Shown here: one piece after another, positions 1-64,000 of the stretch
How positions within the stretch are numbered: position 1 is the first letter of the stretch
How the letters are laid out: the number at the start of each line of letters is the position of its first letter
NCBI GenBank assembly: GCA_964402035.1
Contig: CAYOAM010000003.1
Coordinates: 86,480 to 150,479, forward strand
Direction: 5' to 3'
DNA length: 64,000 nt
From: an uncultured Candidatus Saccharibacteria bacterium
Lineage (GTDB): Bacteria > Patescibacteriota > Minisyncoccia > Phycocordibacterales > UBA918
The notes under the pieces: model-generated
Told to the model about the DNA's origin: nothing
Seen by the model: the letters and a program-made list of their open reading frames with translations, nothing else
Database searches by the model: none
Position numbers and translations under genes: made by a program

Positions 1-362
1 CGTCCGTCGATGATGTATGTGGTGACTGCCTCCCCCACATCATAGGCAAAATCTAAATCTCGATCACGAAAAAGTATGTACTGGGTCGTAGGAGCCGTAT
101 CGATATGCACTCCATATCGCGAAGTAAAGATCGGTTGGCCTGACACATCAACATCCCCCCCGCGCACACTGACTCCCAAGACTTGAGCCTCACGGATCGC
201 GAGTGCTATCTCGTACGCACGGTTGCGGAGCAACAGCTCGCTATCAAAACTGGCAAATTGGGTAAGGAGGACGGCACCGAGGATGCCGACGATACTCAAA
301 ACGACAAGCATCTCCACTAGAGTGAAGCCGCGCTGCAAGACTTTTTGTGTAGAGCGATGCAT
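1..362 (-). CDS. Type IV pilin-like protein, 3' part cut by window edge
   Basis: Reverse strand from ATG at 362 translates MHRSTQKVLQRGFTLVEMLVVLSIVGILGAVLLTQF..., a class III prepilin leader plus hydrophobic helix. ORF runs off the window start. Confidence 0.6.
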   Translation of the reverse strand, partial: MHRSTQKVLQRGFTLVEMLVVLSIVGILGAVLLTQFASFDSELLLRNRAYEIALAIREAQVLGVSVRGGDVDVSGQPIFTSRYGVHIDTAPTTQYILFRDRDLDFAYDVGEAVTTYIIDG

Positions 363-363
363 A

Positions 364-1275
364 TCAATAGATGAAGCGACCCAAAAGCTCCGATACGAGG
401 AGAAATACGTCGACCGAGAGAAACTGCACCAACAGAAAGCCGACGATGAGAAACGGAGCAAATGGTATCTCACTTTTCATTGTAAGTGCGTTCCGAAATA
501 AACGTAAGTGCATTTGTCCCCTATTGTGTAGGGCGCGCGCACAGCGAACAAGACCCAAAAGTGTGAGGCCAACCGCTGCACCAATCCAAAACGACAGCAT
601 AATCATCGAAAGAACACCCGGCCATCCAACAATAAACCCGAGTGGTATCGCCAGTTTTGCATCTCCAAATCCCACCCACCTGCCCTTCGAAACAAACCAC
701 AAAAATGCAAAGAAGAGAAAACCAACTGCTCCACCGAGAAGGTGGTATGCCAGCATGTACACATCGGGGAGAAGGAAAAAATCTGTTGCCATAATAAGTA
801 TCCCCGTAATACTCGTAAGAATGATGAATTCATCAGGGATAATCGTATGAAGCATGTCGTAGACGATGATGAGCACTAACGCCGATATCAGTATGAGATG
901 CGGAAAGATTGATATACCCGAGAATGTATACGCAACAAAGAGAAACAGTAGTCCTGTCAAGAGTTCAACAGCGCTATAGCGGAGTGAAATGCGTGCGCCA
1001 CAATGTCCACAGCGCGCACGGAGTGCTAGGTATGAAAAAACGGGTACCAAATGCCACCACCGTAAATCCTTGCCACAGGAAAGACACCGTGACCTTCCCT
1101 GCAATGTCTTTCCGGTATGCAGTCGATACACCACCACATTGAGAAAACTCCCGATGATGAGCCCAAGGAGAAAAAAGAAAATGTAGCACCATACACTGAA
1201 TACGCCTTCGAGCGGTGCCAGCGGCGACACTCGAACTGATTCATATACTGCAGCTACAAGTCCTTCAAACATCAC
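364..1275 (-). CDS. pilD: Prepilin peptidase (A24 family)
   Basis: 303 aa, multi-TM, with the cytoplasmic Cys motif CLSCGKDLRWWHLVPVFSYLALRARCGHCGARI typical of PilD/GspO. Confidence 0.85.
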   Translation of the reverse strand: MMFEGLVAAVYESVRVSPLAPLEGVFSVWCYIFFFLLGLIIGSFLNVVVYRLHTGKTLQGRSRCLSCGKDLRWWHLVPVFSYLALRARCGHCGARISLRYSAVELLTGLLFLFVAYTFSGISIFPHLILISALVLIIVYDMLHTIIPDEFIILTSITGILIMATDFFLLPDVYMLAYHLLGGAVGFLFFAFLWFVSKGRWVGFGDAKLAIPLGFIVGWPGVLSMIMLSFWIGAAVGLTLLGLVRCARALHNRGQMHLRLFRNALTMKSEIPFAPFLIVGFLLVQFLSVDVFLLVSELLGRFIY

Positions 1276-1307
1276 TATATTTTACAGTACCATTGTACTT
1301 TCCCGAA

Positions 1308-1348
1308 TGAATAAGAAAATCAAAGGCATCCGTATTAGGATGCCTTTC
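1308..1348 (-). terminator. Rho-independent terminator-like hairpin downstream of first pilin gene
   Basis: 10-bp stem AAAGGCATCC/GGATGCCTTT with 6-nt loop, followed on the minus strand by a U-rich tract. Confidence 0.4.
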
Positions 1349-1399
1349 GCTTTAGTACATACACTATACAGTTTGCGTAGCCATGCTCTATAGAAAAAA

Positions 1400-1819
1400 C
1401 TATGGTCCGCAGACGTAGTCTAATGCAAGCGGATCTCCAGAGACAGAGGATGCAACGGAAATAACAGCGTTGCCTGCACTATCAACACAATAGTAGTCTG
1501 TAGATCCCTTTAATTGTGCCTCGAGTGCCCATAAATCGACATCTTCAACGCAGGTTTGACTTGGACTTCCAACAGTAACGGCGCCATTAATAAAAGTAAG
1601 TATTTTTGGATCAGTACAAAGCCCTACATAGGTATTGGCTATTTCATAAAATAATTGCCCTTGAGACCGCGCACTCTGAATATTTGATTTAATAGCAGCG
1701 TCTGCAGCCTTTGTGCGTGCCGTGTTTAAAGAAGCCAGCACAACCGACGCCAAGATACCAATAATTGCAATCACGACAAGGAGTTCGATAAGGGTAAACC
1801 CTTTAATTCTATTATTCAT
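1400..1819 (-). CDS. Type IV pilin (major pilin candidate)
   Basis: 139 aa. N-terminus MNNRIKG/FTLIELLVVIAIIGILASVVLASL is a canonical prepilin cleavage/methylation motif. Confidence 0.85.
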   Translation of the reverse strand: MNNRIKGFTLIELLVVIAIIGILASVVLASLNTARTKAADAAIKSNIQSARSQGQLFYEIANTYVGLCTDPKILTFINGAVTVGSPSQTCVEDVDLWALEAQLKGSTDYYCVDSAGNAVISVASSVSGDPLALDYVCGP

Positions 1820-1929
1820 AATAAGTTACTGATCTTACTCTTAATAATAACATGTCCGATACCCATGGAAATACAGACGTGTGCATGTCTAAATATAATT
1901 TTTATATCAACAGATTGTATAACTCACAA

Positions 1930-1962
1930 AACAGCAAAAAAACCGCTTTCGCGGTCTTTTTG
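1930..1962. terminator. Bidirectional terminator-like hairpin between the two pilin genes
   Basis: ACCGC-TTTC-GCGGT hairpin flanked by an A-run and a T-run. Confidence 0.4.
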
Positions 1963-1983
1963 TTTCTTGTTGCTTACTACCAA

Positions 1984-2475
1984 TTATTCAACACAAGCAC
2001 CTGCCGCAACCTCTGCCGTTACGCCAGCCTGATCATTTGTGGCTATAGTCACTTGTTTCGACTTGCCAGTACTGTCAACACACCAACCTGTGAGTGGGTT
2101 GGTTTTTAATTGCGTCACGACTGCATAAGCAGCTTGATTGGCACTCGAACTGCAAGCATTTAGCCCTGCACTCGCAGCCTTAGCACTGTTGATCAACGTC
2201 AATACTTGGGGTTCCGCAAAAATAGCATCAGCCGACGCTGCGCAAGCACCAGCTGCAATTGCAGCAGCTGCGCAAGCACCAGCACCATCCCCATAACAAC
2301 TTCCTCGGTCAAACTCTATCTCAGCTTGAGAGCGTATTGCTGACATTTCTGACTTTACTTTTGCATCAGCACCCTTTGATCGTGCAGTATTGAGCGAAGC
2401 CAACACAACCGAAGCCAAGATACCGATAATAGCGATCACGACGAGGAGTTCGATAAGGGTGAAACCTCTTTTCAT
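1984..2475 (-). CDS. Type IV pilin, paralog of 1400..1819
   Basis: MKRG/FTLIELLVVIAIIGILASVVLASLNTARSKGAD... The N-terminal 35 aa are near-identical to the neighbouring pilin, with a divergent Ala/Cys-rich C-terminus. Start at the second Met (weak AAAGAG SD); the ORF could extend to 2499. Confidence 0.8.
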   Translation of the reverse strand: MKRGFTLIELLVVIAIIGILASVVLASLNTARSKGADAKVKSEMSAIRSQAEIEFDRGSCYGDGAGACAAAAIAAGACAASADAIFAEPQVLTLINSAKAASAGLNACSSSANQAAYAVVTQLKTNPLTGWCVDSTGKSKQVTIATNDQAGVTAEVAAGACVE

Positions 2476-2626
2476 ACTCTTTTTTATATTAATAGACATA
2501 ATTGATCTAGATGTTACTAAAACTCTTTATTAGCTAATGTTTACCACGAGTTTAGTGGTTCCCCCCATTATACGCCTTTCCCAACGGGTTTTCCGTTACC
2601 CTGTGGAAAACAAATCTTTTGTATGC

Positions 2627-3835
2627 CTAGATTCCCGAAGCAATATTGTAGATTGGCATCAAGATAGCGGAAAGGAGGATGCCGACACCGACACCGAGCG
2701 CTACAATCATGGCTGGCTCGATGAGGTTGATGACGGTATCAACGGCGTTGTTGACCTCACGACGATAGAACTTTGCCAAAGTCTCCAAAATCTTTGAAAG
2801 ATTGCCCGTCTCCTCACCCACCTTGATCATCTGCGACATCACGCCAGGGATTTCGGGAAATTCTCCGAAAGAATCAGATACTGACTTTCCCGCCTTCACA
2901 TCAGCAATCACATCTTCAAGCATGCTTCGATACACTTTGTTGCCAACAAGATCTGCCGTAATCTCAAGTGTTTGCACCATGGAAAGCCCACTCGCAAGGA
3001 GCGTTGAGAACGTGTCCGCTATGCGCGAAAGATAGAGTTTGGTGAAGAGATCTCCAATGTATGGCACCGATAACTTGAGTTCGTCGAGTGCTCGCGCACC
3101 CACCTCCGTGCGCACAAAGCGCCACAGCATCACGGCTCCGATACCTAAGAAAATAAGAATGAATACGATGTAACTGGTGAGAAAATGTGAGAGACCAATG
3201 ATTAATTTCGTGAATAACGGCAATTCCTGACTTGTACCTTCAATAATTTCCGCCAGGCGCGGGATCACCATCGTAAGCATCAGCACCATCACCGTAACAA
3301 AGGTAAAAATCACAAAGGCAGGATAGATGAGTGCGTTGCGTGCCTTGCTCATGACCTCGTACGTTCGGTCGAGGTTGTCTGCAAGCTGCATAAAGACTTG
3401 ATCAAGACGGCCCGACTCCTCACCGGCGCGCACCATGTTGACATAGAAAGATGAAAATGTGTCTGGGTGGCGATTGAGTGCTTTTGAAATGGTGCTTCCC
3501 CCTTGGATATCGTCCGCCACTTCGGTCAAGATACGCTGCAGCATGGGGTTTTCAGCTTCTGACGAGAGGAGACGAAATACGCGGAGCGCAGACACTTGTG
3601 CTTCAAAGAGGGTTGCTATTTGGCGTGAAAAAATAACAATTTCCTTGTTTGAAATGTGTTCGAGAAAGGTGAATTGGATATTTAAAATACCTGTTTTCTC
3701 TGCAAGAGGGTCGATGGCCGTTACGGTGTAGCCACGACGCTGGAGTGAACTGATGGCTACATCAATATTTGAGGCATCGATAGTGCCTTCACGCTTGCTT
3801 CCTTCCTTATCTAGTGCTTTGTAACTAAAAAGCAT
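2627..3835 (-). CDS. pilC: Type IV pilus inner-membrane platform protein (GspF family)
   Basis: 402 aa with a duplicated GspF-like domain architecture and 3-4 TM segments. Confidence 0.9.
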   Translation of the reverse strand: MLFSYKALDKEGSKREGTIDASNIDVAISSLQRRGYTVTAIDPLAEKTGILNIQFTFLEHISNKEIVIFSRQIATLFEAQVSALRVFRLLSSEAENPMLQRILTEVADDIQGGSTISKALNRHPDTFSSFYVNMVRAGEESGRLDQVFMQLADNLDRTYEVMSKARNALIYPAFVIFTFVTVMVLMLTMVIPRLAEIIEGTSQELPLFTKLIIGLSHFLTSYIVFILIFLGIGAVMLWRFVRTEVGARALDELKLSVPYIGDLFTKLYLSRIADTFSTLLASGLSMVQTLEITADLVGNKVYRSMLEDVIADVKAGKSVSDSFGEFPEIPGVMSQMIKVGEETGNLSKILETLAKFYRREVNNAVDTVINLIEPAMIVALGVGVGILLSAILMPIYNIASGI

Positions 3836-3838
3836 ATG

Positions 3839-4909
3839 TTACAGGAGTCGTTTTAGTGACTTTGGGTTGACCGAGTACGCAAAAGCATTTTCAACGGTAA
3901 TCTCGCCTTTGTGTACCAATTCTGCCAATGAGCGATTCATCTCGATCATGCCGTGCTCAGAGCCAGTCTCAATGACAGTATTGACCTCGTGAGTACGTCG
4001 CTCGCGAATGAGGTTTGCGACCGCACTGTTGTTGATCAAAAGCTCGTACGCAGGGATAAGCCCACCCGCAATGCGGGGCACAAGACGTTGTGAGAAGATA
4101 CCCAAAAGTGAACCTGCGAGCTGGACACGGATCTGGTCCTGCTGACCTGCAGGGAATGAGTCGATAATACGATCAATGGTTTGTGCGGCGCTGTTGGTGT
4201 GGAGTGTTGAAAGGACCAGGTGCCCTGTTTCAGCAGCAGTCACAGCAGTCCCAATAGTCTCAGGAGAGCGCATTTCTCCCACCATAATGACGTCGACGTC
4301 TTGGCGAAACGCCGAATGGAGCGCTGCATGAAAATCGACCGTATCGACACGTACTTCACGCTGGTCGATGAGTGAGCGTTTTGGCTCAAAAATGTACTCG
4401 ATCGGATCTTCGATGGTGACAATATGTTCTGCCTTGGAGCTATTGATAATATCGACCATCGCCGCAAGTGTCGTCGATTTGCCTTGTCCCACTGGACCCA
4501 CACAGAGAAAGAACCCTTGTGGACGCGCAGCAAAACTCTCGAGGATCGGCGGCAGTGCAAGCTCAGTCAACGTGCGGATCTTGTTCGGGATATGACGAAG
4601 AGCGACCGATACGCCGCCACGCTGGAAAAAACCATTGCCACGAAAACGAACACCATCGCGATATGCATATGAAAAATCGACTTCTTTGGTTGCCAAGAAA
4701 TCTTTCATCTGCTCCTCATTGAGAAAAACCTCAACAAAGCCCATAGCATCCGCTTCGGTCAAGACTGGTTTTTTGAGAAGCGGAATCAATGACCCCGAGA
4801 CACGGATCATAGGATGACTCCCGACTGAAAGGTGCAAGTCAGAACCACCTTCAGACACGACAATGTCAATTAGTTCATCACGCTCCCCTTTGTAATCAAC
4901 GCTCGACAT
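3839..4909 (-). CDS. pilT: Twitching-motility retraction ATPase
   Basis: 356 aa, Walker A GPVGQGKSTT, Asp box and His box. Short PilT-type protein without the GspE N-terminal domain. Confidence 0.9.
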   Translation of the reverse strand: MSSVDYKGERDELIDIVVSEGGSDLHLSVGSHPMIRVSGSLIPLLKKPVLTEADAMGFVEVFLNEEQMKDFLATKEVDFSYAYRDGVRFRGNGFFQRGGVSVALRHIPNKIRTLTELALPPILESFAARPQGFFLCVGPVGQGKSTTLAAMVDIINSSKAEHIVTIEDPIEYIFEPKRSLIDQREVRVDTVDFHAALHSAFRQDVDVIMVGEMRSPETIGTAVTAAETGHLVLSTLHTNSAAQTIDRIIDSFPAGQQDQIRVQLAGSLLGIFSQRLVPRIAGGLIPAYELLINNSAVANLIRERRTHEVNTVIETGSEHGMIEMNRSLAELVHKGEITVENAFAYSVNPKSLKRLL

Positions 4910-4911
4910 AA

Positions 4912-5298
4912 TTATTCTTTCTTTTTCTTATGGGCAAAGACTGATTTTACTTGGGCGACAACTTCACTCGGAATCACATTTGCTTTGATAATGTACCCGT
5001 CAGCGCCTAATGCTTTTGCCTCTTCGACATCTTCTTTCTCACCCTGGTTTGAAAGGACAATACACACCGGATCTGCACCGAGCGACTCGGACTTTATGGC
5101 ACGCAAAAGATCCATGCCATTGAGATGCGGCATGATCATATCCAGAAGTACAATGTCGTATGTTTTTCCTCCACGCAATTTTGAAAGTGCTTCTTCAACA
5201 CTCTTTGAGGTGTCTACATTAAACTCAGACTCGCCAAACTTGACCGCGTACATATCGAGTAAAAAAGAATCATCGTCAACGATCAGAATTTTTTCCAT
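4912..5298 (-). CDS. Single-domain response regulator (CheY-like receiver)
   Basis: MEKILIVDDDSFLLDMY...DIVLLDMIMPHLNGMDLL...GYIIK receiver signature. Start chosen at the internal Met, 7 nt after the pilB stop. Confidence 0.75.
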   Translation of the reverse strand: MEKILIVDDDSFLLDMYAVKFGESEFNVDTSKSVEEALSKLRGGKTYDIVLLDMIMPHLNGMDLLRAIKSESLGADPVCIVLSNQGEKEDVEEAKALGADGYIIKANVIPSEVVAQVKSVFAHKKKKE

Positions 5299-5305
5299 AT
5301 AAATA

Positions 5306-7126
5306 TTATACTGCTTCAGCCGCAATATCTCGAGTAATGTTATCGACACGTGCTTGAGCCTTCTCTTCTTCTGCTTCAGGGTCTTCTGCCAAAAGCGCTC
5401 CACCCAGAGAATTTATCTCTTCAAAGGGAATCTCATGATTCATCGCTTTAATCATCGCATCTTCGCGCATGGAGATAAAACCATGTGCGCGTGCAACTTT
5501 GTACATCTCTTCTTCTGAACCACCTTTCAAGATGAGCTGCTCAAGTTCATCCGTAATCTCAAATGCCTCCATGACCGCCATACGTCCACGTGTACCATTG
5601 GGACATTCTTTGGTGGCAGCTGCACGAAGCACGCTCATAGAGCTCGGTATAATCCCCCGATGCTCTGCGGGCAAATCGACAAACTGCGCGTCGATCATTG
5701 CCTTGAGGCTGCCCTTGAGCGACAACTCTTTTCCTGAATTAGGACAGATCTTTTTTACCAATCGCTGCGCCATAGCGAGTATCAATGTCGGTGCAATAAG
5801 ATACGGATCAACACCCATGTCGATCAGGCGCGGTACCACACCAATACTGTTGTTGGTGTGAATCGTTGAAAGTACTAAATGTCCGGTGAGCGCAGCTTGG
5901 ATCGCGAGCTGCGCCGTCTCTTTATCGCGGATTTCTCCCACCATGATAATGTCGGGGTCCTGACGCAAGACAGTACGAAGTCCGTTGGCAAACGTATAGC
6001 CAATCTCGGGACGCATCTGCGACTGACTCACGCCATCGATCTTGTACTCAACCGGATCCTCGAGCGATATCACATTTTTTCCAATCCGATCAACCTCATT
6101 TAGCATGGCGTAGAGCGTCGTAGATTTTCCCGAACCGGTAGGTCCTGAAATAAGGACAATGCCATACGGCTGGCGTACCGCCTTCTTTATGAGGTCAAGC
6201 TGGTACTTGGAGATACCAATGTCTTCCAAGGTGCGTACCCCACTCTCCGGGTCCAAAATACGCATCACGACCTTTTCGCCGTACTGTGTAGGGAGTGTCG
6301 AAACACGAAAATCAATCTTTCGATTGTCGATGGTCGCTGAAAAGCGTCCGTCTTGTGGTTTGCGCTTTTCGTCAAGGCGCAAGGACGAGAGAATTTTGAC
6401 ACGTGCCACGATCGCCGTCTGCACTTTCATAGGAAGTTCAATGCTCGTAGCCAGCACACCATCGACACGAAAACGTACACGTACTTTTTCTTCCGTTGGT
6501 TCGATATGAATATCCGAAGCATGGCCATCGACGGCGTAACGGAGAATCGTCGCCACGATACGAGTCACCGGTGCATCTTCCTTGATGATCTCTTTGGCAT
6601 TACCGGGTGTTTTCTCTTCTTCTTTTTCGCGTGTACGCTCCTCTGATTCGCTCGTGAGCTCTGTTTCAAGGTCAGTCAAAGCCTCGTCGACCTCTCCGGT
6701 GATATTGGCATACATTTCAAGCACTTTTTCCAAATCTTGCTCCAAAATGAGCATGAGCTTGTAGGGCAAGGCATTTTTTGATGATATGAAGTTTAAGGCA
6801 TCAAGAGCAGTGAGGTTATCGGGGTCTGTGACCCCAACTTCCAATACCCCATCTTTCTCTTCGAGCGGTACCAGGCGGTAGTGTCTCGCAGACTCCTCCG
6901 GTAAATAGCGCAAAATAGCTGGAGCAATTTTTTCCTGTGGCTGCAACCTTCGTGTCGGTAATCGATAGTATTCTCCTAATGCCGCCAGAAGCACATCGGG
7001 GTCAATGCCATTTTTCATGAGCGCACTCTCTAGTTTTGCGCTATTACCACCCGACTCAGCCAAAACAGCATCCGCAACCTCCTGCGTTAAAAGATTCTTC
7101 TCTTTGAGAGTATCGAGGATATGCAT
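5306..7126 (-). CDS. pilB: Type IV pilus assembly (extension) ATPase, GspE family
   Basis: 606 aa with N-terminal T2SSE_N-like domain, Walker A GPTGSGKSTT and GspE His/Asp boxes. Confidence 0.9.
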   Translation of the reverse strand: MHILDTLKEKNLLTQEVADAVLAESGGNSAKLESALMKNGIDPDVLLAALGEYYRLPTRRLQPQEKIAPAILRYLPEESARHYRLVPLEEKDGVLEVGVTDPDNLTALDALNFISSKNALPYKLMLILEQDLEKVLEMYANITGEVDEALTDLETELTSESEERTREKEEEKTPGNAKEIIKEDAPVTRIVATILRYAVDGHASDIHIEPTEEKVRVRFRVDGVLATSIELPMKVQTAIVARVKILSSLRLDEKRKPQDGRFSATIDNRKIDFRVSTLPTQYGEKVVMRILDPESGVRTLEDIGISKYQLDLIKKAVRQPYGIVLISGPTGSGKSTTLYAMLNEVDRIGKNVISLEDPVEYKIDGVSQSQMRPEIGYTFANGLRTVLRQDPDIIMVGEIRDKETAQLAIQAALTGHLVLSTIHTNNSIGVVPRLIDMGVDPYLIAPTLILAMAQRLVKKICPNSGKELSLKGSLKAMIDAQFVDLPAEHRGIIPSSMSVLRAAATKECPNGTRGRMAVMEAFEITDELEQLILKGGSEEEMYKVARAHGFISMREDAMIKAMNHEIPFEEINSLGGALLAEDPEAEEEKAQARVDNITRDIAAEAV

Positions 7127-7145
7127 ACCACGATCACACTAGACA

Positions 7146-7451
7146 CTACTTCTTTTTTGGGTTGACCGGCAAGAATGGATTCTCACGCCCAGCGTCTTCT
7201 GGGATGTCAGGTTTGCGAATATCATCAAGTGAAGTGAACCGAGGATCGCTAAGAACATCACCTTTGAGCTCTATAGCTTTGAGCTGCTGCAGGGTTGCAA
7301 GAAATTCTTGTGCGCTCAACAGTGCCTCGCTCGTCGCAGCACCACTCACGGACGTCGCCGCATCATCAGTCTGAATAAAGACAACATACCCAAGATAGAG
7401 AATGACTGCGAGGCCGAGAGCGAGTAGTAAGTTACGAATGAGTCCTGACAT
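7146..7451 (-). CDS. Small membrane-anchored hypothetical protein in pilus operon (PilP-like position)
   Basis: 101 aa, N-terminal TM helix, Ser/Ala-rich. Synteny only; no family recognised. Confidence 0.45.
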   Translation of the reverse strand: MSGLIRNLLLALGLAVILYLGYVVFIQTDDAATSVSGAATSEALLSAQEFLATLQQLKAIELKGDVLSDPRFTSLDDIRKPDIPEDAGRENPFLPVNPKKK

Positions 7452-7454
7452 AGA

Positions 7455-8054
7455 TTATTTTGCTACACTGTTTACAAATGCATAGGTACGAAGTGTGATA
7501 TCGAATGTCATAAGATCACCTTCTGAGGCAGTAAATGTGAGATCCGTGACATCCAAAAACACCAGACTTTTTTCAAGATCGATCATCAGGGCGCGAAAAT
7601 CCTCGTACGTACCAAGAAGCCCAAGCTTAATATCGCGCGACGTATAGTGCTTTGGCACTTCTCCTTCAGGAGTAACGCCAACACTTGCTTCCGCAGCTGC
7701 TGCAGCGCGGCTACCCTTTGGAGCAACTTCCTTTGATTTTTCAACACTCACACTCGTGAGTGAGATTTTATGCATTCGCGTGAGCTCGTCCAAGTCTCGC
7801 ACGAGCGCTACTTCCTTGACCTCTGTCGGCAACATGGTCTTGAGGTTATCCATCGCCACCGGATCAAAACTCTTCATAAGATTGATTTTTCGCACCAACT
7901 CAGCTTGAAGAGCATCAGCTTGCTGTATGGCTTCGTCATATTCTGCCGACTGTTTCTGCACCTCCTTTACCGATTCAAACGTCGGTTTGATATACGTAAA
8001 ACCGAGACCGATGGCGATCAAGATTGCGATAATAGGTGCTAGTGCTTTAAACAT
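7455..8054 (-). CDS. pilO: PilO-like pilus assembly protein
   Basis: 199 aa, N-terminal TM helix then coiled coil. Position between pilN and pilB. Confidence 0.6.
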   Translation of the reverse strand: MFKALAPIIAILIAIGLGFTYIKPTFESVKEVQKQSAEYDEAIQQADALQAELVRKINLMKSFDPVAMDNLKTMLPTEVKEVALVRDLDELTRMHKISLTSVSVEKSKEVAPKGSRAAAAAEASVGVTPEGEVPKHYTSRDIKLGLLGTYEDFRALMIDLEKSLVFLDVTDLTFTASEGDLMTFDITLRTYAFVNSVAK

Positions 8055-8055
8055 A

Positions 8056-8742
8056 TTATGGATTTTGTACTTCGGTCACGGGAACCGTATCTGTCACAGG
8101 GTTTGGATCAAGGATGTCACCCTCATTTTCCTCTATATCTGGCAATACCTCGTAAGCCACAGCCTTTGGATCGAGTTCGGATGATACCTTAAACGTAATT
8201 TTGTCGTCTTCTTCGTCCTCGCCGGGCGTTATGGTTAAATCAGAAAAAATGAGGGAGCCCTCCTCAAACGATTTTTCTTCCTTGAACCCACGCTCTTGAA
8301 GGACGATGGTATTAAAGGTCGGTCCTGAACCAGCAAGCGCTACTTTTGCGGTACCAGATTCTTCACGTTTGAAACTAAAGCTAGTGAGCTCAACCTTTCC
8401 TTGTGTGCGCACCTCCAAGGCATCAAAAAGTCGTGTTAGTGAGAGATGCTGATTGAGGAGCAGATTCGCCGTTTGAAACTTATAGTCAAGATTGCGAATT
8501 TCCTCAATATTGGTCTGAGGAAATTTTGAGCGTTTTTCCGTAAGCGCTATTTTTTTTGCGGCCAAATCGTCCGCATTGTACTTTTTGTAAAAGAAGACCC
8601 CGACCGAAAGAGCGAGTGTTGCCAAAAAAATGGTCGTTGAGATAAAGGTGAGTACGTTGAAACTGCGGTGTTGACGTGAACCGCCAGCTGCGGGACCTGC
8701 AGACTGCTTTGGAATGAACGATGTTTGCGGAGTTGGAGGCAT
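8056..8742 (-). CDS. pilN: PilN-like pilus assembly protein
   Basis: Single TM, coiled coil, acidic C-terminus. Start set at internal Met 8742 (MPPTPQTS...); the longer ORF to 8835 would run into the palindrome. Confidence 0.6.
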   Translation of the reverse strand: MPPTPQTSFIPKQSAGPAAGGSRQHRSFNVLTFISTTIFLATLALSVGVFFYKKYNADDLAAKKIALTEKRSKFPQTNIEEIRNLDYKFQTANLLLNQHLSLTRLFDALEVRTQGKVELTSFSFKREESGTAKVALAGSGPTFNTIVLQERGFKEEKSFEEGSLIFSDLTITPGEDEEDDKITFKVSSELDPKAVAYEVLPDIEENEGDILDPNPVTDTVPVTEVQNP

Positions 8743-8791
8743 TGTTACCAGTATAAAGATAATGTGTCTGTATTGATAGCAAACGATGTGG

Positions 8792-8841
8792 ACATGAATG
8801 CACGGTGTGCCAAAATATTTTGGCACACCGTGCATTCATGT
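8792..8841. promoter_or_regulatory. 50-bp perfect palindrome in the pilM-pilN intercistronic region
   Basis: ACATGAATGCACGGTGTGCCAAAAT|ATTTTGGCACACCGTGCATTCATGT, verified base by base. No flanking U-run. Confidence 0.6.
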
Positions 8842-8969
8842 AGATAATTCTAAGCACACTAAAAATTTCAGATACGAGGCGCCAAGGAACGAGGACCCGA
8901 GTCGTACCTGATGTACGGTGAGCGGTACGAGTGACGATGGTAACGACGTAGATGGATTTTTTGGTGTGC

Positions 8970-10076
8970 TTAGCGTTCAGAAAGTCGTCGGAGCGCAGCA
9001 CCAACAGCAACAGCAAACGAGGGTCCGATTGTTTTTAAGGTATCTTGAAGAAATGCAGGATATTCAACTTTTGCAAAGGGATCGGCATTAAGAATCCGAC
9101 GACCGAGTACATTTTGTGCATACTCCGCAACGCCCGCGAGCGTTGCTCCACCACCTGAAAGCATCACGGACGACACTGGTACGGCTCCGTTGGTACGCTC
9201 GTATGCCTCAAGCAAGCGTCGAGACTCGATAAACATACGTTCGAGCGGCAAACTGAGCGCACGCTCAATCCGCGGATTCTCATGCGCCAAAAGTCCCACT
9301 TGACGCTTCATTTCTTCAGCATCAGATATAGTGAGTTCGAGAGACTTTGAAAGAGCCGACGTGAGATCTTGTCCACCCACTGTAATACTGTGTGTTGCCT
9401 GCACAATACCTCCGGCCACGACATAGAGTTTTGTTGTTGCGGCACCGATGTCCATAATAAGTATGGTCTCATCAATCTTTTGCACGCTCGAACGGATGGT
9501 ACTAAAGACTTCTATTTCGTTAAAACTCGAAAGCATCCCCGCCCCCTCGATCACCGTCTTAAATTTGCTCAGCGCTTCATTGTGAATAGCGGCCAAGAGT
9601 ACACGAGTTGTTGTCACTCGCCCCGCTGATTCAGCCCCATTTTTATTAGGCACCACAAACCAATCGAGCGTCACCTGCGAGACGGGCACTGGCACATATT
9701 TGCGGGCTTCAATCGGTATCATCGCCTCAAGGAGTGCCGGATCCTCAACCTGGAGTGAAATCACCGTCACGAAACTTGCAGCATACGGGACCGCAACACC
9801 AACGTTGCGGCTTGTGACAGATGCTTCTCGTACAATATCCAACAGCGCCTCCGTTGTTTTTCCCGGCTCAAGATTGGTGGCACGACCGACGTCCACGTTT
9901 GCATACGGCCCAAGCTGCAGTTCTCCATACGTCTCCAAAACCGCTCGCTGATGCTCGCGACGTAGTTGCACAATCTTTATAGAAGAAGAACCAAAATCAA
10001 TACCAACGACACTACCGCCATGCGCAGGCGCGGCGGCATTAAATAATTTACCGAGTGACTTAAAAGACAGATCCAT
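8970..10076 (-). CDS. pilM: Type IV pilus assembly protein PilM (actin-like ATPase fold)
   Basis: 368 aa with N-terminal GIDFGSSSIKIVQL and the PilM/FtsA-like fold signature. First gene of the operon. Confidence 0.85.
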   Translation of the reverse strand: MDLSFKSLGKLFNAAAPAHGGSVVGIDFGSSSIKIVQLRREHQRAVLETYGELQLGPYANVDVGRATNLEPGKTTEALLDIVREASVTSRNVGVAVPYAASFVTVISLQVEDPALLEAMIPIEARKYVPVPVSQVTLDWFVVPNKNGAESAGRVTTTRVLLAAIHNEALSKFKTVIEGAGMLSSFNEIEVFSTIRSSVQKIDETILIMDIGAATTKLYVVAGGIVQATHSITVGGQDLTSALSKSLELTISDAEEMKRQVGLLAHENPRIERALSLPLERMFIESRRLLEAYERTNGAVPVSSVMLSGGGATLAGVAEYAQNVLGRRILNADPFAKVEYPAFLQDTLKTIGPSFAVAVGAALRRLSER

Positions 10077-10131
10077 CTCAAAAACATTTTAACACGCAAA
10101 TAGCAACATTCGATCAAAAAACACGTAGTAT

Positions 10132-10755
10132 GTGTATGAGACTATGTTTCGGCATTTTTTCACACTAGTGCTCGATAGTATCTTTCCGCCATCAAAGATG
10201 GAGCTCCTGGTACGCCACGCAACACAAGAGCAGCTCCATGCACATGCACTACAAAATAGCGTCTTTGAGACACGGACGATTTTTGAATATCGTGATCCGC
10301 TGGTCCGTGCACTTATTTGGCAGACGAAATATAGTGACAACATGAGCGCTGCAACGCTTCTTGGCAACGCGCTCCGCGAAGAACTACTGACGTCAATAAC
10401 GACACCGTACGTGGTGATCCCGATGCCACTCTCATCGCAGCGGCTACGGGAACGAGGTTACAATCAGACAGAACGGATTGCTGAGATTGCTGTGCTCGAT
10501 CTCCCATTTCTCACCTATGAACCATCGGTCCTTGTTCGAAAGAATACTGAATCGACGCAGACAAAATTAACGAAAAAGCAACGTGAAGAAAACATTGCCG
10601 GTGCATTTTATGTGAAAAATACCGAAATCCTCAAAAAGAAGAAGGTGATTTTGATCGACGATGTGGTGACGACTGGCGCCACGCTGCGAGAAGCCGCCCG
10701 CGCGCTAAAGCGCGCTGGCGCAAAGTCCGTCCTCTGTGTCGCTCTCGCCCACTAG
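10132..10755 (+). CDS. comFC: ComF-family phosphoribosyltransferase-domain competence protein
   Basis: C-terminal PRTase motif VILIDDVVTTGATLREAARALKRAGAKSV. Divergent from pilM. Confidence 0.8.
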   Translation: MYETMFRHFFTLVLDSIFPPSKMELLVRHATQEQLHAHALQNSVFETRTIFEYRDPLVRALIWQTKYSDNMSAATLLGNALREELLTSITTPYVVIPMPLSSQRLRERGYNQTERIAEIAVLDLPFLTYEPSVLVRKNTESTQTKLTKKQREENIAGAFYVKNTEILKKKKVILIDDVVTTGATLREAARALKRAGAKSVLCVALAH

Positions 10756-10799
10756 GCATCTTTCAAAAACCTATGCTATTCTAGGCGAATACAAATTTT

Positions 10800-10814
10800 G
10801 GAGACGTGGCTGAG
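10800..10814 (+). repeat. Duplicate of the first 15 nt of tRNA-Ser (GGAGACGTGGCTGAG), 103 nt upstream of the intact gene
   Basis: Exact 15/15 match to positions 10918-10932, followed by a long imperfect hairpin (GTGGCTGAG...CTCAGCCAC). Confidence 0.6.
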
Positions 10815-10917
10815 CTGGGTGAGAAAGAAATAATCTTCTTTCGAACCGACACATCGTGTCGGACCACTCAGCCACGGAACCGCGCAAGCGGGCTTCATTT
10901 GAACAAAGTGAATATAT

Positions 10918-11005
10918 GGAGACGTGGCTGAGTGGTCGAAAGCACCTCACTGCTAACGAGGCAGGGCCGAAACGCCCTCGACGGTTCGAATCCGTCCGTC
11001 TCCGC
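10918..11005 (+). tRNA. tRNA-Ser (anticodon GCU)
   Basis: Acceptor GGAGACG/CGTCTCC, anticodon loop CUGCUAA, 18-nt variable arm with AGGGC/GCCCT stem, T-arm GACGG-TTCGAAT-CCGTC, discriminator G. One A:C mismatch at 31:39. No CCA encoded. Confidence 0.8.
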
Positions 11006-11054
11006 AACTGTTTTGAAAAGCACCACTTGCGGGTGTTTTTTGAAACAGGAGGAT

Positions 11055-11086
11055 GGGATTCGAAGCTGTTGCGAGATATTTTGGGA
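11055..11086 (+). repeat. Copy 1 of a 32-nt direct repeat (GGGATTCGAAGCTGTTGCGAGATATTTTGGGAG)
   Basis: Repeated at 11280-11309 with 3 mismatches. Confidence 0.5.
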
Positions 11087-11129
11087 GTGAAACGAACAGA
11101 ATATCGACAACGGGTACTGAACGTGTCAA

Positions 11130-11153
11130 CGTTCGAATCCGTCCGTCTCCGCA
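11130..11153 (+). repeat. Duplicate of the tRNA-Ser 3' end (T-arm plus acceptor), 125 nt downstream of the gene
   Basis: CGTTCGAATCCGTCCGTCTCCGCA matches 10983-11006 at 23 of 24 positions. Confidence 0.6.
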
Positions 11154-11177
11154 AATAACGAAGTGAGCGAAGGAGAC

Positions 11178-11309
11178 CAAACAGTCTGGGCTGAACATGC
11201 TGGGAGCATGTTCAGGACCTTGCGAGGTATCTTTAGAAAAGTACCCGCAAGGTGTACTGCTTCTGTCAGAAGACTGTTTGGGATTCGAAACTGTTGCCAG
11301 ATATTTTGG
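11178..11309 (+). ncRNA. Candidate structured RNA or repeat module, unclassified
   Basis: Long-range helix AAACAGTCT...AGACTGTTT encloses two stem-loops (CTGAACATGC-TGGGA-GCATGTTCAG and CCTTGCG...CGCAAGG). It is followed by repeat copy 2 and the 16-bp palindrome TCCGCCAGCTGGCGGA. No protein-coding signal. Confidence 0.3.
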
Positions 11310-11433
11310 AAGCCATAGTCCGCCAGCTGGCGGAGAACAAAAATAGCTGCAACGGATACTGAAACGGTACGTTTTAGTATCGCACTCTCCGCGAAAACTT
11401 GAGCGAATCACCTTTATAGATATGCTAATATAA

Positions 11434-12063
11434 ATGTGTCTTAATCACCTCACCTACACTATGCTTACTCAAAAAAGAAATGCGGCGATCGTGGCTATCA
11501 GTTGTGTTATTGGCGTTGCTACCGCACTTTTCTTTTATTTTGAAAAAGCCGAAGCGCCAGCCATTGTCACTGACGTACCAGGAGCGGAGACAATAAACCA
11601 AGAGACCAAGGAAACTGCCACCACGACCGACAACAATCAAACAACCACACCAACCGAGACTAAAGGTGTCGAGCCTACAACACCTAAAACAACTAGTGCC
11701 ACATCAAAACCAGTGGCCAAACCGGCACCCGCTCCGACATCGAAAGTTGTATATAGCGCTGTGGTTAGCTATACGGATAAAGGATTCAAACCGTTTCGCG
11801 TCACGATAGAACCCGGCCAGACAGTACGATTTCTCAATCAATCGAGTCGCGAGATGTGGGTTGCTTCTAATATTCACCCCACACACTCCAACTACCTGAT
11901 TAAAGGCTCCAACGACTGTCTTGGGAGCAGCTTTGATCAGTGCAAGGCCGTCGGCAAAGGCGAATACTGGGACTTCAAATTTGATCCCGTCGGCTCTTGG
12001 GATTTCCACAATCACATGCGACCGACCGACGATGGTACTATCTACGTTGTGAAGCCTCGTTAA
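11434..12063 (+). CDS. Membrane-anchored protein with Thr/Pro-rich linker and C-terminal cupredoxin-like domain
   Basis: N-terminal TM helix, TTTPTETKGVEPTTPKTTSATSKP linker, then FKPFRVTIEPGQTVRFLNQSS...IHPTHS...DFHNHM, which resembles EfeO-type cupredoxin domains. Confidence 0.5.
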   Translation: MCLNHLTYTMLTQKRNAAIVAISCVIGVATALFFYFEKAEAPAIVTDVPGAETINQETKETATTTDNNQTTTPTETKGVEPTTPKTTSATSKPVAKPAPAPTSKVVYSAVVSYTDKGFKPFRVTIEPGQTVRFLNQSSREMWVASNIHPTHSNYLIKGSNDCLGSSFDQCKAVGKGEYWDFKFDPVGSWDFHNHMRPTDDGTIYVVKPR

Positions 12064-12155
12064 TTTGAAACCGAGAAAGCCCTTGAAACACCCTCTTCTG
12101 GAGTTTTCTTATGACGTAAGATAGGCTATTCTGATACCAGAAAGTGAGGTATGTC

Positions 12156-12425
12156 ATGATCGACCTATTGTTCATCGCCCTCATAAGCACACTTTGCTTC
12201 TTCATCCTTGGAAAATGCATAGAGCTCAGCGACGCCGTGAGCGAGAGTCGATATGTGCGATCACTGGCGGCACTCTGTGGAACACTATTGCTTGTAACTA
12301 TTTTTATGAGCTGTGCGCATTTTGGCATCAGGGGACTAGCGATTGGAATATCATCCTGTATCGCGTTCACCGTAGGAGTGCTTGACGCCCGAGCATGTAT
12401 TCGAGATATCAAGACTTCTTCGTAA
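12156..12425 (+). CDS. Small hypothetical membrane protein
   Basis: 89 aa with three hydrophobic segments; GAGGT SD 5 nt upstream of the ATG. No homology recognised. Confidence 0.3.
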   Translation: MIDLLFIALISTLCFFILGKCIELSDAVSESRYVRSLAALCGTLLLVTIFMSCAHFGIRGLAIGISSCIAFTVGVLDARACIRDIKTSS

Positions 12426-12428
12426 CAC

Positions 12429-12458
12429 AAAACGGTCTCACAGCCGTTTTTTCTTTTC
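12429..12458. terminator. Bidirectional terminator between convergent genes
   Basis: AAAACGG-8 nt-CCGTTTT hairpin followed by TTCTTTTCC. Confidence 0.5.
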
Positions 12459-12470
12459 CACCGCACCCAC

Positions 12471-13649
12471 TCATCGCACCGTCTTTGCGATAGTTCCCAC
12501 CACTCGTTTATCAAAAACCCGAGGAATGATTTCTTGAGCGGTTGGTTTTTTCACCAGTCCTGCAAGCGCTTTTGCGGCTCGCAATTTCATATCGTCGGTA
12601 ATCGCTTGCACGCCCCGATCAAGTGCACCACGGAATAAGCCTGGGAACACCAATGCGTTATTAATCTGATTTGGGTAATCAGAGCGACCAGTTGCAACAA
12701 CACGCGCGCCCGCCTTTTGCGCAAGCTCTGGCATGATCTCAGGTGTTGGATTTGCAAGTCCAAAAACTATCGAGTCTTTTGCCATACGTGCCACATGTTC
12801 CGGCGTAATACTTCCCGGACCTGATACACCAATGATCGCGTCTGCTCCCTCAATCGCTTGCAGAACATCTCCACCAATGTTTCGAGGATTGGTCATTGAA
12901 ACCAAGTCTTTTTTATACCCATTAATATTAAAACGATTTTTCGAAAGTATCCCTTTGCTATCACATACAATCACATCTTTGATGCCATATTGGGTAAGCA
13001 GCAGTGCAACAGCGCGACCTGCAGCACCCGCGCCAACAATCACCACCCGCATCTTTTCAATCTTTTTCTTCACCACTTTCGCGGCATTGATAAGACCAGC
13101 AAGGACGACGATCGCCGTACCATGTTGATCATCGTGCATCACGGGAATAGTCAGCTCTTTCTTGAGACGTGACTCAATCTCAAAGCAGCGCGGCGCGCTG
13201 ATGTCTTCGAGATTGATCCCCCCAAACACGGGTGCGATACGCTTCACGGTCTCCACGATCTCGTCTGCATCCTGTGTATCAAGCACTATCGGAAATGCAT
13301 CAATACCCGCCATCTCTTTAAAAATGACGCATTTCCCTTCCATGACCGGCAGCGCTCCATAGTGACCAATGTTGCCAAGACCCAAGACCGCTGATCCGTC
13401 CGAAACGACCGCAACGGTATTGCGTTTAATGGTATACACACGCGCATCTTTTGGATTTTTTGCGAGATGTAGTGAAACTGCCGCAACTCCCGGTGTGTAG
13501 TACGTACTCCAATCTTCTCGTACCTTGAGTTTCGCTTTCGAAACCACTTCGAGTTTGCCATGCAGCCTTTTGTGTTCCTTGAGAGCGCGCTCACCAAAGT
13601 TTATCTTCTTTTTTGGGCTTTTGTTTGGTGCTAATTTTTCTGATTTCAT
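12471..13649 (-). CDS. NAD(P)-dependent malic enzyme (short bacterial form)
   Basis: Malic enzyme N-terminal and NAD-binding domains: YTPGVAAVS, GLGNIGHYGALPVMEGK, GAGAAG. Confidence 0.85.
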   Translation of the reverse strand: MKSEKLAPNKSPKKKINFGERALKEHKRLHGKLEVVSKAKLKVREDWSTYYTPGVAAVSLHLAKNPKDARVYTIKRNTVAVVSDGSAVLGLGNIGHYGALPVMEGKCVIFKEMAGIDAFPIVLDTQDADEIVETVKRIAPVFGGINLEDISAPRCFEIESRLKKELTIPVMHDDQHGTAIVVLAGLINAAKVVKKKIEKMRVVIVGAGAAGRAVALLLTQYGIKDVIVCDSKGILSKNRFNINGYKKDLVSMTNPRNIGGDVLQAIEGADAIIGVSGPGSITPEHVARMAKDSIVFGLANPTPEIMPELAQKAGARVVATGRSDYPNQINNALVFPGLFRGALDRGVQAITDDMKLRAAKALAGLVKKPTAQEIIPRVFDKRVVGTIAKTVR

Positions 13650-13720
13650 ATCATGGGTGCGGTTTATATGTATGACTAACTCGGCTATACTGTAACTATC
13701 GAAGGCTCGATTACCGTATT

Positions 13721-15961
13721 ATGCATCAAAACGACCCTCTAGCGAAACATTTTCGTATTGACGTAGCACATACCAAAGCGCTCAAACGGCTCAATGTTGA
13801 GACTGTGTCTGATCTCCTCTATCACCTCCCTACCCGGTATGAAGATATTTCTGCCATACAATCCGTTGGTGGGCTCATGGTTGGCACTGACGCTATCGTC
13901 TATGGAAAGGTGGGCGGCCTCAAGACACGCAAGACATGGAAAAGTAGACGCGCTATTGCCGAAGGGTGGGTTGAAGATGGTACGGCTCGGATTAAGATCA
14001 TGTGGTTTAACCAGCCGTATATTGCCAAGATGCTAACCGATGGGGTCTACGTCAAACTGGCAGGAAAAGTTGCTGGCTCCGCAGATAAACCCTACCTTTC
14101 AAACCCTGAGATCGAAATCATCGGCGACCTACCTATCGACCGGCACGATTCCCTGTTCAAGGGCACGGGGAACCAAGATGAAACACTCTATCCAGTCTAT
14201 CGAGAAACAAAAGGCGTCACCTCAAAGTGGGTGTATCACACCATTCAAAAATGTTTTAAAACAGGAGTGCTCGATACGCTTTTTGACCCACTACCGGCAG
14301 AGATACTCAAAACATACAATCTCCCCAATCTGCGCACTGCGCTCGTATGGATTCATGCACCCAAAAAAGCAGAGCATACCGAAGCGGCGCGCAAGCGATT
14401 TGCATTTGAAGAAGTGTTTTACATTCAAGTGGCAAAACAAAAAGAACGTGCCACCGTACAAAACATAGAGACCTACACCATAACCACCGACGATGCGCAC
14501 ATTCGCTCCTTTACCGAACGATTTCCATTTGCGCTCACCGACGCACAGATAAAAGCGATATCGGTGATCCTTCAAAATTTTACGGCGAAACACGCCATGT
14601 CTCGCCTCCTTGAAGGTGATGTTGGTTCTGGAAAGACCGCAGTCGCTGCAACAACCGCATATGCGGTAGCAACGAGTAGACCTCCGCGCATAGAACCCCC
14701 CAAACCAAAGGGTGTCCCTGAACTACGAAAACCATCGCTCATTCCAAAAGAGTTTGGGAATCTGCAAGTTGCATATATGGCACCCACCGAAATTCTCGCA
14801 CGCCAGCATTTTGAATCCTTTATCGAATATTTTCATCACCTCCCTATTCAAATTGGTCTTATTACCGGCAGTGGCTGTATGAAATTCCCTTCCAAGGTCA
14901 ACCCCACAAAACCAACCGACATTTCACGCTCGCAACTCCTCAAATGGGTTAAAAATGGCGAAATACCCATTCTCATTGGTACCCATGCATTGATTCAAAA
15001 AGCAGTGTCGTTTAAACATTTGGCGTATGTCATCATCGACGAACAACATCGATTTGGCACCAACCAGCGACGCATGCTCGCAAAGAAAGATAGCTCCAAC
15101 GGAAACTCCGCCAGCTGGCGGATTCCACACCTCCTTTCAATGACCGCAACGCCGATACCGCGCACACTGGCGCTCACCGTTTATGGCGACCTCGATCTCA
15201 CACTTCTTGATCAAATGCCCGTCGGACGAAAACCGATCATCACCAAGATTGTCACCAACACTGAACGCAAAAGCGTGTACGAAGAAATGAAGCGGGATCT
15301 CGCGCGCGGCCGCCAAGCGTATGTGATTTGTCCTCGTATTGAGGAACCCGATCCAGCAAAAGAAATGGCTATCCAAGCGAAGTCAGTCATTGCTGAAGCA
15401 GCACGTCTCAAAAAAAGTGTTTTTGCAGACTCCACGATCGGTATCTTGCATAGCAAGATGAACCCCAAAGAAAAAGAGTCGGTCATGAAACGATTTCTTG
15501 CGCACGATATCGACATTCTGGTCGCCACGTCCGTGGTGGAAGTCGGTGTCAATGTACCCAATGCAACTTCGATACTGATCGAAGGTGCTGAACGGTTTGG
15601 ACTTTCGCAGCTCCATCAGCTTCGTGGTCGCGTGATGCGCTCATCAGACCAAGCATATTGCTACGCGCTGACCGATAGCAAAAGCGAAAAGACGATCGCC
15701 CGCCTTAAAGCACTTGCCACTGCAAAAAATGGCTTCGAACTCGCTGAGTACGACCTCGCGCAACGTGGATCGGGTGAACTCTATGGCATGCGCCAGTGGG
15801 GACTCACCGATCTCGGCATGGAAGCAATCAAAAACCTCAAAATGGTCGAAGCGGCCCGCAAAGAAGCAACCAGTATGATCGAGCGCGATCCCGACCTCCG
15901 CATGCATCCCGAAATATTGAAACGGGTAGAGTCGATCACGAAAACCCTGCATTTGGAATGA
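13721..15961 (+). CDS. recG: ATP-dependent DNA helicase RecG
   Basis: 746 aa with wedge/OB N-terminus, DEQHRFG, SMTATPIPRT and QLHQLRGRV helicase motifs. Ends in TGA. Confidence 0.9.
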   Translation: MHQNDPLAKHFRIDVAHTKALKRLNVETVSDLLYHLPTRYEDISAIQSVGGLMVGTDAIVYGKVGGLKTRKTWKSRRAIAEGWVEDGTARIKIMWFNQPYIAKMLTDGVYVKLAGKVAGSADKPYLSNPEIEIIGDLPIDRHDSLFKGTGNQDETLYPVYRETKGVTSKWVYHTIQKCFKTGVLDTLFDPLPAEILKTYNLPNLRTALVWIHAPKKAEHTEAARKRFAFEEVFYIQVAKQKERATVQNIETYTITTDDAHIRSFTERFPFALTDAQIKAISVILQNFTAKHAMSRLLEGDVGSGKTAVAATTAYAVATSRPPRIEPPKPKGVPELRKPSLIPKEFGNLQVAYMAPTEILARQHFESFIEYFHHLPIQIGLITGSGCMKFPSKVNPTKPTDISRSQLLKWVKNGEIPILIGTHALIQKAVSFKHLAYVIIDEQHRFGTNQRRMLAKKDSSNGNSASWRIPHLLSMTATPIPRTLALTVYGDLDLTLLDQMPVGRKPIITKIVTNTERKSVYEEMKRDLARGRQAYVICPRIEEPDPAKEMAIQAKSVIAEAARLKKSVFADSTIGILHSKMNPKEKESVMKRFLAHDIDILVATSVVEVGVNVPNATSILIEGAERFGLSQLHQLRGRVMRSSDQAYCYALTDSKSEKTIARLKALATAKNGFELAEYDLAQRGSGELYGMRQWGLTDLGMEAIKNLKMVEAARKEATSMIERDPDLRMHPEILKRVESITKTLHLE

Positions 15962-16210
15962 TTGACACATAGTGCCCCCTATGCGAGCATGTTGCAAACG
16001 TTCTTGGGGATTCTGATGGATCGGAAAAAATATTGGCACAACGGTATCTGTCGCCGATGTGGTGGGACAGGATGGCTGTTGCGGAAAAATCAAAAGGACC
16101 AACCTGCTAAAAGCTGGAAAGGGAGCTTCAAAAACTGCACGACGTGCGCAGCTAGAGGTTCTCACGGACGAAAAATGAGACCAGTCCCAACACCCATGCT
16201 GCACCCCTAG
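15962..16210 (+). CDS. Small Cys-containing hypothetical protein, zinc-ribbon-like
   Basis: 82 aa with CRRCGGTGW...CTTCAARG. Starts with TTG directly after the recG stop. Weak support. Confidence 0.25.
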   Translation: MTHSAPYASMLQTFLGILMDRKKYWHNGICRRCGGTGWLLRKNQKDQPAKSWKGSFKNCTTCAARGSHGRKMRPVPTPMLHP

Positions 16211-16298
16211 GTGCCTCATGGGTTTTTCAATATTCTTCCTATTTGAGAAAGCCTATACTACAGGACGTTTAGCCATATTTAGTACTCTTGATCCTAAC

Positions 16299-16787
16299 TT
16301 AGAAGTACACCGTTGGAAAAAGCTTTAGAATTATCATATAGGCGGCACCAATGAGTCCAATCAAAATAAGAACATAAGCCACCGCGCGGAAGAGTAAAAT
16401 TGGAATTGACACAACACTTATCCAAAAGGACTTTTTTGCTATGCGTTTAGTATCAACATTTGCAACAATGATTTCATATATTTGTTGCATGTCTTCAAAA
16501 TGAGAAAGTGTCACACTACCATCCCAGAAACCTCCCTCTGCTCTTTCTACAGTAATGGCTTTTATTTTCCCAGATTTATTTTGAAAGAAATCCACATGTT
16601 CAATATCTCGGAAGAGAACTCTACGCATATTAAAATCATGAGAACTACTAGTGCGACCAGAGGACGACCACATTAACAGACAAAGACCCTCCTCAGTGAT
16701 TTCAAGTACTTGCTCATTGTTGAGTAACAAATCAAGTAACGATCGTGACTTTCTCAGAATAATCTTCTCCATAGTCGCAGAATGCAC
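16299..16787 (-). CDS. Hypothetical protein with C-terminal membrane anchor
   Basis: 162 aa in an AT-rich segment; C-terminal hydrophobic helix. No family recognised. Confidence 0.4.
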   Translation of the reverse strand: MHSATMEKIILRKSRSLLDLLLNNEQVLEITEEGLCLLMWSSSGRTSSSHDFNMRRVLFRDIEHVDFFQNKSGKIKAITVERAEGGFWDGSVTLSHFEDMQQIYEIIVANVDTKRIAKKSFWISVVSIPILLFRAVAYVLILIGLIGAAYMIILKLFPTVYF

Positions 16788-16878
16788 TAGTTTAACAGAA
16801 CATTGTATATAGGATTATTGTTGAACATAAGCCCCTTTTTGCGGTATAGTCATGGCACGCTGACTTACAGCACATCAC

Positions 16879-16952
16879 CCGTCCTTAGCTCAGTTGGTTA
16901 GAGCATTCCGCTTATACCGGAAGGGTCCCTGGTTCGAGTCCAGGAGGACGGA
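16879..16952 (+). tRNA. tRNA-Ile with anticodon UAU (decodes AUA)
   Basis: Acceptor CCGTCCT/AGGACGG, D-arm GCTC-AGTTGGTTA-GAGC, anticodon stem TTCCG/CGGAA with loop CTTATAC (U33, anticodon TAT, A37), T-arm CCTGG-TTCGAGT-CCAGG, discriminator A. Confidence 0.75.
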
Positions 16953-16961
16953 CAAGATCAG

Positions 16962-16996
16962 AAACAGCCAAGCCCTTTGGGTGCTCGGCTGTTTTA
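16962..16996 (+). terminator. Terminator-like imperfect hairpin after tRNA-Ile
   Basis: AACAGCCAAGC...GCTCGGCTGTT followed by TTTATTATG. Confidence 0.4.
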
Positions 16997-17674
16997 TTAT
17001 GTCGTCCGTCTCACCCTTATTCCTAACTCACCAAAATGTTTCAAAGCCATCAGGACATACTCCCATAGTGCTATGTCTCCGTATATTACATTGCATGTCC
17101 CGTGCCCAAAGCCATTCTTATACGTAAGACCAGATAATGTTGATGTCTTAACATATGGCTTTCTAAACTGACTCCGTGGTATACCCAAACGTTCTGACCA
17201 ATAGGATGAAACAGTCTCAATATCCATATCAGAGTACAGATGTAGTTTTATTTTTACTTTCCTTATGTCTACCTCCATTAATAACAGCCACTGTAAGAAA
17301 AAATACACAATGTCAGGATCTGTGTTTGCAATGAGGGTAGTGCCCCGCATAGATTTTGCACCCTCTCCCCAATAGAGAAATAGCCCCCCAAGAAACAATT
17401 CTCTTTTTGAAAGTATCCCAATGTCTTTTTTTGCTTTTTGATACGCTAGCGAGAGACGCGCCTCTCGCTTTCGCTGTGTGGTTATTCGATAGTTTTCAAT
17501 CCTGCGTGGATTCCAGTCCCGAACTGTACGCATCTGTTCATCAGATAGCGGCATATCGCGCAGCCACAGACTGAGTGTACTCTTGCTGACTCTCAAAATA
17601 CGTTTTATTTCGGAGTACGTTTTGCCCTCCTTGCGCAGTTTTCGAGCTTTTTCTCTATCCTGAAACCGTGCCAT
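16997..17674 (-). CDS. HTH-domain protein with possible degenerate LAGLIDADG-type homing-endonuclease fold
   Basis: N-terminal helix-turn-helix KEGKTYSEIKRILRVSKSTLSLWL, then FLGGLFLYWGEGAK (compare LAYWFMDDGG of I-SceI) with downstream spacing similar to single-motif LAGLIDADG enzymes. AT-rich, and TATACT lies 4 nt before the ATG. Confidence 0.4.
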   Translation of the reverse strand: MARFQDREKARKLRKEGKTYSEIKRILRVSKSTLSLWLRDMPLSDEQMRTVRDWNPRRIENYRITTQRKREARLSLAYQKAKKDIGILSKRELFLGGLFLYWGEGAKSMRGTTLIANTDPDIVYFFLQWLLLMEVDIRKVKIKLHLYSDMDIETVSSYWSERLGIPRSQFRKPYVKTSTLSGLTYKNGFGHGTCNVIYGDIALWEYVLMALKHFGELGIRVRRTT

Positions 17675-17860
17675 ATGTATAGTATAGAACATTAAACCGT
17701 ATATATAAATAACACTATCCACTAGTTCGATACTCAAAATAGGGCTGATTATTAACCTCGTTGATCATGCCATTACAGGTGCACCAAAATAGCATCGTCA
17801 CATTGTTTGTATTTGACACAGGCCCACTATCAAAGTACCCTTCCCGAGGAAAAGGAGAAG

Positions 17861-18097
17861 ATGATGATGCCGATAATGCCGCACTGCTCAGGTCCGTATA
17901 CATGCAGAGAGGGGACGACTTGCCCATGCTGCAAGAACGCGGCGGAACTTGATGCATTTTTGAAAGAGCATCTCGGTCCCACCCAATACGAAGCCTTTAC
18001 AGCACTTGTCGCAACAGGATTTGTGCTATCTCTCAAACGTGACGGCCTCTACACCTTGGGTGATCCCAGAATATCGATAACTTCACCTACGCGGTGA
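17861..18097 (+). CDS. Small Cys-rich hypothetical protein
   Basis: 78 aa, MMMPIMPHCSGPYTCREGTTCPCCKNAAELDAFLK..., with a hydrophobic C-terminal third. Strong AAGGAG SD at 17852-17857. Confidence 0.4.
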   Translation: MMMPIMPHCSGPYTCREGTTCPCCKNAAELDAFLKEHLGPTQYEAFTALVATGFVLSLKRDGLYTLGDPRISITSPTR

Positions 18098-18130
18098 CCG
18101 CCGCGCAATCACAAGATTGCGCGTTTTTTA
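18091..18130 (+). terminator. Rho-independent terminator
   Basis: GCGCAATC-ACAA-GATTGCGC followed by TTTTTTA. Confidence 0.6.
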
Positions 18131-18194
18131 TTTCTTCTCCTACACATCTGCAACTCTCTGAAAAAACCGTATCGATTGCTATACTAAAGCTGTC

Positions 18195-19706
18195 ATGGAA
18201 CTCCTCTTTGCACAAAAGAAGATTGGAATGATCCTGTTGGGTATTTTTGCTGTTTTCCTCGTGGGATTTTTTGGAAAAACATATCTATTTCCCGCTAAAG
18301 ACATGCGCGAGACGGCCACTGTCACTCGTGGCACAGTATCTCAAATCGTGTCAGTGTCGGGCACAGTGCGGACGCCGAACACCGCGACGCTTGGCTTCCC
18401 CACAACAGGAGTCATCAGCGACATATCAGTCAAAGAAGGCGACTTGGTTAAAAAAGGACAAGTACTTGCGACACTAAAGCAGTCAGGACCACTTGCTGAA
18501 TACAACGATGCATTAGCAGGACTCACGAGCGCAGAAGCTACCCGCGACGAAATGGTTGCAGGACCCCGCCAAGAAGCACGCACACTCACCGACGCTGCTA
18601 TCAATAACGCAGAAGCAGAGCTTGCACGTGTCACAAAAAAACAAGATGAAATCATCGAAAATGCATTGCATACGCTGTACTCTTCGGATCTTGCCGCAAA
18701 ACCAGTACAGGGCACAAACAATGACGACGTCCCACTGGTGACCGGCACCTATACGTGCACTAAAGCACAAACATATCGGTTTGTAGTCTATCCATCCAAT
18801 GCCTATTCGGGGTATTCATACAAAGTATTGGAAGGTGACGCCCTCATAACCGAAAATGCCGTAGCGGAAACCGCACAGCCGTTTGGAAGTTGCGGACTCT
18901 TTATACAATTTGTCATGGGCGCTCGCTATAACCGTGGCGAATGGCAGATCTCCATACCAAATACTGAAGGCGCGAGTTACACCGCAAATCAGAACGCCTA
19001 CACACTGGCACAAAAAGAGAGAGAAAATGTTATCGCGCGGGCAAAAGACGACCTGGACCTCGCACGCAAGGAAGCGACACTCGACAATGCTGCACCTCGC
19101 GCAGAAGCACTCTCCCGCGCGAGCGCTGACATAGCGAAGGCCCAAGCAAAACTCAAGGCAGCCGAAGCAAGAATTGCTGACTTTACCATACGTGCACCAT
19201 TCGACGGTATCGTAAGCGCAGTCGACATAGTGCCGGGTGAAATCAACAATGCAAGCAAAGGGATCATCATGACTGCAAACGACACCTACGAATTAAAAAT
19301 CCGCATACCAGAGATTGAAATTACGCACATCAAGGTTGGTAATACCGCAGTCGCTTCATTTGACGCAAAAGCTGAAGAGCTCATACCGGCAACTATTTCT
19401 TTCATTTCCCCGCTCCCCACACTCATAGATGGCGTTTCATACTTTGAAGCTTTTCTCACCATCAACACCATACCGCCCTGGATGCGAACAGGACTCAATG
19501 CTGATGTTGACATCACCACAGCAGCAACTCCCAACACCCTCATGCTGCCAAAACGATTTATCAAAACAGACGGAAATGTGCACGCTGTACTTATAATCGA
19601 AAATGGAAAGGAGGTTGAAAAAAATATTGAACTAGGTATTGCTGGGAATGACGGCTTTGTTGAGGTGCAAGGCGTCCCAGAAGGAACAGTGGTAATCGCA
19701 CCCTAA
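18195..19706 (+). CDS. HlyD-family periplasmic adaptor / membrane fusion protein
   Basis: 503 aa with N-terminal TM helix, biotinyl-lipoyl-like and long coiled-coil segments, and a C-terminal beta-barrel region typical of MacA/DevB-type MFPs. Confidence 0.8.
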   Translation: MELLFAQKKIGMILLGIFAVFLVGFFGKTYLFPAKDMRETATVTRGTVSQIVSVSGTVRTPNTATLGFPTTGVISDISVKEGDLVKKGQVLATLKQSGPLAEYNDALAGLTSAEATRDEMVAGPRQEARTLTDAAINNAEAELARVTKKQDEIIENALHTLYSSDLAAKPVQGTNNDDVPLVTGTYTCTKAQTYRFVVYPSNAYSGYSYKVLEGDALITENAVAETAQPFGSCGLFIQFVMGARYNRGEWQISIPNTEGASYTANQNAYTLAQKERENVIARAKDDLDLARKEATLDNAAPRAEALSRASADIAKAQAKLKAAEARIADFTIRAPFDGIVSAVDIVPGEINNASKGIIMTANDTYELKIRIPEIEITHIKVGNTAVASFDAKAEELIPATISFISPLPTLIDGVSYFEAFLTINTIPPWMRTGLNADVDITTAATPNTLMLPKRFIKTDGNVHAVLIIENGKEVEKNIELGIAGNDGFVEVQGVPEGTVVIAP

Positions 19707-19708
19707 CT

Positions 19709-20953
19709 ATGCGCAGTCTTCGTATCGGCCTCCTGTTGGGAATTCGCCAAATACAACGTGCAAACAAATGGGCTACGCTCTTAATTGTGTTTGTGTTGAT
19801 GCTTACCTTTCTTAACCTTGTTGCGGTCTCCGGCATCCTCGTTGGCCTCATTGAAGGGGCGGTGCGCGCAGTCAAAGAACAATCACTCGGTGACATAGTG
19901 ATTTCTCCATTGGCAGCAGAGGATCGCATCTTGGAAACTGAGCGCATTGTGCGCGAACTTGAGACATTTGGAGAAATCGAATCGTTTACCCCTCGATACA
20001 AAGATGGTGCAACTATCGAAGCAAATTACAAAGAACGGCGCGACTTGCGAGCCGAACGCGATATTGCAAACGTCAATGTCACCGGTATCGATACGGCACG
20101 CGAAGCACAAGCGACCGACCTTCCAGGCAACTTGATTGAAGGAGAATACCTTGCGCCCGATGATCAGGGCCAGATCTTGATCGGTAAATATTATATTGAT
20201 CGGTACGCAGAACAGTTTACCGATATCTTTGACTCCCTCGAAAATATCTACCCTGGCGATACCGTGCGCGTGACCGCTGGCAACACGAGCAAAGAATTTA
20301 TCGTCAAAGGCATCATCGATTCAAAAGTCGATGAAGTATCACTCAATACCTATATACCGGAACGTGAATTCAGGCGACTCTTTGCTCGCGACGACCACAA
20401 CGCGGACCAAATCGCGGTTTTTCTAAAGACGGGATCCGATGCTGAAAAGATGCGCACGACCCTACTTTCTGGAGGTCTTGGATCGCTCGCAAAAATTGAG
20501 ACATTTGAAGAAGCGCAGCCAAAATTTATCACCGATATCAAAAACACATTCGACGTCTTGGGAACCTTCATCGGCTCGATCGGCATCGTCGTCGCGTCGA
20601 TCACTATTTTCATCATTATTTTTATCAATGCCCTTTCCCGCAGACGTCAGATTGGTATCTTAAAAGCGGTGGGAATCGAACGTACGGTGATCGAGATCGC
20701 CTATGTCACTCAAGCGGCGTTTTACGCATTGACCGGATCAACATTGGGTATGCTCCTCACTTTTTTAGTGCTCGTCCCCTACTTTGATCGAAACCCAATC
20801 AGTTTTCCATTTTCAGACGGCATACTACTCGTGGAGTTTGGCGGCGCCATGATCCGCTTTGGTGTACTCTTTTTTGTGACACTGCTTGCAGGTTTTATTC
20901 CCGCATGGTTAATAGTCCGACAGAACACCTTAAACGCCATTTTGGGACGATAA
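19709..20953 (+). CDS. ABC transporter permease, FtsX/MacB-like
   Basis: 414 aa: N-terminal TM helix, large extracytoplasmic domain, three C-terminal TM helices (FtsX fold). 2-nt gap from the MFP gene. Confidence 0.8.
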   Translation: MRSLRIGLLLGIRQIQRANKWATLLIVFVLMLTFLNLVAVSGILVGLIEGAVRAVKEQSLGDIVISPLAAEDRILETERIVRELETFGEIESFTPRYKDGATIEANYKERRDLRAERDIANVNVTGIDTAREAQATDLPGNLIEGEYLAPDDQGQILIGKYYIDRYAEQFTDIFDSLENIYPGDTVRVTAGNTSKEFIVKGIIDSKVDEVSLNTYIPEREFRRLFARDDHNADQIAVFLKTGSDAEKMRTTLLSGGLGSLAKIETFEEAQPKFITDIKNTFDVLGTFIGSIGIVVASITIFIIIFINALSRRRQIGILKAVGIERTVIEIAYVTQAAFYALTGSTLGMLLTFLVLVPYFDRNPISFPFSDGILLVEFGGAMIRFGVLFFVTLLAGFIPAWLIVRQNTLNAILGR

Positions 20954-21113
20954 ACATGCAAAAGTATCTCATCTACTTCGTTGGGCGCTGCGGTACTCCT
21001 TCACCATATACATATAAGGCTCGGTTCATTCCTCGCACCCGCCTCGTATCTGAAACACTTTTGCACGTTTATACTATACTTTGTACATTCGATATTTTGG
21101 AAAATTTCTGACT

Positions 21114-21788
21114 ATGATCACCGCAAAAAACATCACAAGGACATTCACGACTGGTACTATTGAGACCAAGGTCTTAAAAGGTATTGATGTATCGATCGAG
21201 ACCGGAGAATTTGTCGCTATTATGGGAAAGTCTGGCGCGGGCAAATCGACTCTGCTCTATCAACTTTCTCTCCTCGACGAACCCACATCGGGCACGATAT
21301 CGATCGACAACATTGATGTCCTTGCACTTTCTGAAAGTGAAAAGACGACGTTCAGGCTGCACACCCTTGGTTTTATTTTTCAAGACTATGCTCTTCTTCC
21401 TGATCTTTCTGCGCGCGAAAATGTGATGGTGCCACTCTTGATGCGCGGTCTCTCGTGGAGTGAAGCACAAACAATGGCTGAAAAAGCACTCACGAGCGTT
21501 GGTCTCGGGCACCGGTATGACAATCTTCCAAACCAGCTTTCGGGCGGCGAGCAACAACGCGCATCGATAGCCCGCGCTGTTGCAGGGAAACCAAAAATCC
21601 TGTTTGCCGATGAACCGACAGCAAACCTCGATACGATTTCAGGCAACCAAGTCATAGACCTCTTGGGCGCACTTCACAAAGAAGGTCAAACGATCGTGAT
21701 GGTGACCCACGAACTAGAGTACACAAAACACTGCAACCGCATAATCAGCATGGAAGATGGGTTGGTCGTGAGTGACACAAGACAGTAG
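21114..21788 (+). CDS. ABC transporter ATP-binding protein (MacB/LolD type)
   Basis: Walker A GKSGAGKST, signature LSGGEQQRASIARA, Walker B LFADEPTANLD. Confidence 0.9.
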   Translation: MITAKNITRTFTTGTIETKVLKGIDVSIETGEFVAIMGKSGAGKSTLLYQLSLLDEPTSGTISIDNIDVLALSESEKTTFRLHTLGFIFQDYALLPDLSARENVMVPLLMRGLSWSEAQTMAEKALTSVGLGHRYDNLPNQLSGGEQQRASIARAVAGKPKILFADEPTANLDTISGNQVIDLLGALHKEGQTIVMVTHELEYTKHCNRIISMEDGLVVSDTRQ

Positions 21789-21851
21789 CGAAACAATTGC
21801 AAAATACAATCTCACCTGCTACTCTGCTCGCAGAAACAACAGGAGTAACCG

Positions 21852-22166
21852 ATGCAGAAAATAGCAGGCAGCTATCCCAGATTGACGCTGTCTCTCATGG
21901 TTGCGTTCTGGCCATTAACATGGGTACTAGCAGCATGTACCCGCAAGCAAACTGAACACACCACAAATGCTGAAATTGTCTTGGTGCTGATCGGTCTTGG
22001 ACTGCTGGTGACCAGCATCATTGGATTCGGAGGATCACTTTTCTTCGAACCATCAGACAGACTCTATACGATAGGGCTCGCGGCACTTGAATGGTATGCG
22101 ATCTACTGTACCGTGCTCTTTTTATGCGCACTTGACCGCGACAGTACAAACCGCCGAGCACCCTAG
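21852..22166 (+). CDS. Small hypothetical membrane protein
   Basis: 104 aa with three hydrophobic helices and a good AGGAG SD. Confidence 0.4.
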   Translation: MQKIAGSYPRLTLSLMVAFWPLTWVLAACTRKQTEHTTNAEIVLVLIGLGLLVTSIIGFGGSLFFEPSDRLYTIGLAALEWYAIYCTVLFLCALDRDSTNRRAP

Positions 22167-22190
22167 GGTGCTCGGCGGTTTTTTCTTTTT
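22151..22190. terminator. Strong bidirectional terminator
   Basis: CCGCCGAGCACCC-TA-GGGTGCTCGGCGG followed by TTTTTTCTTTTTT, between convergent genes. Confidence 0.7.
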
Positions 22191-22199
22191 TAAAGTTGA

Positions 22200-24272
22200 T
22201 TAAATTGATTCGTGGAGGGTGGTTGCCAGTTCTTTGCTAGGATCCGCAAGATTCATCGGATCTTTTTCTCGCACCTTGATGCCATGTTCACGCAAAAGGT
22301 CTTCATACTCTTTCCGTTCAAGAGTTTCAACCTTGAGGAGTCGCTGCGCAATCGCATCAAATGCCGTACGGTTAGTGGTCAATATGTTTCGTGCTTTTTC
22401 ATACGCCTCATCGATCATACGCTTTACCTCCGCATCAATAGACTCAGAAACTTTTTCAGAAAATTCTTGACCATCAACACCAGAACCAAATAGTGCACGG
22501 CCGCCAGCTCCCTCAAGTGCCATCGGACCGATCTTGTCGCTCATGCCGTACTTTGTGACCATGTCACGCGCAAGTGCGGTCAATACCTGGAGGTCATTTG
22601 AAGGACCTGTCGTCACGTCGTCAAAGATAATTTTTTCGGCTGCATACCCACCAAGAGATACCGCAATGTCATCAAGGAACTCTTTGCGAGACTGCATGCG
22701 GCGGTCTTCAAACGGTAGCTTGAGCGTATACCCCGCAGCGCGTCCACGAGAAACAATAGAGATTTTGTGCACAGGATCAGCAAACGGCAACATCGAAGAG
22801 ATGAGTGCGTGCCCAGCCTCATGGTACGCCGTGACTTCACGCTCTTTCTTTGAGAGGAGGTGTGATCTGCGCTCAGGACCAAGCATCACTTTTTCGATTG
22901 AACGGATCAAATCAAATTGCGATACTTTCTTGCGGTTTTCACGCGCAGCAAGGATTGCTCCCTCATTCATGAGCGAATAGAGATCAGCTCCTGAAAAACC
23001 TGGCGTGCGCTCCGCGATAACATTGAGATCCACATCTTCGGCAAACGGTTTCTTGCGGCTATGAATTTTCAAAATTTCCAATCGATCATTGCGATCGGGA
23101 TTATCAATGACTACACGTCGGTCAAAACGTCCTGGACGAAGCAGTGCAGGATCAAGAACATCCGGTCTGTTTGTTGCCGCAAGAACGATCACCTTTTCAT
23201 TGGGTTCAAAACCATCCATCTCAACCAAGATCTGGTTTAGGGTCTGCTCGCGCTCGTCGTTGCCACCACCCACACCTGTACCACGCACCCGTCCCACTGC
23301 ATCTATTTCATCAACAAAGATGATCGCAGGTGCTGCTTTTTTCGCCATGCGAAACAGATCACGCACACGAGACGCTCCCACCCCCACAAACATCTCGACA
23401 AACTCTGATCCTGAAATTGAGAAAAACGGCACACCAGCTTCGCCCGCGACCGCGCGCGCAAGGAGTGTCTTTCCGGTACCTGGAGCTCCCATGAGCAGCA
23501 CACCCTTCGGTATCTGCGCGCCAATATCGAGAAATTTCTTTGGATTTTTTAGAAAGTCGACAATCTCTTTGAGTTCTTCTTTTGCCTCCTTTGCACCCGC
23601 CACATCTTTGAAGGTCACTTTTTGACTCTGGTCATTGGGGTCTATAATACGCGCCTTCGACATACCAAAATTGAGCGCCTGTACACCAGCGCCTTTCACC
23701 TGACGCAAAAAGAACCATGCGAGGAAACCAAGCAAGATCAATGGGAAAAGAAACGGAGCAAGTGTTAAAAGCCAATATCGTGCTCCCGTTTGATCCTTGA
23801 CTTCAATCGTCACAGTCGCCAACTGTTCACCCGTCACACCATAGTTGCTCATCGTCTCAGTGAGCGCCGCATCAGACTCTTTCTTTGATTCTCCAACCGT
23901 CTTTCCTTCTTCTTTATAGGCAATCTCCAGCGCATTGCCACGAACCGTAATAGTCTTTACCTCCCCCTTCTTCACTTGTTCAGCGAGCACTGAAAGTGCC
24001 ACTTCGTCTTTCTTTTCGGTACTACTCGCAATAAACGAGTATGCCGTCGAGAGGAGGAGCAAGATCACAATCGTCGTCAAAAGGTTATTCCAAAACTGCC
24101 CGGGTCCAAGCGGGATATTGTGGTGAAAACCACCACCTTCTGGTTTTCGTGCTGGAGGGACATCCGGAATCTCCTGCTTTAGGAGCGCAGCCTCTTCATT
24201 GTGAGCAGAATGTGGCTCATTCCCTTGTTTTTTTTCCCGCTCAACATCCTTACTAAATGTGTAATATGGCAT
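22200..24272 (-). CDS. ftsH: ATP-dependent zinc metalloprotease FtsH
   Basis: AAA+ Walker [22 protein letters not shown] motif, HEAGHAL zinc site, two N-terminal TM helices. Start set at internal Met (MPYYTF...); the ORF extends to 24332. Confidence 0.9.
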
Positions 24273-24404
24273 AGTGGGGTCATTATACAGAAAATGAACA
24301 TAAATGCGAGCAAAATCAATAGTGACAAACACCGTCCAAGGTTTCCAAGGTCCAGCCTTGGAATCCGCCTATGACCCTTTGCACAAAAATGAGGTATAGT
24401 TTTA

Positions 24405-24866
24405 GTGTCTATGAACAAACCGATCTACCACAGCCGCGCACGGTACGACTATGAAATCCTTGAGACTTTTGAGGCTGGGATGGTGCTGTCTGGCCAGGAA
24501 GTGAAGTCTGTTCGCACGGGCAAAATAAAGCTTGAGGGGGGCTTTGTCATCGTGCGTGGCGGCGAGGCATTTTTGGTCGGTGTGTCTATCCATCCCTATC
24601 AGCCGGGCAATACGCCAAAAGAGTATGAACCCGACCACGCACGAAAGCTCCTTTTGACCAAAAAACAGCTAGAAACCTTATCTGCGCAGGGTGAAAAGAA
24701 AGGATTGACAATAGTGCCACTTATGGTGTATAATAAAGGGCGGAATTTGAAGATCCAGGTAGGTGTTGCGCGCGGCAAAAAGGAGTATGACAAGCGCGAA
24801 AGGACCAAGGAGCGCGAGACTGACCGTACGATCGAACGCACCATCAAACGCAGTATCGGGAGGTAG
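24405..24866 (+). CDS. smpB: SsrA-binding protein SmpB
   Basis: 153 aa with KKQLETL, GLTIVPLMVYNKGRNLKIQVGVARGKKEYDKRE and a basic C-terminal tail. Confidence 0.9.
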   Translation: MSMNKPIYHSRARYDYEILETFEAGMVLSGQEVKSVRTGKIKLEGGFVIVRGGEAFLVGVSIHPYQPGNTPKEYEPDHARKLLLTKKQLETLSAQGEKKGLTIVPLMVYNKGRNLKIQVGVARGKKEYDKRERTKERETDRTIERTIKRSIGR

Positions 24867-24988
24867 AAAGCTTCCCCACTCCACAACGTCTATACTAGTA
24901 TTGCGTTCTTTGAAAACTCAAAAGCAAAAACTCTACTGACTTAGAGTCAGTCGTTCCGCTTGAGCATGTTTACGAAAGTATGCTTCAG

Positions 24989-25391
24989 GGGGATGATCGG
25001 CTTAGACGGTTAGTGAGTATGTATGTGTGCAGTGTGAGAGCCTCTCGAATCTCTCTAAAAAATCGAGAAAATTCACGTGCTAAAACTGCTGTGAAATCTC
25101 CATACTTTAGCGGTATGGAGCTCGCCTACGCCTAAGCGTTTACGCTTTTCGCGTCGCGACGCGGACATGTCTGACACCCACTACGGCGTGTTCGTGTCAT
25201 ATTAGTTGGGTTATAAGGTACTACGTCGTTTCAGTGCACCTTGAATCAAAGAAACTCGGCACATAGTGATTTCGCTTACTTCAAACACTATGGACTTAAA
25301 TCTTCTTCGGAGGAATGAAAGTATCCTAGACACCGTAGATGCACATACATCCACTTCCTCGGACGGGGGTTCGACTCCTCCCATCTCCACA
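24989..25391 (+). ncRNA. ssrA: tmRNA (SsrA)
   Basis: 5' GGGGATGATCGGCTTAGACGG and 3' GGACGGGGGTTCGACTCCTCCCATCTCCACA match the tmRNA tRNA-like domain. Acceptor GGGGATG/CATCTCC has a G3:U70 pair and discriminator A. Internal frame GCT AAA ACT GCT GTG ... GAG CTC GCC TAC GCC TAA is tag-like. Directly downstream of smpB. Confidence 0.75.
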
Positions 25392-25402
25392 GATAACGCA
25401 AT

Positions 25403-25423
25403 CCGCCCTTTGGGCGGTTTTTG
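25403..25423 (+). terminator. Terminator after tmRNA
   Basis: CCGCCC-TTT-GGGCGG followed by TTTTTG. Confidence 0.6.
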
Positions 25424-25639
25424 CGTTCTGTGGAGTGGAGAAAGCAAATAGTTTTGCTTTCGTGAGGAGTCGAAAGTCGTAGCTAACTCACTTCCGCCTA
25501 TAAGCGGAAGTGAGTGCGAGACGTGGTCAAGAGCACTTAGTACACATGCGGAGCATGTTACTTAGTGACTCGTGACCGACACCGCCGTCCAAGAATCTTA
25601 GTGCAATCAAACGTAGTATTGATGTGCACTTAGAATTCT

Positions 25640-25700
25640 GGGGATCACTCCTCCCATCTCCACAAAATGAAAACCGCCTTCGGGCGGATTTTCTATTTTG
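25640..25700 (+). repeat. Degenerate duplicate of tmRNA termini plus terminator
   Basis: GGGGAT-CACTCCTCCC-ATCTCCACA: the 5' 6 nt and 3' 19 nt of ssrA are fused, then CCGCC-TTCG-GGCGG and a T-run. Confidence 0.55.
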
Positions 25701-25713
25701 GGAATATGAAAAC

Positions 25714-26427
25714 ATGCTGGGAGTATGTTTGGTGAAGTTGCAAAATAATTGTTTATATGGCATAATAATGCCCGTTTTTGTTCCAACCCAAACATTGAGG
25801 TTTGCCGTGGATATTTCATCTATCTTTAGACATGGGAGCGGCTGTACTCCCATCAACCCCTGTATATCCTGTCAGGGCGTAGCGTTCCTTAGACGTGAAC
25901 TTGGGGAAGCAAAATTCTCTGAATTCGTGAATATATTCTCGTGCGCGACAGAAGAGACTCGACCGCCAGCTGCGCCAGATTTTTCACTTGCAACATCTGT
26001 CCATGCTCTCGGACTTAAAAGGAGAACACTCAATTGTCTTGTGGGCCACGGTGTACGCACGGTCAGTGACATACTTCCTCTGTCAGCGGCGCAATTGCTG
26101 CGTATCCCCGGCATGGGCCAGGTCTCCCTAGAAGATTTGGAGATGCAGCTACAGAGTCGGGGGTTGCGTATCGTTGAATTCTCTATTCCACAAACCTCAT
26201 TGGATACAGAAATCTCGCAGCTGGATTTTGATCAGATGGCACATGGCTCAAGTGTGACACAGTACCTCAATAAATCGGGAGTAATGACCCTTGGAGATCT
26301 GCAAAGAAAGACTAGGGGGGAGCTGCTGCTAATACCTGGTATTGGCCCTGCCGCCATAAAAAAAATAGAACAAAGACTAAGGGAAAGAAACTTAAGTCTA
26401 AGGAAGTTTACGCACCAAAGACCGTAG
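25714..26427 (+). CDS. Protein with two tandem RNA polymerase alpha-subunit C-terminal-domain-like (helix-hairpin-helix) repeats
   Basis: SVHALGLKRRTLNCLVGHGVRTVSDILPLSAAQLLRIPGMGQVSLEDLEMQLQSRGL and VTQYLNKSGVMTLGDLQRKTRGELLLIPGIGPAAIKKIEQRLRERNLSL both resemble the RpoA C-terminal DNA-binding domain. Start uncertain: the ORF opens at 25624, and the first Met after the upstream terminator was chosen. Confidence 0.5.
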   Translation: MLGVCLVKLQNNCLYGIIMPVFVPTQTLRFAVDISSIFRHGSGCTPINPCISCQGVAFLRRELGEAKFSEFVNIFSCATEETRPPAAPDFSLATSVHALGLKRRTLNCLVGHGVRTVSDILPLSAAQLLRIPGMGQVSLEDLEMQLQSRGLRIVEFSIPQTSLDTEISQLDFDQMAHGSSVTQYLNKSGVMTLGDLQRKTRGELLLIPGIGPAAIKKIEQRLRERNLSLRKFTHQRP

Positions 26428-26621
26428 CGGCTTACCCACAGAGGATATCGGCAAACATTTGCAGTCTCTCCTCCGGCAACAACGCCTTGGTCCAGAAGTA
26501 TAGAACTTCACGCATCACGTGTGTGAAGTGTTTTTATTTTGGATGTAATTTTGTATGTATGTAACAAATTTGCCATTTGCAACGTCATATAGAATGGACA
26601 ACTGATCTTTGAGGGGAAATC

Positions 26622-26741
26622 ATGAAACTTCTTGTAACTTTCTGCGCATTGGTCAGCATTGCAGCGGGATTGCTTGGCCCATTCGCAGTACATACAGGCA
26701 AACTTCCCTTTCTCCACCCCAACACTTTCAACTCTCGATAA
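26622..26741 (+). CDS. Possible 39-aa small ORF / leader peptide
   Basis: MKLLVTFCALVSIAAGLLGPFAVHTGKLPFLHPNTFNSR with GAGGGGA SD. The 3' end overlaps hairpin CCCCAACACT...AGTGTTGGGG followed by ATTTTTT. Confidence 0.25.
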   Translation: MKLLVTFCALVSIAAGLLGPFAVHTGKLPFLHPNTFNSR

Positions 26742-26807
26742 GTGTTGGGGATTTTTTATGTTCACAGAAAAAATGAGCGTCATTTCTTTCTGTGCCATAC
26801 TTAGGGT

Positions 26808-27566
26808 ATGCGACGCGTCAAAGACTTTTTCGAGAAAGGTACGGTGGGCGGCATTGCCCTTGCCGTAAGCGCTCTGTTTGGCCTCCTTGCTGCAGCAAGC
26901 TTGCTTGCGGTTCCTATCATGACCAAACCGGTCGCCAGCATGCTGCTTGAGCCACGAGAAGGTGTTGCCGCTGTCGGAGATACCTTTGAAGTACAGATAC
27001 TGGTCGCATCAAGTATACCCGTCAATGTGTTCAGCGGTACCCTCACCTTTGACCCCTTGGTACTCTCAATTGAAAAAATTGACTACAACACTTCGGTTGC
27101 TGATCTGTGGGCCGAAAAGCCATGGTACAGCAATGGTGATGGGACCCTCACCTTTATCGGCGGCACCACACGACCCGGTGGATTTACGGGGAGTGAGCAG
27201 CTTATCACGGTGACCTTCAAGACCAACACTACGGGTGCTGGCCTACTTACACTCTACGACGCGCGCATCTTACAACATGATGGGCTCGGGACCGATGCCG
27301 AGCTCCACAAACCTATCGACGCACTGTTTACCGTTGAAGATCCAACGTTGGTTAAAGATGCACTCAAAGTTTCTGAGGGTCCACGAGCAGACTATCGGGT
27401 TGTAAAAGAGCTCCCCTCAACCGACCTCAATCATGATGGAAAACATGGCATTGCTGATATCAGTATTTTCTTGCTCAATGTCGGGTCAGATAATCCTATT
27501 TATGACTTCAATCAAGACGGATCCGTCGACACTGGCGACCTAAGCATTATCGTGAGTGCACACTAA
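26808..27566 (+). CDS. Cohesin-like domain protein with C-terminal dockerin-type Ca-binding repeats
   Basis: N-terminal TM/signal, cohesin-like FEVQILVASSIPVNVFSGTLTFDP, and C-terminal DLNHDGKHGIADISIFLLNVG...DFNQDGSVDTGDLSIIV dockerin type I repeats. Confidence 0.6.
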   Translation: MRRVKDFFEKGTVGGIALAVSALFGLLAAASLLAVPIMTKPVASMLLEPREGVAAVGDTFEVQILVASSIPVNVFSGTLTFDPLVLSIEKIDYNTSVADLWAEKPWYSNGDGTLTFIGGTTRPGGFTGSEQLITVTFKTNTTGAGLLTLYDARILQHDGLGTDAELHKPIDALFTVEDPTLVKDALKVSEGPRADYRVVKELPSTDLNHDGKHGIADISIFLLNVGSDNPIYDFNQDGSVDTGDLSIIVSAH

Positions 27567-27639
27567 ATTATCGCCCTACCCCTTGTTTCAAATACCGCAC
27601 AATTTGCTACACTAGATCTACTACCCATTAATTTCCCAT

Positions 27640-28017
27640 ATGCCAGAAAAAGCAAAAATACTGATTGTTGATGATGCAAAGGACCTCAGTGATGCCATTG
27701 GTGATATTTTGCAGTTTAAAGGCTATCAGACTATAGTCGCGCACGACGGCGCGAGCGCCATCACGATCGCACTTGAAGAACATCCTGACCTTATCCTACT
27801 CGATCTTCGTATGCCGGGACTAACCGGTTTTGATGTCATTCGAAAACTCCACGAAGATGATTGGGGAAAGACCGTCAAGATACTCATGCTCACCGCCGTA
27901 GATCGCGTTGATGAAATCCCTGCTGATATCGATATCAAACCTGAAGACTATCTCATGAAATCACGCTGGGGAATCGACAATATTGCACAGCGGATCGAAA
28001 AGAAGCTTGCTGAATAA
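27640..28017 (+). CDS. Single-domain response regulator (receiver only)
   Basis: ILIVDDAKDLSDAIGDIL...DLILLDLRMPGLTGFDVI...LMLTA. Confidence 0.8.
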   Translation: MPEKAKILIVDDAKDLSDAIGDILQFKGYQTIVAHDGASAITIALEEHPDLILLDLRMPGLTGFDVIRKLHEDDWGKTVKILMLTAVDRVDEIPADIDIKPEDYLMKSRWGIDNIAQRIEKKLAE

Positions 28018-28030
28018 CTAGAACATCTTA

Positions 28031-28076
28031 AAAACCCCGCGAGTGCCCTGGGCACTCGCGGGGTTTTTGTTTTTTA
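28031..28076. terminator. Strong bidirectional terminator
   Basis: CCCCGCGAGTGCC-CT-GGGCACTCGCGGGG followed by TTTTTGTTTTTTATT. Confidence 0.7.
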
Positions 28077-28079
28077 TTG

Positions 28080-29354
28080 CTACTGCGGCAATGTCACTGT
28101 AAACGTGGTGCCAATATTTTGTGCCGATATGAACGCAATCTTGCCCCCCAACACCTTTACCGCCTCTGAGACTACATAGAGCCCCAACCCAGTACCATCA
28201 GGGACATCCTTCATCGCATTGCTCGCACGGAACATCTTGGTAAACAATTTGTCTTGCTCATCCTGTGGTATACCCATACCCGAGTCCGCGACGGTGATGA
28301 TTGATGACTTGCCCGTATGAACGACGGACACTCGGACTGCACTACCCTCACGAGAATATTTAATGGCGTTTGAAACCAAGTTCCCGACAATCATGCGCAG
28401 CAAGTGAGCATCCGAAAGAAATGGTGTTGTCGTAGCCGCATAGTCTTTCTCCAGCGAAATATGCTTGTCATGTGCCCGTCCCATATGCTCATCCAACACA
28501 CCGTCAAAAAAGGCTACTGGATCTATTTTTATTTTATCCGCAACAAGTGTCCCTAATTCAAAGCGTGACACATTGAGAAAATCATCGACAAGTGCTTCCA
28601 TGCGACCGACACTGACCGTCGCCTTGCTCACATATACTTTTGCCTCCTCGCTTACTTGCGTACCAAACTTTGCAAGCAGGAGCTCTAGATTCCACTTCAT
28701 GGCAGCAATCGGTGTGCGCAACTGATGCGAAGCAAGCGAGACAAACTCTGTCTTAGCTCGATCTATCTCCTTTTGTTTGGTCATATCAACAAGCGTTAAA
28801 AGTCCCTTTTGTGCGCCGGACGCATCTCTAAATGAAAAGAGCGACAACAGCACCCACCGCTCTGCCCCATCTAAGCGTGTGATACGAACTTCTTCGTCGT
28901 TTACTGAGAGTCCCTGCTTAAGCTTCGCCGCAAACAGTGAAATATGCTGCTCATTTTCACCAGAAATTAAGGAAAAGATATTTTTACCAACGATCTCTTC
29001 TTTTGTCGTATTAAATAAACGAAATGTCGAAAAGTTTGCTGACGTAATCTGTCCATCCACCTCAATCAACAGATACGGGACTGGGCTGCTTTTATATACT
29101 TCAGAAAAGAGCTCATGGGATTCCGTAAGAAGATCCTCTGTCATATGGACCGCAATCTTTTCTGCATCATGTGAGATGCGCAGTGACTGAAATACACCTA
29201 CAGCAATAAGCGCAATACAGAAAAAAACAAGCCCGACAAACAATTTCTGAAAATCGAGCGCCGCTATATCGACACTCATCCACAAAGCCCCTGCACCAGC
29301 ACAGAGGAGTAAAAGTGTAGCGAGCGCAATACTTAACGCCTTCAGATTTCCCAT
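28080..29354 (-). CDS. Sensor histidine kinase with PAS domain
   Basis: Two N-terminal TM helices, PAS-like segment, HisKA H-box SHQLRTPIAAM and HATPase_c G-boxes GTGLGLYVV. Confidence 0.85.
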   Translation of the reverse strand: MGNLKALSIALATLLLLCAGAGALWMSVDIAALDFQKLFVGLVFFCIALIAVGVFQSLRISHDAEKIAVHMTEDLLTESHELFSEVYKSSPVPYLLIEVDGQITSANFSTFRLFNTTKEEIVGKNIFSLISGENEQHISLFAAKLKQGLSVNDEEVRITRLDGAERWVLLSLFSFRDASGAQKGLLTLVDMTKQKEIDRAKTEFVSLASHQLRTPIAAMKWNLELLLAKFGTQVSEEAKVYVSKATVSVGRMEALVDDFLNVSRFELGTLVADKIKIDPVAFFDGVLDEHMGRAHDKHISLEKDYAATTTPFLSDAHLLRMIVGNLVSNAIKYSREGSAVRVSVVHTGKSSIITVADSGMGIPQDEQDKLFTKMFRASNAMKDVPDGTGLGLYVVSEAVKVLGGKIAFISAQNIGTTFTVTLPQ

Positions 29355-29406
29355 AACTCTATTGTAGTATGCTCTCGATCAATGTACATCACGTATCGAG
29401 GAGAGC

Positions 29407-30633
29407 TTACACAATTTCCGATGTCTTTTTTTGCTGCATGCCAACAACTGCAAACAATCCTAGAAGCACGAGTGCAGCAATACCCATCCCTACCCACGGC
29501 ACCCACGTGTACCGCTCCGTCAAGCGACTCTCCTCTTGATCACAGGCATCACCAATCTGATCTCCGTCAACATCCGCCTGGGATGCATTCGGTACTTGTG
29601 GACAATTGTCGGCACTATTCAAAATAAAGTCTCGATCAAAATCATCACATGCATCCCCCCGGAGGTTGCGGTCAATATCGAGCTGGTCTGCGTTGGGAAC
29701 GGAAACACAATTGTCGAGCGTGTCGGGTCTACCATCATGATCAATGTCAGCGCGAATGTACACCGGGTTACTCTCTGTCGTACCTTCAAGTATGGTCATC
29801 ACACCGTCGTCCGAGCGCAGGTCGCCACTTTCAGGGAGTGCCACGCTGACACTACGATCGGGGTTATAGAAAATATCATACGACCGTCCAGGTTGAGCCA
29901 GGAATCGGAGCCCATATAGTGTTTCAAGAGTTGCGTCTTTTTCTATCATACGTAGCTCACTGATGCGGAGCGGCTGAATGTACTCAAAATCAATGATCCA
30001 TGCTTGTGCACTTACTGCAGGAAATGTGACTACATCGTCATACATACGCGTTTTCGCAACCACAATACGCTCGGTACCGTCCGCTTGTCGTGCGCGTATA
30101 GAAACTGAAATGGGAAGTGCTACATGTTCAGAGAGTTCAACGTGTAGTGCGGCAGAAGAAAAGATTCTGTCCGCGGAAAGGACGATGCGCGTCGATCCAA
30201 CCCCAACTTCAGGGACGAGGAAATCACTCCATGTGTACGACAAGCCATCAATCATGGTCGGTGGGTTTGGAACTCCGTCGACCGACACCACATAGGTGAG
30301 CGGGTTTGTGTGTGCCGTAGTGCGCAGATACGACGGTAAAAAAGTCTGAGTCTCATTTTCACGAACTAAAAAACTAGTATTTCTCAACATTGATGGTTCA
30401 AAACGCACTTCAACGACCTTTGGTACCAGAACATCTGCCAGGTAGGGCGACATCACATCCCGATATGCTGCTGTTTGATCGGTGGGTTCGTCGTTGCGAA
30501 CAGGTACACGCATTTCGCGCGAATTATATTTTTGACCATACTCACTATTGGGATCCACCATGAGTGCCAAAACAGGCTGACTGGAGATAACCATGAGAGC
30601 AAGAGCGAGTACACTAGTAATTGAAAGTTTCAT
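29407..30633 (-). CDS. Secreted, C-terminally anchored protein with thrombospondin type-3 Ca-binding repeats
   Basis: Signal peptide, then repeats [31 protein letters not shown] and [24 protein letters not shown], and a C-terminal TM helix. Confidence 0.6.
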
Positions 30634-30634
30634 A

Positions 30635-32386
30635 TTATTGTTTGGTTACAATTGTCTCCTGCGTACGTTTCTTCCCCATAAATGCGGTTGAGATGAGCAG
30701 TGCACCAATGACAAAGAAGGTGATAATGCGTCCAGCAAGCTCCATCTGCCATACGTCAACAAACAGTAGTCGCGCAACGACAAAGCCGAGGAGCACCCAT
30801 CCCCCCAGACGCAAATTCTTTTGATCCGTATTTGTGCCCGCAACGTGCAGCAACAGGCCAAGAATTGTATAGATGACAAGCGACAGCATGACGGCAACAT
30901 CTGTATCGAGAAGCGCATGCAATATGAGCCACACGAGCGAGAGCGCGTAGAAGGTACCCACAACACCAAAAGCAATACCGACACCGCGTGTCTCCTCATC
31001 GTCCGCAGGTGCATTCTCAAAGACGTATGCGCCTGTCACCCACAAGGCACACATAAGAATTAGGAGTACAAAGAAATCATTATGGAGGACTCCTGTCTGC
31101 CACAATGGTGAAACAAAACTTGGTAACGACATCAGGGCAGGTATCGTAAAGAGCCAACCGAGATTGCGCGAAAGCGCAATCGGTACAAACATTCGTGAGA
31201 GTGCGACAATCGCCCCCACTTCGATCGTATAGGCGATCGTAAGCATAGCGCCATCTAGTTCCGCCGCAGTAGCCGCTCCGAGAAGCGCGAGGCTTGTAGC
31301 TCCATAGATGTAAAATGGCACACGGTTTGCTGTTCCTCGATATACAGCAAATGCACCGAGACTGAAAACCAACATCCATGCAACATAGAGGAGGCTCTGC
31401 CATTCTGCGGCAACTGAGGAGGCAATCCACGCAATGAGGTAAGCGCTCGTACCGAAAGCGGTAAACATGGTCGCTGATGACGCTACACCCTGCCTCTCGT
31501 AGAGAATGCTCATCACGTTTGTTGCGAAAAAGAGTGCTGTGAATACAAAGGCGAATAAGAGCGCCACGTCGTTTCCTGTACTGAACCAATTTGATCCCAT
31601 ATACGAGGCTCCATACACGGCAACAACAGCGAGCGCTACAGGAGTAAGTGTCTTCCATCCGGTGTAGTACACCACCCACAGTGTTCCAAGAACTACAACA
31701 AGCAGGTACGAAAGAATCTCAAATGCACTCCAGTGTGGTGCATTGACGAGGAGTGGAGCAATACTACCCAAGAGCAAGCCCGCCATCGCCAGCTTTGGAC
31801 TGTTGTAGCGAACACTCACGAATGCGACAAAGACAACAGCACCAAACATCATCATGAGCGCAGAAAGCGGTGTAAAGAAGCCGTAGATCATCCGCGCTGC
31901 ACATATGGTGAGCAGGATGATCGTTGAACCCAACACCACAAAGATACCTCCTTGGTGTGTAAAGCGCTGTATGCGCCACACACCAAGAGCCAAGACTCCT
32001 GCGCCAATCAAAAGTCCTAGTGTAATACGACCATAGGGACCAATCCAGTCATGCAAGAACGCATAACTCACAAACCAGCCAAAACCAATCAAGATAAGAA
32101 ACGCTCCAAGCTTTACCAAGAAATCTTCCTTGATCCAGCGCATAAAGCGCTCTTCGGTATCTGAAGAGGGTACGTGCGGGATCGTGTGCGGCATAGTACC
32201 CTGCTCTATACGAGGTGTCGCAGGTACAATATCAGGTACCCTCGGTGATGCTATCGGTGCAACAACTGCATCGATCGGTGTAAAGCCGCGCTGTTCCAAT
32301 TGCTTCAATCGATCTTGGAGATTGCGAACCTTACTGCCGACATAGAGCGCATATCCCAGAGCAACGCACGCAATAACAAATTCCAT
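30635..32386 (-). CDS. Large polytopic integral membrane protein (DUF2339-like architecture)
   Basis: 583 aa with N-terminal coiled coil [11 protein letters not shown] followed by at least 14 hydrophobic helices. The DUF assignment is a guess. Confidence 0.5.
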
Positions 32387-32473
32387 AGTTAAAAGTAAGC
32401 TAGTAGTACCTACAGTGTACTCCTGTCACTCACTACTTTACATATCGAGAACTGGACAACAGCGGCTTCAAAA

Positions 32474-32815
32474 CTATTGTGCAGGTGGTGTATTTTCTGG
32501 TGTCGGTGTTTCTTGAACAGTACCCTCCTCTGCGATCGGTGCGGTTGATGTTGCAGATGCTTCGGTCGTACTTGCCTCAACAGGCGCTACAGGCGCTGGC
32601 TCCGGTGGACGAGGGACGTCGCCTGTCTGTGGACGCAATCCTCCATTGGGAACTACTGCCCGTGTATCTTGCTGTACTGGTTTAATAAAATCTTGCTGAT
32701 TGGTCGTAGAAATGCGTTCATTGACATTAATCTCTCCCCCACCATTTTTTGCAAAATATACCGATGCTCCGGTAATAGACGCAACAACAAGTACGGCAAT
32801 AATAAATAGTCTCAT
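32474..32815 (-). CDS. Membrane-anchored Pro/Thr-rich hypothetical protein
   Basis: 113 aa, N-terminal TM, low-complexity PEPAPVAPVEASTTEASATS tail. Confidence 0.4.
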   Translation of the reverse strand: MRLFIIAVLVVASITGASVYFAKNGGGEINVNERISTTNQQDFIKPVQQDTRAVVPNGGLRPQTGDVPRPPEPAPVAPVEASTTEASATSTAPIAEEGTVQETPTPENTPPAQ

Positions 32816-32958
32816 AGTCTCTTGACTATAGTATTACATACTTGAGAGCACATATACAATATGGTAACCGTGTGGTTTGGGCAAAAAAACTATCACACAC
32901 CGCTTGTAAGATACGAGATTATATGGTACATTCTTGCCTGTATTCCTATCGATCTGCG

Positions 32959-33489
32959 ATTCCCTTGAAAGACACTAGAGTACGTATCAACCAAGCAATT
33001 CGGGCACCAGAGCTTCGGGTTATTGGCGCGGACGGTGAAAACGTAGGGGTGATCACGCTTGCCGAAGCGCTTGCTCTCGCACAGACCGCAGCACTCGATC
33101 TTATCGAGATTTCGCCCACGGCCGTGCCGCCGGTTGCCAAGATCATGGATTTTGGCAAATACCAGTACGAACTCAAGAAAAAGCAGCGCGAAATGAAGGC
33201 AAAGTCGCATACGACTGAAACCAAGGGTGTGCAGGTAAAAATTGGTACTGGTGACCATGACCTCGCACTCAAGGCAAAACGTGCAGCAGAGTGGCTTGGA
33301 GAAGGTCACCGGGTGAAGATTGACCTCTTTTTGTGGGGTAGGTACAAGTACATGGAATTTGGCTTTCTCAAAGAACGCCTCGAACGCTTTGTAAAATTGA
33401 TACCGGCCGAATACAAAATTGCTGAAGTTATCAAAAAAAGTCCAAAAGGTCTTTCAGTCACTATCGAACGAGACACCGCCAAAACCTAG
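32959..33489 (+). CDS. infC: Translation initiation factor IF-3
   Basis: INQAIRAPELRVIGADGENVGVITLAEAL...LIEISPTAVPPVAKIMDFGKYQYE. No in-frame ATG close upstream; the start is probably ATT (32959) or TTG (32965). Confidence 0.8.
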   Translation: MPLKDTRVRINQAIRAPELRVIGADGENVGVITLAEALALAQTAALDLIEISPTAVPPVAKIMDFGKYQYELKKKQREMKAKSHTTETKGVQVKIGTGDHDLALKAKRAAEWLGEGHRVKIDLFLWGRYKYMEFGFLKERLERFVKLIPAEYKIAEVIKKSPKGLSVTIERDTAKT

Positions 33490-33579
33490 ATCTTGCTAGT
33501 TGCAAACGTAAAAATTCTTTAGTATAACCATACACACAGAACAGCGCTCGGTACCGCCCTGCCCTGATCTACACTATTT

Positions 33580-33765
33580 ATGAAAACCAACAAATCATAC
33601 ACAAAGCGTCTGCGCGTAACCAAGAACGGCAAGATTATGGCGCGCAAGGCAGGTCAAAACCATTTCAACGCAAAGCAGTCAGGTACCAAGCGCCTCAACC
33701 GCAAGCGAACAGCAACATTGGTCATGAGTGCTCGCGATCGACGTCGTTTCCTTCCCGCTTCCTAA
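33580..33765 (+). CDS. rpmI: Ribosomal protein bL35
   Basis: 61 aa, basic. KRLRVTKNGKIMARKAG...KRLNRKR is L35-like. Sits in the infC-rpmI-rplT arrangement. Confidence 0.85.
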   Translation: MKTNKSYTKRLRVTKNGKIMARKAGQNHFNAKQSGTKRLNRKRTATLVMSARDRRRFLPAS

Positions 33766-33811
33766 GAACTACTAAGATTCAATCTCTTAATTCAAGACTA
33801 ATAAATATAAT

Positions 33812-34156
33812 ATGGCCCGAGTAAAAGGTGGAGTCCAATCAAACAAACGACGACGAAATATCCTCGATGAGGTGAAGGGATATCGTTTTGGTCGTTCAAC
33901 AAAAAAGCGCTCAGCACGTGATGCTATTTACCACGCCCAGCTTCATGCATTTGCACACCGGAAAGACAAAAAGGTAGATTTCCGACAACTCTGGATCGCC
34001 CGCATGAATGCAGCACTTCGCGCACAAGGCACAACGTACAGCAAGTTTATTGGTGCAATGGGCAAGAAGAAAGGGGCCTTGAACCGCAAAGTGCTTTCAG
34101 AGATCGCACATGAACGACCAGCATCATTTGCACGGATTGTTGCGCACGTAAAATAG
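33812..34156 (+). CDS. rplT: Ribosomal protein bL20
   Basis: MARVKGGVQSNKRRRNILDEVKGYRFGRS...DFRQLWIARMNAAL. Confidence 0.9.
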   Translation: MARVKGGVQSNKRRRNILDEVKGYRFGRSTKKRSARDAIYHAQLHAFAHRKDKKVDFRQLWIARMNAALRAQGTTYSKFIGAMGKKKGALNRKVLSEIAHERPASFARIVAHVK

Positions 34157-34186
34157 TCTCCCAAGCGTAAAACCGTCAGCACAAAA

Positions 34187-34223
34187 CCCCCGCGATTCCC
34201 CTCAAGGAATCGCGGGGGTTTTG
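34187..34223 (+). terminator. Strong terminator after rplT
   Basis: CCCCCGCGATTCC-6 nt-GGAATCGCGGGGG followed by TTTTGC. Confidence 0.7.
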
Positions 34224-34236
34224 CTATACTGTACCC

Positions 34237-34572
34237 ATGAAAAATTATAAAGGAAGCTGCCATTGTGGTGCAGTCGCATTTAAAGCTGACATGGAACTCA
34301 CGGGAGGTATGGTGTGCAATTGCTCACACTGCCATAAGAAAGGTGTGGTACTTGCCTTCGTCCCAAAGAGCCAGTTTACCCTTGAGAAAGGAGCAGACAA
34401 CCTCACCGAATATCGTTTTAATAAAAAAGTCATCAGCCATCAATTTTGCAAGACCTGTGGAGTCCAAGGATTCGGCAGCGCAGGCGAACAAGTCGCCATC
34501 AACCTCCGGTGTGTCGACGAAGTCGACCTCGACACCCTCCCCACCCAAAAATACAATGGGAAGGATTTGTAA
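34237..34572 (+). CDS. GFA-family (glutathione-dependent formaldehyde-activating / CENP-V-like) zinc protein
   Basis: GSCHCGAVAF...CNCSHCHKKG...FCKTCGVQ Cys motifs characteristic of the GFA fold. Confidence 0.7.
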   Translation: MKNYKGSCHCGAVAFKADMELTGGMVCNCSHCHKKGVVLAFVPKSQFTLEKGADNLTEYRFNKKVISHQFCKTCGVQGFGSAGEQVAINLRCVDEVDLDTLPTQKYNGKDL

Positions 34573-34735
34573 GAATCCAGTGTAGTCGCGCTTTATTCAT
34601 TTTCCTTCAGTTCAAGATCCGGCCTTGAACGACCCTGAACTGTTGTGTCAAGGCAGCCCTTGGGAACTTTATGATTTGCATATAGTCCATACTGTGAGAG
34701 TATAGAGACAGTTCTTCTCTTACTCTGGAGGTCAC

Positions 34736-34945
34736 ATGAATGTCCACCGGCCAGAAATACATGTGTCTGCAGAACTACTTCATGACACCGAAACATGTCC
34801 TTCTTGTTCCCAAGAATTCACTGTTGGAGATGGTAGGACATATGAGGGCCCACTCACTGACGGAAAGAAAAATGTGTGGGGCTGCTTGCTGTTTTGCTCC
34901 CTTCTATGCATCACACGCTGTGTTCCTGCAGAAGGGCGAGCATAG
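34736..34945 (+). CDS. Small hypothetical Cys-rich protein
   Basis: 69 aa, GGAGGT SD 8 nt upstream, followed by a palindromic terminator. No homology recognised. Confidence 0.25.
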   Translation: MNVHRPEIHVSAELLHDTETCPSCSQEFTVGDGRTYEGPLTDGKKNVWGCLLFCSLLCITRCVPAEGRA

Positions 34946-34961
34946 AAAATGGTTCGTTATT

Positions 34962-34995
34962 GAAAAGACCTCTACGTAGAGGTCATTTTATTTTC
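34962..34995. terminator. Bidirectional terminator with perfect 18-bp palindrome
   Basis: GACCTCTAC|GTAGAGGTC flanked by GAAAA and ATTTTATTTT, between convergent genes. Confidence 0.65.
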
Positions 34996-35836
34996 ACGAC
35001 TTAATAAACGTCCCCTGTTGGAGTTCGGTGAATGCCTGCTTTATTTCCTCATCGGTATTCATCACAATCGGCCCACGCCATGAGATAGGTTCGCCAAGTG
35101 GCGTGCCTGCGACCACAAGCAGTCGCGCCCCGTCTTTGCCTGCCGCTAGTTTGAGCTCGTCGCCATTTGAGGTAAGCCCGATCTCGCCCGCACTCACCCA
35201 CTGCTCACTTTGGTTTTTAAAAACTACACTACTCTCGATCACATAGATAAATAGAGTGTCATCGGTGTTTGTCGTAAAAGAAAATACTGCCTCTTTCTGA
35301 AGTGAGACATCAAGATAGGTAGGACTCCCGGCAATATCAGAAACAGGACCCTTTGTATCTCCATATGCACCCGCAATCACTTTTACCACTACACCATCCT
35401 GCTCCACAATCGGCACCTGTGCCGCTTTGATATCCTGATACTGTGGCATTGTCATTTTTTTCGCACGCGGCAAATTGACCCACAACTGAAAGCCCTGTAT
35501 GCCACCCTCACTCACAACCGGCATCTCTTCATGCACAATGCCGCTGCCTGCGCTCATCCACTGGATATCGCCAGCGCCGATCTTCCCTGCATTTCCAAGA
35601 CTGTCGCGATGCTCCACTTCACCCCGCAACATGTAGGTCACGGTCTCAATGCCACGGTGTGGATGCCACGGAAATCCTTCAACATAAGCACGTGGATCGT
35701 CGTTACTAAAATCATCAAACAAGAGAAAGGGGTCAAATTGTGGCACTTCAAAAAATCCAAATCCCCGCTTGAGATGTACACCTGCACCTTCCAGAGTTGG
35801 CTTTAGTGGAAAGACTTTTTCAATCGTGCGCATCAT
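34994..35836 (-). CDS. Pirin-family protein (bicupin)
   Basis: HPHRGIETVTYMLRGEVEHRDSLGN and QWMSAGSGIVHEEMP cupin motifs. Confidence 0.85.
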   Translation of the reverse strand: MMRTIEKVFPLKPTLEGAGVHLKRGFGFFEVPQFDPFLLFDDFSNDDPRAYVEGFPWHPHRGIETVTYMLRGEVEHRDSLGNAGKIGAGDIQWMSAGSGIVHEEMPVVSEGGIQGFQLWVNLPRAKKMTMPQYQDIKAAQVPIVEQDGVVVKVIAGAYGDTKGPVSDIAGSPTYLDVSLQKEAVFSFTTNTDDTLFIYVIESSVVFKNQSEQWVSAGEIGLTSNGDELKLAAGKDGARLLVVAGTPLGEPISWRGPIVMNTDEEIKQAFTELQQGTFIKS

Positions 35837-36007
35837 TGGTTTACTATACTAGATAGTGGGACGAATAAGAAAAGTGTGTTCAAAAATCTGTTAGCACGAG
35901 TCTACTAGTATTGTTGTCGGCCTTCCTTTTAGAAGGCCGACGTGAAATTGCGGCGCGGTGGCGCCATCCTTAGCTAGAAAGCCACCCGGGTACCCAAATA
36001 AAAAAAT

Positions 36008-36046
36008 GCCGCCTCACTGGCGGCATCTTTTTTATTTGAGTGTGGC
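36008..36046. terminator. Bidirectional terminator downstream of rpsJ
   Basis: A-run, ATGCCGCC-TCACT-GGCGGCAT, T-run. Confidence 0.7.
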
Positions 36047-36427
36047 TTACATCATTTTTACGTCAATCGAAACTCCAGAGGGCAACGAGAGGTTCGTGAG
36101 AGCCTCAATCACCTTTGGAGAAGGAGCCACAATGTCAATCACACGCTTATGCACTCGCATTTCGAATTGTTCTCGCGCATCTTTAAATACGAATGAGGCA
36201 CGATTGACCGTGTACTTCTTGATTTCCGTTGGTAGTGGTATCGGACCGACAACAGTAGCATCAAAGCGGAGTGCAGTATCCATGATCTGCTTTATTGAAG
36301 CATCAAGAATCTTGTGCTCGTACGCACGCACACGGATGCGCAGCTTCTGAATTTCAGCCGCTGCGACTGCTGCACGTTTCGTCGGTCGCTTTTTTGCTTC
36401 CGTTTTATCTGCTTTTGCTGTCGCCAT
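36047..36427 (-). CDS. rpsJ: Ribosomal protein uS10 with Lys/Ala-rich N-terminal extension
   Basis: C-terminal 100 aa QKLRIRVRAYEHKILDASIKQI...PIPLPTEIKKYTVNRASFVFKDAREQFEMRVHKRVIDI matches the S10 core. Confidence 0.9.
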   Translation of the reverse strand: MATAKADKTEAKKRPTKRAAVAAAEIQKLRIRVRAYEHKILDASIKQIMDTALRFDATVVGPIPLPTEIKKYTVNRASFVFKDAREQFEMRVHKRVIDIVAPSPKVIEALTNLSLPSGVSIDVKMM

Positions 36428-36446
36428 AATAAATGTTTCTAAGCGA

Positions 36447-37640
36447 TTAGGCTACGATCTTCGTCACAACACCAGCTCCCACCGTCTTGCCTCCTTCGCG
36501 GATGGCAAAGCGCTGCTGCTCTTCGAGCGCAACTGGCGCTACGAGCTTCACTTTGAAAGTGACAGTGTCTCCTGGCATAACCATTTCGACTCCCTCTTTC
36601 AAGGTCACATCTCCGGTCACGTCAGTCGTGCGGATGTAGAACTGTGGCTTGTATCCAGAGAAAAATGGTGTGTGGCGACCTCCTTCATCCTTAGAAAGGA
36701 CGTACACTTCCGCTTCAAATTCGGTGTGTGGATTTACTGAACCCTTTGCTGCAAGCACCTGTCCACGATGGACATCATCCTTGGCTGTACCGCGGAGCAA
36801 AATACCCGCATTGTCTCCCGCCATAGCTGAATCAAGTGACTTGTTGAACATTTCAATACCGGTAACTGCTGTCTTTGTTGTTGGCTTGATACCCACAATC
36901 TCAACTTCAGTACCAACCTTGAGCTGTCCGCGCTCTACGCGTCCAGTGACCACCGTACCTCGTCCTTCAATTGAGAAAATGTCCTCAATTGGCATAAGGA
37001 ATGGCTTATCAGTATCACGAACGGGCATTGGGAAATAGGTATCCATGGCATCAACGAGCTCGAGAACCTTGGCACCCCATGGGCTAGAAGGATCTTCGAG
37101 AGCCTTGAGTCCAGAACCTTTGATGATTGGTACGTTCTTTCCATCAAAACCATGCTTATCCAAAAGCTCACGGAGCTCCTCTTCGACGAGCATAATCATC
37201 TCCTCATCATCAACCATGTCGCACTTGTTGAGGAATACGATAATCTTTGGTACTCCCACCTGGCGAGCCAAAAGTACGTGTTCCTTTGTTTGAGGCATCG
37301 CTCCGTCAGTCGCAGCAACCACAAGTACCGCGCCGTCCATTTGGGCTGCTCCCGTGATCATGTTCTTGATATAGTCTGCGTGACCCGGCGCATCGATGTG
37401 TGCGTAGTGACGATTTGGTGTCTCATACTCTGAGTGAGAAAGAGAAATCGTAATACCACGAGCCTTTTCTTCTGGCGCCTTATCAATATCGTCAACACCC
37501 TTTACCGATGCTGAGTATCCACCCCCCTTCTTGTTGAGCACGCTCAAAATCGCCGCAGTGAGCGTCGTTTTTCCGTGGTCAACGTGTCCGATCGTGCCCA
37601 CATTGATGTGTGGCTTTGATCGATTAAATGCTTCAGCCAT
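36447..37640 (-). CDS. tuf: Elongation factor Tu
   Basis: [25 protein letters not shown] and full-length EF-Tu conservation. Confidence 0.95.
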
Positions 37641-37892
37641 AATAATCTTAGATTAATACGTTTATAATGCTGCTGAAATGGTCCGTTGTAGAGGCGCGAG
37701 AAGTGCCCTATGACCAACCACTTCGACGTCTTCCTCTTAAATTTTCAAAAAACAAGGGTTGGGGAATAGAAATACCCAACACGAGCGAAAAAAAGAGCAA
37801 GGTGCAGTGCCGCCCATAGTACAGGAATCACCCCGAAGCGTCAAGAAATAATAAAGCCCCGAGGAGCGATGCTCAAAGGGGCTGTCAACACG

Positions 37893-37935
37893 TTTACAAA
37901 AAACTGCCGAGCTCCATGATGCTTCGGCAGTTTCT
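37893..37935 (-). terminator. Terminator-like hairpin after paralog 1
   Basis: Minus-strand hairpin CUGCCGAAGCAUCAUGGAGCUCGGCAG followed by UUUUUUG. Confidence 0.45.
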
Positions 37936-37954
37936 TGTTTCGATGTTACGGTGA

Positions 37955-38449
37955 TTATACAGCTGGAGTCGTTGTCGGAGTCGTAGGATTTACGAGTACA
38001 CACCCTGCGGTAATCTGTGCCCCTGAAAAACTCTGAGTCGGACCTGCGCCGGTATTGTAACTAAACGATTGTACGGAACTTGGCATGGTCGTTATGATTT
38101 GCCCGCCACCAGGAAATGTACAGACATAATGCGCACCAGTCGGACGCTGGATAACGCGGCGGGTCCCGGCGGCGACTGCGGCATCCTGCCCATCCGGCGT
38201 TTCTGCATCGACATATGACAAACTATCTTCATACACCATTTCAGCATCATCATAGACACCTTCATCAACATATGCGACATCATCTTCATACAGTGCACTC
38301 TCTGCAACCATAGACTTGAGTTGTTGTGCCTGCGTTGATAGCACGGACACACTACCACCCGTCGCAATAACTTGTCCAAGTGAAAAAGTGCTGATGGCAA
38401 ACGCTGCAATCGTGAGAACAGTTACTGGCATATTGTACTTTTCATCCAT
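37955..38449 (-). CDS. Small secreted/membrane-anchored protein, paralog 1 (with acidic Tyr-rich insertion)
   Basis: MDEKYNMPVTVLTIAAFAISTFSLGQVI... It shares the N-terminal signal-anchor and the C-terminal two-Cys domain VCTFPGGGQIITTMPSSVQSFSYNTGAGPTQSF...GC with 38611..38949 and 39114..39446. Start at internal Met. Confidence 0.55.
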   Translation of the reverse strand: MDEKYNMPVTVLTIAAFAISTFSLGQVIATGGSVSVLSTQAQQLKSMVAESALYEDDVAYVDEGVYDDAEMVYEDSLSYVDAETPDGQDAAVAAGTRRVIQRPTGAHYVCTFPGGGQIITTMPSSVQSFSYNTGAGPTQSFSGAQITAGCVLVNPTTPTTTPAV

Positions 38450-38552
38450 GTAAATTCTTTTGAGATCTGATAACACTACTACATAAAAACAATAGCATGC
38501 GACATACCCACGAACAATCGATGTCGTGCACAAGTAGCGATCACAACCAGTG

Positions 38553-38585
38553 TACGAAAAATCCGCATGGTGGCGGATTTTCATG
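38553..38585 (-). terminator. Terminator after paralog 2
   Basis: AAAATCCGC...GCGGATTTT hairpin. Confidence 0.5.
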
Positions 38586-38610
38586 TGCACATTGTGAAGC
38601 TAGTTTCTGC

Positions 38611-38949
38611 TTAGTAAGGAACGCAGGTTGGAGCAATTTGACCTCCATTGAACGTTTCTGTTGGACCGCTTCCCGTATTGTAGCTCACTGTCTGTACTGC
38701 AGTTGGATGTGACGTAATTATAGTCATTTGTCCAATTTGACATTTGAACAGACCGGCTCCTGGTCGAGCTATTGAACTTCCTAAAATTGTCCTTCGTGCA
38801 ACTGCAGCATCTTGAGATATTGATTCCTGTGTTGCTGAAAGCACCTGGACACTTCCATTTACACCGATCACTTGACCGAGGGAAAAAGCGCTCACACCAA
38901 ATGCGACAACAGCGAGAATTGCAACCGATAGACTATACTTCTGATCCAT
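38611..38949 (-). CDS. Small secreted protein, paralog 2
   Basis: MDQKYSLSVAILAVVAFGVSAFSLGQVIGVNGSVQVLSATQESISQDAAVA...KCQIGQMTIITSHPTAVQTVSYNTGSGPTETF...CVPY. Confidence 0.55.
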   Translation of the reverse strand: MDQKYSLSVAILAVVAFGVSAFSLGQVIGVNGSVQVLSATQESISQDAAVARRTILGSSIARPGAGLFKCQIGQMTIITSHPTAVQTVSYNTGSGPTETFNGGQIAPTCVPY

Positions 38950-39062
38950 ATGTTTAAATAAGAGAACTAATAAGTCCACTACACATAAAAACAATAGCAT
39001 GGGTCTAGACCTGCAACAATTGGGCATAGTGCATAGGTAGGAAATGTAAAAATTATTGAAGT

Positions 39063-39094
39063 ATAAAAAATCCGCCTAATGGCGGATTTTTTAT
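39063..39094 (-). terminator. Terminator after paralog 3
   Basis: AAAATCCGCC-TAAT-GGCGGATTTT, near-identical to the 38553 hairpin. Confidence 0.5.
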
Positions 39095-39113
39095 ACAGAC
39101 CTTTTGTCTAGAC

Positions 39114-39446
39114 TTAGATGGCTACGCAGGTCGGCGTCACTTGGCTTCCTGTGAAAGTCTGTGTCGCTCCACTTCCTGTATTGTAGCTCACGGTCTGTAC
39201 TGCAGTTGGATGTGACGTAACAATCGTCATCTGCCCTACTGTACATCGATAAAAACCAGCATTTGCGGGTGGTACAAAAACAGCACGCTGACGTGCAACA
39301 GCGGCATCTTGTGATATTGATTCTTGTGTTGCTGAAAGCACCTGGACGCTTCCGTTGACACCGATCACCTGACCGAGTGAAAACGTACTGACCCCAAATG
39401 CGACAACAGCGAGAATTGCAACGGATAGACTATACTTCTGATCCAT
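39114..39446 (-). CDS. Small secreted protein, paralog 3
   Basis: First 52 aa are 51/52 identical to paralog 2; divergent middle; conserved C-terminal RCTVGQMTIVTSHPTAVQTVSYNTGSGATQTF...CVAI. Confidence 0.55.
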   Translation of the reverse strand: MDQKYSLSVAILAVVAFGVSTFSLGQVIGVNGSVQVLSATQESISQDAAVARQRAVFVPPANAGFYRCTVGQMTIVTSHPTAVQTVSYNTGSGATQTFTGSQVTPTCVAI

Positions 39447-39540
39447 ATGTTTAAATAAGAACTAATAAGTCCACTACACATAAAAACAATAGCATGGGTT
39501 ACCTTGTGTATCCATCGGGTATGGTGCATAACTTCGAACG

Positions 39541-39582
39541 AAAAAGCCCGCGGAGACAAATGTCTCCGCGGGCTTTTTCTAC
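39541..39582. terminator. Terminator after fusA (bidirectional hairpin)
   Basis: AGCCCGCGGAGACA-AA-TGTCTCCGCGGGCT with T-runs on both sides. Confidence 0.65.
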
Positions 39583-39600
39583 CTTCTCACGCTTCGCTAA

Positions 39601-41748
39601 TTACGCGCGCGCCGCCTTAATCTCTGCTGCTACGTTACCAGGCACAACCTCGTAGTGGTCAAACTCCATAGTCATCGACGCACGCCCTTCAGTCATTGAT
39701 CGGAGAGTGGTCGTATACCCGAACATCTCTGAAAGTGGTACTTTCGCTGTGATGACGCGCACCATATCGCGGTCATCCATACTCTCGATCATTCCACGCT
39801 TACTTGAGATATTTCCCGTAATGTCACCCATGAACTGTTCAGGTGTTGTTACTTCAATCTTCATAATCGGCTCCAGAATCACTGGATCAGCCTTTTCTGC
39901 CGCTTCCTTAAAGGCGTGAATACCCGCAAGACGGAACGCAATTTCACTTGAGTCCACATCGTGATAGCTACCATCGTAGAGCTCAACTGAGACATCTTCC
40001 ATCTTGTATCCCGCAACAAAACCGCGTTCCATTGCCTCCTTAACCCCCTTTTGTACTGCAGGGATAAATTCTCCGGGGATGGCACCTCCCTTGATAGCAT
40101 TAACAAACTCAAAGTGATCTTCGCGGTGTATGTTCTTTTGGAGTTTTGCTCCCTCTTCAAGCGGTTGCATGGGGCGAATACGAATCTTCACGTGACCATA
40201 CTGACCCTTTCCACCTGACTGCTTTACATACTTATGTTCTGCTTCGGCTGCGCGACGGATCGTCTCACGATACGCAACCTGTGGCTTCCCTGTATCTGCC
40301 GTCACTCCAAACTCTCGTTTCATGCGATCAACCAAGATCTCAAGGTGAAGTTCACCCATCCCTGAAATAATGGTTTCCATTGTTTCAGGATCCGTTGACA
40401 CACGGAAGGTTGGATCTTCATCAGAAAGCTTCTTAAGCGCCATACCCATTTTTTCCTGGTCATTCTTGGTCTTTGGTTCAATACGCATCGCAACCACCGG
40501 CTCAGGAAATACAATCTGCTCAAGTACGATTGGTTTGGTTTCGTCACAGAGTGTGTGTGATGTACGCGTATCTTTGAGTCCCACTGCAGCAGCAATCTCT
40601 CCAGCAAACACCTCTTCAATCTCTTCACGTTTATCAGCCTGGAGTCGCACGATACGTCCCAAGCGCTCTCGTGAACCAGTCGTAGAGTTATAAATATAAC
40701 TTCCAGCTTTCACGACACCCGAATAGACACGGAAGAATGTAAGTTGTCCCACAAATGGGTCAGTTTGAAGCTTAAACGCCAACGCACAGAATGGCTCGCT
40801 ATCGAGCGGCTTACGAATCTCTTCGGCTTCAGTGTTTGGATTCGTACCCTTAACCGGCGCAAGCTCTGCTGGAGAAGGAAGGAAATCAACCACAGCATCG
40901 AGGACGAGTTGCACACCCTTGTTCTTGAGCGCAGAACCCGTCATGACGGGGAAAATCATATTTCCAATAACTGCTTTTCGAAGTGTTGCACGAATCTGAT
41001 CGTTTGTTGGTTCGTTTCCTTCGAGGTATGCCGTCATCAACGCATCATCATGCTCGACAATCTTTTCAATCATCTCACCTCGAGCCTTTTCAGCCTCAGC
41101 TTTAAGTTCATCTGGGATATCATACTCAATAACTTGCATACCCATCTCTCCTTCAAACTTGAACGCCTTCATCTTGATAAGGTCAATAACTCCCGCAAAA
41201 TCACCCTCAGCTCCAATCGGAAGCTGAATACGTACAGCCTTCTTTGAAAGACGCTTGAGAATACTCTCGTATGATCGTTCAAATGATGCTCCCGTGCGAT
41301 CCATTTTGTTGATGAAACAGATACGAGGTACTTTCGCCTCATCCGCATAGCGCCAGTTGGTCTCACTCTGCGGCTCCACACCCGCAACTCCATCAAAAAC
41401 GACGATAGCGCCATCGAGTACGCGCATCGAACGCTTTACCTCAGCCGTAAAGTCAATGTGACCAGGAGTATCGATGATGTTGAAGGTAAACTTCTTCGCC
41501 ATATCGTTGCGGTCTGTTTCCTCTGACTTTGTCCAGTTGCAGGAAATAGCCGCCGCCGTAATCGTGATACCACGCTCACGCTCTTGTTCCATCCAGTCAG
41601 TCACAGTCGCGCCATCGTGCACTTCCCCGATTTTGTGGGACATACCCGTATAAAAGAGCACACGCTCAGATGTTGTGGTCTTGCCCGCGTCAATGTGGGC
41701 GATGATGCCGAAGTTACGTACTTTTTCTAGAGGAAATGCTCGAGCCAT
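39601..41748 (-). CDS. fusA: Elongation factor G
   Basis: [23 protein letters not shown] and full five-domain EF-G conservation; 715 aa. Confidence 0.95.
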
Positions 41749-41783
41749 AAACGATAAAAATCAAATAATAAATGAATAAAAGC

Positions 41784-41820
41784 TAAAAAAATCCTGCGGC
41801 TGTGAGGCAGGATGTTTTTA
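41784..41820. promoter_or_regulatory. Terminator-like hairpin in the fusA 5' leader / divergent intergenic region
   Basis: A-run, ATCCTGC-GGCTGTGAG-GCAGGAT, then GTTTTTA, lying 40-70 nt upstream of the fusA start codon. Confidence 0.35.
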
Positions 41821-41888
41821 ACCTAACAGTGCGAACACTATATACTAAAGCTGTCTAGGCTGCAACGAAAATAGCCTATAATGATGCT

Positions 41889-42902
41889 ATGCTCCGATAT
41901 AACACATTTCTGATACTCCTAAGCATTCTTCTATTACCCACGACAGGCTTTGCCGAAGAAATCAATGCTGGCTTCGTGCAGGGACTATGGTACTCGGCTC
42001 GCAACGTATTTGTTGATACACCAGTCCGTATATACGTGGCAGTACGCAATAACAGTGAAAAAGATCTCTCAGGAACCGTTGTGTTTTCTGACAATGGGGC
42101 ACGGGTTGGCACCTTGAGCGTGAATGCGCTCCCTGGCCGCATCGTTGAAGCATGGGCTGACTGGAAACCGCTCTATGGGAATCACAAAATTGTTGCGACG
42201 TTTATTGATACGCGAATACTAAACGTCGGCACTACGTCTGAGCGCATCGACGTTGAAAGCACCCTTGCTGAAGATACTATTTTTGTTGACTATGACACCG
42301 ACAACGACGGGTCCGGGAACACGACTGACACGGATGATGACAATGACACCGTATCGGATGAGGATGAGAAGAAACAGCAGAGCGATCCTTTAGTTCCCAA
42401 TCATAAAAAAGAGGTCCTGACAGAAGCGGTGCAAACTCCTACAAACAGCACTTCGACGGAAGAAGAGGCTCCTATAGTACCAGCCGAGCAGACCCAACGC
42501 CTACCCCAAGGACTTGAACGCTATTTTGCCGACAGCGGAAGAATCGACTCCGTTCTGAAACAAACGACGAATAAGATCGAGCAAACAAAGAGCGCAATCG
42601 ACGAATATCGTACCAAGAGGTCTCACTCAAGCGCGAGCACCGGCTCCTCAATCGGGTCAAGCACAATAACAAATACGAGCCAAACAGATGATGGTACTCA
42701 AAAAAGTGGAACGGGAATCTTTGCAATGATGATCGATGGCCTCAGCAGTATTGTGTCAGGCGCCTATACCCTTATCCTCTGGCTACTATCACATCTTTTT
42801 GCAAATCCAATAGTTGTGCAGGTTCTACTACTGTTTCTGATCCCATATGTTTTGGTTAAAATAGCACGAAGAATGTCGCGTCGCCCTGATGGGTTTACAT
42901 AA
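41889..42902 (+). CDS. Secreted protein with CARDB-like beta-sandwich domain, acidic low-complexity region and C-terminal TM anchor
   Basis: Signal peptide MLRYNTFLILLSILLLPTTGFA. VRIYVAVRNNSEKDLSGTVVFSDNGARVGT resembles CARDB. Then DYDTDNDGSGNTTDTDDDNDTVSDEDE, and a C-terminal hydrophobic helix. Confidence 0.45.
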   Translation: MLRYNTFLILLSILLLPTTGFAEEINAGFVQGLWYSARNVFVDTPVRIYVAVRNNSEKDLSGTVVFSDNGARVGTLSVNALPGRIVEAWADWKPLYGNHKIVATFIDTRILNVGTTSERIDVESTLAEDTIFVDYDTDNDGSGNTTDTDDDNDTVSDEDEKKQQSDPLVPNHKKEVLTEAVQTPTNSTSTEEEAPIVPAEQTQRLPQGLERYFADSGRIDSVLKQTTNKIEQTKSAIDEYRTKRSHSSASTGSSIGSSTITNTSQTDDGTQKSGTGIFAMMIDGLSSIVSGAYTLILWLLSHLFANPIVVQVLLLFLIPYVLVKIARRMSRRPDGFT

Positions 42903-42904
42903 AA

Positions 42905-42945
42905 AACCACTATCATGTACGTACATGATAGTGGTTCACGTTTTT
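42905..42945. terminator. Bidirectional terminator with perfect 32-bp palindrome
   Basis: AACCACTATCATGTAC|GTACATGATAGTGGTT followed by CACGTTTTT, between convergent genes. Confidence 0.65.
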
Positions 42946-42956
42946 AGAGCTACACG

Positions 42957-43382
42957 CTACGACTGTATAAAAATTACAGCTTCTAGGTGTGTATTTCCGC
43001 CCTTAAGGCTCTGAACTACAAGGCGAAGTCGAGTAAATCCCTCTGCCGATTTCTCAGGCAACTCTTCAAACTTCACTTTTACGACACCGCGACTACACCA
43101 CACAGGTCTGCGGATCCGCGAACTCTCAATACCGCAAAAGAGCTTCCCTGGATACAACGCGCACACAGGACCAGCTGCTGCGGTGTTGAGAATCAATGCT
43201 CCCGGCACTATGGCTCTTTGGTTTATTTCTATGTCATGGAGCTCATAGTTTGTGTCACCAACATTGAGCATGTGATGTCGAATTTGCTCTCTAGAGAACT
43301 CCAAAATGATCGCCTGTGGCTCTTCAGGAATCTTCCTGATAGTCGCATGCCAATCTTCTCGTCCCGCAGAAATAGTATCCAC
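42957..43382 (-). CDS. Hotdog-fold protein resembling FabZ/FabA dehydratase (possible non-canonical active site)
   Basis: IVPGALILNTAAAGPVCAL and FCGIESSRIRRPVWCSRGVVKVKFEEL align with FabZ [20 protein letters not shown] and [27 protein letters not shown]. The position of the FabZ catalytic Glu is Asn here. Confidence 0.4.
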   Translation of the reverse strand: MDTISAGREDWHATIRKIPEEPQAIILEFSREQIRHHMLNVGDTNYELHDIEINQRAIVPGALILNTAAAGPVCALYPGKLFCGIESSRIRRPVWCSRGVVKVKFEELPEKSAEGFTRLRLVVQSLKGGNTHLEAVIFIQS

Positions 43383-43490
43383 AATATCCTCCCTATGCGT
43401 TCGTACATGAATGACAAATTCATTCCATAGCGCATTAAATACTCTTATCTTGGAGAAGTCAAAAAAGCCAACCTTTCGGTTGGCATAATA

Positions 43491-44048
43491 TTATTTCGAG
43501 ATAGCTAGGACGCCACCCGAGTAGGTCATTGTTCCTCTAGGAACCCATTTATTACTCTCCTCACCGCCACCGACGTTTTTGTATAGATTGGCAGTACCAG
43601 AAAACAGATAGAATGGGAAGCCCTGAAGAGGAGCTACGTGGCTATACTCACCATCTTTGTCACTACCACCAAATACCCCTTCAAACCTCCCCGCTTTGCT
43701 GGCACACACAAGTGCATGCCAAAGAAAACTATTTACATCCTCACTCAGAGGATAGGTATGCTGGTACGCACACTGCCACAATCTCTGTTGTGGCAAGTCA
43801 CCCCTCTTTACAAGATAGATGCTCACAAAGCCTCCGCCCTGGTAACACTTCCACCGTAGGCGCAACCGCCGATTACCTGTCTTTGAATATGAATCATGCA
43901 CACTTTCATTTCGTGTGATGAACGATAGTCGAACGCCGTTGCCCCCAAGGGATTTCTGCACATCATCAATCTGCTTTATTGACTGACAGAAGAATGCTTC
44001 CATTTCCTCCGCAGTGGGAACCTTGCTCATTGTCCCAGGATCAAACAT
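43491..44048 (-). CDS. Hypothetical protein (Gly/Tyr/Trp-rich), no family recognised
   Basis: 185 aa from the Met with AAGGAG SD (MFDPGTMSKVPTAEEMEAFF...). Lies between rpsG and the FabZ-like gene. Confidence 0.4.
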   Translation of the reverse strand: MFDPGTMSKVPTAEEMEAFFCQSIKQIDDVQKSLGGNGVRLSFITRNESVHDSYSKTGNRRLRLRWKCYQGGGFVSIYLVKRGDLPQQRLWQCAYQHTYPLSEDVNSFLWHALVCASKAGRFEGVFGGSDKDGEYSHVAPLQGFPFYLFSGTANLYKNVGGGEESNKWVPRGTMTYSGGVLAISK

Positions 44049-44104
44049 GACATATACTCCTTTTTCCAAACCCACTGCACACTACCTTATTTCACCCAAA
44101 ACAG

Positions 44105-44145
44105 CAAAAGCTCCCTTACGGGAGCTTTTGCTGTTTTATTTTTTT
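44105..44145. terminator. Terminator after rpsG
   Basis: AAAAGCTCCC-TTAC-GGGAGCTTTT followed by GCTGTTTTATTTTTTT. Confidence 0.6.
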
Positions 44146-44149
44146 ACTT

Positions 44150-44623
44150 CTACCAGGCAAAGTGCGCGAATGCGCGGTTCGCTTCGGCCATGCGGTGCGT
44201 ATCTTCCTTCTTCTTGACCGCTACCCCCTCTTCCTTTGCAGCTGACATAAGTTCTGCGGCGAGTGCTTCTGCCATTGGCTTTCCCTTGTGACCGCGAGCT
44301 GCAGCGATAATCCATCGGAGCGCAAGAGCAGTGCGGCGTTCTGGACGAACCTCTCGAGGAACCTGGTAGTTGGCACCTCCCACACGTCGTGAGCGGACTT
44401 CCATTTGCGGACCTGCGTTACGAATTGCCGTTTCCAAAATTTCAACCGGTGCTCCACCTCCCTCTTTTGCATCCTTGATAATCGCAAATGCGCTATGGAC
44501 GATAATGCGGGCAGTCGCCTTTTGTCCACGCTGCATGACATAGTTGATAAGGCGCGCAACATACACCGAGTTAAAAGTCTCGTCTGCCTTCAAGGCTGGT
44601 CGTCGTTTAATAGGTCGTCGCAT
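44150..44623 (-). CDS. rpsG: Ribosomal protein uS7
   Basis: 157 aa with INYVMQRGQKATARIIV and GANYQVPREVRPERR motifs. Confidence 0.9.
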   Translation of the reverse strand: MRRPIKRRPALKADETFNSVYVARLINYVMQRGQKATARIIVHSAFAIIKDAKEGGGAPVEILETAIRNAGPQMEVRSRRVGGANYQVPREVRPERRTALALRWIIAAARGHKGKPMAEALAAELMSAAKEEGVAVKKKEDTHRMAEANRAFAHFAW

Positions 44624-44649
44624 AAATAAATTGTATTGAAATTAGTGGT

Positions 44650-45057
44650 CTACTTTGGCTTCTTTGCTCCATAACGTGAACGGCCCATCATACGCTTTGC
44701 AACAGCAGTAGCATCATATTTTCCACGTACAATCGTGTACTGCACACCAATGTCCTTCACGCGACCTCCGCGAACAAGAACCACTGAGTGCTCCTGGAGC
44801 GTATGGCCGATACCAGGGATATAGGCGGTGATTTCCTGATGGTTGGTGAGACGAACGCGGGCAATCTTTCGAATAGCCGAGTTTGGCTTTCGAGGAGTCT
44901 TTGTCGTCACACGCGTACACACCCCTCGCTTGAATGGAGAATTGAAATAATTTGGCTGGTTTTTGAGGGTATTGAAACCGGTACTCAAAGCACCCGTCTT
45001 GCTTTTGCGGACGGAATTTTTACGCTTTTTGCGTGTGAGTTGATTGATGGTTGACAT
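44650..45057 (-). CDS. rpsL: Ribosomal protein uS12
   Basis: [18 protein letters not shown]...[35 protein letters not shown]. Confidence 0.9.
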
Positions 45058-45169
45058 TGTGAGTATGCGGCAAAATAAAAGGCCGTTGATACGGTGCGTG
45101 TACTGTACTATCTCCCTCTACTATTTGCAAGTACGACGACATTCTTCCCCTAACGGGGAGGGGTTAAAA

Positions 45170-45202
45170 ACACAGAAGATCTCCGAAGAGATCTTTTTTT
45201 GC
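45170..45202. terminator. Terminator between M50 peptidase gene and rpsL promoter region
   Basis: AAGATCTC-CGAA-GAGATCTT with a T-run on each side. Confidence 0.55.
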
Positions 45203-45354
45203 TATCATATAGATAGCGAGCGAAACGTCCATTGCAATCAATGGACCTGAAACTCATCTCGGTATAAAAATGACCGAGCACACGTGCTTTCCAAAAAGGA
45301 GAGCAAACAATCTATCCGTGATTATAACCTACTTTGTACCCGAAAACAACCACG

Positions 45355-45978
45355 CTATAACCCCGTCAACAAGCCATGAAAAGAAGCAACCAAGCCATAA
45401 AATGGGGCCCCGAAGTAGATTATGAACATGAAAAGAAAGATCATTCCAAAAATGCCGAGCTGCTCCCCAAACTGCTGATAGCGAACTTGGATATGTGCTG
45501 GCAAAAACGGTGCAATAACTTTTGATCCATCAGCGGGCGGAATCGGTATAAGGTTAAAAAAGGCGAGAAGAATATTGATATGGACTATTGCTGAAGCTAT
45601 TTCAATAAAAGGGGCTGCGAGGTCCATGCTGACGGCAAAACGCACACAGAGTGCAAAAACAAAGGCGATGATGAGATTGACTCCTGGACCCGCAAAACCG
45701 ACGAGTGCCTCACCCCACTTCTGATTTCGCAAGTTGTAGGGGTTATAGGGAACCGGCTTTGCATATCCAAAGAGCAGTGGCGATTGCGAAATGACCAAAA
45801 GGAGTGGGAGAATCACTGATCCTACAAGGTCAATATGAGAGATAGGATTGAGGGTCAATCGCCCGGCCAGGCGGGCGGTGGGGTCCCCAAGAAAATTTGC
45901 CATAAAACCATGCGCGACCTCGTGGATCACGATCGACATGATAAGTGCGGCTACAAGAAGAATAGTGCTCGGCTCCAT
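45355..45978 (-). CDS. M50-family (site-2 protease-like) membrane metallopeptidase
   Basis: HEVAHG zinc motif in a TM helix, a second motif around NLIPIPPADG, and multiple TM helices. Confidence 0.75.
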   Translation of the reverse strand: MEPSTILLVAALIMSIVIHEVAHGFMANFLGDPTARLAGRLTLNPISHIDLVGSVILPLLLVISQSPLLFGYAKPVPYNPYNLRNQKWGEALVGFAGPGVNLIIAFVFALCVRFAVSMDLAAPFIEIASAIVHINILLAFFNLIPIPPADGSKVIAPFLPAHIQVRYQQFGEQLGIFGMIFLFMFIIYFGAPFYGLVASFHGLLTGL

Positions 45979-46033
45979 ACTTGAAAAATATTGAATCTAT
46001 GATAGCATAGCGCGATACTAAACAGAAAAAACT

Positions 46034-46276
46034 ATGTCACGCATCTGCCAAATAACCGGAAAGAAATCCCAAATGGGAGGACGATACAGCAACCGCACTC
46101 GTGCGACACAGTTTAATCCGTGCGGAAAAGTTCGCCGAAGCCCAAATCTCCAGAAGAAGAAAATCTATGTGCCTGAACTTGGCAAGAGTGTATCAGTTTC
46201 TATTTCAACAAACGCAATCCGTACGATTGCAAAAAATGGTGCTTTTGCGACACTCAAAGCTGCTGGATTGATCTAA
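46034..46276 (+). CDS. rpmB: Ribosomal protein bL28
   Basis: MSRICQITGKKSQMGGRYSNRTRATQFNP... 80 aa and basic. Confidence 0.85.
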   Translation: MSRICQITGKKSQMGGRYSNRTRATQFNPCGKVRRSPNLQKKKIYVPELGKSVSVSISTNAIRTIAKNGAFATLKAAGLI

Positions 46277-46287
46277 GACATTCGAAG

Positions 46288-46328
46288 AAAAAGCGCCGAG
46301 TACCAATGGGTACTCGGCGCTTTTTCTG
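46288..46328. terminator. Strong bidirectional terminator
   Basis: GCGCCGAGTACC-AAT-GGGTACTCGGCGC followed by TTTTTCTG. Confidence 0.7.
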
Positions 46329-47204
46329 TTACCTCACTCGCGTAAGCGTCACGCCATCGCTCTCAAAAGCAATAGACCCTTCTTCTGCAGTATTCAAGAA
46401 CGGAATATTTCTCTCTTTCAAAAGATCAGTGACCTCTTTATGCGGGTGACCATACCGATTGTCTTTGCCCGCAGAGACAATTGCGTACTCTGGATGCACC
46501 GCATCGAGGAACACAGCACTCGAGGAAGTCCGTGATCCGTGATGTCCGAGCTTCAGTACGTCACTTTTAAGTACAGAAGGATCAAGAGATACTAAATACT
46601 CTTCAATATTTGTTGGTGAATCACCGGTTAGTAGAAATTCTGTTTCTCCATAGGTGAGCCGCGCCACGATCGATGAGGTATTGCTATCGAGCATAGTGGG
46701 ATCATGGTTAGGAAATAGTACCGTGAGCAATGTCCCGCCGCCGAGATCAAATGCCATACCCCTGCGCGCATTGATAATCTCGGATCCTTCGGTCACTTGA
46801 AAATTATCGACAGCGTCCGCAACAAAACTTTCTCCTTGATTTTCCGTACGGACAAACGTACCGACTTCATATCGTCGAAATACTTCGCTCATACCTCCCG
46901 CATGATCAGCATCTTCATGCGTCATCACGACCATATCGATTGTTCGATCCCAAAAGCCAAGTTCGCGAGAAAGTCTGCGTACTACGCGGCGACCAGGTCC
47001 CGCATCTACTAACACTTGCGCACCAGTGGGTGATTCTATAAAAATAGCGTCGCCTTGCCCAATGTCGAAGAATACGACACGAAGTTTTTCGGAAGCGGGT
47101 GCGCGATAAAAAGAGAGCGTCAGCGTAAAAATAGCGACAAGAGCGACTGTAAAAAGAATTGCGAGGCGAGCACGTTGTGTCAACCGTGCAACCGAATCAA
47201 ACAT
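46329..47204 (-). CDS. ComEC/Rec2-type metallo-beta-lactamase domain protein (stand-alone, membrane-anchored)
   Basis: FFDIGQGDAIFIESPTGAQVLVDAG, VMTHEDADHAGG and LKLGHHGSRTSSS match the C-terminal MBL domain of ComEC; N-terminal TM anchor. Confidence 0.7.
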   Translation of the reverse strand: MFDSVARLTQRARLAILFTVALVAIFTLTLSFYRAPASEKLRVVFFDIGQGDAIFIESPTGAQVLVDAGPGRRVVRRLSRELGFWDRTIDMVVMTHEDADHAGGMSEVFRRYEVGTFVRTENQGESFVADAVDNFQVTEGSEIINARRGMAFDLGGGTLLTVLFPNHDPTMLDSNTSSIVARLTYGETEFLLTGDSPTNIEEYLVSLDPSVLKSDVLKLGHHGSRTSSSAVFLDAVHPEYAIVSAGKDNRYGHPHKEVTDLLKERNIPFLNTAEEGSIAFESDGVTLTRVR

Positions 47205-47207
47205 ACT

Positions 47208-47420
47208 TTACCAGCAACCTTGAGCAAATTGAGCAAAACGATCCCCGTAACTTAAAATCTGTTCACCTTCCACATCTTTTTTAAACTTGTCGCAGCGAGT
47301 GTCGGTATTTGCATCACTGATCGTACCACCAAAATTCAGATTGGGATGCGAGGACTCATACATAAGAAAACCCCACACGACGAGCCCAATAAGGATGAGG
47401 TATCTGAGTGCCTTATTCAT
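47208..47420 (-). CDS. Small hypothetical secreted/membrane protein
   Basis: 71 aa from internal Met, MNKALRYLILIGLVVWGFLMY... Weak support. Confidence 0.3.
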   Translation of the reverse strand: MNKALRYLILIGLVVWGFLMYESSHPNLNFGGTISDANTDTRCDKFKKDVEGEQILSYGDRFAQFAQGCW

Positions 47421-47524
47421 ATATATGTATGATACGCCCCAACTACAAATACGCAATGCGCATGATCTATTATAAAAAAGAGGCGCATTCGTATGAGTGC
47501 GCCTGTTGATATAGTGACCATAAG

Positions 47525-48352
47525 TCAGGTGAGCTTCCGCGATGCTCTTGGTGATGCTAGACCAAGAGCAATGCAGAGCGCGATAAACCATTTACCCGGA
47601 TCAAAATCGAAGCGACCATGTCCAAGTTTCCAGCTTGTGTCATCGACGTGGTGATTAGCATGATAGGACTCACCAACAGTGAGGAGTCCCAGCATGGGAA
47701 TGTTCCTTGATGATCCACAACCATGCACTTCTTGCCCAAAAACATGACACACAGAGTTTACCACCCAGGTGAAATGATATTGAAATACAAGGCGCGCAGC
47801 AACAGCAACTAAGAAACCTCCGGCCCAGTCATGGAAAAAGAATCCACAAAAGACAACAGGGATAATAAGACCCATGAGTATCGAAAGTGGCCAGTGATAC
47901 TGATACTGCCACCTGAGATACCCGCGCTCATCTTTCCCAGATCGCATGTAGCGCACATCAGCAGGCGCAATTCCTTCTTTGGTACACATCCACCCCATGT
48001 GTGCCCAGAAAAAACCAAACAACGGACTATGCGGATCTGCCACGGTGTCTGTTGCTGCATGGTGTGCAACGTGCTTCCCCTTCCACCACTGCATTGGACC
48101 TTGCCCAACCGCCGAAAAAAAGAGGAGGAGAAAGTACTGAAGTGCTGGACTCGCTTTGTACGACACGTGCGAGTACAGACGATGCGCGCCGCATGAGATC
48201 GAAAGATGACAGAGAAAATAGAAGACGATCGCAAACACGATCGTTCCAGTTTCCGCTCCAACGATTGCATACACCGTCCCGATGATCCCAAGTATGTGCA
48301 CAAGCACAAACCAAGAGACCCAGCCGTAGTGTAGTTCGCGTGACGTACGCAT
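47525..48352 (-). CDS. Membrane fatty-acid desaturase (delta-9 acyl-CoA/acyl-lipid desaturase family)
   Basis: Three His boxes HRLYSH, HVAHHAATDTVADPHSP and HANHH, plus four TM helices. Confidence 0.75.
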   Translation of the reverse strand: MRTSRELHYGWVSWFVLVHILGIIGTVYAIVGAETGTIVFAIVFYFLCHLSISCGAHRLYSHVSYKASPALQYFLLLFFSAVGQGPMQWWKGKHVAHHAATDTVADPHSPLFGFFWAHMGWMCTKEGIAPADVRYMRSGKDERGYLRWQYQYHWPLSILMGLIIPVVFCGFFFHDWAGGFLVAVAARLVFQYHFTWVVNSVCHVFGQEVHGCGSSRNIPMLGLLTVGESYHANHHVDDTSWKLGHGRFDFDPGKWFIALCIALGLASPRASRKLT

Positions 48353-48475
48353 TGCATGGCCTCCTGTGCCAATGATTAAGAACGTCTCTCGCCATCATGA
48401 CATCACCTGCGATATTTGCAAGAGAAAGCAAAATGCTATACTGCACGCACACACTACTAATACACATATATATAT

Positions 48476-49066
48476 ATGCACACCTACGAAAAAAAAATAT
48501 TCGCACTACCAACCATGGAAGGAATTTCTGAGCGTCAAGTTGCGGCACATCTTGGTCTTTACGAAGGATATGTAAAACACGTCAATGTACTGCGCGAAGC
48601 GATCGCACACCTAGAAACCGATAAAGAAAAAAATGCGTACGCCATCATGGAAGTACGTCGTCGTCTTGGTTTTGAATTCAATGGCATGCGCATGCATGAA
48701 TTGTATTTCTCACAATTTGAAGGCGGGCCGGTAGCACACACAACGGGTAGTGTTTTTGAAAAAGCTGTATCAGAAAAATATGGATCATGGGACGGCTTCA
48801 TTGAGCATGTCACTGCCGTCGCACTTTCTCGCGGCATCGGCTGGTCTGTCCTCTACCATGATCCTGTGGGAAATACACCACACACTGCATGGGTCAGCGA
48901 TCATGAGGTGGGGCAACTCGGCAGTCTCCCCATCATCCTTGCGCTTGATATGTGGGAACACGCATTTATGGTTGACTACCTTCCAAGTGAAAAGAAAAAA
49001 TATGTTGAGGCTTTTTTCAAAAACCTCAACTGGAGTGTGATTGAAAAGAGATTTGAATCCATATAA
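48476..49066 (+). CDS. Fe/Mn superoxide dismutase
   Basis: C-terminal DMWEHAF(M/Y) motif and QLGSLPIILALDMWEHAFMVDY; N-terminal helical domain. Fe versus Mn is not assignable from sequence alone. Confidence 0.8.
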   Translation: MHTYEKKIFALPTMEGISERQVAAHLGLYEGYVKHVNVLREAIAHLETDKEKNAYAIMEVRRRLGFEFNGMRMHELYFSQFEGGPVAHTTGSVFEKAVSEKYGSWDGFIEHVTAVALSRGIGWSVLYHDPVGNTPHTAWVSDHEVGQLGSLPIILALDMWEHAFMVDYLPSEKKKYVEAFFKNLNWSVIEKRFESI

Positions 49067-49069
49067 AAA

Positions 49070-49102
49070 GATGACGCCGCGCATTGCGCGGCGTTTTAGT
49101 TT
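49070..49102 (+). terminator. Terminator after superoxide dismutase gene
   Basis: ACGCCGCGCA-TT-GCGCGGCGT followed by TTTAGTTT. Confidence 0.55.
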
Positions 49103-49218
49103 CCGAGATTCCAGCGTCCAGGTTCTGCATCTGCATCTGCCATGCAAGAAGTAACTGCACGTAAAGTTTCTCGTTTATCTTGTTTCTTTTTGCACCCGAA
49201 TCATCCTACATTAGTTTG

Positions 49219-50739
49219 TCAGACATTAGAAGTCTTATGCTGATCAACGTGTAGTTCTTCGCGCATGTACAGATATCGAATTCCCGCTGTTAGCAATATA
49301 TATGCTGCCACGACAAACCACATTGAAAAACGCTCCACGGAAATTGACGCATATGGAACGCGAGAACCCCATTCGGCTATAGCAAGAATATACGCAAGCA
49401 GGAGATATGCAGGATACGCGAAGAGGAGTGCGCTCATGCCAAAGACCATACCCGCTAACCCTATAAAAAATGTGACGAGCATCGTCAGCGGTACAAAAAG
49501 TAGTACAAACACATTTACAAAAAGTGCGACGAGAGAAACAGAACCAATTGCATAGAGCAAAAATGGGAGTACGAATATTTGTGTTGCAATAGTTGCTGTC
49601 ACATATTCGCGAACACCAAGCCGCGAGGGGACATATCCGAGTTTCCGTTCAACAATCGGTGCACAAAAAATAAGTCCCAGCGTTGCGAGAAACGAAAGTT
49701 GGAAGCCGGGATCAAACGCCAATACGTAGGGGTTCCACAACAGCATAATTCCCGCAGTGCACATAAGTGCGCGCAAGACGGCGTACGTTCTGCCAGTAGC
49801 GCGCGCCAAGAGTACGAGAAGTGCCATCACTGATGCACGTACCACCGTCGCGGAGAGACCCACGAGTAGGGCAAAAATAAAAATAGCGCATGCGCCAATA
49901 AAAAGTCGCACACGTATTCGTGGAATGAACGCAAGGAGTCGCATGATTGATTCTGCAACAATAGTGAGGTTGTATCCTGAAAGTACAATGATGTGGATAA
50001 TGCCAACGGTGCGGAACCACATTTCAACTTCTGGGCCAAGTGCACGTTTTTCTCCCAGCAACAACCCTGTCGCGAGTCCCGCATGTGGTTCAGGGAGTAA
50101 CAACTCAATACTTTCAATAAAACGATGCTTCAACACAAAGAGTGGGCGGAGTATGTAGGGCCCGCTTGTGTGCTCGATCATGGAAACGTGAGCAAACGAA
50201 ATAGTGTGTGTCACATCCTGCGCCCGTAAATATTCTTCATAATAAAATGTTCGGCCAAGATCTGTTTCAAAAGCAGACGGACGCTCGAGTCGTCCTTCAA
50301 CACGCACACGATCACCATACATGAGATCGTTTCGCAGATTCGCTTGTGCACGTACAACGGTGTCGATGCTCGTGCTTCCAACATGATCAACTGCTACATA
50401 GAGAGCAATCCCATTGTCTCGCTTCTCTACATCACGAACTACCACGCCCTCGATCGCAATAGTCGAAGACTCATAGGGTGCCACGGCGGAAACCGTACGC
50501 TCATATGCTTGCTCTACAAACGCAAAGCGACACACACCGACTATAAAAAAAAGTATTCCTGCACATGATGCTGCTGCAGCACGCATGGTGAGTAGTTGAC
50601 TAAAACAAAGAAGAGCAATGACGAGAGCGATCGTGGCACAGACCATACCCACCGTGACAACATCAAAAAAGAAAAACGAGCGGAATACTATTCCGCTCGC
50701 AAGTCCCACCACACCCCCATAGAGTAGTGCTCCTGACAT
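49219..50739 (-). CDS. comEC: ComEC/Rec2 competence membrane channel (DUF4131 + competence domain, no MBL domain)
   Basis: LATGLLLGEKRALGPEVEMWFRTVGIIHIIVLSGYNLTIV is the competence-domain signature; about 10 TM helices. Confidence 0.8.
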   Translation of the reverse strand: MSGALLYGGVVGLASGIVFRSFFFFDVVTVGMVCATIALVIALLCFSQLLTMRAAAASCAGILFFIVGVCRFAFVEQAYERTVSAVAPYESSTIAIEGVVVRDVEKRDNGIALYVAVDHVGSTSIDTVVRAQANLRNDLMYGDRVRVEGRLERPSAFETDLGRTFYYEEYLRAQDVTHTISFAHVSMIEHTSGPYILRPLFVLKHRFIESIELLLPEPHAGLATGLLLGEKRALGPEVEMWFRTVGIIHIIVLSGYNLTIVAESIMRLLAFIPRIRVRLFIGACAIFIFALLVGLSATVVRASVMALLVLLARATGRTYAVLRALMCTAGIMLLWNPYVLAFDPGFQLSFLATLGLIFCAPIVERKLGYVPSRLGVREYVTATIATQIFVLPFLLYAIGSVSLVALFVNVFVLLFVPLTMLVTFFIGLAGMVFGMSALLFAYPAYLLLAYILAIAEWGSRVPYASISVERFSMWFVVAAYILLTAGIRYLYMREELHVDQHKTSNV

Positions 50740-50747
50740 GAAGACAC

Positions 50748-51170
50748 TTACGATTTTCGATCCATCGCTTCATTTGCAAGTCGATCTGCATGCGTATTTT
50801 GTTCACGACGCACATGAGAAAACGTGAGATGTGGAAATGCTGCGACGCGCAGATTGTGAATCTCTATAAACTGAGGAACCAGTGATGGTTCTTTGATCTG
50901 GTACACGCTAGAGAGTTGTCGTTGGACCAGCTCACTGTCCATTTTCACTTCTACTGCCATGTGCTTGGTGTCTTTGCCAAAACGTCGTTTAAGTTCCGTG
51001 AGCACAAGAATGACCGCAGCATACTCAGCAAAATTATTTGTCGCATTTCCCAAAAACTGTGAACCTTCAAAAATAACTTTGTCATGACTATCAAAGGCAA
51101 CACAACCTGCTCCTGCAGGTCCTGGGTTGCCACGAGCTCCTCCATCGGTGTAACACACGACTTTCTTCAT
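50748..51170 (-). CDS. rnhA: Ribonuclease HI
   Basis: MKKVVCYTDGGARGNPGPAGAG...NNFAEYAAVILVL...HADRLANEA contains the DEDD catalytic residues. Start at internal Met. Confidence 0.85.
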   Translation of the reverse strand: MKKVVCYTDGGARGNPGPAGAGCVAFDSHDKVIFEGSQFLGNATNNFAEYAAVILVLTELKRRFGKDTKHMAVEVKMDSELVQRQLSSVYQIKEPSLVPQFIEIHNLRVAAFPHLTFSHVRREQNTHADRLANEAMDRKS

Positions 51171-51217
51171 GAGGGCATTATATACCTCAAAAGACACATC
51201 CGTCCAAGCACCCTCTT

Positions 51218-52957
51218 CTACCCTTGAGCAGGTGAAACCTCAACAAGACGTAGTCGTACCTCACGTCGACCACCAAAAAAACTCTCCTCAACATGCGCAA
51301 TTACGTCTACAAACTCATCCGCCACCAGTGGCGCTTTATACGCATCGGCTTGCTTAAAAAAACCTATAGCAGTAATACTCCGTATGCCTTGTTTAAATAT
51401 CACCTTTACGTGCCCTTTTTCTTTTCCAAACATTGTTACTTGATATGGCTTAACATTTCTAAACAGAAATAGTGGTTTGTGATTTCCAACACCAAACGGT
51501 GCAAAGCGTGCGAGAGTACGCGCAAGAGCATCGCCAACGTGATCCAACGTGAGCTCCGCATCAACGACTATTGGTTTCGTCGCACGTGCTGCCTGTGTTT
51601 CGTCGCCCACCAAAGTTGCGTGCGCTTGAAGTAGTGCATTACTCAGTGTGTGTATACGATCTTCATGCACAGAAAATCCACCAGACATGTGATGTCCACC
51701 GTATTCCAAAAACGACTCTCGCGCCTCATGCATGAGATCGACAACACTCACACCACCACCCGAGCGACACGAACCTTTCAAAATATTTCGTCCATCGCGA
51801 CCCCAGATAAAAACGGGTCGAGCAAATGACTCCGCAAGTGTGTTTGCGGCGAGACCAACAAGTGCGGGACGCCACGAAGGATCACCGACAACTAACACTG
51901 ATCCTATCTGCTCAAGTTCCGCTACTTTTTTATTAATTTCTTTTACCATCGAACCAACGACTCCTTTGCGTTCATTATTGATATGATCAAGATGCTGTGC
52001 AAACATTCCAGCTTCGCCCGGAGTAGCTGCTGTCAACAGTTTAAACGCATCTTCGGGTGAATCCATTCGTGATGCTGCATTGATGCGAGGCGCAATCATA
52101 AAACCAACATCATCTTCGGTTATCGATGAGGCCTGCATCTTCATGGTACGAAATAAATGTTGCAAACCGAGCCTGCGATTTTTTTTCATCACAAGCAATC
52201 CATAATGTGCAAACAATCGGTTCTCGTCAGTGAGTGGCACCATATCAGCAATCGTTGCGATACCGACCATATCAAGTAGCCATTTTTCTTGACCTTGTGT
52301 TAGTGAGAAATTCCCACGTGCAATCAGAGCCAAAACAAGTTTGTATGCAACACCTGACCCACAGAGACCTGAAAATGGGTAAGCGCTATCTACACGCTTA
52401 GGATTTATGACAGCAATCGCAGGCGGCAACAAGGGCCCTGGTTCATGATGATCAGTCACAATAGCATCAATACCAATTTTTTGAGCATGCATCACTTGAT
52501 CCACATCAGTAATACCACAATCGACAGTAATCATCAGAGTCACCCCATCACGCTGCAAACTATCAATTGCCACTGTATTGAGACCATACCCTTCATGGTG
52601 GCGGTGTGGAATATAATTTTGAACATGCGGATACGCAATAAGCTTAAAAAAATCGTGAAGCAAAACCCCACCAGGAATACCATCACAATCATAATCACTA
52701 TAAATCGCTATCTTCTCACCTTGTGCAATAGCACCCAAAATACGCATTACAGCTACTTCCATATCAGGAAGTAGAAATGGGTCATGGAGACCGCACTCAT
52801 ACGATCGATCAAAAAAAATCTGTGCATCCTTGGCAGTCACAATGCCGCGACCGAACAGCAGTGTCTGTGTCAATGAATCAAAGTCAACGAGTGCATCACG
52901 CAGGATTGGCGATGGCTCTTCACGCAATTGATAATGGGCAGACGACATGATTCGCAC
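51218..52957 (-). CDS. recJ: Single-stranded-DNA-specific exonuclease RecJ
   Basis: DHH motifs IYSDYDCDGI, ITVDCG and VTDHHEPG; DHHA1 domain GGGH; C-terminal OB region. Confidence 0.85.
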   Translation of the reverse strand: MRIMSSAHYQLREEPSPILRDALVDFDSLTQTLLFGRGIVTAKDAQIFFDRSYECGLHDPFLLPDMEVAVMRILGAIAQGEKIAIYSDYDCDGIPGGVLLHDFFKLIAYPHVQNYIPHRHHEGYGLNTVAIDSLQRDGVTLMITVDCGITDVDQVMHAQKIGIDAIVTDHHEPGPLLPPAIAVINPKRVDSAYPFSGLCGSGVAYKLVLALIARGNFSLTQGQEKWLLDMVGIATIADMVPLTDENRLFAHYGLLVMKKNRRLGLQHLFRTMKMQASSITEDDVGFMIAPRINAASRMDSPEDAFKLLTAATPGEAGMFAQHLDHINNERKGVVGSMVKEINKKVAELEQIGSVLVVGDPSWRPALVGLAANTLAESFARPVFIWGRDGRNILKGSCRSGGGVSVVDLMHEARESFLEYGGHHMSGGFSVHEDRIHTLSNALLQAHATLVGDETQAARATKPIVVDAELTLDHVGDALARTLARFAPFGVGNHKPLFLFRNVKPYQVTMFGKEKGHVKVIFKQGIRSITAIGFFKQADAYKAPLVADEFVDVIAHVEESFFGGRREVRLRLVEVSPAQG

Positions 52958-52983
52958 ATGGTACCATAGTAAGAAATATACGT

Positions 52984-53394
52984 ATGGACGACCTTTTTTT
53001 AAAAATTATCAGTGGCGACATACCGAGCGCTAAAGTCTACGAGGACGCGCAGGTCGTCGCTTTTTTAGACATCCGTCCCTGCAACAAAGGACACACACTG
53101 GTCATACCACGTACACACTATCGCAATATTTTTGATATGGACAAGGAAGCGTTTGGCACACTCGCAGCCGCGACGCACACGGTTGCTCTTGCGGTACAAA
53201 AAGCTACCGATGCCGATGGTATCAATATTGTCATCAACAATGAGAAAGCAGCGGGCCAAGAAATATTTCACGCGCACTTCCATATAATTCCACGCTTTAA
53301 CGACGATGGTGTGTTTGCGCCGCCTGCACACACGACCTATGCGCCCGGTGAAATAGAAACAATGGCAGAGAAAATAAAAGCAATGCTCTCGTAA
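52984..53394 (+). CDS. HIT-family (histidine triad) nucleotide hydrolase
   Basis: HAHFHIIPR histidine triad. Confidence 0.8.
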   Translation: MDDLFLKIISGDIPSAKVYEDAQVVAFLDIRPCNKGHTLVIPRTHYRNIFDMDKEAFGTLAAATHTVALAVQKATDADGINIVINNEKAAGQEIFHAHFHIIPRFNDDGVFAPPAHTTYAPGEIETMAEKIKAMLS

Positions 53395-53437
53395 CCCCTA
53401 GCGGGCGCCCCCGGGCGAAACACCCTCATATCTTAGA

Positions 53438-54604
53438 CTAGCTCGTCTGCGCAGTACGTAGTGCTTCAATGCCAGGCAGCGTTCCTTTTTCTAGAAACGT
53501 AAGCATTGCTCCTCCAGCCGTTGAGACAAATGTAAACCGGTCAGTCAATGCGCTATCTTGGATTGACGCGACCGTATCTCCGCCACCAACAATCGAAATA
53601 CCTGGAGCATGTGCGACAGCTTGCGCAAACTGTTTAGTGCCCGCATCAAAGCCACGCTCATAATCACCCAAAGGACCATTCCATAATAGTGTCTCAACAA
53701 AACGCAGCTCTTCGGTCAGCATCGCTATGGTTTCCGGTCCAGCGTCCAAGATCGCATCATCGTGAGCAACTTCAGAAAGCTTACGCATCATAGGTCCTCC
53801 CGGCGTTAGTACCGCAACATCAATAGGCAACAAGAGTTTTGGATGCTGATACAGCGATGTTGTCTTGATATCAATGTCTGAGATTAACGATTTTCCGATA
53901 GATAAACCGTTTGCGACAAAAAAATTGTTCGCGAGCGCCCCACCAACAAAAACACGATCATACCGCTCGATCAAAAGCTCCACTAAGGGGAGTTTTGTCT
54001 CAAATTTTGCTCCCCCAAGTACAAAGAGCGAAGGTGATTTTGGTGTACGCGCCAATGACAAATGCTCCAATTCGTCCATAAAAAGCAGGCCCGCGTACGA
54101 CGGCAAAAATTTTGGTATTCCCACAATTGATGCATGCTCACGATGCGCGACAGAAAAAGCATCATTAACATATATATCGCCGTACGAAGCAAGCGTTTGT
54201 GCAAACGCAGGATCATTGTCTTTTTCACCCGGGTGCAACCGCAGATTCTCGAGCAGCAACAACTCCCCTTCTTTGAGCGACGCAATCTTTGCATCAACCT
54301 CGGGACCAACTGATGTTCCTACCCACGCGACAGGTATATAGGTATTCAAGACTTCGCATACCCCCTTCAGAGAATCGTCCGAAGACCCATCTGCCCGTGA
54401 ACTATGAGCGATAATAACGACTTTTGCTCCTGCAGCCCGTAACAGCTGCAATGTCGGTAAGGCTTTTTTTATACGAAACGTGTGTGTGACTGCGCCCTCT
54501 GCAGAAAGTGGCACATCAAGTCCTGCACGGACGAGCACACGCTTGCCGCGCAAATCTGTTCGTTCACTTATTTTATGAAGCAATGGTATGAAATCAACGT
54601 TCAT
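53438..54604 (-). CDS. pgk: Phosphoglycerate kinase
   Basis: VRAGLDVP and GGGDT motifs, full-length PGK conservation. Confidence 0.9.
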   Translation of the reverse strand: MNVDFIPLLHKISERTDLRGKRVLVRAGLDVPLSAEGAVTHTFRIKKALPTLQLLRAAGAKVVIIAHSSRADGSSDDSLKGVCEVLNTYIPVAWVGTSVGPEVDAKIASLKEGELLLLENLRLHPGEKDNDPAFAQTLASYGDIYVNDAFSVAHREHASIVGIPKFLPSYAGLLFMDELEHLSLARTPKSPSLFVLGGAKFETKLPLVELLIERYDRVFVGGALANNFFVANGLSIGKSLISDIDIKTTSLYQHPKLLLPIDVAVLTPGGPMMRKLSEVAHDDAILDAGPETIAMLTEELRFVETLLWNGPLGDYERGFDAGTKQFAQAVAHAPGISIVGGGDTVASIQDSALTDRFTFVSTAGGAMLTFLEKGTLPGIEALRTAQTS

Positions 54605-55373
54605 AGGTTGTCGTAATAATAGTACTAAAATCTAAAGGACGTAAGCTGGCACCTCCTACGAGAAAACCTTGACTGCCGCCTCCCGCTACGAGCGCTGCCA
54701 CATTCTTTTGATCAACTGACCCACCATAGAGAATGCGCACACGCTCTGCAGCACCTCGACCATAGAGATCCGTCAAAATCTTCCGGATAAAGAGCACCAT
54801 CTCATGTGCATCGTCGGGTGTTGCGGCTCGCGCAGTCGCGCTCGCTGTACTAATCGCCCACACCGGTTCATACGCAACTACCAGATGTGCGAGTTTAGTT
54901 GCGACTACGCCGCGCAGCGCAGCGCGCAGTTGCTCTTCGACAACACCAAAATATTTCCCTGAGGTGTCACGTTCGCGCTCTCCCACACAGACGACTGCAG
55001 TAAGTCCTGCTTTTAGGACAAGCGCCGTCTTTTTTTCAATTTCAAGATCTGTCTCTCCACGTGCACGACGTTCTGAATGCCCAATAATGACATGGGAAAC
55101 TCCAAAGCCCTGCAACATACCGACAGACACTTCCCCCGTCAATGCTCCCATAACTTCACTTGAAACATTTTGTGCTCCGAGCAATAGCGGACTTTTTCCT
55201 ATGTTTTTTTGCAAATCGGCCAGGTACACAAACGGTGGAGCAATAACAACCTCAGTTTCAGACACCTTTTTTAGATGCTTCTTAATCGCCAAAAAAAGCA
55301 CCTTCGCTTCTCCTAAAGCACGAGGATTCATTTTCCAATTGGCAATGATGAGCATTCCTCGATGTGTGCGCAT
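54594..55373 (-). CDS. tpiA: Triosephosphate isomerase
   Basis: IANWKMN, AYEPVWAIST and IGHSERR motifs; 11-nt overlap with pgk. Confidence 0.9.
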   Translation of the reverse strand: MRTHRGMLIIANWKMNPRALGEAKVLFLAIKKHLKKVSETEVVIAPPFVYLADLQKNIGKSPLLLGAQNVSSEVMGALTGEVSVGMLQGFGVSHVIIGHSERRARGETDLEIEKKTALVLKAGLTAVVCVGERERDTSGKYFGVVEEQLRAALRGVVATKLAHLVVAYEPVWAISTASATARAATPDDAHEMVLFIRKILTDLYGRGAAERVRILYGGSVDQKNVAALVAGGGSQGFLVGGASLRPLDFSTIITTTYER

Positions 55374-55433
55374 AGATAGTGTATCGGTATCGCAATTGTA
55401 CCATAGAGCAGACCTCGTAACTGCAAAGCAAAG

Positions 55434-56852
55434 CTAGTTCATCTCGCGCCACTCGATAAAGCGGTAGGTATCCGACGTATACGGTGTTAGAGGTGGCGGA
55501 CTCGACACCAGTGAACGATCATACGAATTGAAACGTGTAGTATATCCTGATGTCTGAACACCACCCGATACCCACTTTGTACCCTCACGTCCATTGCTGA
55601 CTATCGTACCCTGCACAGTGAGTGAGTTTCTAAATACGTATGGGTCAAGTGAATTGGGGCTCGTATTTGCAGCGGTGTAGTGGTTTCGTCCAAATCTACC
55701 GTTTTGTGCGATAAAAATACCTTTGATTGTCATATTATTCGGTGAATCAAGACCAATGAGTATAGAGTCCTCCGCGATCGCCAATATGCCCACAGACCCG
55801 TCGTTTGTGGTGTAGGTGATGTTATCGGGAATAATGATGCTTGGGTTCACACCAACAGTAATGACATTTGCGGCGGCGACCGTCACTTTTTTACTAATTA
55901 CCCCCTCAAGCCATACCTTATCTTCAACATACACGAGACTGCAACTTGGTGGTATGGGGTAGTTAGCAACAAATACTTCAGTGCGTATGACGTGTCTCTC
56001 AAATTGCCATCCTGCTTCAGTTGTATATCCTTGAAAATTTTCGGTATTGGTCACGCGATACACATCAAATGTGTCATTGTTCTTGAAAATAAGGTGATAC
56101 CCGTAGTTACCTGATGGGGCGATGTATCGACCGCCTGCAGAAACGGCTTTGGTTTTCATGTTCGTAAGATCAACCGATAAGCCCGCAAAACTAATAGGTG
56201 GCGATGGAAAACTCCAGAGCGCACTGTTAGGCCCCGCACCGAAAACACCATCCTCGGTGGAGTTTGGAGAGCAGCCAAATGTTGCCGTACATAGCCAATC
56301 CTCTAGGCCACTTGAAACACTTGAATTATTGGTACCATCCATACGTATACCTCCATTTGAATGATACGGACCAATAATGGTGCGATCAGCACCAGCCCAC
56401 ACATTTGAATTGATAATGTATGAGAACTCCGTCACCGTTGGGCGCGCGTATTTACCATAGACAGTACGCGGTACCGATGGGGCACTTGTCGAGACACCCG
56501 TTGAGAGAATGTCGATCGATGCAATGTCACCGCACACATTATTGCCGGTAATGTCAAGCGAGTATGTACCAATGAGACCCCCTTCTGGATCAAAATAATT
56601 GTGCACATAGGGTCCCGTTGTTGCTGTACCATTCGTCACATCATTGGGATAATGCGAAAGATACCATTTATAATAATCGAGACCAGCTTCAGCGACCGCT
56701 AGCGCTCGCTCTTTTTCAACTTTTGTATTTTCTGAACGATGTTCTGTAATAATAAATCCTAACAACGCACTCACCATGACAAAAAACACTGAGCCAAATA
56801 CCAACACGATAACAATCAGATAGCCACGTGAATATAATGATGTTGGATGCAT
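55434..56852 (-). CDS. Large pilus-associated protein with PilX-like N-terminus (minor pilin / tip protein candidate)
   Basis: SRGYLIVIVLVFGSVFFVMVSALLGFI N-terminal hydrophobic segment, then a 430-aa Gly/Asn/Thr-rich domain. Last gene of the pilB2-pilC2 cluster. Confidence 0.45.
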   Translation of the reverse strand: MHPTSLYSRGYLIVIVLVFGSVFFVMVSALLGFIITEHRSENTKVEKERALAVAEAGLDYYKWYLSHYPNDVTNGTATTGPYVHNYFDPEGGLIGTYSLDITGNNVCGDIASIDILSTGVSTSAPSVPRTVYGKYARPTVTEFSYIINSNVWAGADRTIIGPYHSNGGIRMDGTNNSSVSSGLEDWLCTATFGCSPNSTEDGVFGAGPNSALWSFPSPPISFAGLSVDLTNMKTKAVSAGGRYIAPSGNYGYHLIFKNNDTFDVYRVTNTENFQGYTTEAGWQFERHVIRTEVFVANYPIPPSCSLVYVEDKVWLEGVISKKVTVAAANVITVGVNPSIIIPDNITYTTNDGSVGILAIAEDSILIGLDSPNNMTIKGIFIAQNGRFGRNHYTAANTSPNSLDPYVFRNSLTVQGTIVSNGREGTKWVSGGVQTSGYTTRFNSYDRSLVSSPPPLTPYTSDTYRFIEWREMN

Positions 56853-56855
56853 ATA

Positions 56856-57476
56856 TTAAAATCTAGTTTTTAGATTGCGAGGTGCAGCGCTCGAGTTTAT
56901 TTTAAATTCACCAGGCGTCTGAATAGGGTTCACATTCACAATCATATTCACTTCAATATACCGTATATCGGTGATACTCGTCGTTGCAACTGCAGCACTC
57001 CCATTCTCAAGAAAATATAAAAACGTCGATGTGGCCTGTTCACCATTGCGAATATACTCCGAAATAGTGATGTGTTCATCAGGTGTCGTTGAACTATAAC
57101 CCACCGGTGTTCCTGTCGCATTATAAATATCCTTGTACAACGTGGTTGTGGCGAGATAGTAGCGAACATACTCGACGCTATTATCTCGATCAATATCACT
57201 ATAAAACGCAATCGTGCTGGTACCCATGAGAACCAACGGATACGTACCATCATCCCCGTAGGTCATTTCACGAAGATCGCGCGTAATCAGTGCCATACCC
57301 CGTCGTCCATTACTCACTTCATAGGTCTGCGCTATTGTGTATGCATTGGTTTTATATAAATAGTTAATCGAGGAAAAAATTGCAAGTATCGTGATCGTAA
57401 AGAGAGAGACGGTGACGACCACCTCAACAAGAGTGAAGCCGGTACGATGACTACGGTGTAAAAGAAACGTGCTCAT
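56856..57476 (-). CDS. Minor pilin / pseudopilin
   Basis: HRSHRTG/FTLVEVVVTVSLFTITILAIF prepilin motif; 206 aa. Confidence 0.7.
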   Translation of the reverse strand: MSTFLLHRSHRTGFTLVEVVVTVSLFTITILAIFSSINYLYKTNAYTIAQTYEVSNGRRGMALITRDLREMTYGDDGTYPLVLMGTSTIAFYSDIDRDNSVEYVRYYLATTTLYKDIYNATGTPVGYSSTTPDEHITISEYIRNGEQATSTFLYFLENGSAAVATTSITDIRYIEVNMIVNVNPIQTPGEFKINSSAAPRNLKTRF

Positions 57477-59227
57477 GGTGTAAGGACGATGACGTTTTGC
57501 TGCATACCACTGACTGAGAGCGGCGAGAGTGAATACGAAGTATATCCGGGAGCAGACACGTCGACGGTATACCCCACTGCGTTTGACATACCGCTAAAAA
57601 AAGTCTGTCCGCACGCTGACGATGTTTCTGTTTTATCAAATACTCCAGCATGCACACGTACGGTCGCGCCAGGAATCGATGCCCCTACTGCAGTGCGTAC
57701 ATGCACACGAAGGGAGTGTGTTGTATGAGGCTCGAGTATTAAAGTCGTGGTAGCTGCAACGCCAGGACTTAAAGCAAATGGCGTCACTGGACAAGCATCG
57801 CTAATATCGTACCCTTCGGCTTGACCATTGATCGAAATATCATATTGGTCCCATTCTAAATTATTGATTTGTACGACACCACTTGCATTAGTGGTGTGCG
57901 TTTTAGAATATTTCAAAACGGGAACTCCAAAAGTATCCGTACCAATATTTTTTGTCCCCTCAAGTGTGAACGTTATATCGGGAATAGGTACGTTTGCCAT
58001 CATGTACGAGAATCGCCATTCATGAACCTGAGGCGTGGCACTTCCATCAAGACTTTGCAAAACCGCCCCAATAGCAAGACGTGGATACGTCGCGACTGGC
58101 AACGTCGCAAGATCAACAGGACTCACGGTCAATCCCGCACTATTGCCAGGCAGATCACTATCTGGAATGAGCGTATACGCACCCGATCCATCCACTGCAT
58201 ATATATAGTATGCTGTTTGTGTTTGTGGATTCAAAACTTCAGACCATTCTGCACGCTCCCATGAAAGCAGCGAGGAAGCAGCTGGCTCAACTACAGTACT
58301 TGTTGCACTTCCCTCTGCTGCATACACGCCAAGCACATTGGTGAGTACCAAATCTCCCCCAAGGGCTTCAACAGATGATGACGATACGGTACCAGTCATA
58401 TCAGGAAATAATCTTGACGTTGTTTGCTCAGTCGGTGGCTCTACCGTCTTTACAGCAAGCGTACTGACCCGATCTATACCAAGATTGACTGTCGAAACAC
58501 CATTTGCTACGACCGCAACATGTGGTGGATTTGGATTTGGGTTCGATGTCGAGGCACTATATGTTTGATCCAAAGAATACCCTACTGCTGTAGCGCTCAC
58601 TTCATATCCACCTGACGCAGGTGCGCCGGGAAACATGGTAATCCCTGCAATGTTCGTGTACGAAGTCACATCGATTGTCGAAGTGGTCGTGTTGTTTACA
58701 ATCCGCACTGCTGCGCCGTCAACCGGTGCAGCTACCGCATCGAATACATTAACAACCAAGGTCCCTCCACCCGCCAGTGTTTCAATTCCTGGCGGGATCA
58801 AGTTCGTAATGAGCGCCACTTCATGAGGGACCCCTTTTATCGTCCACGACACCTCAACTTTTGCACGTTTATAATCGGCAGCAATGCCATTGCTATCAGC
58901 AACACCAGAACCATCCGATGGATCATCAACATATTGAACCAACACGCGTCGATTATATGAAATCCCATTAAGGTCTACAGTCGAATTCTGTGGAATAAGT
59001 CCAGCAGGAATACCCGCAACAGTGCCGACAGAGTCGTATGGAAGACCATGCATGTACTCAAGGTACTTGTTTGCAATCCCAACCGCGCCTGCTTGCGCAC
59101 GCGTCTGTGAACTTACTGCAAGCGTATATTGAAAAACGGTAAAAAGAGCGCCAAACACCACAAGCATGAGTGCAGAAGCAACCAGCACCTCGACAAGTGT
59201 CATGCCTCGCGTGCGGTGATTTTGCAT
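57473..59227 (-). CDS. Large minor pilin (PilV-like N-terminus with about 550-aa extracellular domain)
   Basis: MQNHRTRG/MTLVEVLVASALMLVVFGAL prepilin motif. Start chosen at a Met that avoids overlap with pilC2; the ORF extends to 59278. Confidence 0.6.
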   Translation of the reverse strand: MQNHRTRGMTLVEVLVASALMLVVFGALFTVFQYTLAVSSQTRAQAGAVGIANKYLEYMHGLPYDSVGTVAGIPAGLIPQNSTVDLNGISYNRRVLVQYVDDPSDGSGVADSNGIAADYKRAKVEVSWTIKGVPHEVALITNLIPPGIETLAGGGTLVVNVFDAVAAPVDGAAVRIVNNTTTSTIDVTSYTNIAGITMFPGAPASGGYEVSATAVGYSLDQTYSASTSNPNPNPPHVAVVANGVSTVNLGIDRVSTLAVKTVEPPTEQTTSRLFPDMTGTVSSSSVEALGGDLVLTNVLGVYAAEGSATSTVVEPAASSLLSWERAEWSEVLNPQTQTAYYIYAVDGSGAYTLIPDSDLPGNSAGLTVSPVDLATLPVATYPRLAIGAVLQSLDGSATPQVHEWRFSYMMANVPIPDITFTLEGTKNIGTDTFGVPVLKYSKTHTTNASGVVQINNLEWDQYDISINGQAEGYDISDACPVTPFALSPGVAATTTLILEPHTTHSLRVHVRTAVGASIPGATVRVHAGVFDKTETSSACGQTFFSGMSNAVGYTVDVSAPGYTSYSLSPLSVSGMQQNVIVLTP

Positions 59228-59240
59228 ATTAAACATATGG

Positions 59241-60470
59241 TTATGAGATGCCATCACCAACGGAATAGATAGGTGCAATCATCGCTAGTGCAAAGAAACC
59301 GACACCGCCACCTATCACCACCATAAGTAGCGGCTCAATGATCGTCGAGAGATCTTTTGTCTTGCGATCAACCTCAGACTCATAAAAATCCGCAACCTCA
59401 AGGAGCATATTCGAAATTTGCCCCGTCTCTTCCCCCACCGAAATCATCTCTCCCACTAAGACTGGATAAAGATCCGTGCGTTCAATGAACACCTCCGAGA
59501 GCGATTTGCCTTTTTCAACGCGCACGGCAGCTTCCTTGATAATTTCTTTATAAAATGTGTTTTGTACGACATCACCCGTGATTGTAAGTGCCCCAACAAC
59601 ATCAACACCTGAAGAAAGTAACGAGGAAAGTGTGCGCGCAGTACGTGCGGAATTTACCTCTTTTGCAATATTTCCGATAACCGGAAGACGCACCAAGACC
59701 CATTCAAAACCGCGCCTCCCACGCTTGGTCCGCAAGAGTGACACAAACCCAAAGATGACGAGTGCAATAATGCCAAATGCGGCAAGCGTGTGCTGACTCA
59801 AGAAATCGCTGATTGCAATAATGACTTTTGTTGGGAGTGGCAGATCAATTTTCATCTCTTTGAATGTCGAGGTGAGTGTCGGCACCACATAGATCATCAT
59901 CAAAATACCAATGAGAAACATGATGGCAATGACGATCAAAGGATAGATCATGGCCCCCCTCACTTTTTTTCGAAGTTCCGACGAACGATGGAGTTCGGTG
60001 CCGATGATCGTAAGCGCTTCGGCGAGCGTGCCCCCCTCTTCTCCCGCTCGTACCATCGCAATATAGAGCGAAGAAAAAACTTTTGGATGGCGTGCAAGCG
60101 CCACGTTGAGCTGATCGCCTTTGTTGATATCTTCACGAAGCGAAACCAACACGGATTTCAATTTCAAATTTTTTGTTTGCCGCTCCGCAACCGAAAATGC
60201 ACGGGTGAGTGCAAGTCCGGCTTTGAGCATCGCTGAGAGGTTGCGCGTGAACATCACCAACTCATCACGCTTCACACGTGCAAGGGCTACATTAATGCGG
60301 TCCATCTTGATAAATGCCGAAAAAGAAAACTTCCCTTCCTCGCTTATGGAAATAACTTCGTGGCCATTTTTGCGCGCCACATCATACACATCATAACGAT
60401 CAGCAACTTCCACTTCTTGCTCCACGATGGTGCCGTCAGCTGCTTTTCCTTTATAGGTAAATTTTTTCAC
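59241..60470 (-). CDS. Second GspF-family pilus platform protein
   Basis: 409 aa, GspF domain duplicated, 3 TM helices. About 30% similar to the first pilC. Confidence 0.85.
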   Translation of the reverse strand: MKKFTYKGKAADGTIVEQEVEVADRYDVYDVARKNGHEVISISEEGKFSFSAFIKMDRINVALARVKRDELVMFTRNLSAMLKAGLALTRAFSVAERQTKNLKLKSVLVSLREDINKGDQLNVALARHPKVFSSLYIAMVRAGEEGGTLAEALTIIGTELHRSSELRKKVRGAMIYPLIVIAIMFLIGILMMIYVVPTLTSTFKEMKIDLPLPTKVIIAISDFLSQHTLAAFGIIALVIFGFVSLLRTKRGRRGFEWVLVRLPVIGNIAKEVNSARTARTLSSLLSSGVDVVGALTITGDVVQNTFYKEIIKEAAVRVEKGKSLSEVFIERTDLYPVLVGEMISVGEETGQISNMLLEVADFYESEVDRKTKDLSTIIEPLLMVVIGGGVGFFALAMIAPIYSVGDGIS

Positions 60471-60493
60471 AAAAAGATATTTAGTAAATATGT

Positions 60494-62242
60494 TTATTCC
60501 GAAATAACACGGAGAACTTCTTCTATGGAAGTACGTTTTTGTGCAGCCTTAAAAATCCCATCTTCAACCATCGTCAACATCCCCTCTTTTCGCGCTTGTA
60601 CTTGGATCTCATCTGCCGTTGCATTGCGCATCACCATCTCTTTGAGTGAATTGCTCATGAGCAGTACTTCGTGAATACCGATTCGTCCCTTGTACCCATC
60701 CTCACACTCCGTTGACGCTTTCGGTCGATAAAACGGAATGTTGTTCCACTTTGTTTTTTCATCAATTACTTTTTCGTCGCGCATCACCTGCATCACATGT
60801 TCAAAATCAACATGCTTATCAAGATCCGCCTTCTCTTCTGCCGATAGAAAATATTCTTCTGCTTCGCCACAAAGCTGTCGCACCAAACGCTGCCCGATGA
60901 TGACGCGCAGTGTCGATACGAGGAGAAATGGTTCCATACCCATGTCGCTCAAACGAGCGACTGTTGCGGCAGCTGAGTTCGTGTGCACGGTTGCAAAGAG
61001 CAAGTGTCCCGTGAGCGCTGCATTGACGGCAAGTGACGCCGTTTCTGTATCGCGAATTTCTCCAACCATGATAACGTCAGGGTCTTGACGCATGAGTGAA
61101 CGCAGACCATTCGCAAAGGTGAAGCCCACATTGGGACGCACCTGCGTCTGGTTGATGCGAGGCATCTGATACTCGATCGGATCTTCAATGGTTGAGATAT
61201 TCACTTCGGGCGTATTCAAAACATCGAGCGCAGTGTAGAGCGTTGTTGTCTTTCCAGAACCCGTCGGACCAGTAACCAAGATCATACCCGTCGTTTGCTT
61301 TGTTGCACGATGAATACGCTCGAGTGATTCTCCATGGAAACCTAAACCTTCGAGCGTATAGCCATTGCGCCCTTCACGCAACAGACGCATGACGATCTTT
61401 TCCCCAAAATAGACTGGGAGAACCGACACGCGAAATGCGACTTTCTGTCCCTCAACTTCCATTTTAAATCGTCCGTCTTGCGGTACTCGTTTTTCATCGA
61501 GCTTGAGGTTTGAAAGCACCTTGATACGCGCAACAATCGTTGGCGCAGCACGAGGTGGCAGCGTCATAGCGTCTCGCAAAATACCGTCGATACGATAACG
61601 GACCAGCACCTCGTTCTCCATCGGCTCAATGTGAATATCTGACGCATTCTGCATGATGGCATGCCGCAAGAGTGTATCGACAATACGCACTACCGGCAGA
61701 TCTTCCGCCATTTTCTTGAGATCTTCCTCACTCGTCTCATCGCCCCCTTCCTCCAAGACCTTGAGCGCAGCCGTCTCCTTCATAATGATGTCGCCAAACT
61801 CATCCTTGAGCGTTTTTTGGTACTGACGAAGCGCAATTTTCATTGACTCCGTGTCTGTGAGTCGTGGCAAAATCTTGAGTCCCACCTTTTTCTTAATAAA
61901 ATCGATCGCGGGAAGATCAGCAGTATCGAGCATCGCAACCTCAAGTGAGTCTGCGTGTTTCTCAAATGCAATAATGTTGTGGTTGCGCGCAACCGGTTCG
62001 GGGATGAGCGAGAGCACCTCAAAATCAATCTTGCGATCGGCAAGTGCAATAAACGGAATCCCTAGAACATATGACTCGACACGACGAAGATCATCTTCAC
62101 TGATCGAACCTTGGTTCACGAGCGCTGTTGCAAGCGAGATGTGACTATCTTTTGCAATTTTCGCTGCCGCATCAATATCTTTTTGAGATACGAGGCCGGA
62201 GTCTAGAATGAACCGCTTCAATTGTGTGTCTTGTATACGCAT
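60494..62242 (-). CDS. Second GspE-family pilus/pseudopilus assembly ATPase
   Basis: N-terminal T2SSE_N domain, Walker A GPTGSGKTTT, tetracysteine-less GspE core. Start at internal Met MRIQDTQ. Confidence 0.9.
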   Translation of the reverse strand: MRIQDTQLKRFILDSGLVSQKDIDAAAKIAKDSHISLATALVNQGSISEDDLRRVESYVLGIPFIALADRKIDFEVLSLIPEPVARNHNIIAFEKHADSLEVAMLDTADLPAIDFIKKKVGLKILPRLTDTESMKIALRQYQKTLKDEFGDIIMKETAALKVLEEGGDETSEEDLKKMAEDLPVVRIVDTLLRHAIMQNASDIHIEPMENEVLVRYRIDGILRDAMTLPPRAAPTIVARIKVLSNLKLDEKRVPQDGRFKMEVEGQKVAFRVSVLPVYFGEKIVMRLLREGRNGYTLEGLGFHGESLERIHRATKQTTGMILVTGPTGSGKTTTLYTALDVLNTPEVNISTIEDPIEYQMPRINQTQVRPNVGFTFANGLRSLMRQDPDVIMVGEIRDTETASLAVNAALTGHLLFATVHTNSAAATVARLSDMGMEPFLLVSTLRVIIGQRLVRQLCGEAEEYFLSAEEKADLDKHVDFEHVMQVMRDEKVIDEKTKWNNIPFYRPKASTECEDGYKGRIGIHEVLLMSNSLKEMVMRNATADEIQVQARKEGMLTMVEDGIFKAAQKRTSIEEVLRVISE

Positions 62243-62394
62243 AGCGCACTCACCAAAAGTGAAGTGAATGACTTTAGTATAGCAAGCACTCGCAGAAAAA
62301 AATGCACACAATTATTTTTTACGTGTATAAAAAATAATTGTGTGCCGAAGCAAATGCCCCGTGCATAAAACGCAGCAAAATTGTTTGAGCACTT

Positions 62395-62949
62395 CTAGCT
62401 CGCCATCCGCATTTTGTCTGGCGTATCTGGTCGCAATGTATGAATTATGCGCTCCACTAAAAAGACAGGACTACTTGCATCATCAGGAGTAATGAGCAAC
62501 CTATCACCTCGTTCATCTTTCAAAGGATTTTTGGTGATGTCGAATAAAATACGCGCACCTCGTTCATCTTCAATAAAACAATCGACACCATGTTTGGTAT
62601 CTAACAAGGAACCACGCGAATCAAACAAAGTCAGATGATCCAACCCCTTCTCTTGAAGTAGATGTAGAATTCTGCCCATCACGCTATGCACCGGAGGCAC
62701 TATAGGCCCACGTGCATGTACAAATCTCAGTGCATGCAGGAAATCATCATATTTTTCTAAAGTTTTTGAAAACCGGAACTGAGAAGGGCCCAGCACATCA
62801 TCTTCAAACTGATGACCTGTCTCATCTGAATATAAATCCTCTACACTTTTAATACTCTCACCAGCTGTTGAAACACCTCTCACATTTTCTTTTCGAACGA
62901 GCTGTGGAACCGGTGGTTTTGCTCTGAAATTTTGTTCCCCTAAACGCAT
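62395..62949 (-). CDS. Hypothetical protein upstream of second pilus cluster
   Basis: 184 aa from Met 62949, soluble, no TM, no family recognised. Co-directional and 83 bp upstream of pilB2. Confidence 0.35.
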   Translation of the reverse strand: MRLGEQNFRAKPPVPQLVRKENVRGVSTAGESIKSVEDLYSDETGHQFEDDVLGPSQFRFSKTLEKYDDFLHALRFVHARGPIVPPVHSVMGRILHLLQEKGLDHLTLFDSRGSLLDTKHGVDCFIEDERGARILFDITKNPLKDERGDRLLITPDDASSPVFLVERIIHTLRPDTPDKMRMAS

Positions 62950-63269
62950 AGGGATAGTATAGCAATAATTTTGTACATGCCTCAATTCTAGAATCAATAC
63001 TATAGCAGTAACGTTTCTATTTTTTGACAAACCCAAAAAAGAGAGTACTATGAGGGGACCTGTTTCTGTCGACCGCGCGGTCGGCATTTTTGTTAGGAAA
63101 CTGCGGGAAATTTTATAAAAATACCAAGTAAAATAAGGGTTTTTATAAAATCGATGCCATACGAGACGCCGACGAGTAAAGATCCCGAGGCGTATTTGAT
63201 ATACGATGAGGGTCTTTGCAAGGAAGGCAACGATGTAGGGCGCGATTTTAGGAAAACCCGCACCATATT

Positions 63270-64000
63270 ATGTTTGATTTAAAGGTAATAAATTCGGTAA
63301 TCGATCAACTCGAAGAAGAGCGGGGTATTCCACGTGCCAAAATGATCGATGCCGTGGAGCAAGCGCTCGCAACCGCCTATAAAAAGGAGTTTGGGAAACG
63401 CGGACAGATCGTACGTGCCAAGTTTGATATTACAACTGGCACCACGGAGTTCAACCAGATCAAGATTGTAGTGGATGAAACGACCATTTTTGAGAGCGAT
63501 GAAGCGCTCCCTGAAGAGCCAGAGCGCGACCGCCGTGAGTCTCGCGAAGCCGCCGAAAAAGTACCCACCGAAGACGCACGTGTACGCTTTGACCCTGAAA
63601 AACACATAATGATCGCTGATGCGCGCTATATAAAGAACGATGTGAAAGTGGGCGACGAACTGGTGTTCCCGCTTGAGTCAAAGGACGACTTTGGTCGTAT
63701 TGCCGCACAAACTGCTAAGCAGGTCATCATCCAGAAGATTCGTGAAGCAGAAAAAGAGTCAGCACTTGCTGAATTTGAAAAGAAAGAAGGCGAAATTATC
63801 GTTGGTATAGTGCAGCGCTTTGAACGCGGCAATCTCTATGTAGATCTCGGACGTATAACGGGCGTGATGCCATACGACCAGCAGATCCCCGGGGAACGCT
63901 ACCGACCAGGTGAGCGCATCCGTGCACTTCTCCTCTCGGTTGAAGAAACACCACGCGGCATTTTCCTCAAATTGTCACGATCACACCCTGATTTCCTCGC
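63270..64000 (+). CDS. nusA: Transcription termination/antitermination factor NusA (5' part, continues past window)
   Basis: MFDLKVINSVIDQLEEERGIPRAKMIDAVEQALATAYKKEFGKRGQIVRAKFD (NusA N-terminal domain), then S1-like GEIIVGIVQRFERGNLYVDLG. Confidence 0.85.
   Translation, partial: MFDLKVINSVIDQLEEERGIPRAKMIDAVEQALATAYKKEFGKRGQIVRAKFDITTGTTEFNQIKIVVDETTIFESDEALPEEPERDRRESREAAEKVPTEDARVRFDPEKHIMIADARYIKNDVKVGDELVFPLESKDDFGRIAAQTAKQVIIQKIREAEKESALAEFEKKEGEIIVGIVQRFERGNLYVDLGRITGVMPYDQQIPGERYRPGERIRALLLSVEETPRGIFLKLSRSHPDFL

Follow-up and report, generated by a model that had tools for sequence, protein, structure and literature searches.

A recurring hairpin is one module of larger folded units built on copies of tRNA and tmRNA 3′ ends in Patescibacteria DNA

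A 64,000-nucleotide stretch of DNA from an uncultured Candidatus Saccharibacteria bacterium (the window) carries a short hairpin, HP, downstream of both a tRNA-Ser gene and the tmRNA gene, raising the question of whether the hairpin is an element in its own right or part of something larger. The first-pass annotation had reported three hairpins and had proposed a MITE-like element or recombinase recognition hairpin. All three are present (Table 1), and the motif ACATGC-N3-5-GCATGT occurs twice in the window, compared with 0.03 matches expected from shuffled sequence. The 19-mer AACATGCTGGGAGCATGTT is found at 11194-11212 without mismatch and at 25711-25729 with one, where 0.01 matches would be expected by chance in the window. 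The shared core of the two long copies is identical at 18 of 19 positions, rather than at 19 of 20 as originally counted. Their sole difference, C in copy 1 and T in copy 2, turns a G-C pair into G.U and preserves pairing on the + strand only. Each of the three hairpins is a copy of a single conserved module, with the RNA consensus ACAUGC-UGGGA-GCAUGU, in which a stem ...ACAUGC/GCAUGU... carries a UGGGA loop or its short variant GGA.

Table 1 Features of the tRNA-Ser and tmRNA loci (positions in the window).
Feature	Position	Strand	Evidence	Parts
Three-way junction upstream of tRNA-Ser	10805..10877	+	Direct/inverted repeats; RNAfold	Closing helix: direct copy of tRNA nt 1-15 (10800-10814) × inverted copy of nt 6-20 (10862-10876)
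tRNA-Ser(GCT), anchor gene	10918..11005	+	ARAGORN; Rfam tRNA, 56.9 bits	T (last 24 nt) 10984-11007
Unit 1, hairpin slot X	11006..11049	+	Sequence, fold; stem AACUGUUUU/GAAACAGG	Apex: terminator-like hairpin of tRNA-Ser, 11016-11041
Unit 1, type A core and T copy	11055..11154	+	Model R1; direct repeat	T′b GGGAUUCGAA 11055-11064; P2 11066-11112; junction GGUACUG 11113-11119; P3 11120-11133; T copy 11131-11154
Unit 2	11167..11393	+	Model R1, repeat, fold	Degenerate T′a 11167-11176; X stem CCAAACAGUCU (11177-11187) × AGACUGUUUGG (11271-11281); T′b 11282-11291; P2 11292-11353; GGAUACUG 11354-11361; P3 11362-11374; degenerate T-like stretch 11375-11393
HP copy 1	11191..11215	+	Sequence read-out; 10-bp stem CUGAACAUGC/GCAUGUUCAG, loop UGGGA	CTGAACATGCTGGGAGCATGTTCAG
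Nested type A core adjoining HP copy 1	11214..11275	+	R1, 33.5 bits, E = 2e-6	P2 11217-11253; GUACUG from 11254; P3 CUUC-UGUCA-GAAG 11260-11272
tmRNA gene (ssrA), complete	24989..25392	+	Rfam RF00023, 84.8 bits, model positions 1-374/374	T (last 18 nt) 25374-25391
Terminator-like hairpin after tmRNA	25403..25417	+	Terminator scan	
tmRNA-linked unit	25430..25664	+	RNAfold; homologous units	T′a GUGGAGUGGAGA 25430-25441; X hairpin AAGCAAAUAGUUUUGCUU 25442-25459; T′b GAGGAGUCGAA 25464-25474; P2 25476-25522; type B hairpin 25525-25577; type C hairpin 25587-25645; T copy 25647-25664
HP copy 3 (variant)	25544..25558	+	Sequence read-out; ACAUGC-GGA-GCAUGU, apex of type B hairpin	ACATGCGGAGCATGT
Second terminator-like hairpin, closing the tmRNA unit	25670..25693	+	Terminator scan	Stem 25674-25687 and U-rich tail
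Second tmRNA-linked unit, truncated degenerate start	25700..25744	+	By-eye comparison; promoter scan	T′a-like GGGAAUAUGAAA; HP copy 2 in X slot; T′b-like GGUGAAGUUGCAAA
HP copy 2	25709..25730	+	Sequence read-out; 8-bp stem including one G.U pair, loop UGGGA	AAAACATGCTGGGAGTATGTTT

The reported duplication of 3′ ends at both loci was borne out, as exact copies of 24 nt for tRNA-Ser (a 100% identical direct repeat) and 18 nt for the tmRNA. What had been taken for an ssrA remnant is the 18-nt copy; the tmRNA gene itself is intact over its full-length Rfam match, although ARAGORN does not call it, and lies directly 3′ of smpB (24411-24866; SmpB Pfam match). These copies belong to units of 110-270 nt with a fixed order: T′, the reverse complement of the last ~18-24 nt of the gene; a hairpin slot; a multi-helix core; and T, a direct copy of the last 18-24 nt, often followed by a second terminator. 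The first part of T′, T′a, follows the gene and its terminator-like hairpin and is complementary to the acceptor 3′ strand; T′b follows the hairpin slot X and complements the T-loop and the 3′ strand of the T-stem. T′ and T form the closing helix, so the duplicated 3′ ends, together with an inverted copy that had been overlooked, are closing strands of a helix rather than simple attachment-site scars. In type A cores P2 has a bulged A, the junction reads GUACUG and P3 ends in a UGUAA loop; type B and C cores contain CUUAG/CUUAG helices. Each HP copy occupies a defined slot, and X may instead hold ACAGUC-UGGGA-GACUGU or AAAGCA...UGCUUU. HP is one interchangeable module of larger folded non-coding units. 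The proposal of a small repeat family tied to tRNA and tmRNA 3′-end duplications stands, whereas the hairpin as the element falls, since other hairpins fill its slot in homologous units and the unit is a far larger covarying fold.

Two units trail tRNA-Ser, across 11006-11393, and fold with z = -6.9. Their cores match the type A model R1 at 11056-11140 (77.1 bits, E = 5e-18) and 11281-11381 (55.2 bits), and a 91% repeat joins them (11054-11087 / 11279-11312). In unit 1, T′b pairs with the T-loop part of T, and the X hairpin has homologues, minus the terminator, in loci L030 and L003 among those fetched for comparison. The X stem of unit 2 encloses a nested module whose first arm is HP copy 1 and whose core matches R1 despite being absent from the seed alignment. 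Upstream of the gene, a three-way junction reaches -50.7 kcal/mol by RNAfold, compared with -27.9 ± 3.4 for shuffles (z = -6.7), and on this predicted fold it may be a 5′-side counterpart of the 3′ units.

The tmRNA is trailed by one unit and a truncated second (25430-25744). Beyond its base, the terminator-like stem after the gene continues as a pairing of T′a with the tmRNA 3′ end (inverted repeat 25385-25408 / 25412-25435). Across 25425-25700, RNAfold gives -123 kcal/mol, compared with -72.9 ± 4.8 for shuffles (z = -10.5). The tmRNA unit contains 88 Watson-Crick pairs and 1 G.U, and both strands fold equally well; such near-pure Watson-Crick pairing would suit young DNA palindromes no less than RNA. 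Homologous units follow the tmRNA in L025, L061, L064, L065 and L088, and the apex of the type B hairpin, where HP copy 3 sits in the window, is variable in other genomes. By eye, the counterpart of the truncated unit in L025 and L088 reads gtggagatggag[HP]cgtggggagttgaaag; the truncated unit in the window ends at a promoter-like site of the next gene (25738-25766).

The T′/T-capped architecture is found again downstream of many Patescibacteria tRNA genes. R1 identifies 52 type A cores: the window has 3, one of them outside the seed, and the fetched loci have 49. All lie in Patescibacteria-like (CPR-like) DNA and none in Arcobacter-type or Sphingomonadales-type loci. Twenty-nine are co-oriented downstream of a tRNA, 2 are opposite and 21 have no tRNA detected. 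Tabulating the neighbours of database matches confirmed the association that had been proposed for the hairpin: HP lies 50-260 nt 3′ of a co-oriented tRNA or tmRNA in 30 cases, and independent antisense cases are absent. Among 30 tRNAs in CPR-like contigs that were not used for ascertainment, 10 have a 14-nt copy of their own 3′ end 20-450 nt downstream and none upstream, and the count in non-CPR loci is 0 of 7. For the window genome, the only matching contigs are identical ones. Copies of the related Arcobacter-type element are numerous and dispersed.

We analysed conservation in 17 type A cores from different tRNAs and lineages. In this alignment 92.5% of cells are paired, compared with 30-51% in slid-alignment controls; 27 of 29 pairs have changed on both sides, and none of 500 shuffles was as good. 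G.U cells number 17 against 7 A.C, six of the latter fitting one conserved C.A (columns 18-76). In the type B/C alignment A3 of 11 hairpins, 8 of 16 pairs are compensatory, the CUUAG/CUUAG helix is conserved with its U.U mismatch, a G.U is conserved and the apex is not. Unpaired features are kept across tRNAs and lineages while stems covary: GUACUG, the bulged A with GCU/AGC after it, both loops (UGUAA, UGGGA) and the U.U mismatch. At orthologous tRNA-Gly(UCC) loci spanning GC 0.38-0.54, a change in the acceptor or T-stem is matched by changes in T′a, T′b and the T copy, and T′a retains a bulged A. In sequence T′b follows the Watson-Crick complement of T (AGAGG) and does not repeat the G.U-containing 5′ strand of the tRNA (GGGGG).

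The orientation of the units, the G.U bias and the terminators suggest that the units are transcribed on the sense strand. Distinct terminator-like hairpins come after the tmRNA and again after its unit, and likewise after units in L003, L006, L037 and L065. Two points speak against transcription of the units: one terminator-like hairpin lies between tRNA and unit, and a promoter scan found no convincing promoter for the units. UGGGA-loop hairpins number 69, compared with 59 on the mirror strand, the excess being stems with G.U. Our favoured reading, held tentatively and with slightly less than even confidence, takes the units as structured RNAs of the sense strand, with a tRNA-minihelix mimic as their cap. 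The RNA would come from the tRNA-sense strand, made either by read-through or from the units' own start. In folds, T′a and T′b pair with T to give an acceptor plus T-stem-equivalent helix ending in the tRNA's own 3′ strand, and this helix would reproduce the minihelix of the adjacent tRNA. By analogy, such a mimic might be recognised, trimmed or stabilised by tRNA-end enzymes (RNase P, RNase Z, CCA-adding enzyme). The folds contain no T-loop/D-loop elbow, the T-loop nucleotides being paired with T′b or P3, and neither ARAGORN nor the Rfam tRNA model recognises the units. HP would serve as a peripheral docking hairpin whose CUGGGAG loop could pair with CUCCCAG loops; hairpins with the two loops occur on one strand in the Arcobacter-type element and in CPR locus L078, but the + strand of the window has no CUCCCAG partner. 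Duplication and recombination at T repeats would account for local multiplication and core swapping.

Those last features also count against the RNA reading, as they are DNA-level behaviour of duplication or mobility. The number of units after tmRNA varies from 0 to 3 among distant lineages, two follow tRNA-Ser, and L027 has three T copies; a type B core replaces type A at an orthologous site in L170; modules are nested at 11177-11281 and inverted in L027 and L114; and the direct repeat in L078 runs 27 nt past the tRNA end. The main rival explanation, which we consider rather unlikely though well within contention, sees in the units DNA elements that move or duplicate non-autonomously: miniature cassettes, integrative or MITE-like, that would fold as single-stranded DNA and insert at the segment running from the T-loop to the 3′ end of tRNA and tmRNA genes. 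T would be a target or attachment duplication (it could be taken for one of 18-50 nt), T′/T a recognition stem comparable to attC or the CTX-phage attP, and the UGGGA hairpin would serve recognition or insertion by an enzyme whose gene lies elsewhere. The arrays, swaps, nesting and overrun fit this explanation, as do the near-perfect Watson-Crick stems and the invariable start of the direct repeats in the T-loop; folded single-stranded DNA accommodates strand bias and covariation as well as RNA does, and the HP 19-mer stays the same in lineages that differ widely in GC content, which points to spread more than to drift.

Searches for mobility functions weigh against mobile DNA, and with it the recombinase link that had been proposed. 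Pfam integrase, transposase and reverse transcriptase domains are absent from 56 window ORFs (of about 57 of at least 120 aa) and from 10 ORFs flanking related units, and 2.9 million viral contigs contain no copy. In the window and the fetched flanks, no related autonomous insertion sequence with a transposase was seen. A possible homing-endonuclease-like gene family does adjoin tRNA genes, a point in favour of mobility. The window copies share core motifs, not termini, and there are no family-wide terminal inverted repeats: T′ and T differ at each locus and equal the adjacent tRNA 3′ end, so that 'MITE-like' in its usual meaning does not describe the units and simple hopping is ruled out, each locus needing its own T′ and T. 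Moreover, tRNA-Gly(UCC) units persist in deeply diverged genomes with compensatory changes, unlike decaying insertions, and terminators 3′ of units suggest transcription. At gathering score, Rfam 15 matches only the tRNA and tmRNA genes; in E ≤ 10 mode, 11000-11420 and 25385-25800 gave chance-level matches only, as did the Arcobacter-type and Sphingomonadales-type elements. The units match no catalogued RNA family or mobile element and are apparently undescribed.

It is improbable that the units are neutral replication by-products, themselves without a function, that arise at palindromic terminators. On this view a terminator stem would grow into T′ through template switching or quasipalindrome correction, and slippage between short repeats would yield T copies. 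The abutment of T′a on the terminator hairpin, whose stem it lengthens, and the almost perfect Watson-Crick stems fit such an origin, and hairpin-templated correction with repeat conversion could change T, T′ and the T copy in concert; the conserved unpaired features, the retention of units in very small, streamlined genomes and the preference for G.U over A.C would all be left unexplained.

More doubtful still are ordinary attL/attR scars of integrase-mediated islands or prophages decayed to a few hundred bases, with the hairpin as a leftover or an integrase or excisionase site; we regard this explanation as very improbable and already largely refuted. The T-loop, where the repeats begin, is reportedly a known crossover sublocation, as Williams described it in 2002. 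Direct repeats of the gene's 3′ part occur at both loci, and integrated elements are classically recognised by a partially duplicated tRNA or tmRNA 3′ end (PMC9897764). Between the repeats, however, lie 125-270 nt of non-coding DNA with no gene or cargo, and the ORFs screened have no integrase domain. Integration does not produce an inverted T′, which recurs at many tRNAs and lineages, and the helices covary instead of keeping their sequence, unexpected for double-stranded protein-binding sites. Chance resemblance among unrelated terminator-like hairpins is refuted: short palindromes are common, and about 9 exact 19-mer matches are expected in 596 Gb by our own calculation, so that some single non-CPR matches are probably chance, but the window holds 2-3 copies against 0.01-0.03 expected, and the 38 and 114 database loci fall into a few context families with HP at a fixed position within units.

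Among known systems, attL/attR scars (PMC9897764) resemble the units in having a direct 3′-part repeat downstream of an intact gene, a start in the T-loop and tandem arrays. They differ in that the units are short and gene-free, always include T′ and enclose a multi-helix fold that covaries and is conserved from one tRNA to another. MITE and REP repeats are likewise small, non-coding, hairpin-rich, repeated, intergenic and sometimes nested (PMC3184786), whereas the Patescibacteria units have locus-specific inverted arms, are anchored to and co-oriented with tRNA 3′ ends, have no known parent insertion sequence and conserve junction and loop nucleotides as structured RNAs do. ROOL and GOLLD are structured non-coding RNAs of unknown function, often beside tRNA genes and possibly co-transcribed with them (PMC5737381). 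In contrast, the units match neither in Rfam, are far smaller, are built on tRNA 3′-end copies and are not in prophages.

The tRNA-gene group I elements of the same phylum are also tRNA-associated RNAs, mostly without homing endonuclease genes, but they sit within the gene, interrupting its anticodon loop, and are recognised by the Rfam group I model, whereas the units are found outside intact genes, with no match to an Rfam model. Integron attC and CTX-phage attP are folded single-strand recombination sites, and share with the units conservation of structure over sequence, strand specificity, retained extrahelical features, a variable apex and cassette-like tandem arrays; the units differ in having no R″/R′ boxes (RYYYAAC ... 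GTTRRRY; T begins GTTCGAA or ACTCC), no integron integrase in the ORFs screened and no attI nearby, and in stems that copy a tRNA end. Plant mitochondrial t-elements, MALAT1 mascRNA and viral tRNA-like structures are RNAs with an acceptor/T-arm-like helix, and the helix of the units could by analogy similarly recruit RNase P, RNase Z or CCA-adding enzyme. Unlike in those elements, the mimic pairs a copied tRNA 3′ strand with its perfect complement and has no T-loop, because the T-loop bases are paired; its processing is putative, and its helix co-evolves with the neighbouring gene.

The three hairpins that the first-pass annotation had placed beside two tRNA-like loci are present at the positions it gave: two long copies of ACAUGC-UGGGA-GCAUGU and a variant with a GGA loop. 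The pattern ACATGC-N3-5-GCATGT occurs twice in the window against 0.03 expected, and the 19-nucleotide hairpin core is present in two places (0 and 1 mismatch), where 0.01 would be expected. The long copies agree at 18 of 19 positions, not at 19 of 20 as previously counted, and at their lone difference pairing is preserved only as G.U and only on the + strand. What had been called an ssrA remnant is a full tmRNA gene, mislabelled because ARAGORN does not detect it. The duplicated 3′ ends reported for both loci are exact copies, at 11131-11154 for tRNA-Ser (24 nt) and 25647-25664 for tmRNA (18 nt).

Hairpins, anchor genes and units in the window
Feature	Coordinates	Strand	Sequence or basis
tRNA-Ser(GCT)	10918-11005	+	ARAGORN
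tRNA-Ser unit 1	11006-11154		
tRNA-Ser unit 2	11167-11393		
Hairpin copy 1	11191-11215	+	CTGAACATGCTGGGAGCATGTTCAG; sequence read-out
tmRNA, complete, divergent in sequence	24989-25392	+	Rfam, 84.8 bits over full model
tmRNA unit	25430-25664		Copy 3 is the apex of one hairpin
Hairpin variant, copy 3	25544-25558	+	ACATGCGGAGCATGT; sequence read-out
Second terminator, after tmRNA unit	25674-25687		
Truncated start of further tmRNA-linked unit	25700-25744		X slot filled by copy 2
Hairpin copy 2	25709-25730	+	AAAACATGCTGGGAGTATGTTT; sequence read-out

Predicted folds and comparison with related loci yielded a common anatomy. The gene is followed by a terminator-like hairpin, T′a, a hairpin slot (X), T′b, a multi-helix core and T, where T is a direct copy of the gene's 3′ end and T′a and T′b are inverted copies. 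T′a is complementary to the acceptor 3′ strand, T′b (GGAATCGAA-like) is complementary to the T-stem 3′ strand and T-loop, and both pair with T to close the unit. The X stem of tRNA-Ser unit 2 (11177-11187 with 11271-11281) encloses a nested module consisting of hairpin copy 1 and a second small core. All three hairpins thus occupy defined places within larger elements, and the duplicated 3′ ends are helix strands. Folded as RNA, 25425-25700 reaches −123 kcal/mol against −72.9 ± 4.8 for shuffled sequence (z = −10.5); 11006-11400 gives z = −6.9. Upstream of tRNA-Ser, a three-way junction at 10800-10877 (z = −6.7) is closed by a direct copy of tRNA-Ser nucleotides 1-15 (10800-10814) and an inverted copy of nucleotides 6-20 (10862-10876); it mirrors the 3′ units, with the inverted copy proximal to the gene and the direct copy distal.

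The helices of these units covary. With a strict pattern, 16 type A cores (helix P2, a GUACUG junction and helix P3) were detected, against 2 in shuffled DNA. From 17 type A cores representing different tRNAs and lineages we built an alignment and applied to it a structure of three helices: T′b/T, P2 (bulged A, then GCU/AGC) and P3 (UGUAA loop). Paired cells made up 92.5% of the alignment and 27 of 29 pairs showed both-sided changes, values reached by none of 500 shuffles; controls in which the pairing was slid were 30-51% paired. Stems vary, but the junction nucleotides (GAAGC, GGGUACUG) and loops are kept. G.U pairs outnumber A.C pairs by 17 to 7, and 6 of the 7 A.C cells fit one conserved C.A position (column 18 with column 76). 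In the window, the type A covariance model R1, which makes the family searchable, recognised three cores (77, 55 and 33.5 bits); the weakest is the nested module of unit 2, which lay outside the seed alignment. Among the database loci retrieved, R1 found 49 further cores, all in Patescibacteria-like DNA, and none in the Arcobacter-type or Sphingomonadales-type loci of that set. Of these 52 cores, 29 follow a co-oriented tRNA at a distance of up to 700 nt, 2 have the opposite orientation and 21 have no detected tRNA, often on short contigs. What the tmRNA-type cores (B/C) have in common is a CUUAG/CUUAG helix, with a U.U mismatch at its centre, and one conserved G.U pair; 8 of their 16 pairs are compensatory and their apex is variable, hairpin copy 3 being simply the window's version of that apex.

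The closing arms follow the neighbouring tRNA. Among 30 tRNAs of Patescibacteria loci, none of them the reason for fetching, 10 have a 14-nt copy of their own 3′ end 20-450 nt downstream; upstream the count was 0 of 30, and in other phyla 0 of 7. Across eight orthologues of the tRNA-Gly(UCC) locus, with GC from 0.38 to 0.54, a substitution in the acceptor or T stem of the tRNA is mirrored in T′a, T′b and the T copy, and T′a retains a bulged A. T′b (AGAGG) is the Watson-Crick complement of T, whereas the tRNA's own 5′ strand is GGGGG and forms G.U pairs. T′b was therefore not copied from the tRNA 5′ strand, which rules out the unit as a decayed duplicate tRNA gene.

Not every tRNA gene of the window is so trailed: tRNA-Ile(UAU) at 16879-16953, whose anticodon is uncommon among bacterial isoacceptors, has no such unit downstream. 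Beside it lies an open reading frame (16997-17737, − strand) encoding an N-terminal HTH, the only Pfam match, and the motif LFLGGLFLYWGEGAK. It belongs to a Patescibacteria protein family whose genes, in all 7 places where they were found, have a tRNA gene no more than about 50 nt away: they precede tRNA-Gly(GCC) in L024, L027 and L093 and tRNA-Gly(UCC) in L079/L121 and L095, and the window supplies the other case. At the LFLGGLFLYWGEGAK motif, a profile gives a weak match (E = 0.03) to I-DmoI, a LAGLIDADG homing endonuclease. Some orthologous tRNA loci carry the gene and others lack it, so it may be of a free-standing, homing-endonuclease-like kind.

Beyond the window, the exact 19-nt hairpin occurs at 38 loci of the species-representative genome set and 114 metagenome loci. 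By our own arithmetic about 9 matches are expected by chance in 596 Gb, so isolated matches in coding sequence are probably chance. The remaining loci form three context families. In Patescibacteria, a tRNA or tmRNA in the same orientation precedes the hairpin by 50-260 nt in 30 cases, with no independent antisense case; the preceding genes include Gly-UCC/GCC, Ser, Thr, Glu, Gln and Ala tRNAs and tmRNA. The Arcobacter-type family consists of low-GC repeats at about 51 loci (L014, L018, L019, L028, L032, L105, L158 and about 45 metagenome loci). Its element is dispersed, multicopy and intergenic, spans at least 200-400 nt, carries the identical hairpin and a type-B-like AACUUAGGUAGUCGCAGACC segment, and has a closing helix followed by a U-run; L105 and L158 retain it at an orthologous site. 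The Sphingomonadales-type family (about 17 loci) holds the hairpin in a three-way junction, an arrangement seen in L016, L022, L026, L031, L033-L036 and others of this type, in L002, L005 and L008, and in L015 and L029; the flanks of the Sphingomonadales-type junction are kept across genera. Neither element matched Rfam. Viral contigs gave no match to the hairpin, and their 20 matches to the type A junction pattern, mostly in coding sequence, all appear to be chance.

In homologous units the X slot holds one of three hairpins: the shared hairpin (L006, L017, L025, L088 and others), AAAGCA...UGCUUU (window tmRNA unit, L061, L065) or ACAGUC-UGGGA-GACUGU (L030, L093, the stem of window unit 2). 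The shared hairpin also appears at the apex of P2 (L003, L038) or of P3-like hairpins. With the ascertained hairpin set aside, Patescibacteria loci contain 22 further UGGGA-loop hairpins with different compensating stems; control loops are rarer. UGGGA-loop hairpins number 69 against 59 for the mirror strand, and those that require G.U pairs lie mostly on the UGGGA strand. A second recurrent hairpin, ACUGCU-UGGAA-GGCAGU, occurs 6 times in these loci, and its variant ACUGGU-UGGAA-GCCAGU 3 times. The loop CUGGGAG is exactly complementary to CUCCCAG, and a CUCCCAG-loop hairpin accompanies a UGGGA hairpin on the same strand in the Arcobacter-type element, upstream of the shared hairpin, and in the Patescibacteria locus L078. 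The Sphingomonadales-type element has an adjacent loop, CCCCCGG, able to pair in the same way. These partner loops suggest a loop-loop docking role for the hairpin; the + strand of the window has no CUCCCAG partner hairpin. At L078 9630-9800 (also in L069), directly upstream of tRNA-Arg(CCU), the tRNA-sense strand bears the reverse hairpin (loop UCCCA) and, some 40 nt further on, an AGUC-UGGGA-GACU hairpin and a type A core. On inspection, anticodon-arm mimicry by the hairpin was set aside, given that other hairpins in the X slot have 3-4-nt loops, as was a CsrA-type GGA site, which is not general. A search for split UGGGA hairpins as insertion sites gave noise, save the window's own nested case.

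The units share one anatomy, covary, are strand-biased, carry arms that track their tRNA and recur across the phylum. Our preferred, still tentative reading is that they act as sense-strand RNAs whose closing helix would imitate the acceptor/T-stem minihelix of their own tRNA, a mimicry that could let them engage tRNA-end enzymes, with the shared hairpin serving as a docking hairpin. Weighing against an RNA are the terminator between gene and unit, the failure of a search for promoters to find one for the units, and the tmRNA unit itself, which is nearly pure Watson-Crick with strand-symmetric fold energy. The main rival is less probable but a serious candidate: a DNA cassette, non-autonomous and folded in single-stranded form, that would either target the T segment or copy it.

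Several features reveal DNA-level duplication and recombination at T repeats. Within conserved ftsH-smpB-ssrA synteny, the units after tmRNA number three (L061), two (L064), one (window, L065, L025) or none (L062, L067). A type B core replaces type A at an orthologous tRNA-Gly site in L170, P2 carries an insertion in L079/L121, and modules are nested (window) or inverted (L027, L114). In the L078 unit downstream of tRNA-Arg(CCU), the direct repeat runs 27 nt past the tRNA end, into the trailer. The recombinase, transposase and reverse transcriptase domains that the mobile-element families considered would require are absent from the open reading frames screened: integrase, transposase and reverse transcriptase domains turned up neither in 56 frames of the window nor in 10 frames flanking related units. 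Neutral palindrome growth is improbable. Simple decay is opposed by the retention of units, with compensatory change, across deep divergence. Ordinary att scars are more doubtful still: integration of kb-scale elements is the classical account of tRNA fragments (PMC9897764), but it fails here on size, the missing integrase, the inverted copy and covariation. Chance resemblance is negligible.

The window itself comes from a Patescibacterium, and its gene content is typical of the phylum (type IV pili, ComEC, ComF, RecJ). Two type IV pilus gene sets (364-10755 and 57473-62242: PilD, PilC, PilT, PilB, PilM, pilins), with ComF, ComEC and RecJ, make up the DNA-uptake equipment typical of the group. 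Exact protein matches came only from identical contigs, including a 461.7-kb ENA contig; SmpB shares no more than 73% identity with any other, its named relatives being Patescibacteria, Kaiserbacteria and Pacebacteria, and a metagenome scan for close relatives with the window tmRNA 3′ end gave no match.

Patescibacteria have tiny, streamlined genomes with little non-coding DNA, yet about one-third of sampled tRNA genes are trailed by 1-3 units. If RNAs, the units would be a new, abundant tRNA-mimicking class in a phylum with almost unexplored RNA biology, and would open a direct way into tRNA-end processing, tRNA-targeting toxins or RNA-RNA assemblies. If DNA elements, they would be a new kind of target-copying cassette and a systematic source of 'tRNA fragments', possibly misread as integration scars in island mapping. 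At its broadest, and we think this unlikely as a whole, the picture would be a phylum-wide and so far undescribed class of tRNA-anchored structured RNAs whose closing helix is 'programmed' by two-way copying of the tRNA 3′ end, so that each unit mimics or pairs with its own tRNA. Such units might serve as tRNA-specific decoys, might regulate toxins or tRNA-end enzymes, or might be self-propagating RNA or single-stranded DNA cassettes using the tRNA end as target and template. The UGGGA hairpin would then be a kissing-loop connector common to these units and to unrelated multicopy RNAs of Arcobacter-type and Sphingomonadales-type DNA.

Comparison with known systems sets the units apart. The Rfam search that the first-pass annotation had proposed returned only tRNA and tmRNA, from the window at gathering score and from both loci at E ≤ 10, and no Rfam 15 family covered the units there or in 18 related loci. 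Hammerhead, twister and pistol cores were dropped on inspection, since the junctions of the units do not match them in sequence. A link to cell-wall-bridge tRNAs was set aside because units also follow Arg, Glu, Lys, Gln, Pro and Asp tRNAs; a reverse transcriptase primer-binding site, because T′ extends into the trailer of the gene instead of CCA and the frames screened gave no reverse transcriptase; and an invertible promoter switch, because the helices are strand-biased and covarying and only 2 of 31 cores are flipped. On defining features the units belong to none of the families considered (att scars, MITEs, any Rfam family, attC sites, canonical tRNA-like structures), and as they are described neither in Rfam 15 nor in searchable literature, the family is apparently new in kind, judged against open-access text. 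In that literature the hairpin sequence had no match as a text string, and the work found on Patescibacteria tRNAs, repeats and structured RNA consisted of general surveys and studies of group I introns. Those introns lie in the anticodon loop of the tRNA and are detectable with Rfam (PMC13011429), and so differ from the units, which trail the gene.

Follow-up and report, generated by a model that had tools for sequence, protein, structure and literature searches.

What follows the tmRNA gene in an uncultured Candidatus Saccharibacteria bacterium, and how did it come to be there? The DNA that we analyzed (64,000 nucleotides, called here the window, with positions counted from its first letter) contains smpB and, close behind it, ssrA, then a 255-bp stretch (25392-25646) that holds no gene, no integrase and no cargo, then a copy of an 18-nt piece of the ssrA 3' end (the core) with a terminator of its own, and finally a gene for a 219-aa protein that is context and lies outside the element (Table 1). 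In L004 and L005, where both proteins are identical to those of the window, smpB matches Pfam PF01668, and the 219-aa protein has a gene call and a match to PF03118. Two records, ENA ERZ3430527 (a contig of 461.7 kb) and Logan SRR7369912, match the window at 100% identity across 24301-26500, so an assembly artifact, against which a preliminary description of this DNA had advised a check, is unlikely, although the two assemblies may share reads.

Table 1. Features at the ssrA locus, in window coordinates
Feature	Position	Strand	Basis or detail
smpB (SsrA-binding protein, 151 aa)	24411-24866	+	ORF and translation
Candidate degenerate ssrA-3'-end-like fragment (TTCCCCACTCCACA), between smpB and ssrA	24872-24885	+	
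ssrA, one-piece tmRNA, intact; CCA unencoded	24989-25392	+	Rfam RF00023
Core copy 1, within ssrA 3' end	25374-25391	+	
Terminator T1, CCGCCC-TTT-GGGCGG + TTTTT	25403-25422	+	Terminator scan: CCGCCCTTTGGGCGG + T-run, 25403-25417
Module A1	25427-25476	+	Complementarity and covariance model
Hairpin X (ACTCACTTCCGCCTA / TAAGCGGAAGTGAGT)	25486-25515	+	93% complementary; in minimum-energy fold
Hairpin H1, lower stem GGTCAAGAGCACTTAG ... CTTAGTGACTCGTGACC	25525-25577	+	Covariation
Hairpin H2 (CGTCCAAGAATCTTAGTG ... CACTTAGAATTCTGGGGA), includes GGGGA	25586-25644	+	Covariation
Core copy 2 (fragment F), putatively the displaced ssrA 3' end	25647-25664	+	Exact 18-nt copy
Terminator T2, CCGCC-TTCG-GGCGG + T-run	25674-25697	+	Terminator scan: CCGCCTTCGGGCGG + T-run, 25674-25687
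Module A2, degenerate; hairpin AACATGCTGGGAGTATGTT at 25711-25729	25697-25743	+	Alignment; assigned with lower confidence than A1
Downstream gene (219 aa), repeats resembling the C-terminal domain of RNA polymerase alpha	25768-26427	+	Translation

The tmRNA gene itself is intact. RF00023 matches it with 84.8 bits (E 1.9e-31) over model positions 1-374, that is, at full length, which confirms the boundaries that the covariance model had been proposed to check, and the tag frame is intact at 25079-25135 (AKTAVKSPYFSGMELAYA, then stop). ARAGORN missed the gene. A two-piece (permuted) tmRNA can be set aside, for its model, RF04321, reaches only 10.1 bits at 25365-25475 (E 8.1, with a threshold of 47), and the one-piece match is complete. 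Between smpB and ssrA we noticed, post hoc, that the fragment listed in Table 1, a tentative assignment, is complementary at 13 of its 14 nt to the first portion (5') of module A1.

The second copy of the core is exact, has the same orientation as ssrA and lies 255 bp beyond it, so the intact smpB-ssrA pair with a 3'-end copy downstream, as originally described, is borne out, and so is the reading of 25640-25664 (GGGGATCACTCCTCCCATCTCCACA). When the 64 kb were scanned for the core with up to three mismatches, these two matches were the only ones (0.01 would be expected by chance), and none of 100 shuffled sequences gave two. The repeat starts at T-loop position 5 (TTCG|ACT) in the window; in the relative L051 it is 17 bp long and starts at the last T-loop base. 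Similarity between the two 3'-end copies runs beyond the core, to 81% over 57 nt by BLAST, terminator included, and by MAFFT to an alignable stretch of about 85 nt that reaches past each terminator; T2 is thus homologous to T1, as had been claimed. Fragments analogous to F are present in L041, L047 and L051.

What fills the 255 bp is not featureless spacer. Module A1 opens with the ssrA acceptor 3' strand in reverse complement (TGTGGAGTGGAG), continues through a small hairpin (hairpin "a," 25441-25460) and the trinucleotide CGT, and closes, at 25464-25474, with the T-loop and T-stem, likewise in reverse complement (GAGGAGTCGAA). A covariance model built from the relatives alone finds A1 with 51 bits (E 1.9e-10) as its sole significant match in the 64 kb, and a strict scan for complements likewise recovers it. 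Taken together, the ssrA 3' end, T1 and A1 form a long quasi-palindrome tipped by T1 (-68.6 kcal/mol, z -8.8). Hairpins X, H1 and H2 follow, and the two spacer hairpins that had been named earlier do exist, one at 25486-25515 and the other as the upper stem of H1. The lower stem of H1 is conserved and its upper stem variable; five copies in four genomes show compensatory changes at 7 of 22 pairs, and the 16-mer TTAGTGACTCGTGACC recurs unchanged in L041, L050 and L051. For H2, in which CGUCC pairs with GGGAY, four copies in four genomes show such changes at 7 of 19 pairs. Strands of H1 and H2 (TTAGTG ... CACTT) resemble the tmRNA P2 helix, a likeness that we set aside as too short. Beyond T2, the hairpin of A2 is nearly identical to hairpin "a" of the L051 A1, and model R1 scores A2 at 14.4 bits (E 9e-4 for a 251-nt stretch).

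Six further contigs of the ultra-small Patescibacteria have the same modules behind ssrA, with one to three copies each and a differing order, although the SmpB of these genomes shares only 47-68% identity with that of the window. A single unit is present in L047, one and a partial second in the window and in L051, and two or three in L041, L046 and L050. They are absent after ssrA in L044 (where ssrA and its trailer are present) and in L001, and there are none among the 156 nt of contig that follow ssrA in L040; these three loci are distant (SmpB 57-72% identical, flanks that cannot be aligned with the window). Among 4339 SmpB homologues, the nearest is only 73% identical to ours, and a close relative with an empty site was not found. 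Each core, be it part of ssrA or of a fragment, has a terminator behind it and A behind the terminator, and A stands shortly upstream of the displaced fragment in L047 as in the window. Module A also mirrors the ssrA 3' end of its own genome, with its peculiarities (the T-loop TCCAATT in L047, the ...CCATG end in L050), yet it carries a conserved inserted hairpin and the CGT linker and is, hence, no plain mirror copy. The order of the two hairpin "a" types in L051 is the reverse of that in the window, which fits an independent order of insertion and not a single inherited duplication. In L041, a native-type trailer lies behind the intact ssrA, and the array begins only after that trailer, an arrangement that a simple insertion model does not predict.

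How old are these units? Module identity between genomes parallels tmRNA identity, and the modules are conserved about as well as tmRNA, so they look old, constrained and vertically inherited and not recently on the move. An element that had "largely decayed," as the preliminary description put it, is therefore half right: the integrase and the cargo are missing, whereas the modules of the insert have been kept. Dispersed palindromic repeats (REP- or MITE-like) were considered and rejected, because in the 64 kb and in the loci fetched from relatives the modules occur solely behind ssrA.

The clearest insertion is found in a relative. L047 has, at a distance of 6.3 kb from ssrA, a fragment (CCCCCCATCTCCACA) followed by a trailer and terminator homologous to the trailer that stands directly behind the intact ssrA of L041 and L044, and the sequence immediately behind the ssrA of L047 itself is unrelated to that native trailer; the intervening stretch is, therefore, an insertion, and displaced fragment and native trailer lie beyond a recombinase island. 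The insertion begins with a gene for a 563-aa large serine recombinase, on the opposite strand, whose 3' end overlaps the ssrA 3' end. L052 has the same arrangement with a recombinase 80% identical to that of L047, and L038 has it with a different recombinase; all three proteins are about 560 aa long and carry the Pfam domains Resolvase, Recombinase and Zn_ribbon_recom (more than 1,250 homologues were found). The far end of the L052 island has no module A, so that module A may be foreign to the recombinase islands, and in L047 the island could have inserted later, into a unit that was already there. Searched with the relatives' recombinases by tblastn, the 64-kb window contains no large serine recombinase; the sole match is an artifact of recombinase reading frames that run into antisense ssrA. 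We also rejected module A as an inverted half-site of the recombinase, since A lies 140-200 nt from the crossover.

Copies away from the chromosome were sought in several collections. No attP-bearing element emerged from scans for the core in IMG/VR, where the one match lies inside a phage coding sequence with mismatched flanks, or in the JGI metagenomes, where none of 31 matches stands beside a T-arm and all are therefore chance. In IMG/VR, the insert motif CTTAGTGACTCGTGACCGA and the A-module pattern gave zero matches each, and GGTCRAGAGCACTTAG gave eight, all of them chance matches in coding sequence without the hairpin. The comparison of the spacer with phage databases that had been suggested turned up no phage-borne copy: blastn of the insert against GenBank phages matched the terminator alone (in Escherichia coli phages), and neither core nor modules were found excised or phage-borne in IMG/VR, the JGI metagenomes or GenBank phages. 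The relatives' recombinases had no counterpart in IMG/VR or only distant high-GC relatives (L048 and L049) without ssrA-like sequence. Rfam, run over 25340-25820 at a permissive threshold (E <= 10), found the ssrA 3' end only.

We think it somewhat probable that the 255-bp insert is a cargo-less remnant, or a non-autonomous derivative, of an integrative element that targets ssrA. That is, the insert would have entered the T-loop/3'-end sublocation of ssrA by site-specific recombination, bringing its own copy of the ssrA 3' core and, behind it, its own terminator T1, such that the tmRNA gene would have been regenerated intact and still properly terminated; the original 3' end (25647-25664) and the old terminator T2 would have been shifted 273 bp downstream. 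The degenerate A2 after T2 suggests that at least two units accreted in tandem. A regenerated target with a displaced fragment is the geometry expected of integration (Hudson et al. 2015, PMC4383910), and it agrees with the first of the two origins offered in the preliminary description, insertion at the ssrA 3' end. Recombination, and not local duplication, probably made the window's copy; a large serine recombinase acting in trans would have been responsible, and fragment F itself presumably yields no functional RNA. T1 and T2, as well as A1 and A2, are homologous beyond the core, as they would also be after a tandem duplication, a counter-point to insertion. Also counting against it are the lack of a recombinase in the window, of a close relative with an empty site and of excised or phage-borne copies in the collections searched, the parallel between module and tmRNA identity, the L052 island end without module A and the trailer of L041. 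The antisense module A and the conservation of the hairpins are left unexplained by insertion.

How does the locus compare with integrative elements already described? Like the islands of the Islander type in tRNA and tmRNA genes (PMC4383910), it has an intact ssrA and a downstream 3'-end copy in the same orientation that starts in the T-loop region, an insert that supplies the ssrA terminator, and tandem accretion. Those islands typically employ tyrosine integrases, whereas the window's segment is just 255 bp long, has no integrase and no gene, and consists of conserved hairpin modules that include an antisense copy of the target. The ssrA islands of Dehalococcoides (McMurdie et al. 2011, PMC3146451) share a directly repeated ssrA end (about 11-20 bp) with its boundary in or at the T-loop, as well as tandem arrays and units without an integration module, and their reverse-strand recombinase DsiB overlaps the ssrA 3' end as do those of L038, L047 and L052; the likeness of the Patescibacteria proteins to DsiB lies in Pfam domains and arrangement, and their orthology to DsiB/CcrB is putative. 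Unlike those islands, the window has no large serine recombinase abutting attL, and we saw neither a second, small recombinase nor ParB nor a Mom module. PMC3146451 reports neither an antisense module nor such hairpins ("inverted repeat," "hairpin" and "terminator" are absent from its text), and it does refer to the concept of cis-mobilizable elements and SCC remnants, to which an insert without recombinase or cargo would be comparable. The likeness to these lies in attL- and attR-like flanks without a recombinase, in tandem placement with or beside full elements and in possible mobilization in trans; the difference is that they measure kilobases and our insert is far smaller, entirely non-coding and only putatively mobile. 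Such elements are att-flanked derivatives of integrative elements that lack recombination genes. Islands in the tmRNA gene are reportedly also the subject of Williams' "Traffic at the tmRNA gene" of 2003.

Must there be a mobile element at all? The quasi-palindrome of core, terminator and A might instead be a structure of the host locus, grown by template switching at the terminator hairpin, multiplied by tandem slippage or unequal crossing-over and kept for ssrA expression, for example as a bidirectional terminator, an insulator or a processing stem. The unvarying succession of core, terminator and A, a palindrome that starts at the loop of the terminator and runs unbroken across the trailer as far as the ssrA 3' end, the fidelity of A to the ssrA peculiarities of L047 and L050, the parallel between module and tmRNA identity and the restriction of the modules to this locus in the window and fetched loci all speak for it, and still we hold it to be unlikely, for a real insertion in L047 parts ssrA from A, fragment and native trailer, L044 and L001 (and the 156 nt of L040) do without modules, hairpin "a" changes its place between the window and L051 and A is more than a mirror. 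Doubtful to a greater degree is a transcribed structured RNA, some 270 nt long and spanning A1 to T2 (about 25427-25697), whose ends (the 5' part of A and the fragment) would pair as an acceptor-like stem, with A3-U70 replacing G3:U70, around four hairpins, and which, compatibly with an insertional origin, could be a decoy or antisense RNA directed at the tmRNA 3' end or at SmpB. In its favor, the unit matches tmRNA in conservation, approximately, closes with a terminator, shows compensatory changes in H1 and H2 and folds very stably (-109.4 kcal/mol, z -9.8 in the window; -74.6, z -10.4 for the L047 unit), and in 14 of 19 comparisons the plus strand is slightly more stable than the minus strand and has more G-U pairs. 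The minus strand nonetheless folds about equally, as is expected of DNA palindromes; there is no match to an Rfam family and no promoter-like site between T1 and A1 (in a scan that Patescibacteria promoters may not fit), and the closing stem in the window is imperfect (5 of 7 in the acceptor-like part).

Two further readings begin from the tmRNA itself, and we give very little credence to either. Group I introns that sit in the T-loop of tmRNA (Williams 2002, as cited by PMC13011429) share the position, a structured insert of about 250 nt and sequence complementary to both exon ends, and one could see in module A, with its GAGGAGT-CGAA, an internal guide that pairs with both exon ends, its second part being exactly complementary to the junction TTCG|ACTCCTC. 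Divergent group I introns are abundant in Patescibacteria (PMC13011429), the repeat begins in the T-loop of a highly structured region and a G precedes the fragments in L041, L046 and L050. In the window, however, that base is a C and there is no terminal G, the first copy is already a complete tmRNA with its 3' end and terminator ahead of the insert, no intron family matches at E <= 10, relatives have a degenerate downstream "exon" (L046 and L050 keep an intact first copy, whereas their fragment has no acceptor strand) and arrays of several units are not intron-like. The other reading, the second origin of the preliminary description, is an internally deleted second ssrA, its first 6 nt fused to its last 19 nt in a tRNA-Ala-like G:U minihelix that is possibly charged or processed. 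GGGGAT does equal the first six ssrA bases and can pair with ATCTCC with a G-U at position 3, and L053 has a 73-nt sequence, a tRNA-like domain alone, adjoining a serine recombinase gene. The fusion nevertheless finds no support on comparison, because GGGGA(C/T) is conserved as GGGGACG in L041, L046 and L050, where it forms the 3' base of H2, paired with an upstream CGTCC, and the acceptor-like partner ATCTCC is altered in L041 and absent in L046 and L050. The minihelix, at -5.7 kcal/mol, does not stand out in stability (z = -0.25), since 61 of 200 shuffled sequences fold equally well, the tmRNA model has no match at 25586-25664 even at E <= 10 and what lies upstream of the fragment is unlike the region upstream of ssrA.

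Taken as the footprint of an integrative element, the displaced ssrA fragment is textbook material and unsurprising alone; the duplicated end is ordinary, and it is the insert family that is conserved and undescribed. Its members might even form a class of small non-coding cassettes in Patescibacteria that target ssrA, are kept by selection and are mobilized in trans, although we consider that improbable. Their long imperfect hairpins, conserved in the lower stems and covarying in the upper ones, together with the folded succession of ssrA 3' mimic, terminator and antisense A, may then act as structured recombination sites, by analogy with the attC sites of integrons or with the attP of CTX phage, which is folded, and their mobilizers may be the large serine recombinases found at the same site in relatives; alternatively, the units could be transcribed, as tRNA-like or anti-tmRNA RNA.

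Islands directed to ssrA by large serine recombinases, so far those of Dehalococcoides, are extended to the Patescibacteria, and what had looked like a scar is a conserved, modular and highly structured unit that recurs behind ssrA. Neutral remnants would not be expected at such SmpB divergence (47-68% identity), and yet the units are still conserved, and an antisense copy of the tmRNA 3' end that tracks the sequence of each genome is without a ready explanation. If the units can be mobilized or are transcribed, they would offer a handle on mobile elements, or on the control of trans-translation, in organisms that are still uncultured.

The final 18 nt of ssrA, ACTCCTCCCATCTCCACA, stand twice in the window, and behind each copy come a GC-rich hairpin and T-run (the terminators T1 and T2); the stretches around the two core copies align over about 85 nt, extending past the terminators; no further match with three or fewer mismatches occurs in the 64 kb, where 0.01 would be expected by chance. 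The downstream 3'-end copy and second terminator of the preliminary description are confirmed. Its other proposal, that the 5' and 3' ends of ssrA were fused at 25640-25664 into a tRNA-Ala-like G:U minihelix, is one that we reject: the GGGGAU/AUCUCC helix has an energy of -5.7 kcal/mol (z = -0.25), which 61 of 200 shuffles equal; three relatives carry GGGGACG at the position homologous to GGGGAT, where it pairs with an upstream CGTCC as the 3' base of hairpin H2; and, of the three comparison loci concerned, L041 has an altered form of the putative partner ATCTCC, while L046 and L050 have none. The tmRNA covariance model gives no match to the second copy even at E <= 10, which speaks against a truncated ssrA copy; to that reading, as to a T-loop intron, we give low weight.

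What, then, lies between the two copies? Across 25392-25743 the module order is T1, A1, X, H1, H2, F, T2, A2 (see table), A being an antisense module whose T-arm complement in A1 reads GAGGAGTCGAA against TTCGACTCCTC. The ssrA 3' end, T1 and A1 form a single long quasi-palindrome (-68.6 kcal/mol, z -8.8), and the stretch from A1 to F adopts a multibranch fold closed by A1-F pairing, with folding energies of -109.4 kcal/mol on the plus strand (z -9.8) and -112.5 on the minus strand (z -12.1). The spacer stretch matches no Rfam family.

Features of the window, and loci of other Patescibacteria that carry the same modules
Feature or locus	Position or source	Description
smpB (SmpB)	24411-24866	upstream of the tmRNA gene
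ssrA	24989-25392	full-length one-piece tmRNA; Rfam RF00023, 84.8 bits, E 1.9e-31
core copy 1	25374-25391	ssrA 3' end
T1	25403-25417	terminator
A1	25427-25476	reverse complement of acceptor 3' strand, hairpin 'a', CGT, reverse complement of T-loop and T-stem
X	25486-25515	hairpin
H1	25525-25577	hairpin
H2	25586-25644	hairpin
F	25647-25664	core copy 2, displaced
T2	25674-25687	terminator
A2	25697-25743	degenerate module A behind T2
L041	GCA_021733405.1	2-3 units (module sets) behind ssrA
L046	Logan SRR27712898	1-2 units behind ssrA
L050	JGI Ga0654430_0007338	2-3 units behind ssrA
L051	GCA_039740955.1	ssrA-T1-A-X-H1-F-T2-A2; exact repeat of 17 nt
L003	JAIPIA010000002.1	A and hairpins behind ssrA
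L047	Logan ERR14949496	one unit, on far side of island

The window's ssrA has the tag frame AKTAVKSPYFSGMELAYA* and the 3' terminus ...GGGGGTTCGACTCCTCCCATCTCCACA, with CCA not encoded; judged by its SmpB homologues, the organism belongs to the Patescibacteria, and at this locus ENA ERZ3430527 and Logan SRR7369912, both public assemblies, have the identical sequence. ARAGORN makes no call for this gene, which Rfam scores at full length, and the annotation of tmRNA genes in this clade may be incomplete. The smpB-ssrA gap is just 122 nt and lacks the small ORF (52-84 aa, no Pfam match) seen there in L039-L041, L046, L050 and L051. Within it (24868-24930), TTCCCCACTCCACA resembles the ssrA 3' end, is complementary at 13 of 14 nt to the 5' part of A1 (25429-25442) and is followed by TTGCGTTCTTTGAAAACTCAAAAGCAAA, similar to 25421-25448; this stretch could be what is left of a further unit, on the upstream side of ssrA. 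Behind the array, the gene at 25768-26427, whose called start is overlapped by a hairpin (25759-25772), encodes a 219-aa protein that consists of helix-hairpin-helix repeats like the C-terminal domain of RNA polymerase alpha and lacks the N-terminal domain. ARAGORN also calls a tRNA-Ile with anticodon TAT (UAU) at 16879-16953, uncommon because AUA is decoded in most bacteria by a modified CAU anticodon.

We reached the comparison loci by way of SmpB homologues whose identity to the SmpB of the window is 47-73%. A covariance model of module A built from the relatives' copies alone, with the window left out, matches A1 at 51 bits (E 1.9e-10), its only significant match in the 64 kb, and gives A2 14.4 bits. 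Compensatory double changes occur in 7 of 22 pairs of H1 (five copies) and 7 of 19 of H2 (four copies), and the 16-mer TTAGTGACTCGTGACC is identical across four genomes. Pairwise module identity (57-87%) tracks tmRNA identity over the same genome pairs (64-85%), so the modules look constrained, unlike decaying junk. In the window and the fetched loci they are confined to the position behind ssrA; they are missing there in L044 and L001, and L040 has none in the 156 nt of contig behind the gene. Several H1 and H2 loops with differing stems share GAATACTTGRA (L041 5677 and 5833; L046 5433; L050 about 2410), which suggests that the loop is conserved and recognised by some factor; in the window the loops differ (GGA in H1, ACGTAGTA in H2).

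Some relatives also carry islands, insertions with a large serine recombinase at ssrA. Directly behind the L047 ssrA (2719-3110) lies, on the opposite strand, a 563-aa recombinase gene, then cargo genes and, at 9304-9443, module A, two hairpins and the fragment CCCCCCATCTCCACA. The trailer behind this fragment (two hairpins and a terminator) is homologous to the one that directly adjoins the intact ssrA in L041 and in L044, to which the sequence behind L047's own ssrA is unrelated; on this comparison, fragment and trailer used to adjoin ssrA, and an insertion has since moved them away. A recombinase gene abutting ssrA in this way recurs in L052 (recombinase 80% identical, smpB adjacent) and, with a different recombinase, in L038; the recombinase family has >1,250 members at E <= 1e-30, several labelled Patescibacteria, Parcubacteria or Nomurabacteria. 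Because the recombinase frames extend 14-44 codons into antisense ssrA (L038 1087-1128; L047 2977-3110; L052 11556-11689), the C-terminal tail of the recombinase in the integrated state is read from the strand complementary to the tmRNA gene and would be altered by excision. The far end of the L052 island lacks module A, so A may not belong to these islands, and that of L047 may be a later entry into a pre-existing unit. In L053 (GCA_964416985.1, CAYQFS010000002.1; 11557-11629, minus strand), a 73-nt tRNA-like sequence, GGGGATGCC...GCGGGTTCGACTCCCGTCATCTCCACA, directly adjoins the 3' end of a recombinase gene 74% identical to L047's. It has a T-arm and an acceptor stem of the tmRNA type, G3:U70 included, without the mRNA-like part; Rfam finds no full tmRNA and ARAGORN no tRNA at the site, smpB is not adjacent, and the sequence could serve as a target or as a mimic made of the tRNA-like domain alone.

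Since, cargo apart, the window shares the L047 order (ssrA core, T1, A, hairpins, displaced core, T2), we read 25392-25646 as putatively derived from an integrative element that targets ssrA, either a remnant without cargo or a non-autonomous form, in which T1 would be the terminator brought by the element and T2 that of the displaced older ssrA end; A2 follows T2, so an older, more decayed unit probably lies downstream. The integration scar of the preliminary description is supported but qualified in one important respect: the "scar" is itself a conserved unit made of modules.

Several observations fit insertion poorly, and we have therefore kept its rivals. The window has no recombinase (tblastn with the relatives' recombinases, 64 kb), and we found neither an empty site in any near relative nor, in IMG/VR, JGI metagenomes or GenBank phages, a form that was excised or carried by a phage. 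In L041 a native-type trailer directly follows the intact ssrA, with the array only after it. Module A, moreover, mirrors peculiarities of its own genome's ssrA end (TCCAATT in L047, ...CCATG in L050), which points to concerted evolution, to selection for pairing or to template switching at the terminator palindrome; the last would give a local origin, as a quasi-palindrome of the host locus with tandem duplication. Against one inherited duplication stands hairpin 'a', of two types (AAAGCA...TGCTTT and AACATGC...GYATGTT), whose order in A1 and A2 is opposite in the window and L051 and argues for independent insertion order. A transcribed structured RNA is also kept: in 14 of 19 folds the plus strand has the greater stability, and it has more G-U pairs, a weak preference in these predictions that hints at an RNA role and is not decisive.

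Neither the mini-unit nor ssrA recombinase islands of Patescibacteria were described in the limited body of literature searched. Duplication of the ssrA end is a familiar type of feature; the mini-unit, rich in hairpins and carrying its target in antisense copy, appears to be an undescribed variant, as do the large serine recombinase islands at ssrA in Patescibacteria.

Follow-up and report, generated by a model that had tools for sequence, protein, structure and literature searches.

Three tandem paralogs of a very rare family of putative small surface proteins in the fusA-tuf spacer of a Paceibacteria bacterium

The window, the whole 64,000-nucleotide stretch of DNA that was analyzed, belongs to a Paceibacteria (Parcubacteria) bacterium of the candidate phyla radiation and carries a group of translation-related genes on its minus strand. 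The translation factor genes fusA and tuf form the boundaries of a small gene island. At its upstream boundary, the fusA open reading frame (ORF; positions 39601 to 41748) codes for an EF-G of 715 aa that has the Pfam domains GTP_EFTU, EFG_III, EFG_IV, and EFG_C on record and shares 60 to 81% identity with EF-G from 80 Patescibacteria genomes. It is followed by an intrinsic terminator (39540 to 39579, minus strand), an inverted repeat forming a perfect 19-bp hairpin (RNAfold, −36.2 kcal/mol) and then a U-tract. At the downstream boundary, the tuf ORF (36447 to 37640) codes for an EF-Tu of 397 aa, with rpsJ (36047 to 36427) downstream of it, both on the minus strand. A promoter scan places a sigma-70-like promoter for tuf at 37816 to 37844 (minus strand; TTGACG, 17 nt, TACTAT). 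Next comes a leader of ∼175 nt, for which an attempted consensus structure had zero predicted pairs; comparable TTGAC-N17-TAnnnT sites are found upstream of tuf in relatives.

The ORF content between fusA and tuf consists of three paralogs, accompanied only by their control elements. All three are arranged in tandem on one strand, as the initial annotation had it, this being the minus strand. Paralog 3 (39114 to 39446), the closest to fusA, codes for 110 aa, beginning with MDQKY and continuing with a transmembrane segment at residues ∼6 to 29, a linker, and a beta domain with two cysteines (C68 and C107). Paralog 2 (38611 to 38949) codes for 112 aa with cysteines at C70 and C109, and paralog 1 (37955 to 38449) for 164 aa with cysteines at C110 and C150 and a Pro/Thr-rich tail. 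The length of 110 aa given earlier for paralog 3 stands, and those of 165 and 113 aa are replaced by 164 and 112 aa. The database gene calls for paralog 1 (209 aa) and paralog 2 (129 aa) place the starts too far upstream, and these two overextended calls are corrected here.

Each paralog is preceded by the same short element. A 19-nt core, CATGCTATTGTTTTTATGT, is invariant upstream of all three genes and starts 50 to 52 nt before each ATG, within the range of about 40 to 60 nt first proposed; it occurs exactly three times in the 64 kb, against 0.05 occurrences expected even if three mismatches are allowed. Upstream of paralogs 2 and 3 this core is part of a common 42-nt direct repeat that is 100% identical between the two genes (38963 to 39004 with the 19-mer at 38983 to 39001 for paralog 2, and 39458 to 39499 with the 19-mer at 39478 to 39496 for paralog 3, minus strand), and in paralog 3 it is seen to contain the extended −10-like sequence TGCTATTGT ahead of an AU-rich leader of ∼40 nt. 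Upstream of paralog 1 the 19-mer is retained as a direct repeat (38481 to 38499, minus strand), and its flanks have diverged. The pattern TGnTAnnnT is enriched 5.8-fold upstream of ORFs across the host genome, and we infer that the 19-mer block with its extended −10-like sequence serves as a promoter. A sigma-70 consensus scanner did not flag these proposed promoters, and its terminator scan listed none of the four hairpins described for fusA and the paralogs.

Two other roles for the upstream region were considered and rejected. An upstream ORF or alternative start within the conserved 19-mer (ATGCTATTG...) would give a peptide that is unconserved past MLLFLC, and it is discounted because each of the three copies has it in a different frame with respect to the main ORF; a 2-nt indel alters how the upstream ATG is phased with the MDQKY start. 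Transcription without a leader, driven by a −10 box adjacent to the ATG, is discounted as well, the last 15 nt containing no TAnnnT box. The reported lack of a Shine-Dalgarno (SD) sequence is real but not peculiar to the array, as an SD-like 4-mer precedes just 6 of 54 long ORFs of the host genome, which is near chance. An Rfam scan of the fusA-tuf region returned only terminator-hairpin noise.

Each paralog also has its own terminator-like hairpin and U-tract, as originally described, although the hairpin sequence is not the same in all three. The AAAATCCGC...GCGGATTTT hairpin is present 3' of paralogs 3 and 2 only: the paralog 3 terminator (39061 to 39096, minus strand; −23.4 kcal/mol) is an inverted repeat with 16-bp arms and the core AAAATCCGCC-ATTA-GGCGGATTTT, and that of paralog 2 (38551 to 38581, minus strand; −15.5 kcal/mol) is AAAATCCGCCACCATGCGGATTTT. 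The paralog 1 terminator (37896 to 37938, minus strand; −25.0 kcal/mol) is a different inverted repeat, CTGCCGA...TCGGCAG followed by T6, and does not belong to the AAAATCCGCC type. The array is thus organized as repeated units of ∼500 bp, each with a promoter-like element, a gene, and a terminator, and the sequence features agree in this with the initial annotation. They do not agree with its placement of the genes inside the most highly expressed operon of the cell. With a terminator after fusA and a separate promoter ahead of tuf, the paralogs, which have terminators of their own, sit between two predicted transcription units, and by sequence features alone the inserted genes do not qualify as cotranscribed with the str operon; the array is, on this evidence, outside the translation factor operon. 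In keeping with this arrangement, Saccharibacteria genetics employs tuf as a self-contained promoter-terminator unit (PMC10633639).

The paralogs are members of a very small protein family. Among ∼15 billion proteins it numbers five, the three described here and two from other metagenomes: HMMER, run on 1.84 billion cluster representatives, and a profile search that covered 5.8 billion sequences recovered only P0001, P0002, and P0003, from the host genome, and P0004 and P0005, from the other metagenomes. All five share a layout of a conserved N terminus with an MDxKY start and a transmembrane segment (mean Kyte-Doolittle hydropathy of 1.9 to 2.2 in a 19-residue window), a variable linker, and a beta-rich domain of ∼45 aa bounded by a pair of cysteines, and all five have exactly two cysteines, 39 to 40 residues apart. 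These alignments bear out the N-terminal hydrophobic export or anchor segment, the variable middle region, and the fixed cysteine spacing in a conserved C-terminal domain that had been noticed at first reading, and they reproduce the N-terminal identity of 51/52 aa between paralogs 2 and 3. The acidic, Tyr-rich repeat insertion of paralog 1 is likewise present, at 38189 to 38314 (minus strand), where it contains an internal 57-nt repeat; it is missing from the other four members in the alignments and probably forms an extended stalk. It is paralog 1 that has the acidic mature part, with a net charge past residue 30 of −11, compared to +1 for paralogs 2 and 3 and +3 and +4 for the other two members.

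The C-terminal domain was given an identical five-strand topology in two AlphaFold runs, at a pLDDT of ∼70, a prediction of moderate confidence (56 for the full-length protein and 69 for the domain) made from five sequences; the N-terminal helix is predicted as short, at residues 7 to 19, and with low confidence. The products are unnamed in public databases, and scans against Pfam, NCBIfam, PHROGs, and PADLOC found nothing above threshold, the best match in a curated library being to DUF2066 at 17 bits, below its cutoff of 23. A PDB profile search gave matches to Fab heavy chains (E ≥ 0.003) that run across the VH-CH1 boundary, and the search of representatives gave weak matches to giant Ig-repeat proteins; both were rejected as compositional or chance. 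A fold search found no relative with a functional lead, profile scans of genome, metagenome, and viral contig collections yielded pattern matches of which none was confirmed, and hmmsearch with the family profile found zero members when 80 related fusA loci were translated in all six frames. The view that the proteins match no known family therefore stands for the Pfam, NCBIfam, PHROG, PADLOC, PDB sequence, and fold searches, and the family is unrecorded, very rare, and so far known only from patescibacterial (Paceibacteria/Parcubacteria) metagenomes.

Comparison of paralogs 2 and 3 shows how the genes have been constrained. With a dS of 0.80 and a dN of 0.15, their dN/dS ratio (omega) is 0.19, from which we conclude that the paralogs are protein coding. 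Identity is 44/45 in the N-terminal segment, 9/20 in the middle, and 32/45 in the C-terminal segment, with omega values of 0.02, 0.49, and 0.15, respectively, all below 1. The N-terminal 45 codons contain 12 synonymous differences and 1 nonsynonymous difference (dS, 0.48), and the sameness of this region mainly reflects strong purifying selection, not the recent duplication or gene conversion suggested at first; dS is about 1.1 outside it, and this lower value at the 5' end leaves partial homogenization there possible. The array also recurs in other samples: a second one has the same three copies on a contig of 7 kb (99.885% identity), and a third has the portion from fusA to paralog 3. Assemblies ERZ3430525, ERZ3430527, and ERZ3430528 derive from the source samples. 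It is therefore not the assembly artifact that was named as a possible refutation, and, being identical in two sampled populations and having omega below 1 in every segment, it does not fit the description of a diversifying family. The GC content of the array (0.44 to 0.47) is close to that of its flanks (0.47 to 0.50), and thus there is no clear anomaly of the kind left by horizontal transfer.

The fusA-tuf junction had been taken to be conserved and interrupted here, but in this clade it is usually interrupted. Comparison with the 80 nearest species representatives, of which 46 provided gap statistics, shows that the gap between fusA and tuf has a median length of 1,676 nt (∼1.7 kb), exceeds 500 nt in 39 genomes, and is shorter than 200 nt in 4, compared to median gaps of 163 nt for rpsG-fusA and 24 nt for tuf-rpsJ. 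Its cargo is different in every related genome, including toxin-antitoxin pairs in some relatives and an island with tandem surface protein paralogs in genome L018, and it is weakly enriched in N-terminal hydrophobic segments (35% versus 22% of ORFs; p = 0.018). Since the gap is usually long and its cargo is genome specific, the junction behaves as a clade-wide variable island, and because it routinely holds lineage-specific genes, the location of the array is ordinary. A literature search turned up no account of a hot spot between fusA and tuf in Patescibacteria. Multigene insertions between translation machinery operons are outlined in PMC6735719 for other bacteria such as Gammaproteobacteria, and the island resembles these cases in placing lineage-specific genes between otherwise contiguous ribosomal and translation blocks. 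It differs from the cases as outlined there in that the break falls within the classical str unit, between fusA and tuf, and is a rule of the clade (more than 200 nt in 42 of 46 relatives) with genome-specific content.

A second family member very probably has a similar position. The neighbors of P0004 are genes for a TrmB-like and a secreted PG_binding_1 protein; its downstream neighbor is 47 to 59% identical to a gap protein of the related genome L024, and the sequence past this neighbor aligns with the tuf promoter and leader of L024, from which we conclude that P0004, too, is likely to be located just upstream of tuf. The context on record for P0005 contains no tuf.

We consider it somewhat better than an even chance (a probability of roughly 0.55) that the locus comprises three tandemly duplicated, separately transcribed genes for small extracytoplasmic proteins of a very rare family. 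In each ∼500-bp unit, transcription would start from an extended −10-type promoter (TGC-TATTGT), produce an AU-rich leader of ∼40 nt lacking an SD sequence, and end at the intrinsic terminator. The products are most likely Sec-inserted, signal-anchored small surface proteins. Insertion through Sec/YidC would leave the 5-residue N terminus in the cytoplasm, and the one transmembrane helix, which is highly conserved, is probably retained as a signal anchor, as suggested by its omega of 0.02 together with the lack of a conserved signal peptidase site. The variable linker, rich in Gln, Ala, and Ser and lengthened in paralog 1 by the acidic repeat stalk, would then present the ∼45-residue domain of five beta strands outside the cell, where the invariant cysteines of its first and last strands probably form a disulfide and the ectodomain may act as a cell surface binding or structural module. 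A role of the paralogs in host or partner interaction is possible. The array would reside in the fusA-tuf spacer because throughout this clade the spacer, delimited by the terminator of fusA and the promoter of tuf, is a permissive island that takes up lineage-specific cargo.

Other readings of the locus are less likely. The Vlp, Vsp, and Vsa systems of Mycoplasma consist of tandem, same-strand genes for surface lipoproteins with near-identical 5' regions and export signals and with exposed parts that carry repeats and diverge. An array of this type, with copies switched or alternately expressed against hosts or phages, would account for the identical 42-nt block and conserved signal anchor set against a divergent linker and ectodomain, for the repeat expansion in one copy, and for the tandem surface protein paralogs in the islands of relatives such as L018. 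The organism itself is comparable, a member of the Patescibacteria with a reduced genome (461.7-kb contig) and a probable dependence on a host, like the reduced-genome, host-associated mycoplasmas. Unlike the Mycoplasma genes, however, the paralogs code for no lipobox cysteine, both cysteines being in the C-terminal domain, and no phase variation device was found: the promoter regions lack long homopolymer or simple-sequence tracts, and no invertible segment or recombinase is nearby. There are only three copies, the array is identical in two sampled populations, the ectodomain is under purifying selection (omega below 1), and there is zero sequence similarity to the Mycoplasma proteins. Variable surface antigens are an unlikely explanation.

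The proteins could alternatively be pilin-like subunits of a filament or membrane oligomer, with the N-terminal helix in the core, the beta domain exposed, and the paralogs serving as major and minor or antigenically distinct forms. Their layout does parallel that of type IV pilins and pseudopilins, with a short polar N terminus, a hydrophobic helix that is the best-conserved part, a variable beta-rich region, and a cysteine pair near the C terminus that recalls the pilin D-region, its disulfide being a prediction here. Ser, Gly, and Gln at conserved positions of the helix suggest helix-helix packing, and PilB, PilC, and ComEC are encoded in the same window. None of the paralogs, however, has a class III signal with a prepilin peptidase site (G|F/M-x-x-x-E) or any PF07963 match at E ≤ 10, whereas the genuine pilins of the genome, at 56856 to 57476 and 57473 to 59254, match PF07963 at ∼1e-5 and provide a positive control. 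The helix predicted by AlphaFold is short and of low confidence, a long alpha-1 like that of pilins is not predicted, and the pilus gene cluster is unlinked, more than 10 kb from the paralogs. A pilin-like role thus appears rather doubtful.

A bacteriocin-like function, proposed in the initial annotation, is quite improbable. It would involve Sec-dependent antimicrobial peptides that are released as disulfide-stabilized products after cleavage of a leader and act against competitors, with the copies differing in target spectrum. The small, exported products with two invariant cysteines and the tandem paralogs, each with its promoter-like element, do resemble class II bacteriocin precursors, which may also occur as multiple paralogs. 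Neither a double-glycine leader nor a YGNGV-type box is seen in the alignment, however, and both the 2-kb interval and the surroundings of P0004 and P0005 lack an ABC transporter, a C39 peptidase, and an immunity ORF. The N-terminal segment (omega, 0.02) is better conserved than the mature part, an unusual trait in a leader that would be discarded, and every segment has an omega below 1. In the three paralogs the mature parts are not cationic (−11 for paralog 1 and +1 for paralogs 2 and 3; −11 to +4 across the family), their 80 to 135 aa exceed the typical size, and PADLOC and Pfam gave zero bacteriocin matches.

The idea that these are spurious ORFs, a noncoding repeat, or an assembly artifact of the spacer, for which nameless products and wrong starts in two of the three gene calls might speak, is already refuted by an omega of 0.19 at a dS of 0.80, by homologs in two other metagenomes that keep the start, transmembrane segment, and cysteine spacing, and by the identical three-copy structure in an independent assembly.

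The preferred reading of signal-anchored surface proteins can be extended to the spacer as a whole, although the extension is speculative and on balance improbable. The spacer would be a clade-wide, actively used "display site" of Paceibacteria at which lineage-specific surface genes are acquired, duplicated, and exchanged. It would have the strongest housekeeping promoters close by, with the terminator of fusA on one side and the promoter and leader of tuf on the other as insulation. An old resident of the site, the two-Cys family would be present there in at least two genomes and engaged in host or partner recognition, and the site would be a patescibacterial counterpart of the mycoplasma loci.

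The family itself adds a further small exported protein to those of the candidate phyla radiation that lack annotation and is unsurprising, yet it merits definition by its MDxKY signal anchor and C-x(39-40)-C beta domain. The more useful point is that fusA-tuf linkage is broken in ∼90% of the sampled Paceibacteria genomes, with cargo that is specific to each genome. If this pattern is clade-wide, it would provide a fixed and easily located address at which to seek genes for surface functions and interactions in uncultivated episymbionts, call for caution in synteny-based binning and annotation that presume an intact str operon, and suggest that genetic engineering could use the spacer as a natural neutral site.

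Three small genes occupy the minus-strand spacer between fusA (39601-41748, 715 aa) and tuf (36447-37640, 397 aa, with rpsJ immediately next). These are paralog 3 (39114-39446, 110 aa), nearest fusA, paralog 2 (38611-38949, 112 aa), and paralog 1 (37955-38449, 164 aa), all minus-strand and all starting with MD(Q/E)KY; the initial annotation was right about their presence but off by one in two of the sizes. No additional copy is found within the 64-kb window by tblastn. The array locus is independently assembled in two further samples; the 461.7-kb metagenomic contig ERZ3430527 NODE_4 matches the window exactly over the 12.3 kb compared, and a 7-kb contig from a second population, with 99.885% identity to the window, likewise has three copies. 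As independent assemblies share the three-copy structure, collapsed or expanded repeats, an artifact first raised as a concern, are excluded. The 7-kb contig has eight differences from the window, none of them within fusA or the array; all eight lie within 2.3 kb (42389-44644), and four are third-codon-position changes in the gene of a 337-aa secreted protein. With these small corrections the array itself is confirmed, and the interpretation first offered for it is borne out in part.

Each paralog is preceded by a conserved element, as first described, whose 19-nt core, CATGCTATTGTTTTTATGT, starts 50 to 52 nt upstream of the ATG; its three sites in the window are all at paralogs, with 0.05 expected even at three mismatches. 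A 42-nt upstream block is 100% identical between paralogs 2 and 3, and because the adjoining coding DNA is already at a synonymous divergence of 0.48, this block is constrained or homogenized. Within the core, TGC-TATTGT is a candidate extended -10 box, since TGGATA, TTGTTG, and TTGTTC (read by eye) lie 17 nt upstream of it in the three copies, TGnTAnnnT is enriched 5.8-fold in the 80 nt upstream of this genome's long ORFs relative to coding sequence, and every copy has T(A/G)TGCAC at 26 nt before the core. A consensus sigma-70 scanner does not flag the sites upstream of the paralogs, and promoter function is thus something that we infer. A coding role for the core was rejected; the frame of its ATG relative to the main ORF differs in every copy, owing to a 2-nt indel that separates paralogs 2 and 3, and the database entries for paralog 2 (129 aa) and paralog 1 (209 aa) are therefore over-extended.

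Hairpins with U-tracts follow, on the minus strand, fusA (39540-39579, predicted -36 kcal/mol), paralog 3 (39061-39096, -23 kcal/mol), paralog 2 (38551-38581, -15.5 kcal/mol), and paralog 1 (37896-37938, -25 kcal/mol). Terminators of the AAAATCCGC type, initially assigned to every copy, are present after paralogs 3 and 2, but paralog 1 has another type of hairpin. The array has a repeat period of 495 to 509 nt, and the duplicated unit is therefore promoter, gene, and terminator; the family would have grown here by tandem duplication of this complete transcription unit. The paralogs do lack a Shine-Dalgarno sequence, but this is not a special trait, as an SD-like 4-mer is present in only 6 of the 54 long ORFs of the window and is missing from tuf, fusA, rpsJ, rpsG, and rpsL. 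The genome as a whole thus has almost no Shine-Dalgarno sites. Many of its TGnTAnnnT boxes end 0 to 30 nt before an ATG, a pattern suggestive of frequent use of very short or leaderless mRNAs in this organism.

Full HMMER against 1.84 billion cluster representatives, together with a profile search against 5.8 billion sequences, finds five family members, none of them named, in agreement with the first impression that it matches no known family. Besides the three of this genome there are P0004 (117 aa; present in GCA_043739445.1 and in an SRA run) and P0005 (141 aa). GTDB species genomes, JGI metagenomes, and IMG/VR were also scanned and yielded no member. All five share M-D-x-K-Y followed by a hydrophobic segment of ~24 residues, a conserved G-S-V-x-V-L-S-like stretch, a variable linker rich in Gln/Ala/Ser, and a domain with the pattern C-x(2,3)-G-x(8,9)-P-x2-V-x(3,4)-Y-N-x-G-...-T-...-G-...-C. 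As originally noted, the domain has two cysteines at fixed spacing; they are the only two in each member and are 39 to 40 residues apart. The acidic Tyr-rich insertion reported for paralog 1 (~40 residues, with an internal 57-nt repeat) is found in that copy only, as is a Pro/Thr tail. AlphaFold2, suggested at the outset and run with five sequences on both the full protein and the domain alone, predicts one five-strand topology (pLDDT ~70) with the cysteines in the first and last strands and an N-terminal part of low confidence.

Nei-Gojobori estimates for paralogs 2 and 3 (whole gene dS 0.80, dN 0.15, omega 0.19) identify the paralogs as real genes that evolve under purifying selection and give no indication of the diversification proposed initially. 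Omega is 0.02 in the N-terminal 45 codons (dS 0.48, dN 0.01; 12 synonymous changes and 1 nonsynonymous), 0.49 in the linker, and 0.15 in the last 45 codons. The N-terminal near-identity, previously attributed to recent duplication or conversion, is thus kept by selection; conversion may have contributed but is not its sole cause. Synonymous sites in paralog 1 are saturated relative to paralogs 2 and 3, and its C-terminal domain is closer to P0004 (26/49 identities) than to those paralogs (22-23/48), indicating that the first duplication is old.

The paralogs are best read as a lineage-restricted family of small Sec-inserted proteins, probably signal-anchored. Retention of the transmembrane helix is favored over a cleaved leader, because no other part is as conserved as the helix and a -3/-1 small-residue site is not conserved across the five members (checked by eye). 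Three rival readings are weaker. A variable surface array of the Mycoplasma kind would share the conserved 5' region with its signal sequence and the divergent exposed part, but the paralogs lack a lipobox, have no switching device, and form an array that does not differ between two populations. Pilin-like subunits have a similar architecture, but the paralogs fail the class III signal test that true pilins of the same window pass. The bacteriocin-like role first suggested fails on leader type, missing partner genes, charge, and selection pattern. As signal-anchored proteins, the paralogs would be Sec-inserted and probably keep the anchor, with the linker (in paralog 1 an acidic stalk) displaying a ~45-residue disulfide-bounded beta domain extracellularly. 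The two-Cys family is new to databases but familiar in kind.

Other features of the window include a cluster of competence and type IV pilus genes (49219-62242, minus), among which genes for RNase H, RecJ, PGK, and TIM are scattered. The cluster encodes ComEC (49219-50739), PilC (T2SSF), PilB (T2SSE), and two N_methyl pilin-like proteins of 206 and 593 aa, the latter with CarboxypepD_reg and SpaA-like domains. A tRNA-Ile at 16879-16953 (plus) has the anticodon TAT (UAU), which is uncommon, AUA usually being read in bacteria by a lysidine-modified CAU tRNA. A tmRNA at 24989-25392 (plus) matches Rfam at 84.8 bits and is not reported by ARAGORN. The tuf leader (37641-37815, minus) has no Rfam match, and RNAalifold on seven tuf leaders gives no consensus structure. 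Among 19 relatives inspected (including L006, L007, L008, L013, L062, L012, L017, L019, L021, and L023), several have a tuf leader that opens with a hairpin close to the promoter and a U-rich tract, such as AACGCATCTTGGCGTCGCTCTTTGG, and the closest relatives share the motif TTCTCGCGCC ~60 to 80 nt upstream of the tuf ATG; this may be an uncharacterized leader or attenuator of the tuf-rpsJ unit.

EF-G places the genome in the Patescibacteria, among Paceibacteria (Parcubacteria) and Kaiserbacteria-like genomes (top identity, 81%). The 80 nearest species-representative loci, surveyed by simple ORF calling, do not support a conserved fusA-tuf junction: in the 46 with both genes on the same contig and strand, the median gap is 1,676 nt (<200 nt in only 4, >500 nt in 39, and >3 kb in 11), and at least seven further loci have no tuf within 7 kb downstream of fusA. 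The median is 163 nt for rpsG-fusA (62 loci, >500 nt in 20) and 24 nt for tuf-rpsJ (44 loci). The fusA-tuf cargo is alike in no two genomes. Some of its proteins, both large and small, have signal or anchor N termini, and it also comprises RelE/ParE-type toxin-antitoxin pairs, an ABC transporter, and pyrimidine genes; N-terminal hydrophobic segments are modestly more frequent in gap ORFs (35%) than in flanking ORFs (22%, p = 0.018). A Kaiserbacteria locus (L018, 10831-14758) has tandem fusA-tuf proteins of 225, 421, 222, and 209 aa with N-terminal transmembrane anchors and motifs common to at least two of them, a family unrelated to the two-Cys family but similar in theme. In the window, the rpsG-fusA junction is also broken, by three genes (41889-44048): two same-strand ORFs of 185 and 141 aa without Pfam matches and, on the opposite strand, the 337-aa protein, which has a signal at its N terminus, a hydrophobic anchor at its C terminus, and weak matches to Big_3_5 and TSP3. 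A pirin gene, not rplC, follows rpsJ.

The 80 surveyed loci have no member of the two-Cys family. The P0004 contig (L004, 1-2286) ends before tuf, but the secreted PG_binding_1 protein downstream of P0004 is 47 to 59% identical to a fusA-tuf gap protein of L024, and the 110 nt after its gene align to the L024 tuf promoter and leader, which makes it very probable that P0004, too, lies just upstream of tuf. The same contig codes for a ParE/YafQ-type toxin preceded by a small ORF and, immediately before P0004, for a TrmB/MarR-like protein of 251 aa; the fusA-tuf islands of L025 and L053 likewise have toxin-antitoxin pairs. The position of the array is thus typical for the clade. The spacer would tolerate insertions because it is bounded by a strong terminator and an independent tuf promoter (TTGACG-17-TACTAT, 37844-37816, minus). 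No description of a fusA-tuf island in this clade was found in the literature searched, and this clade-wide variable island is a more reusable result than the two-Cys family itself.
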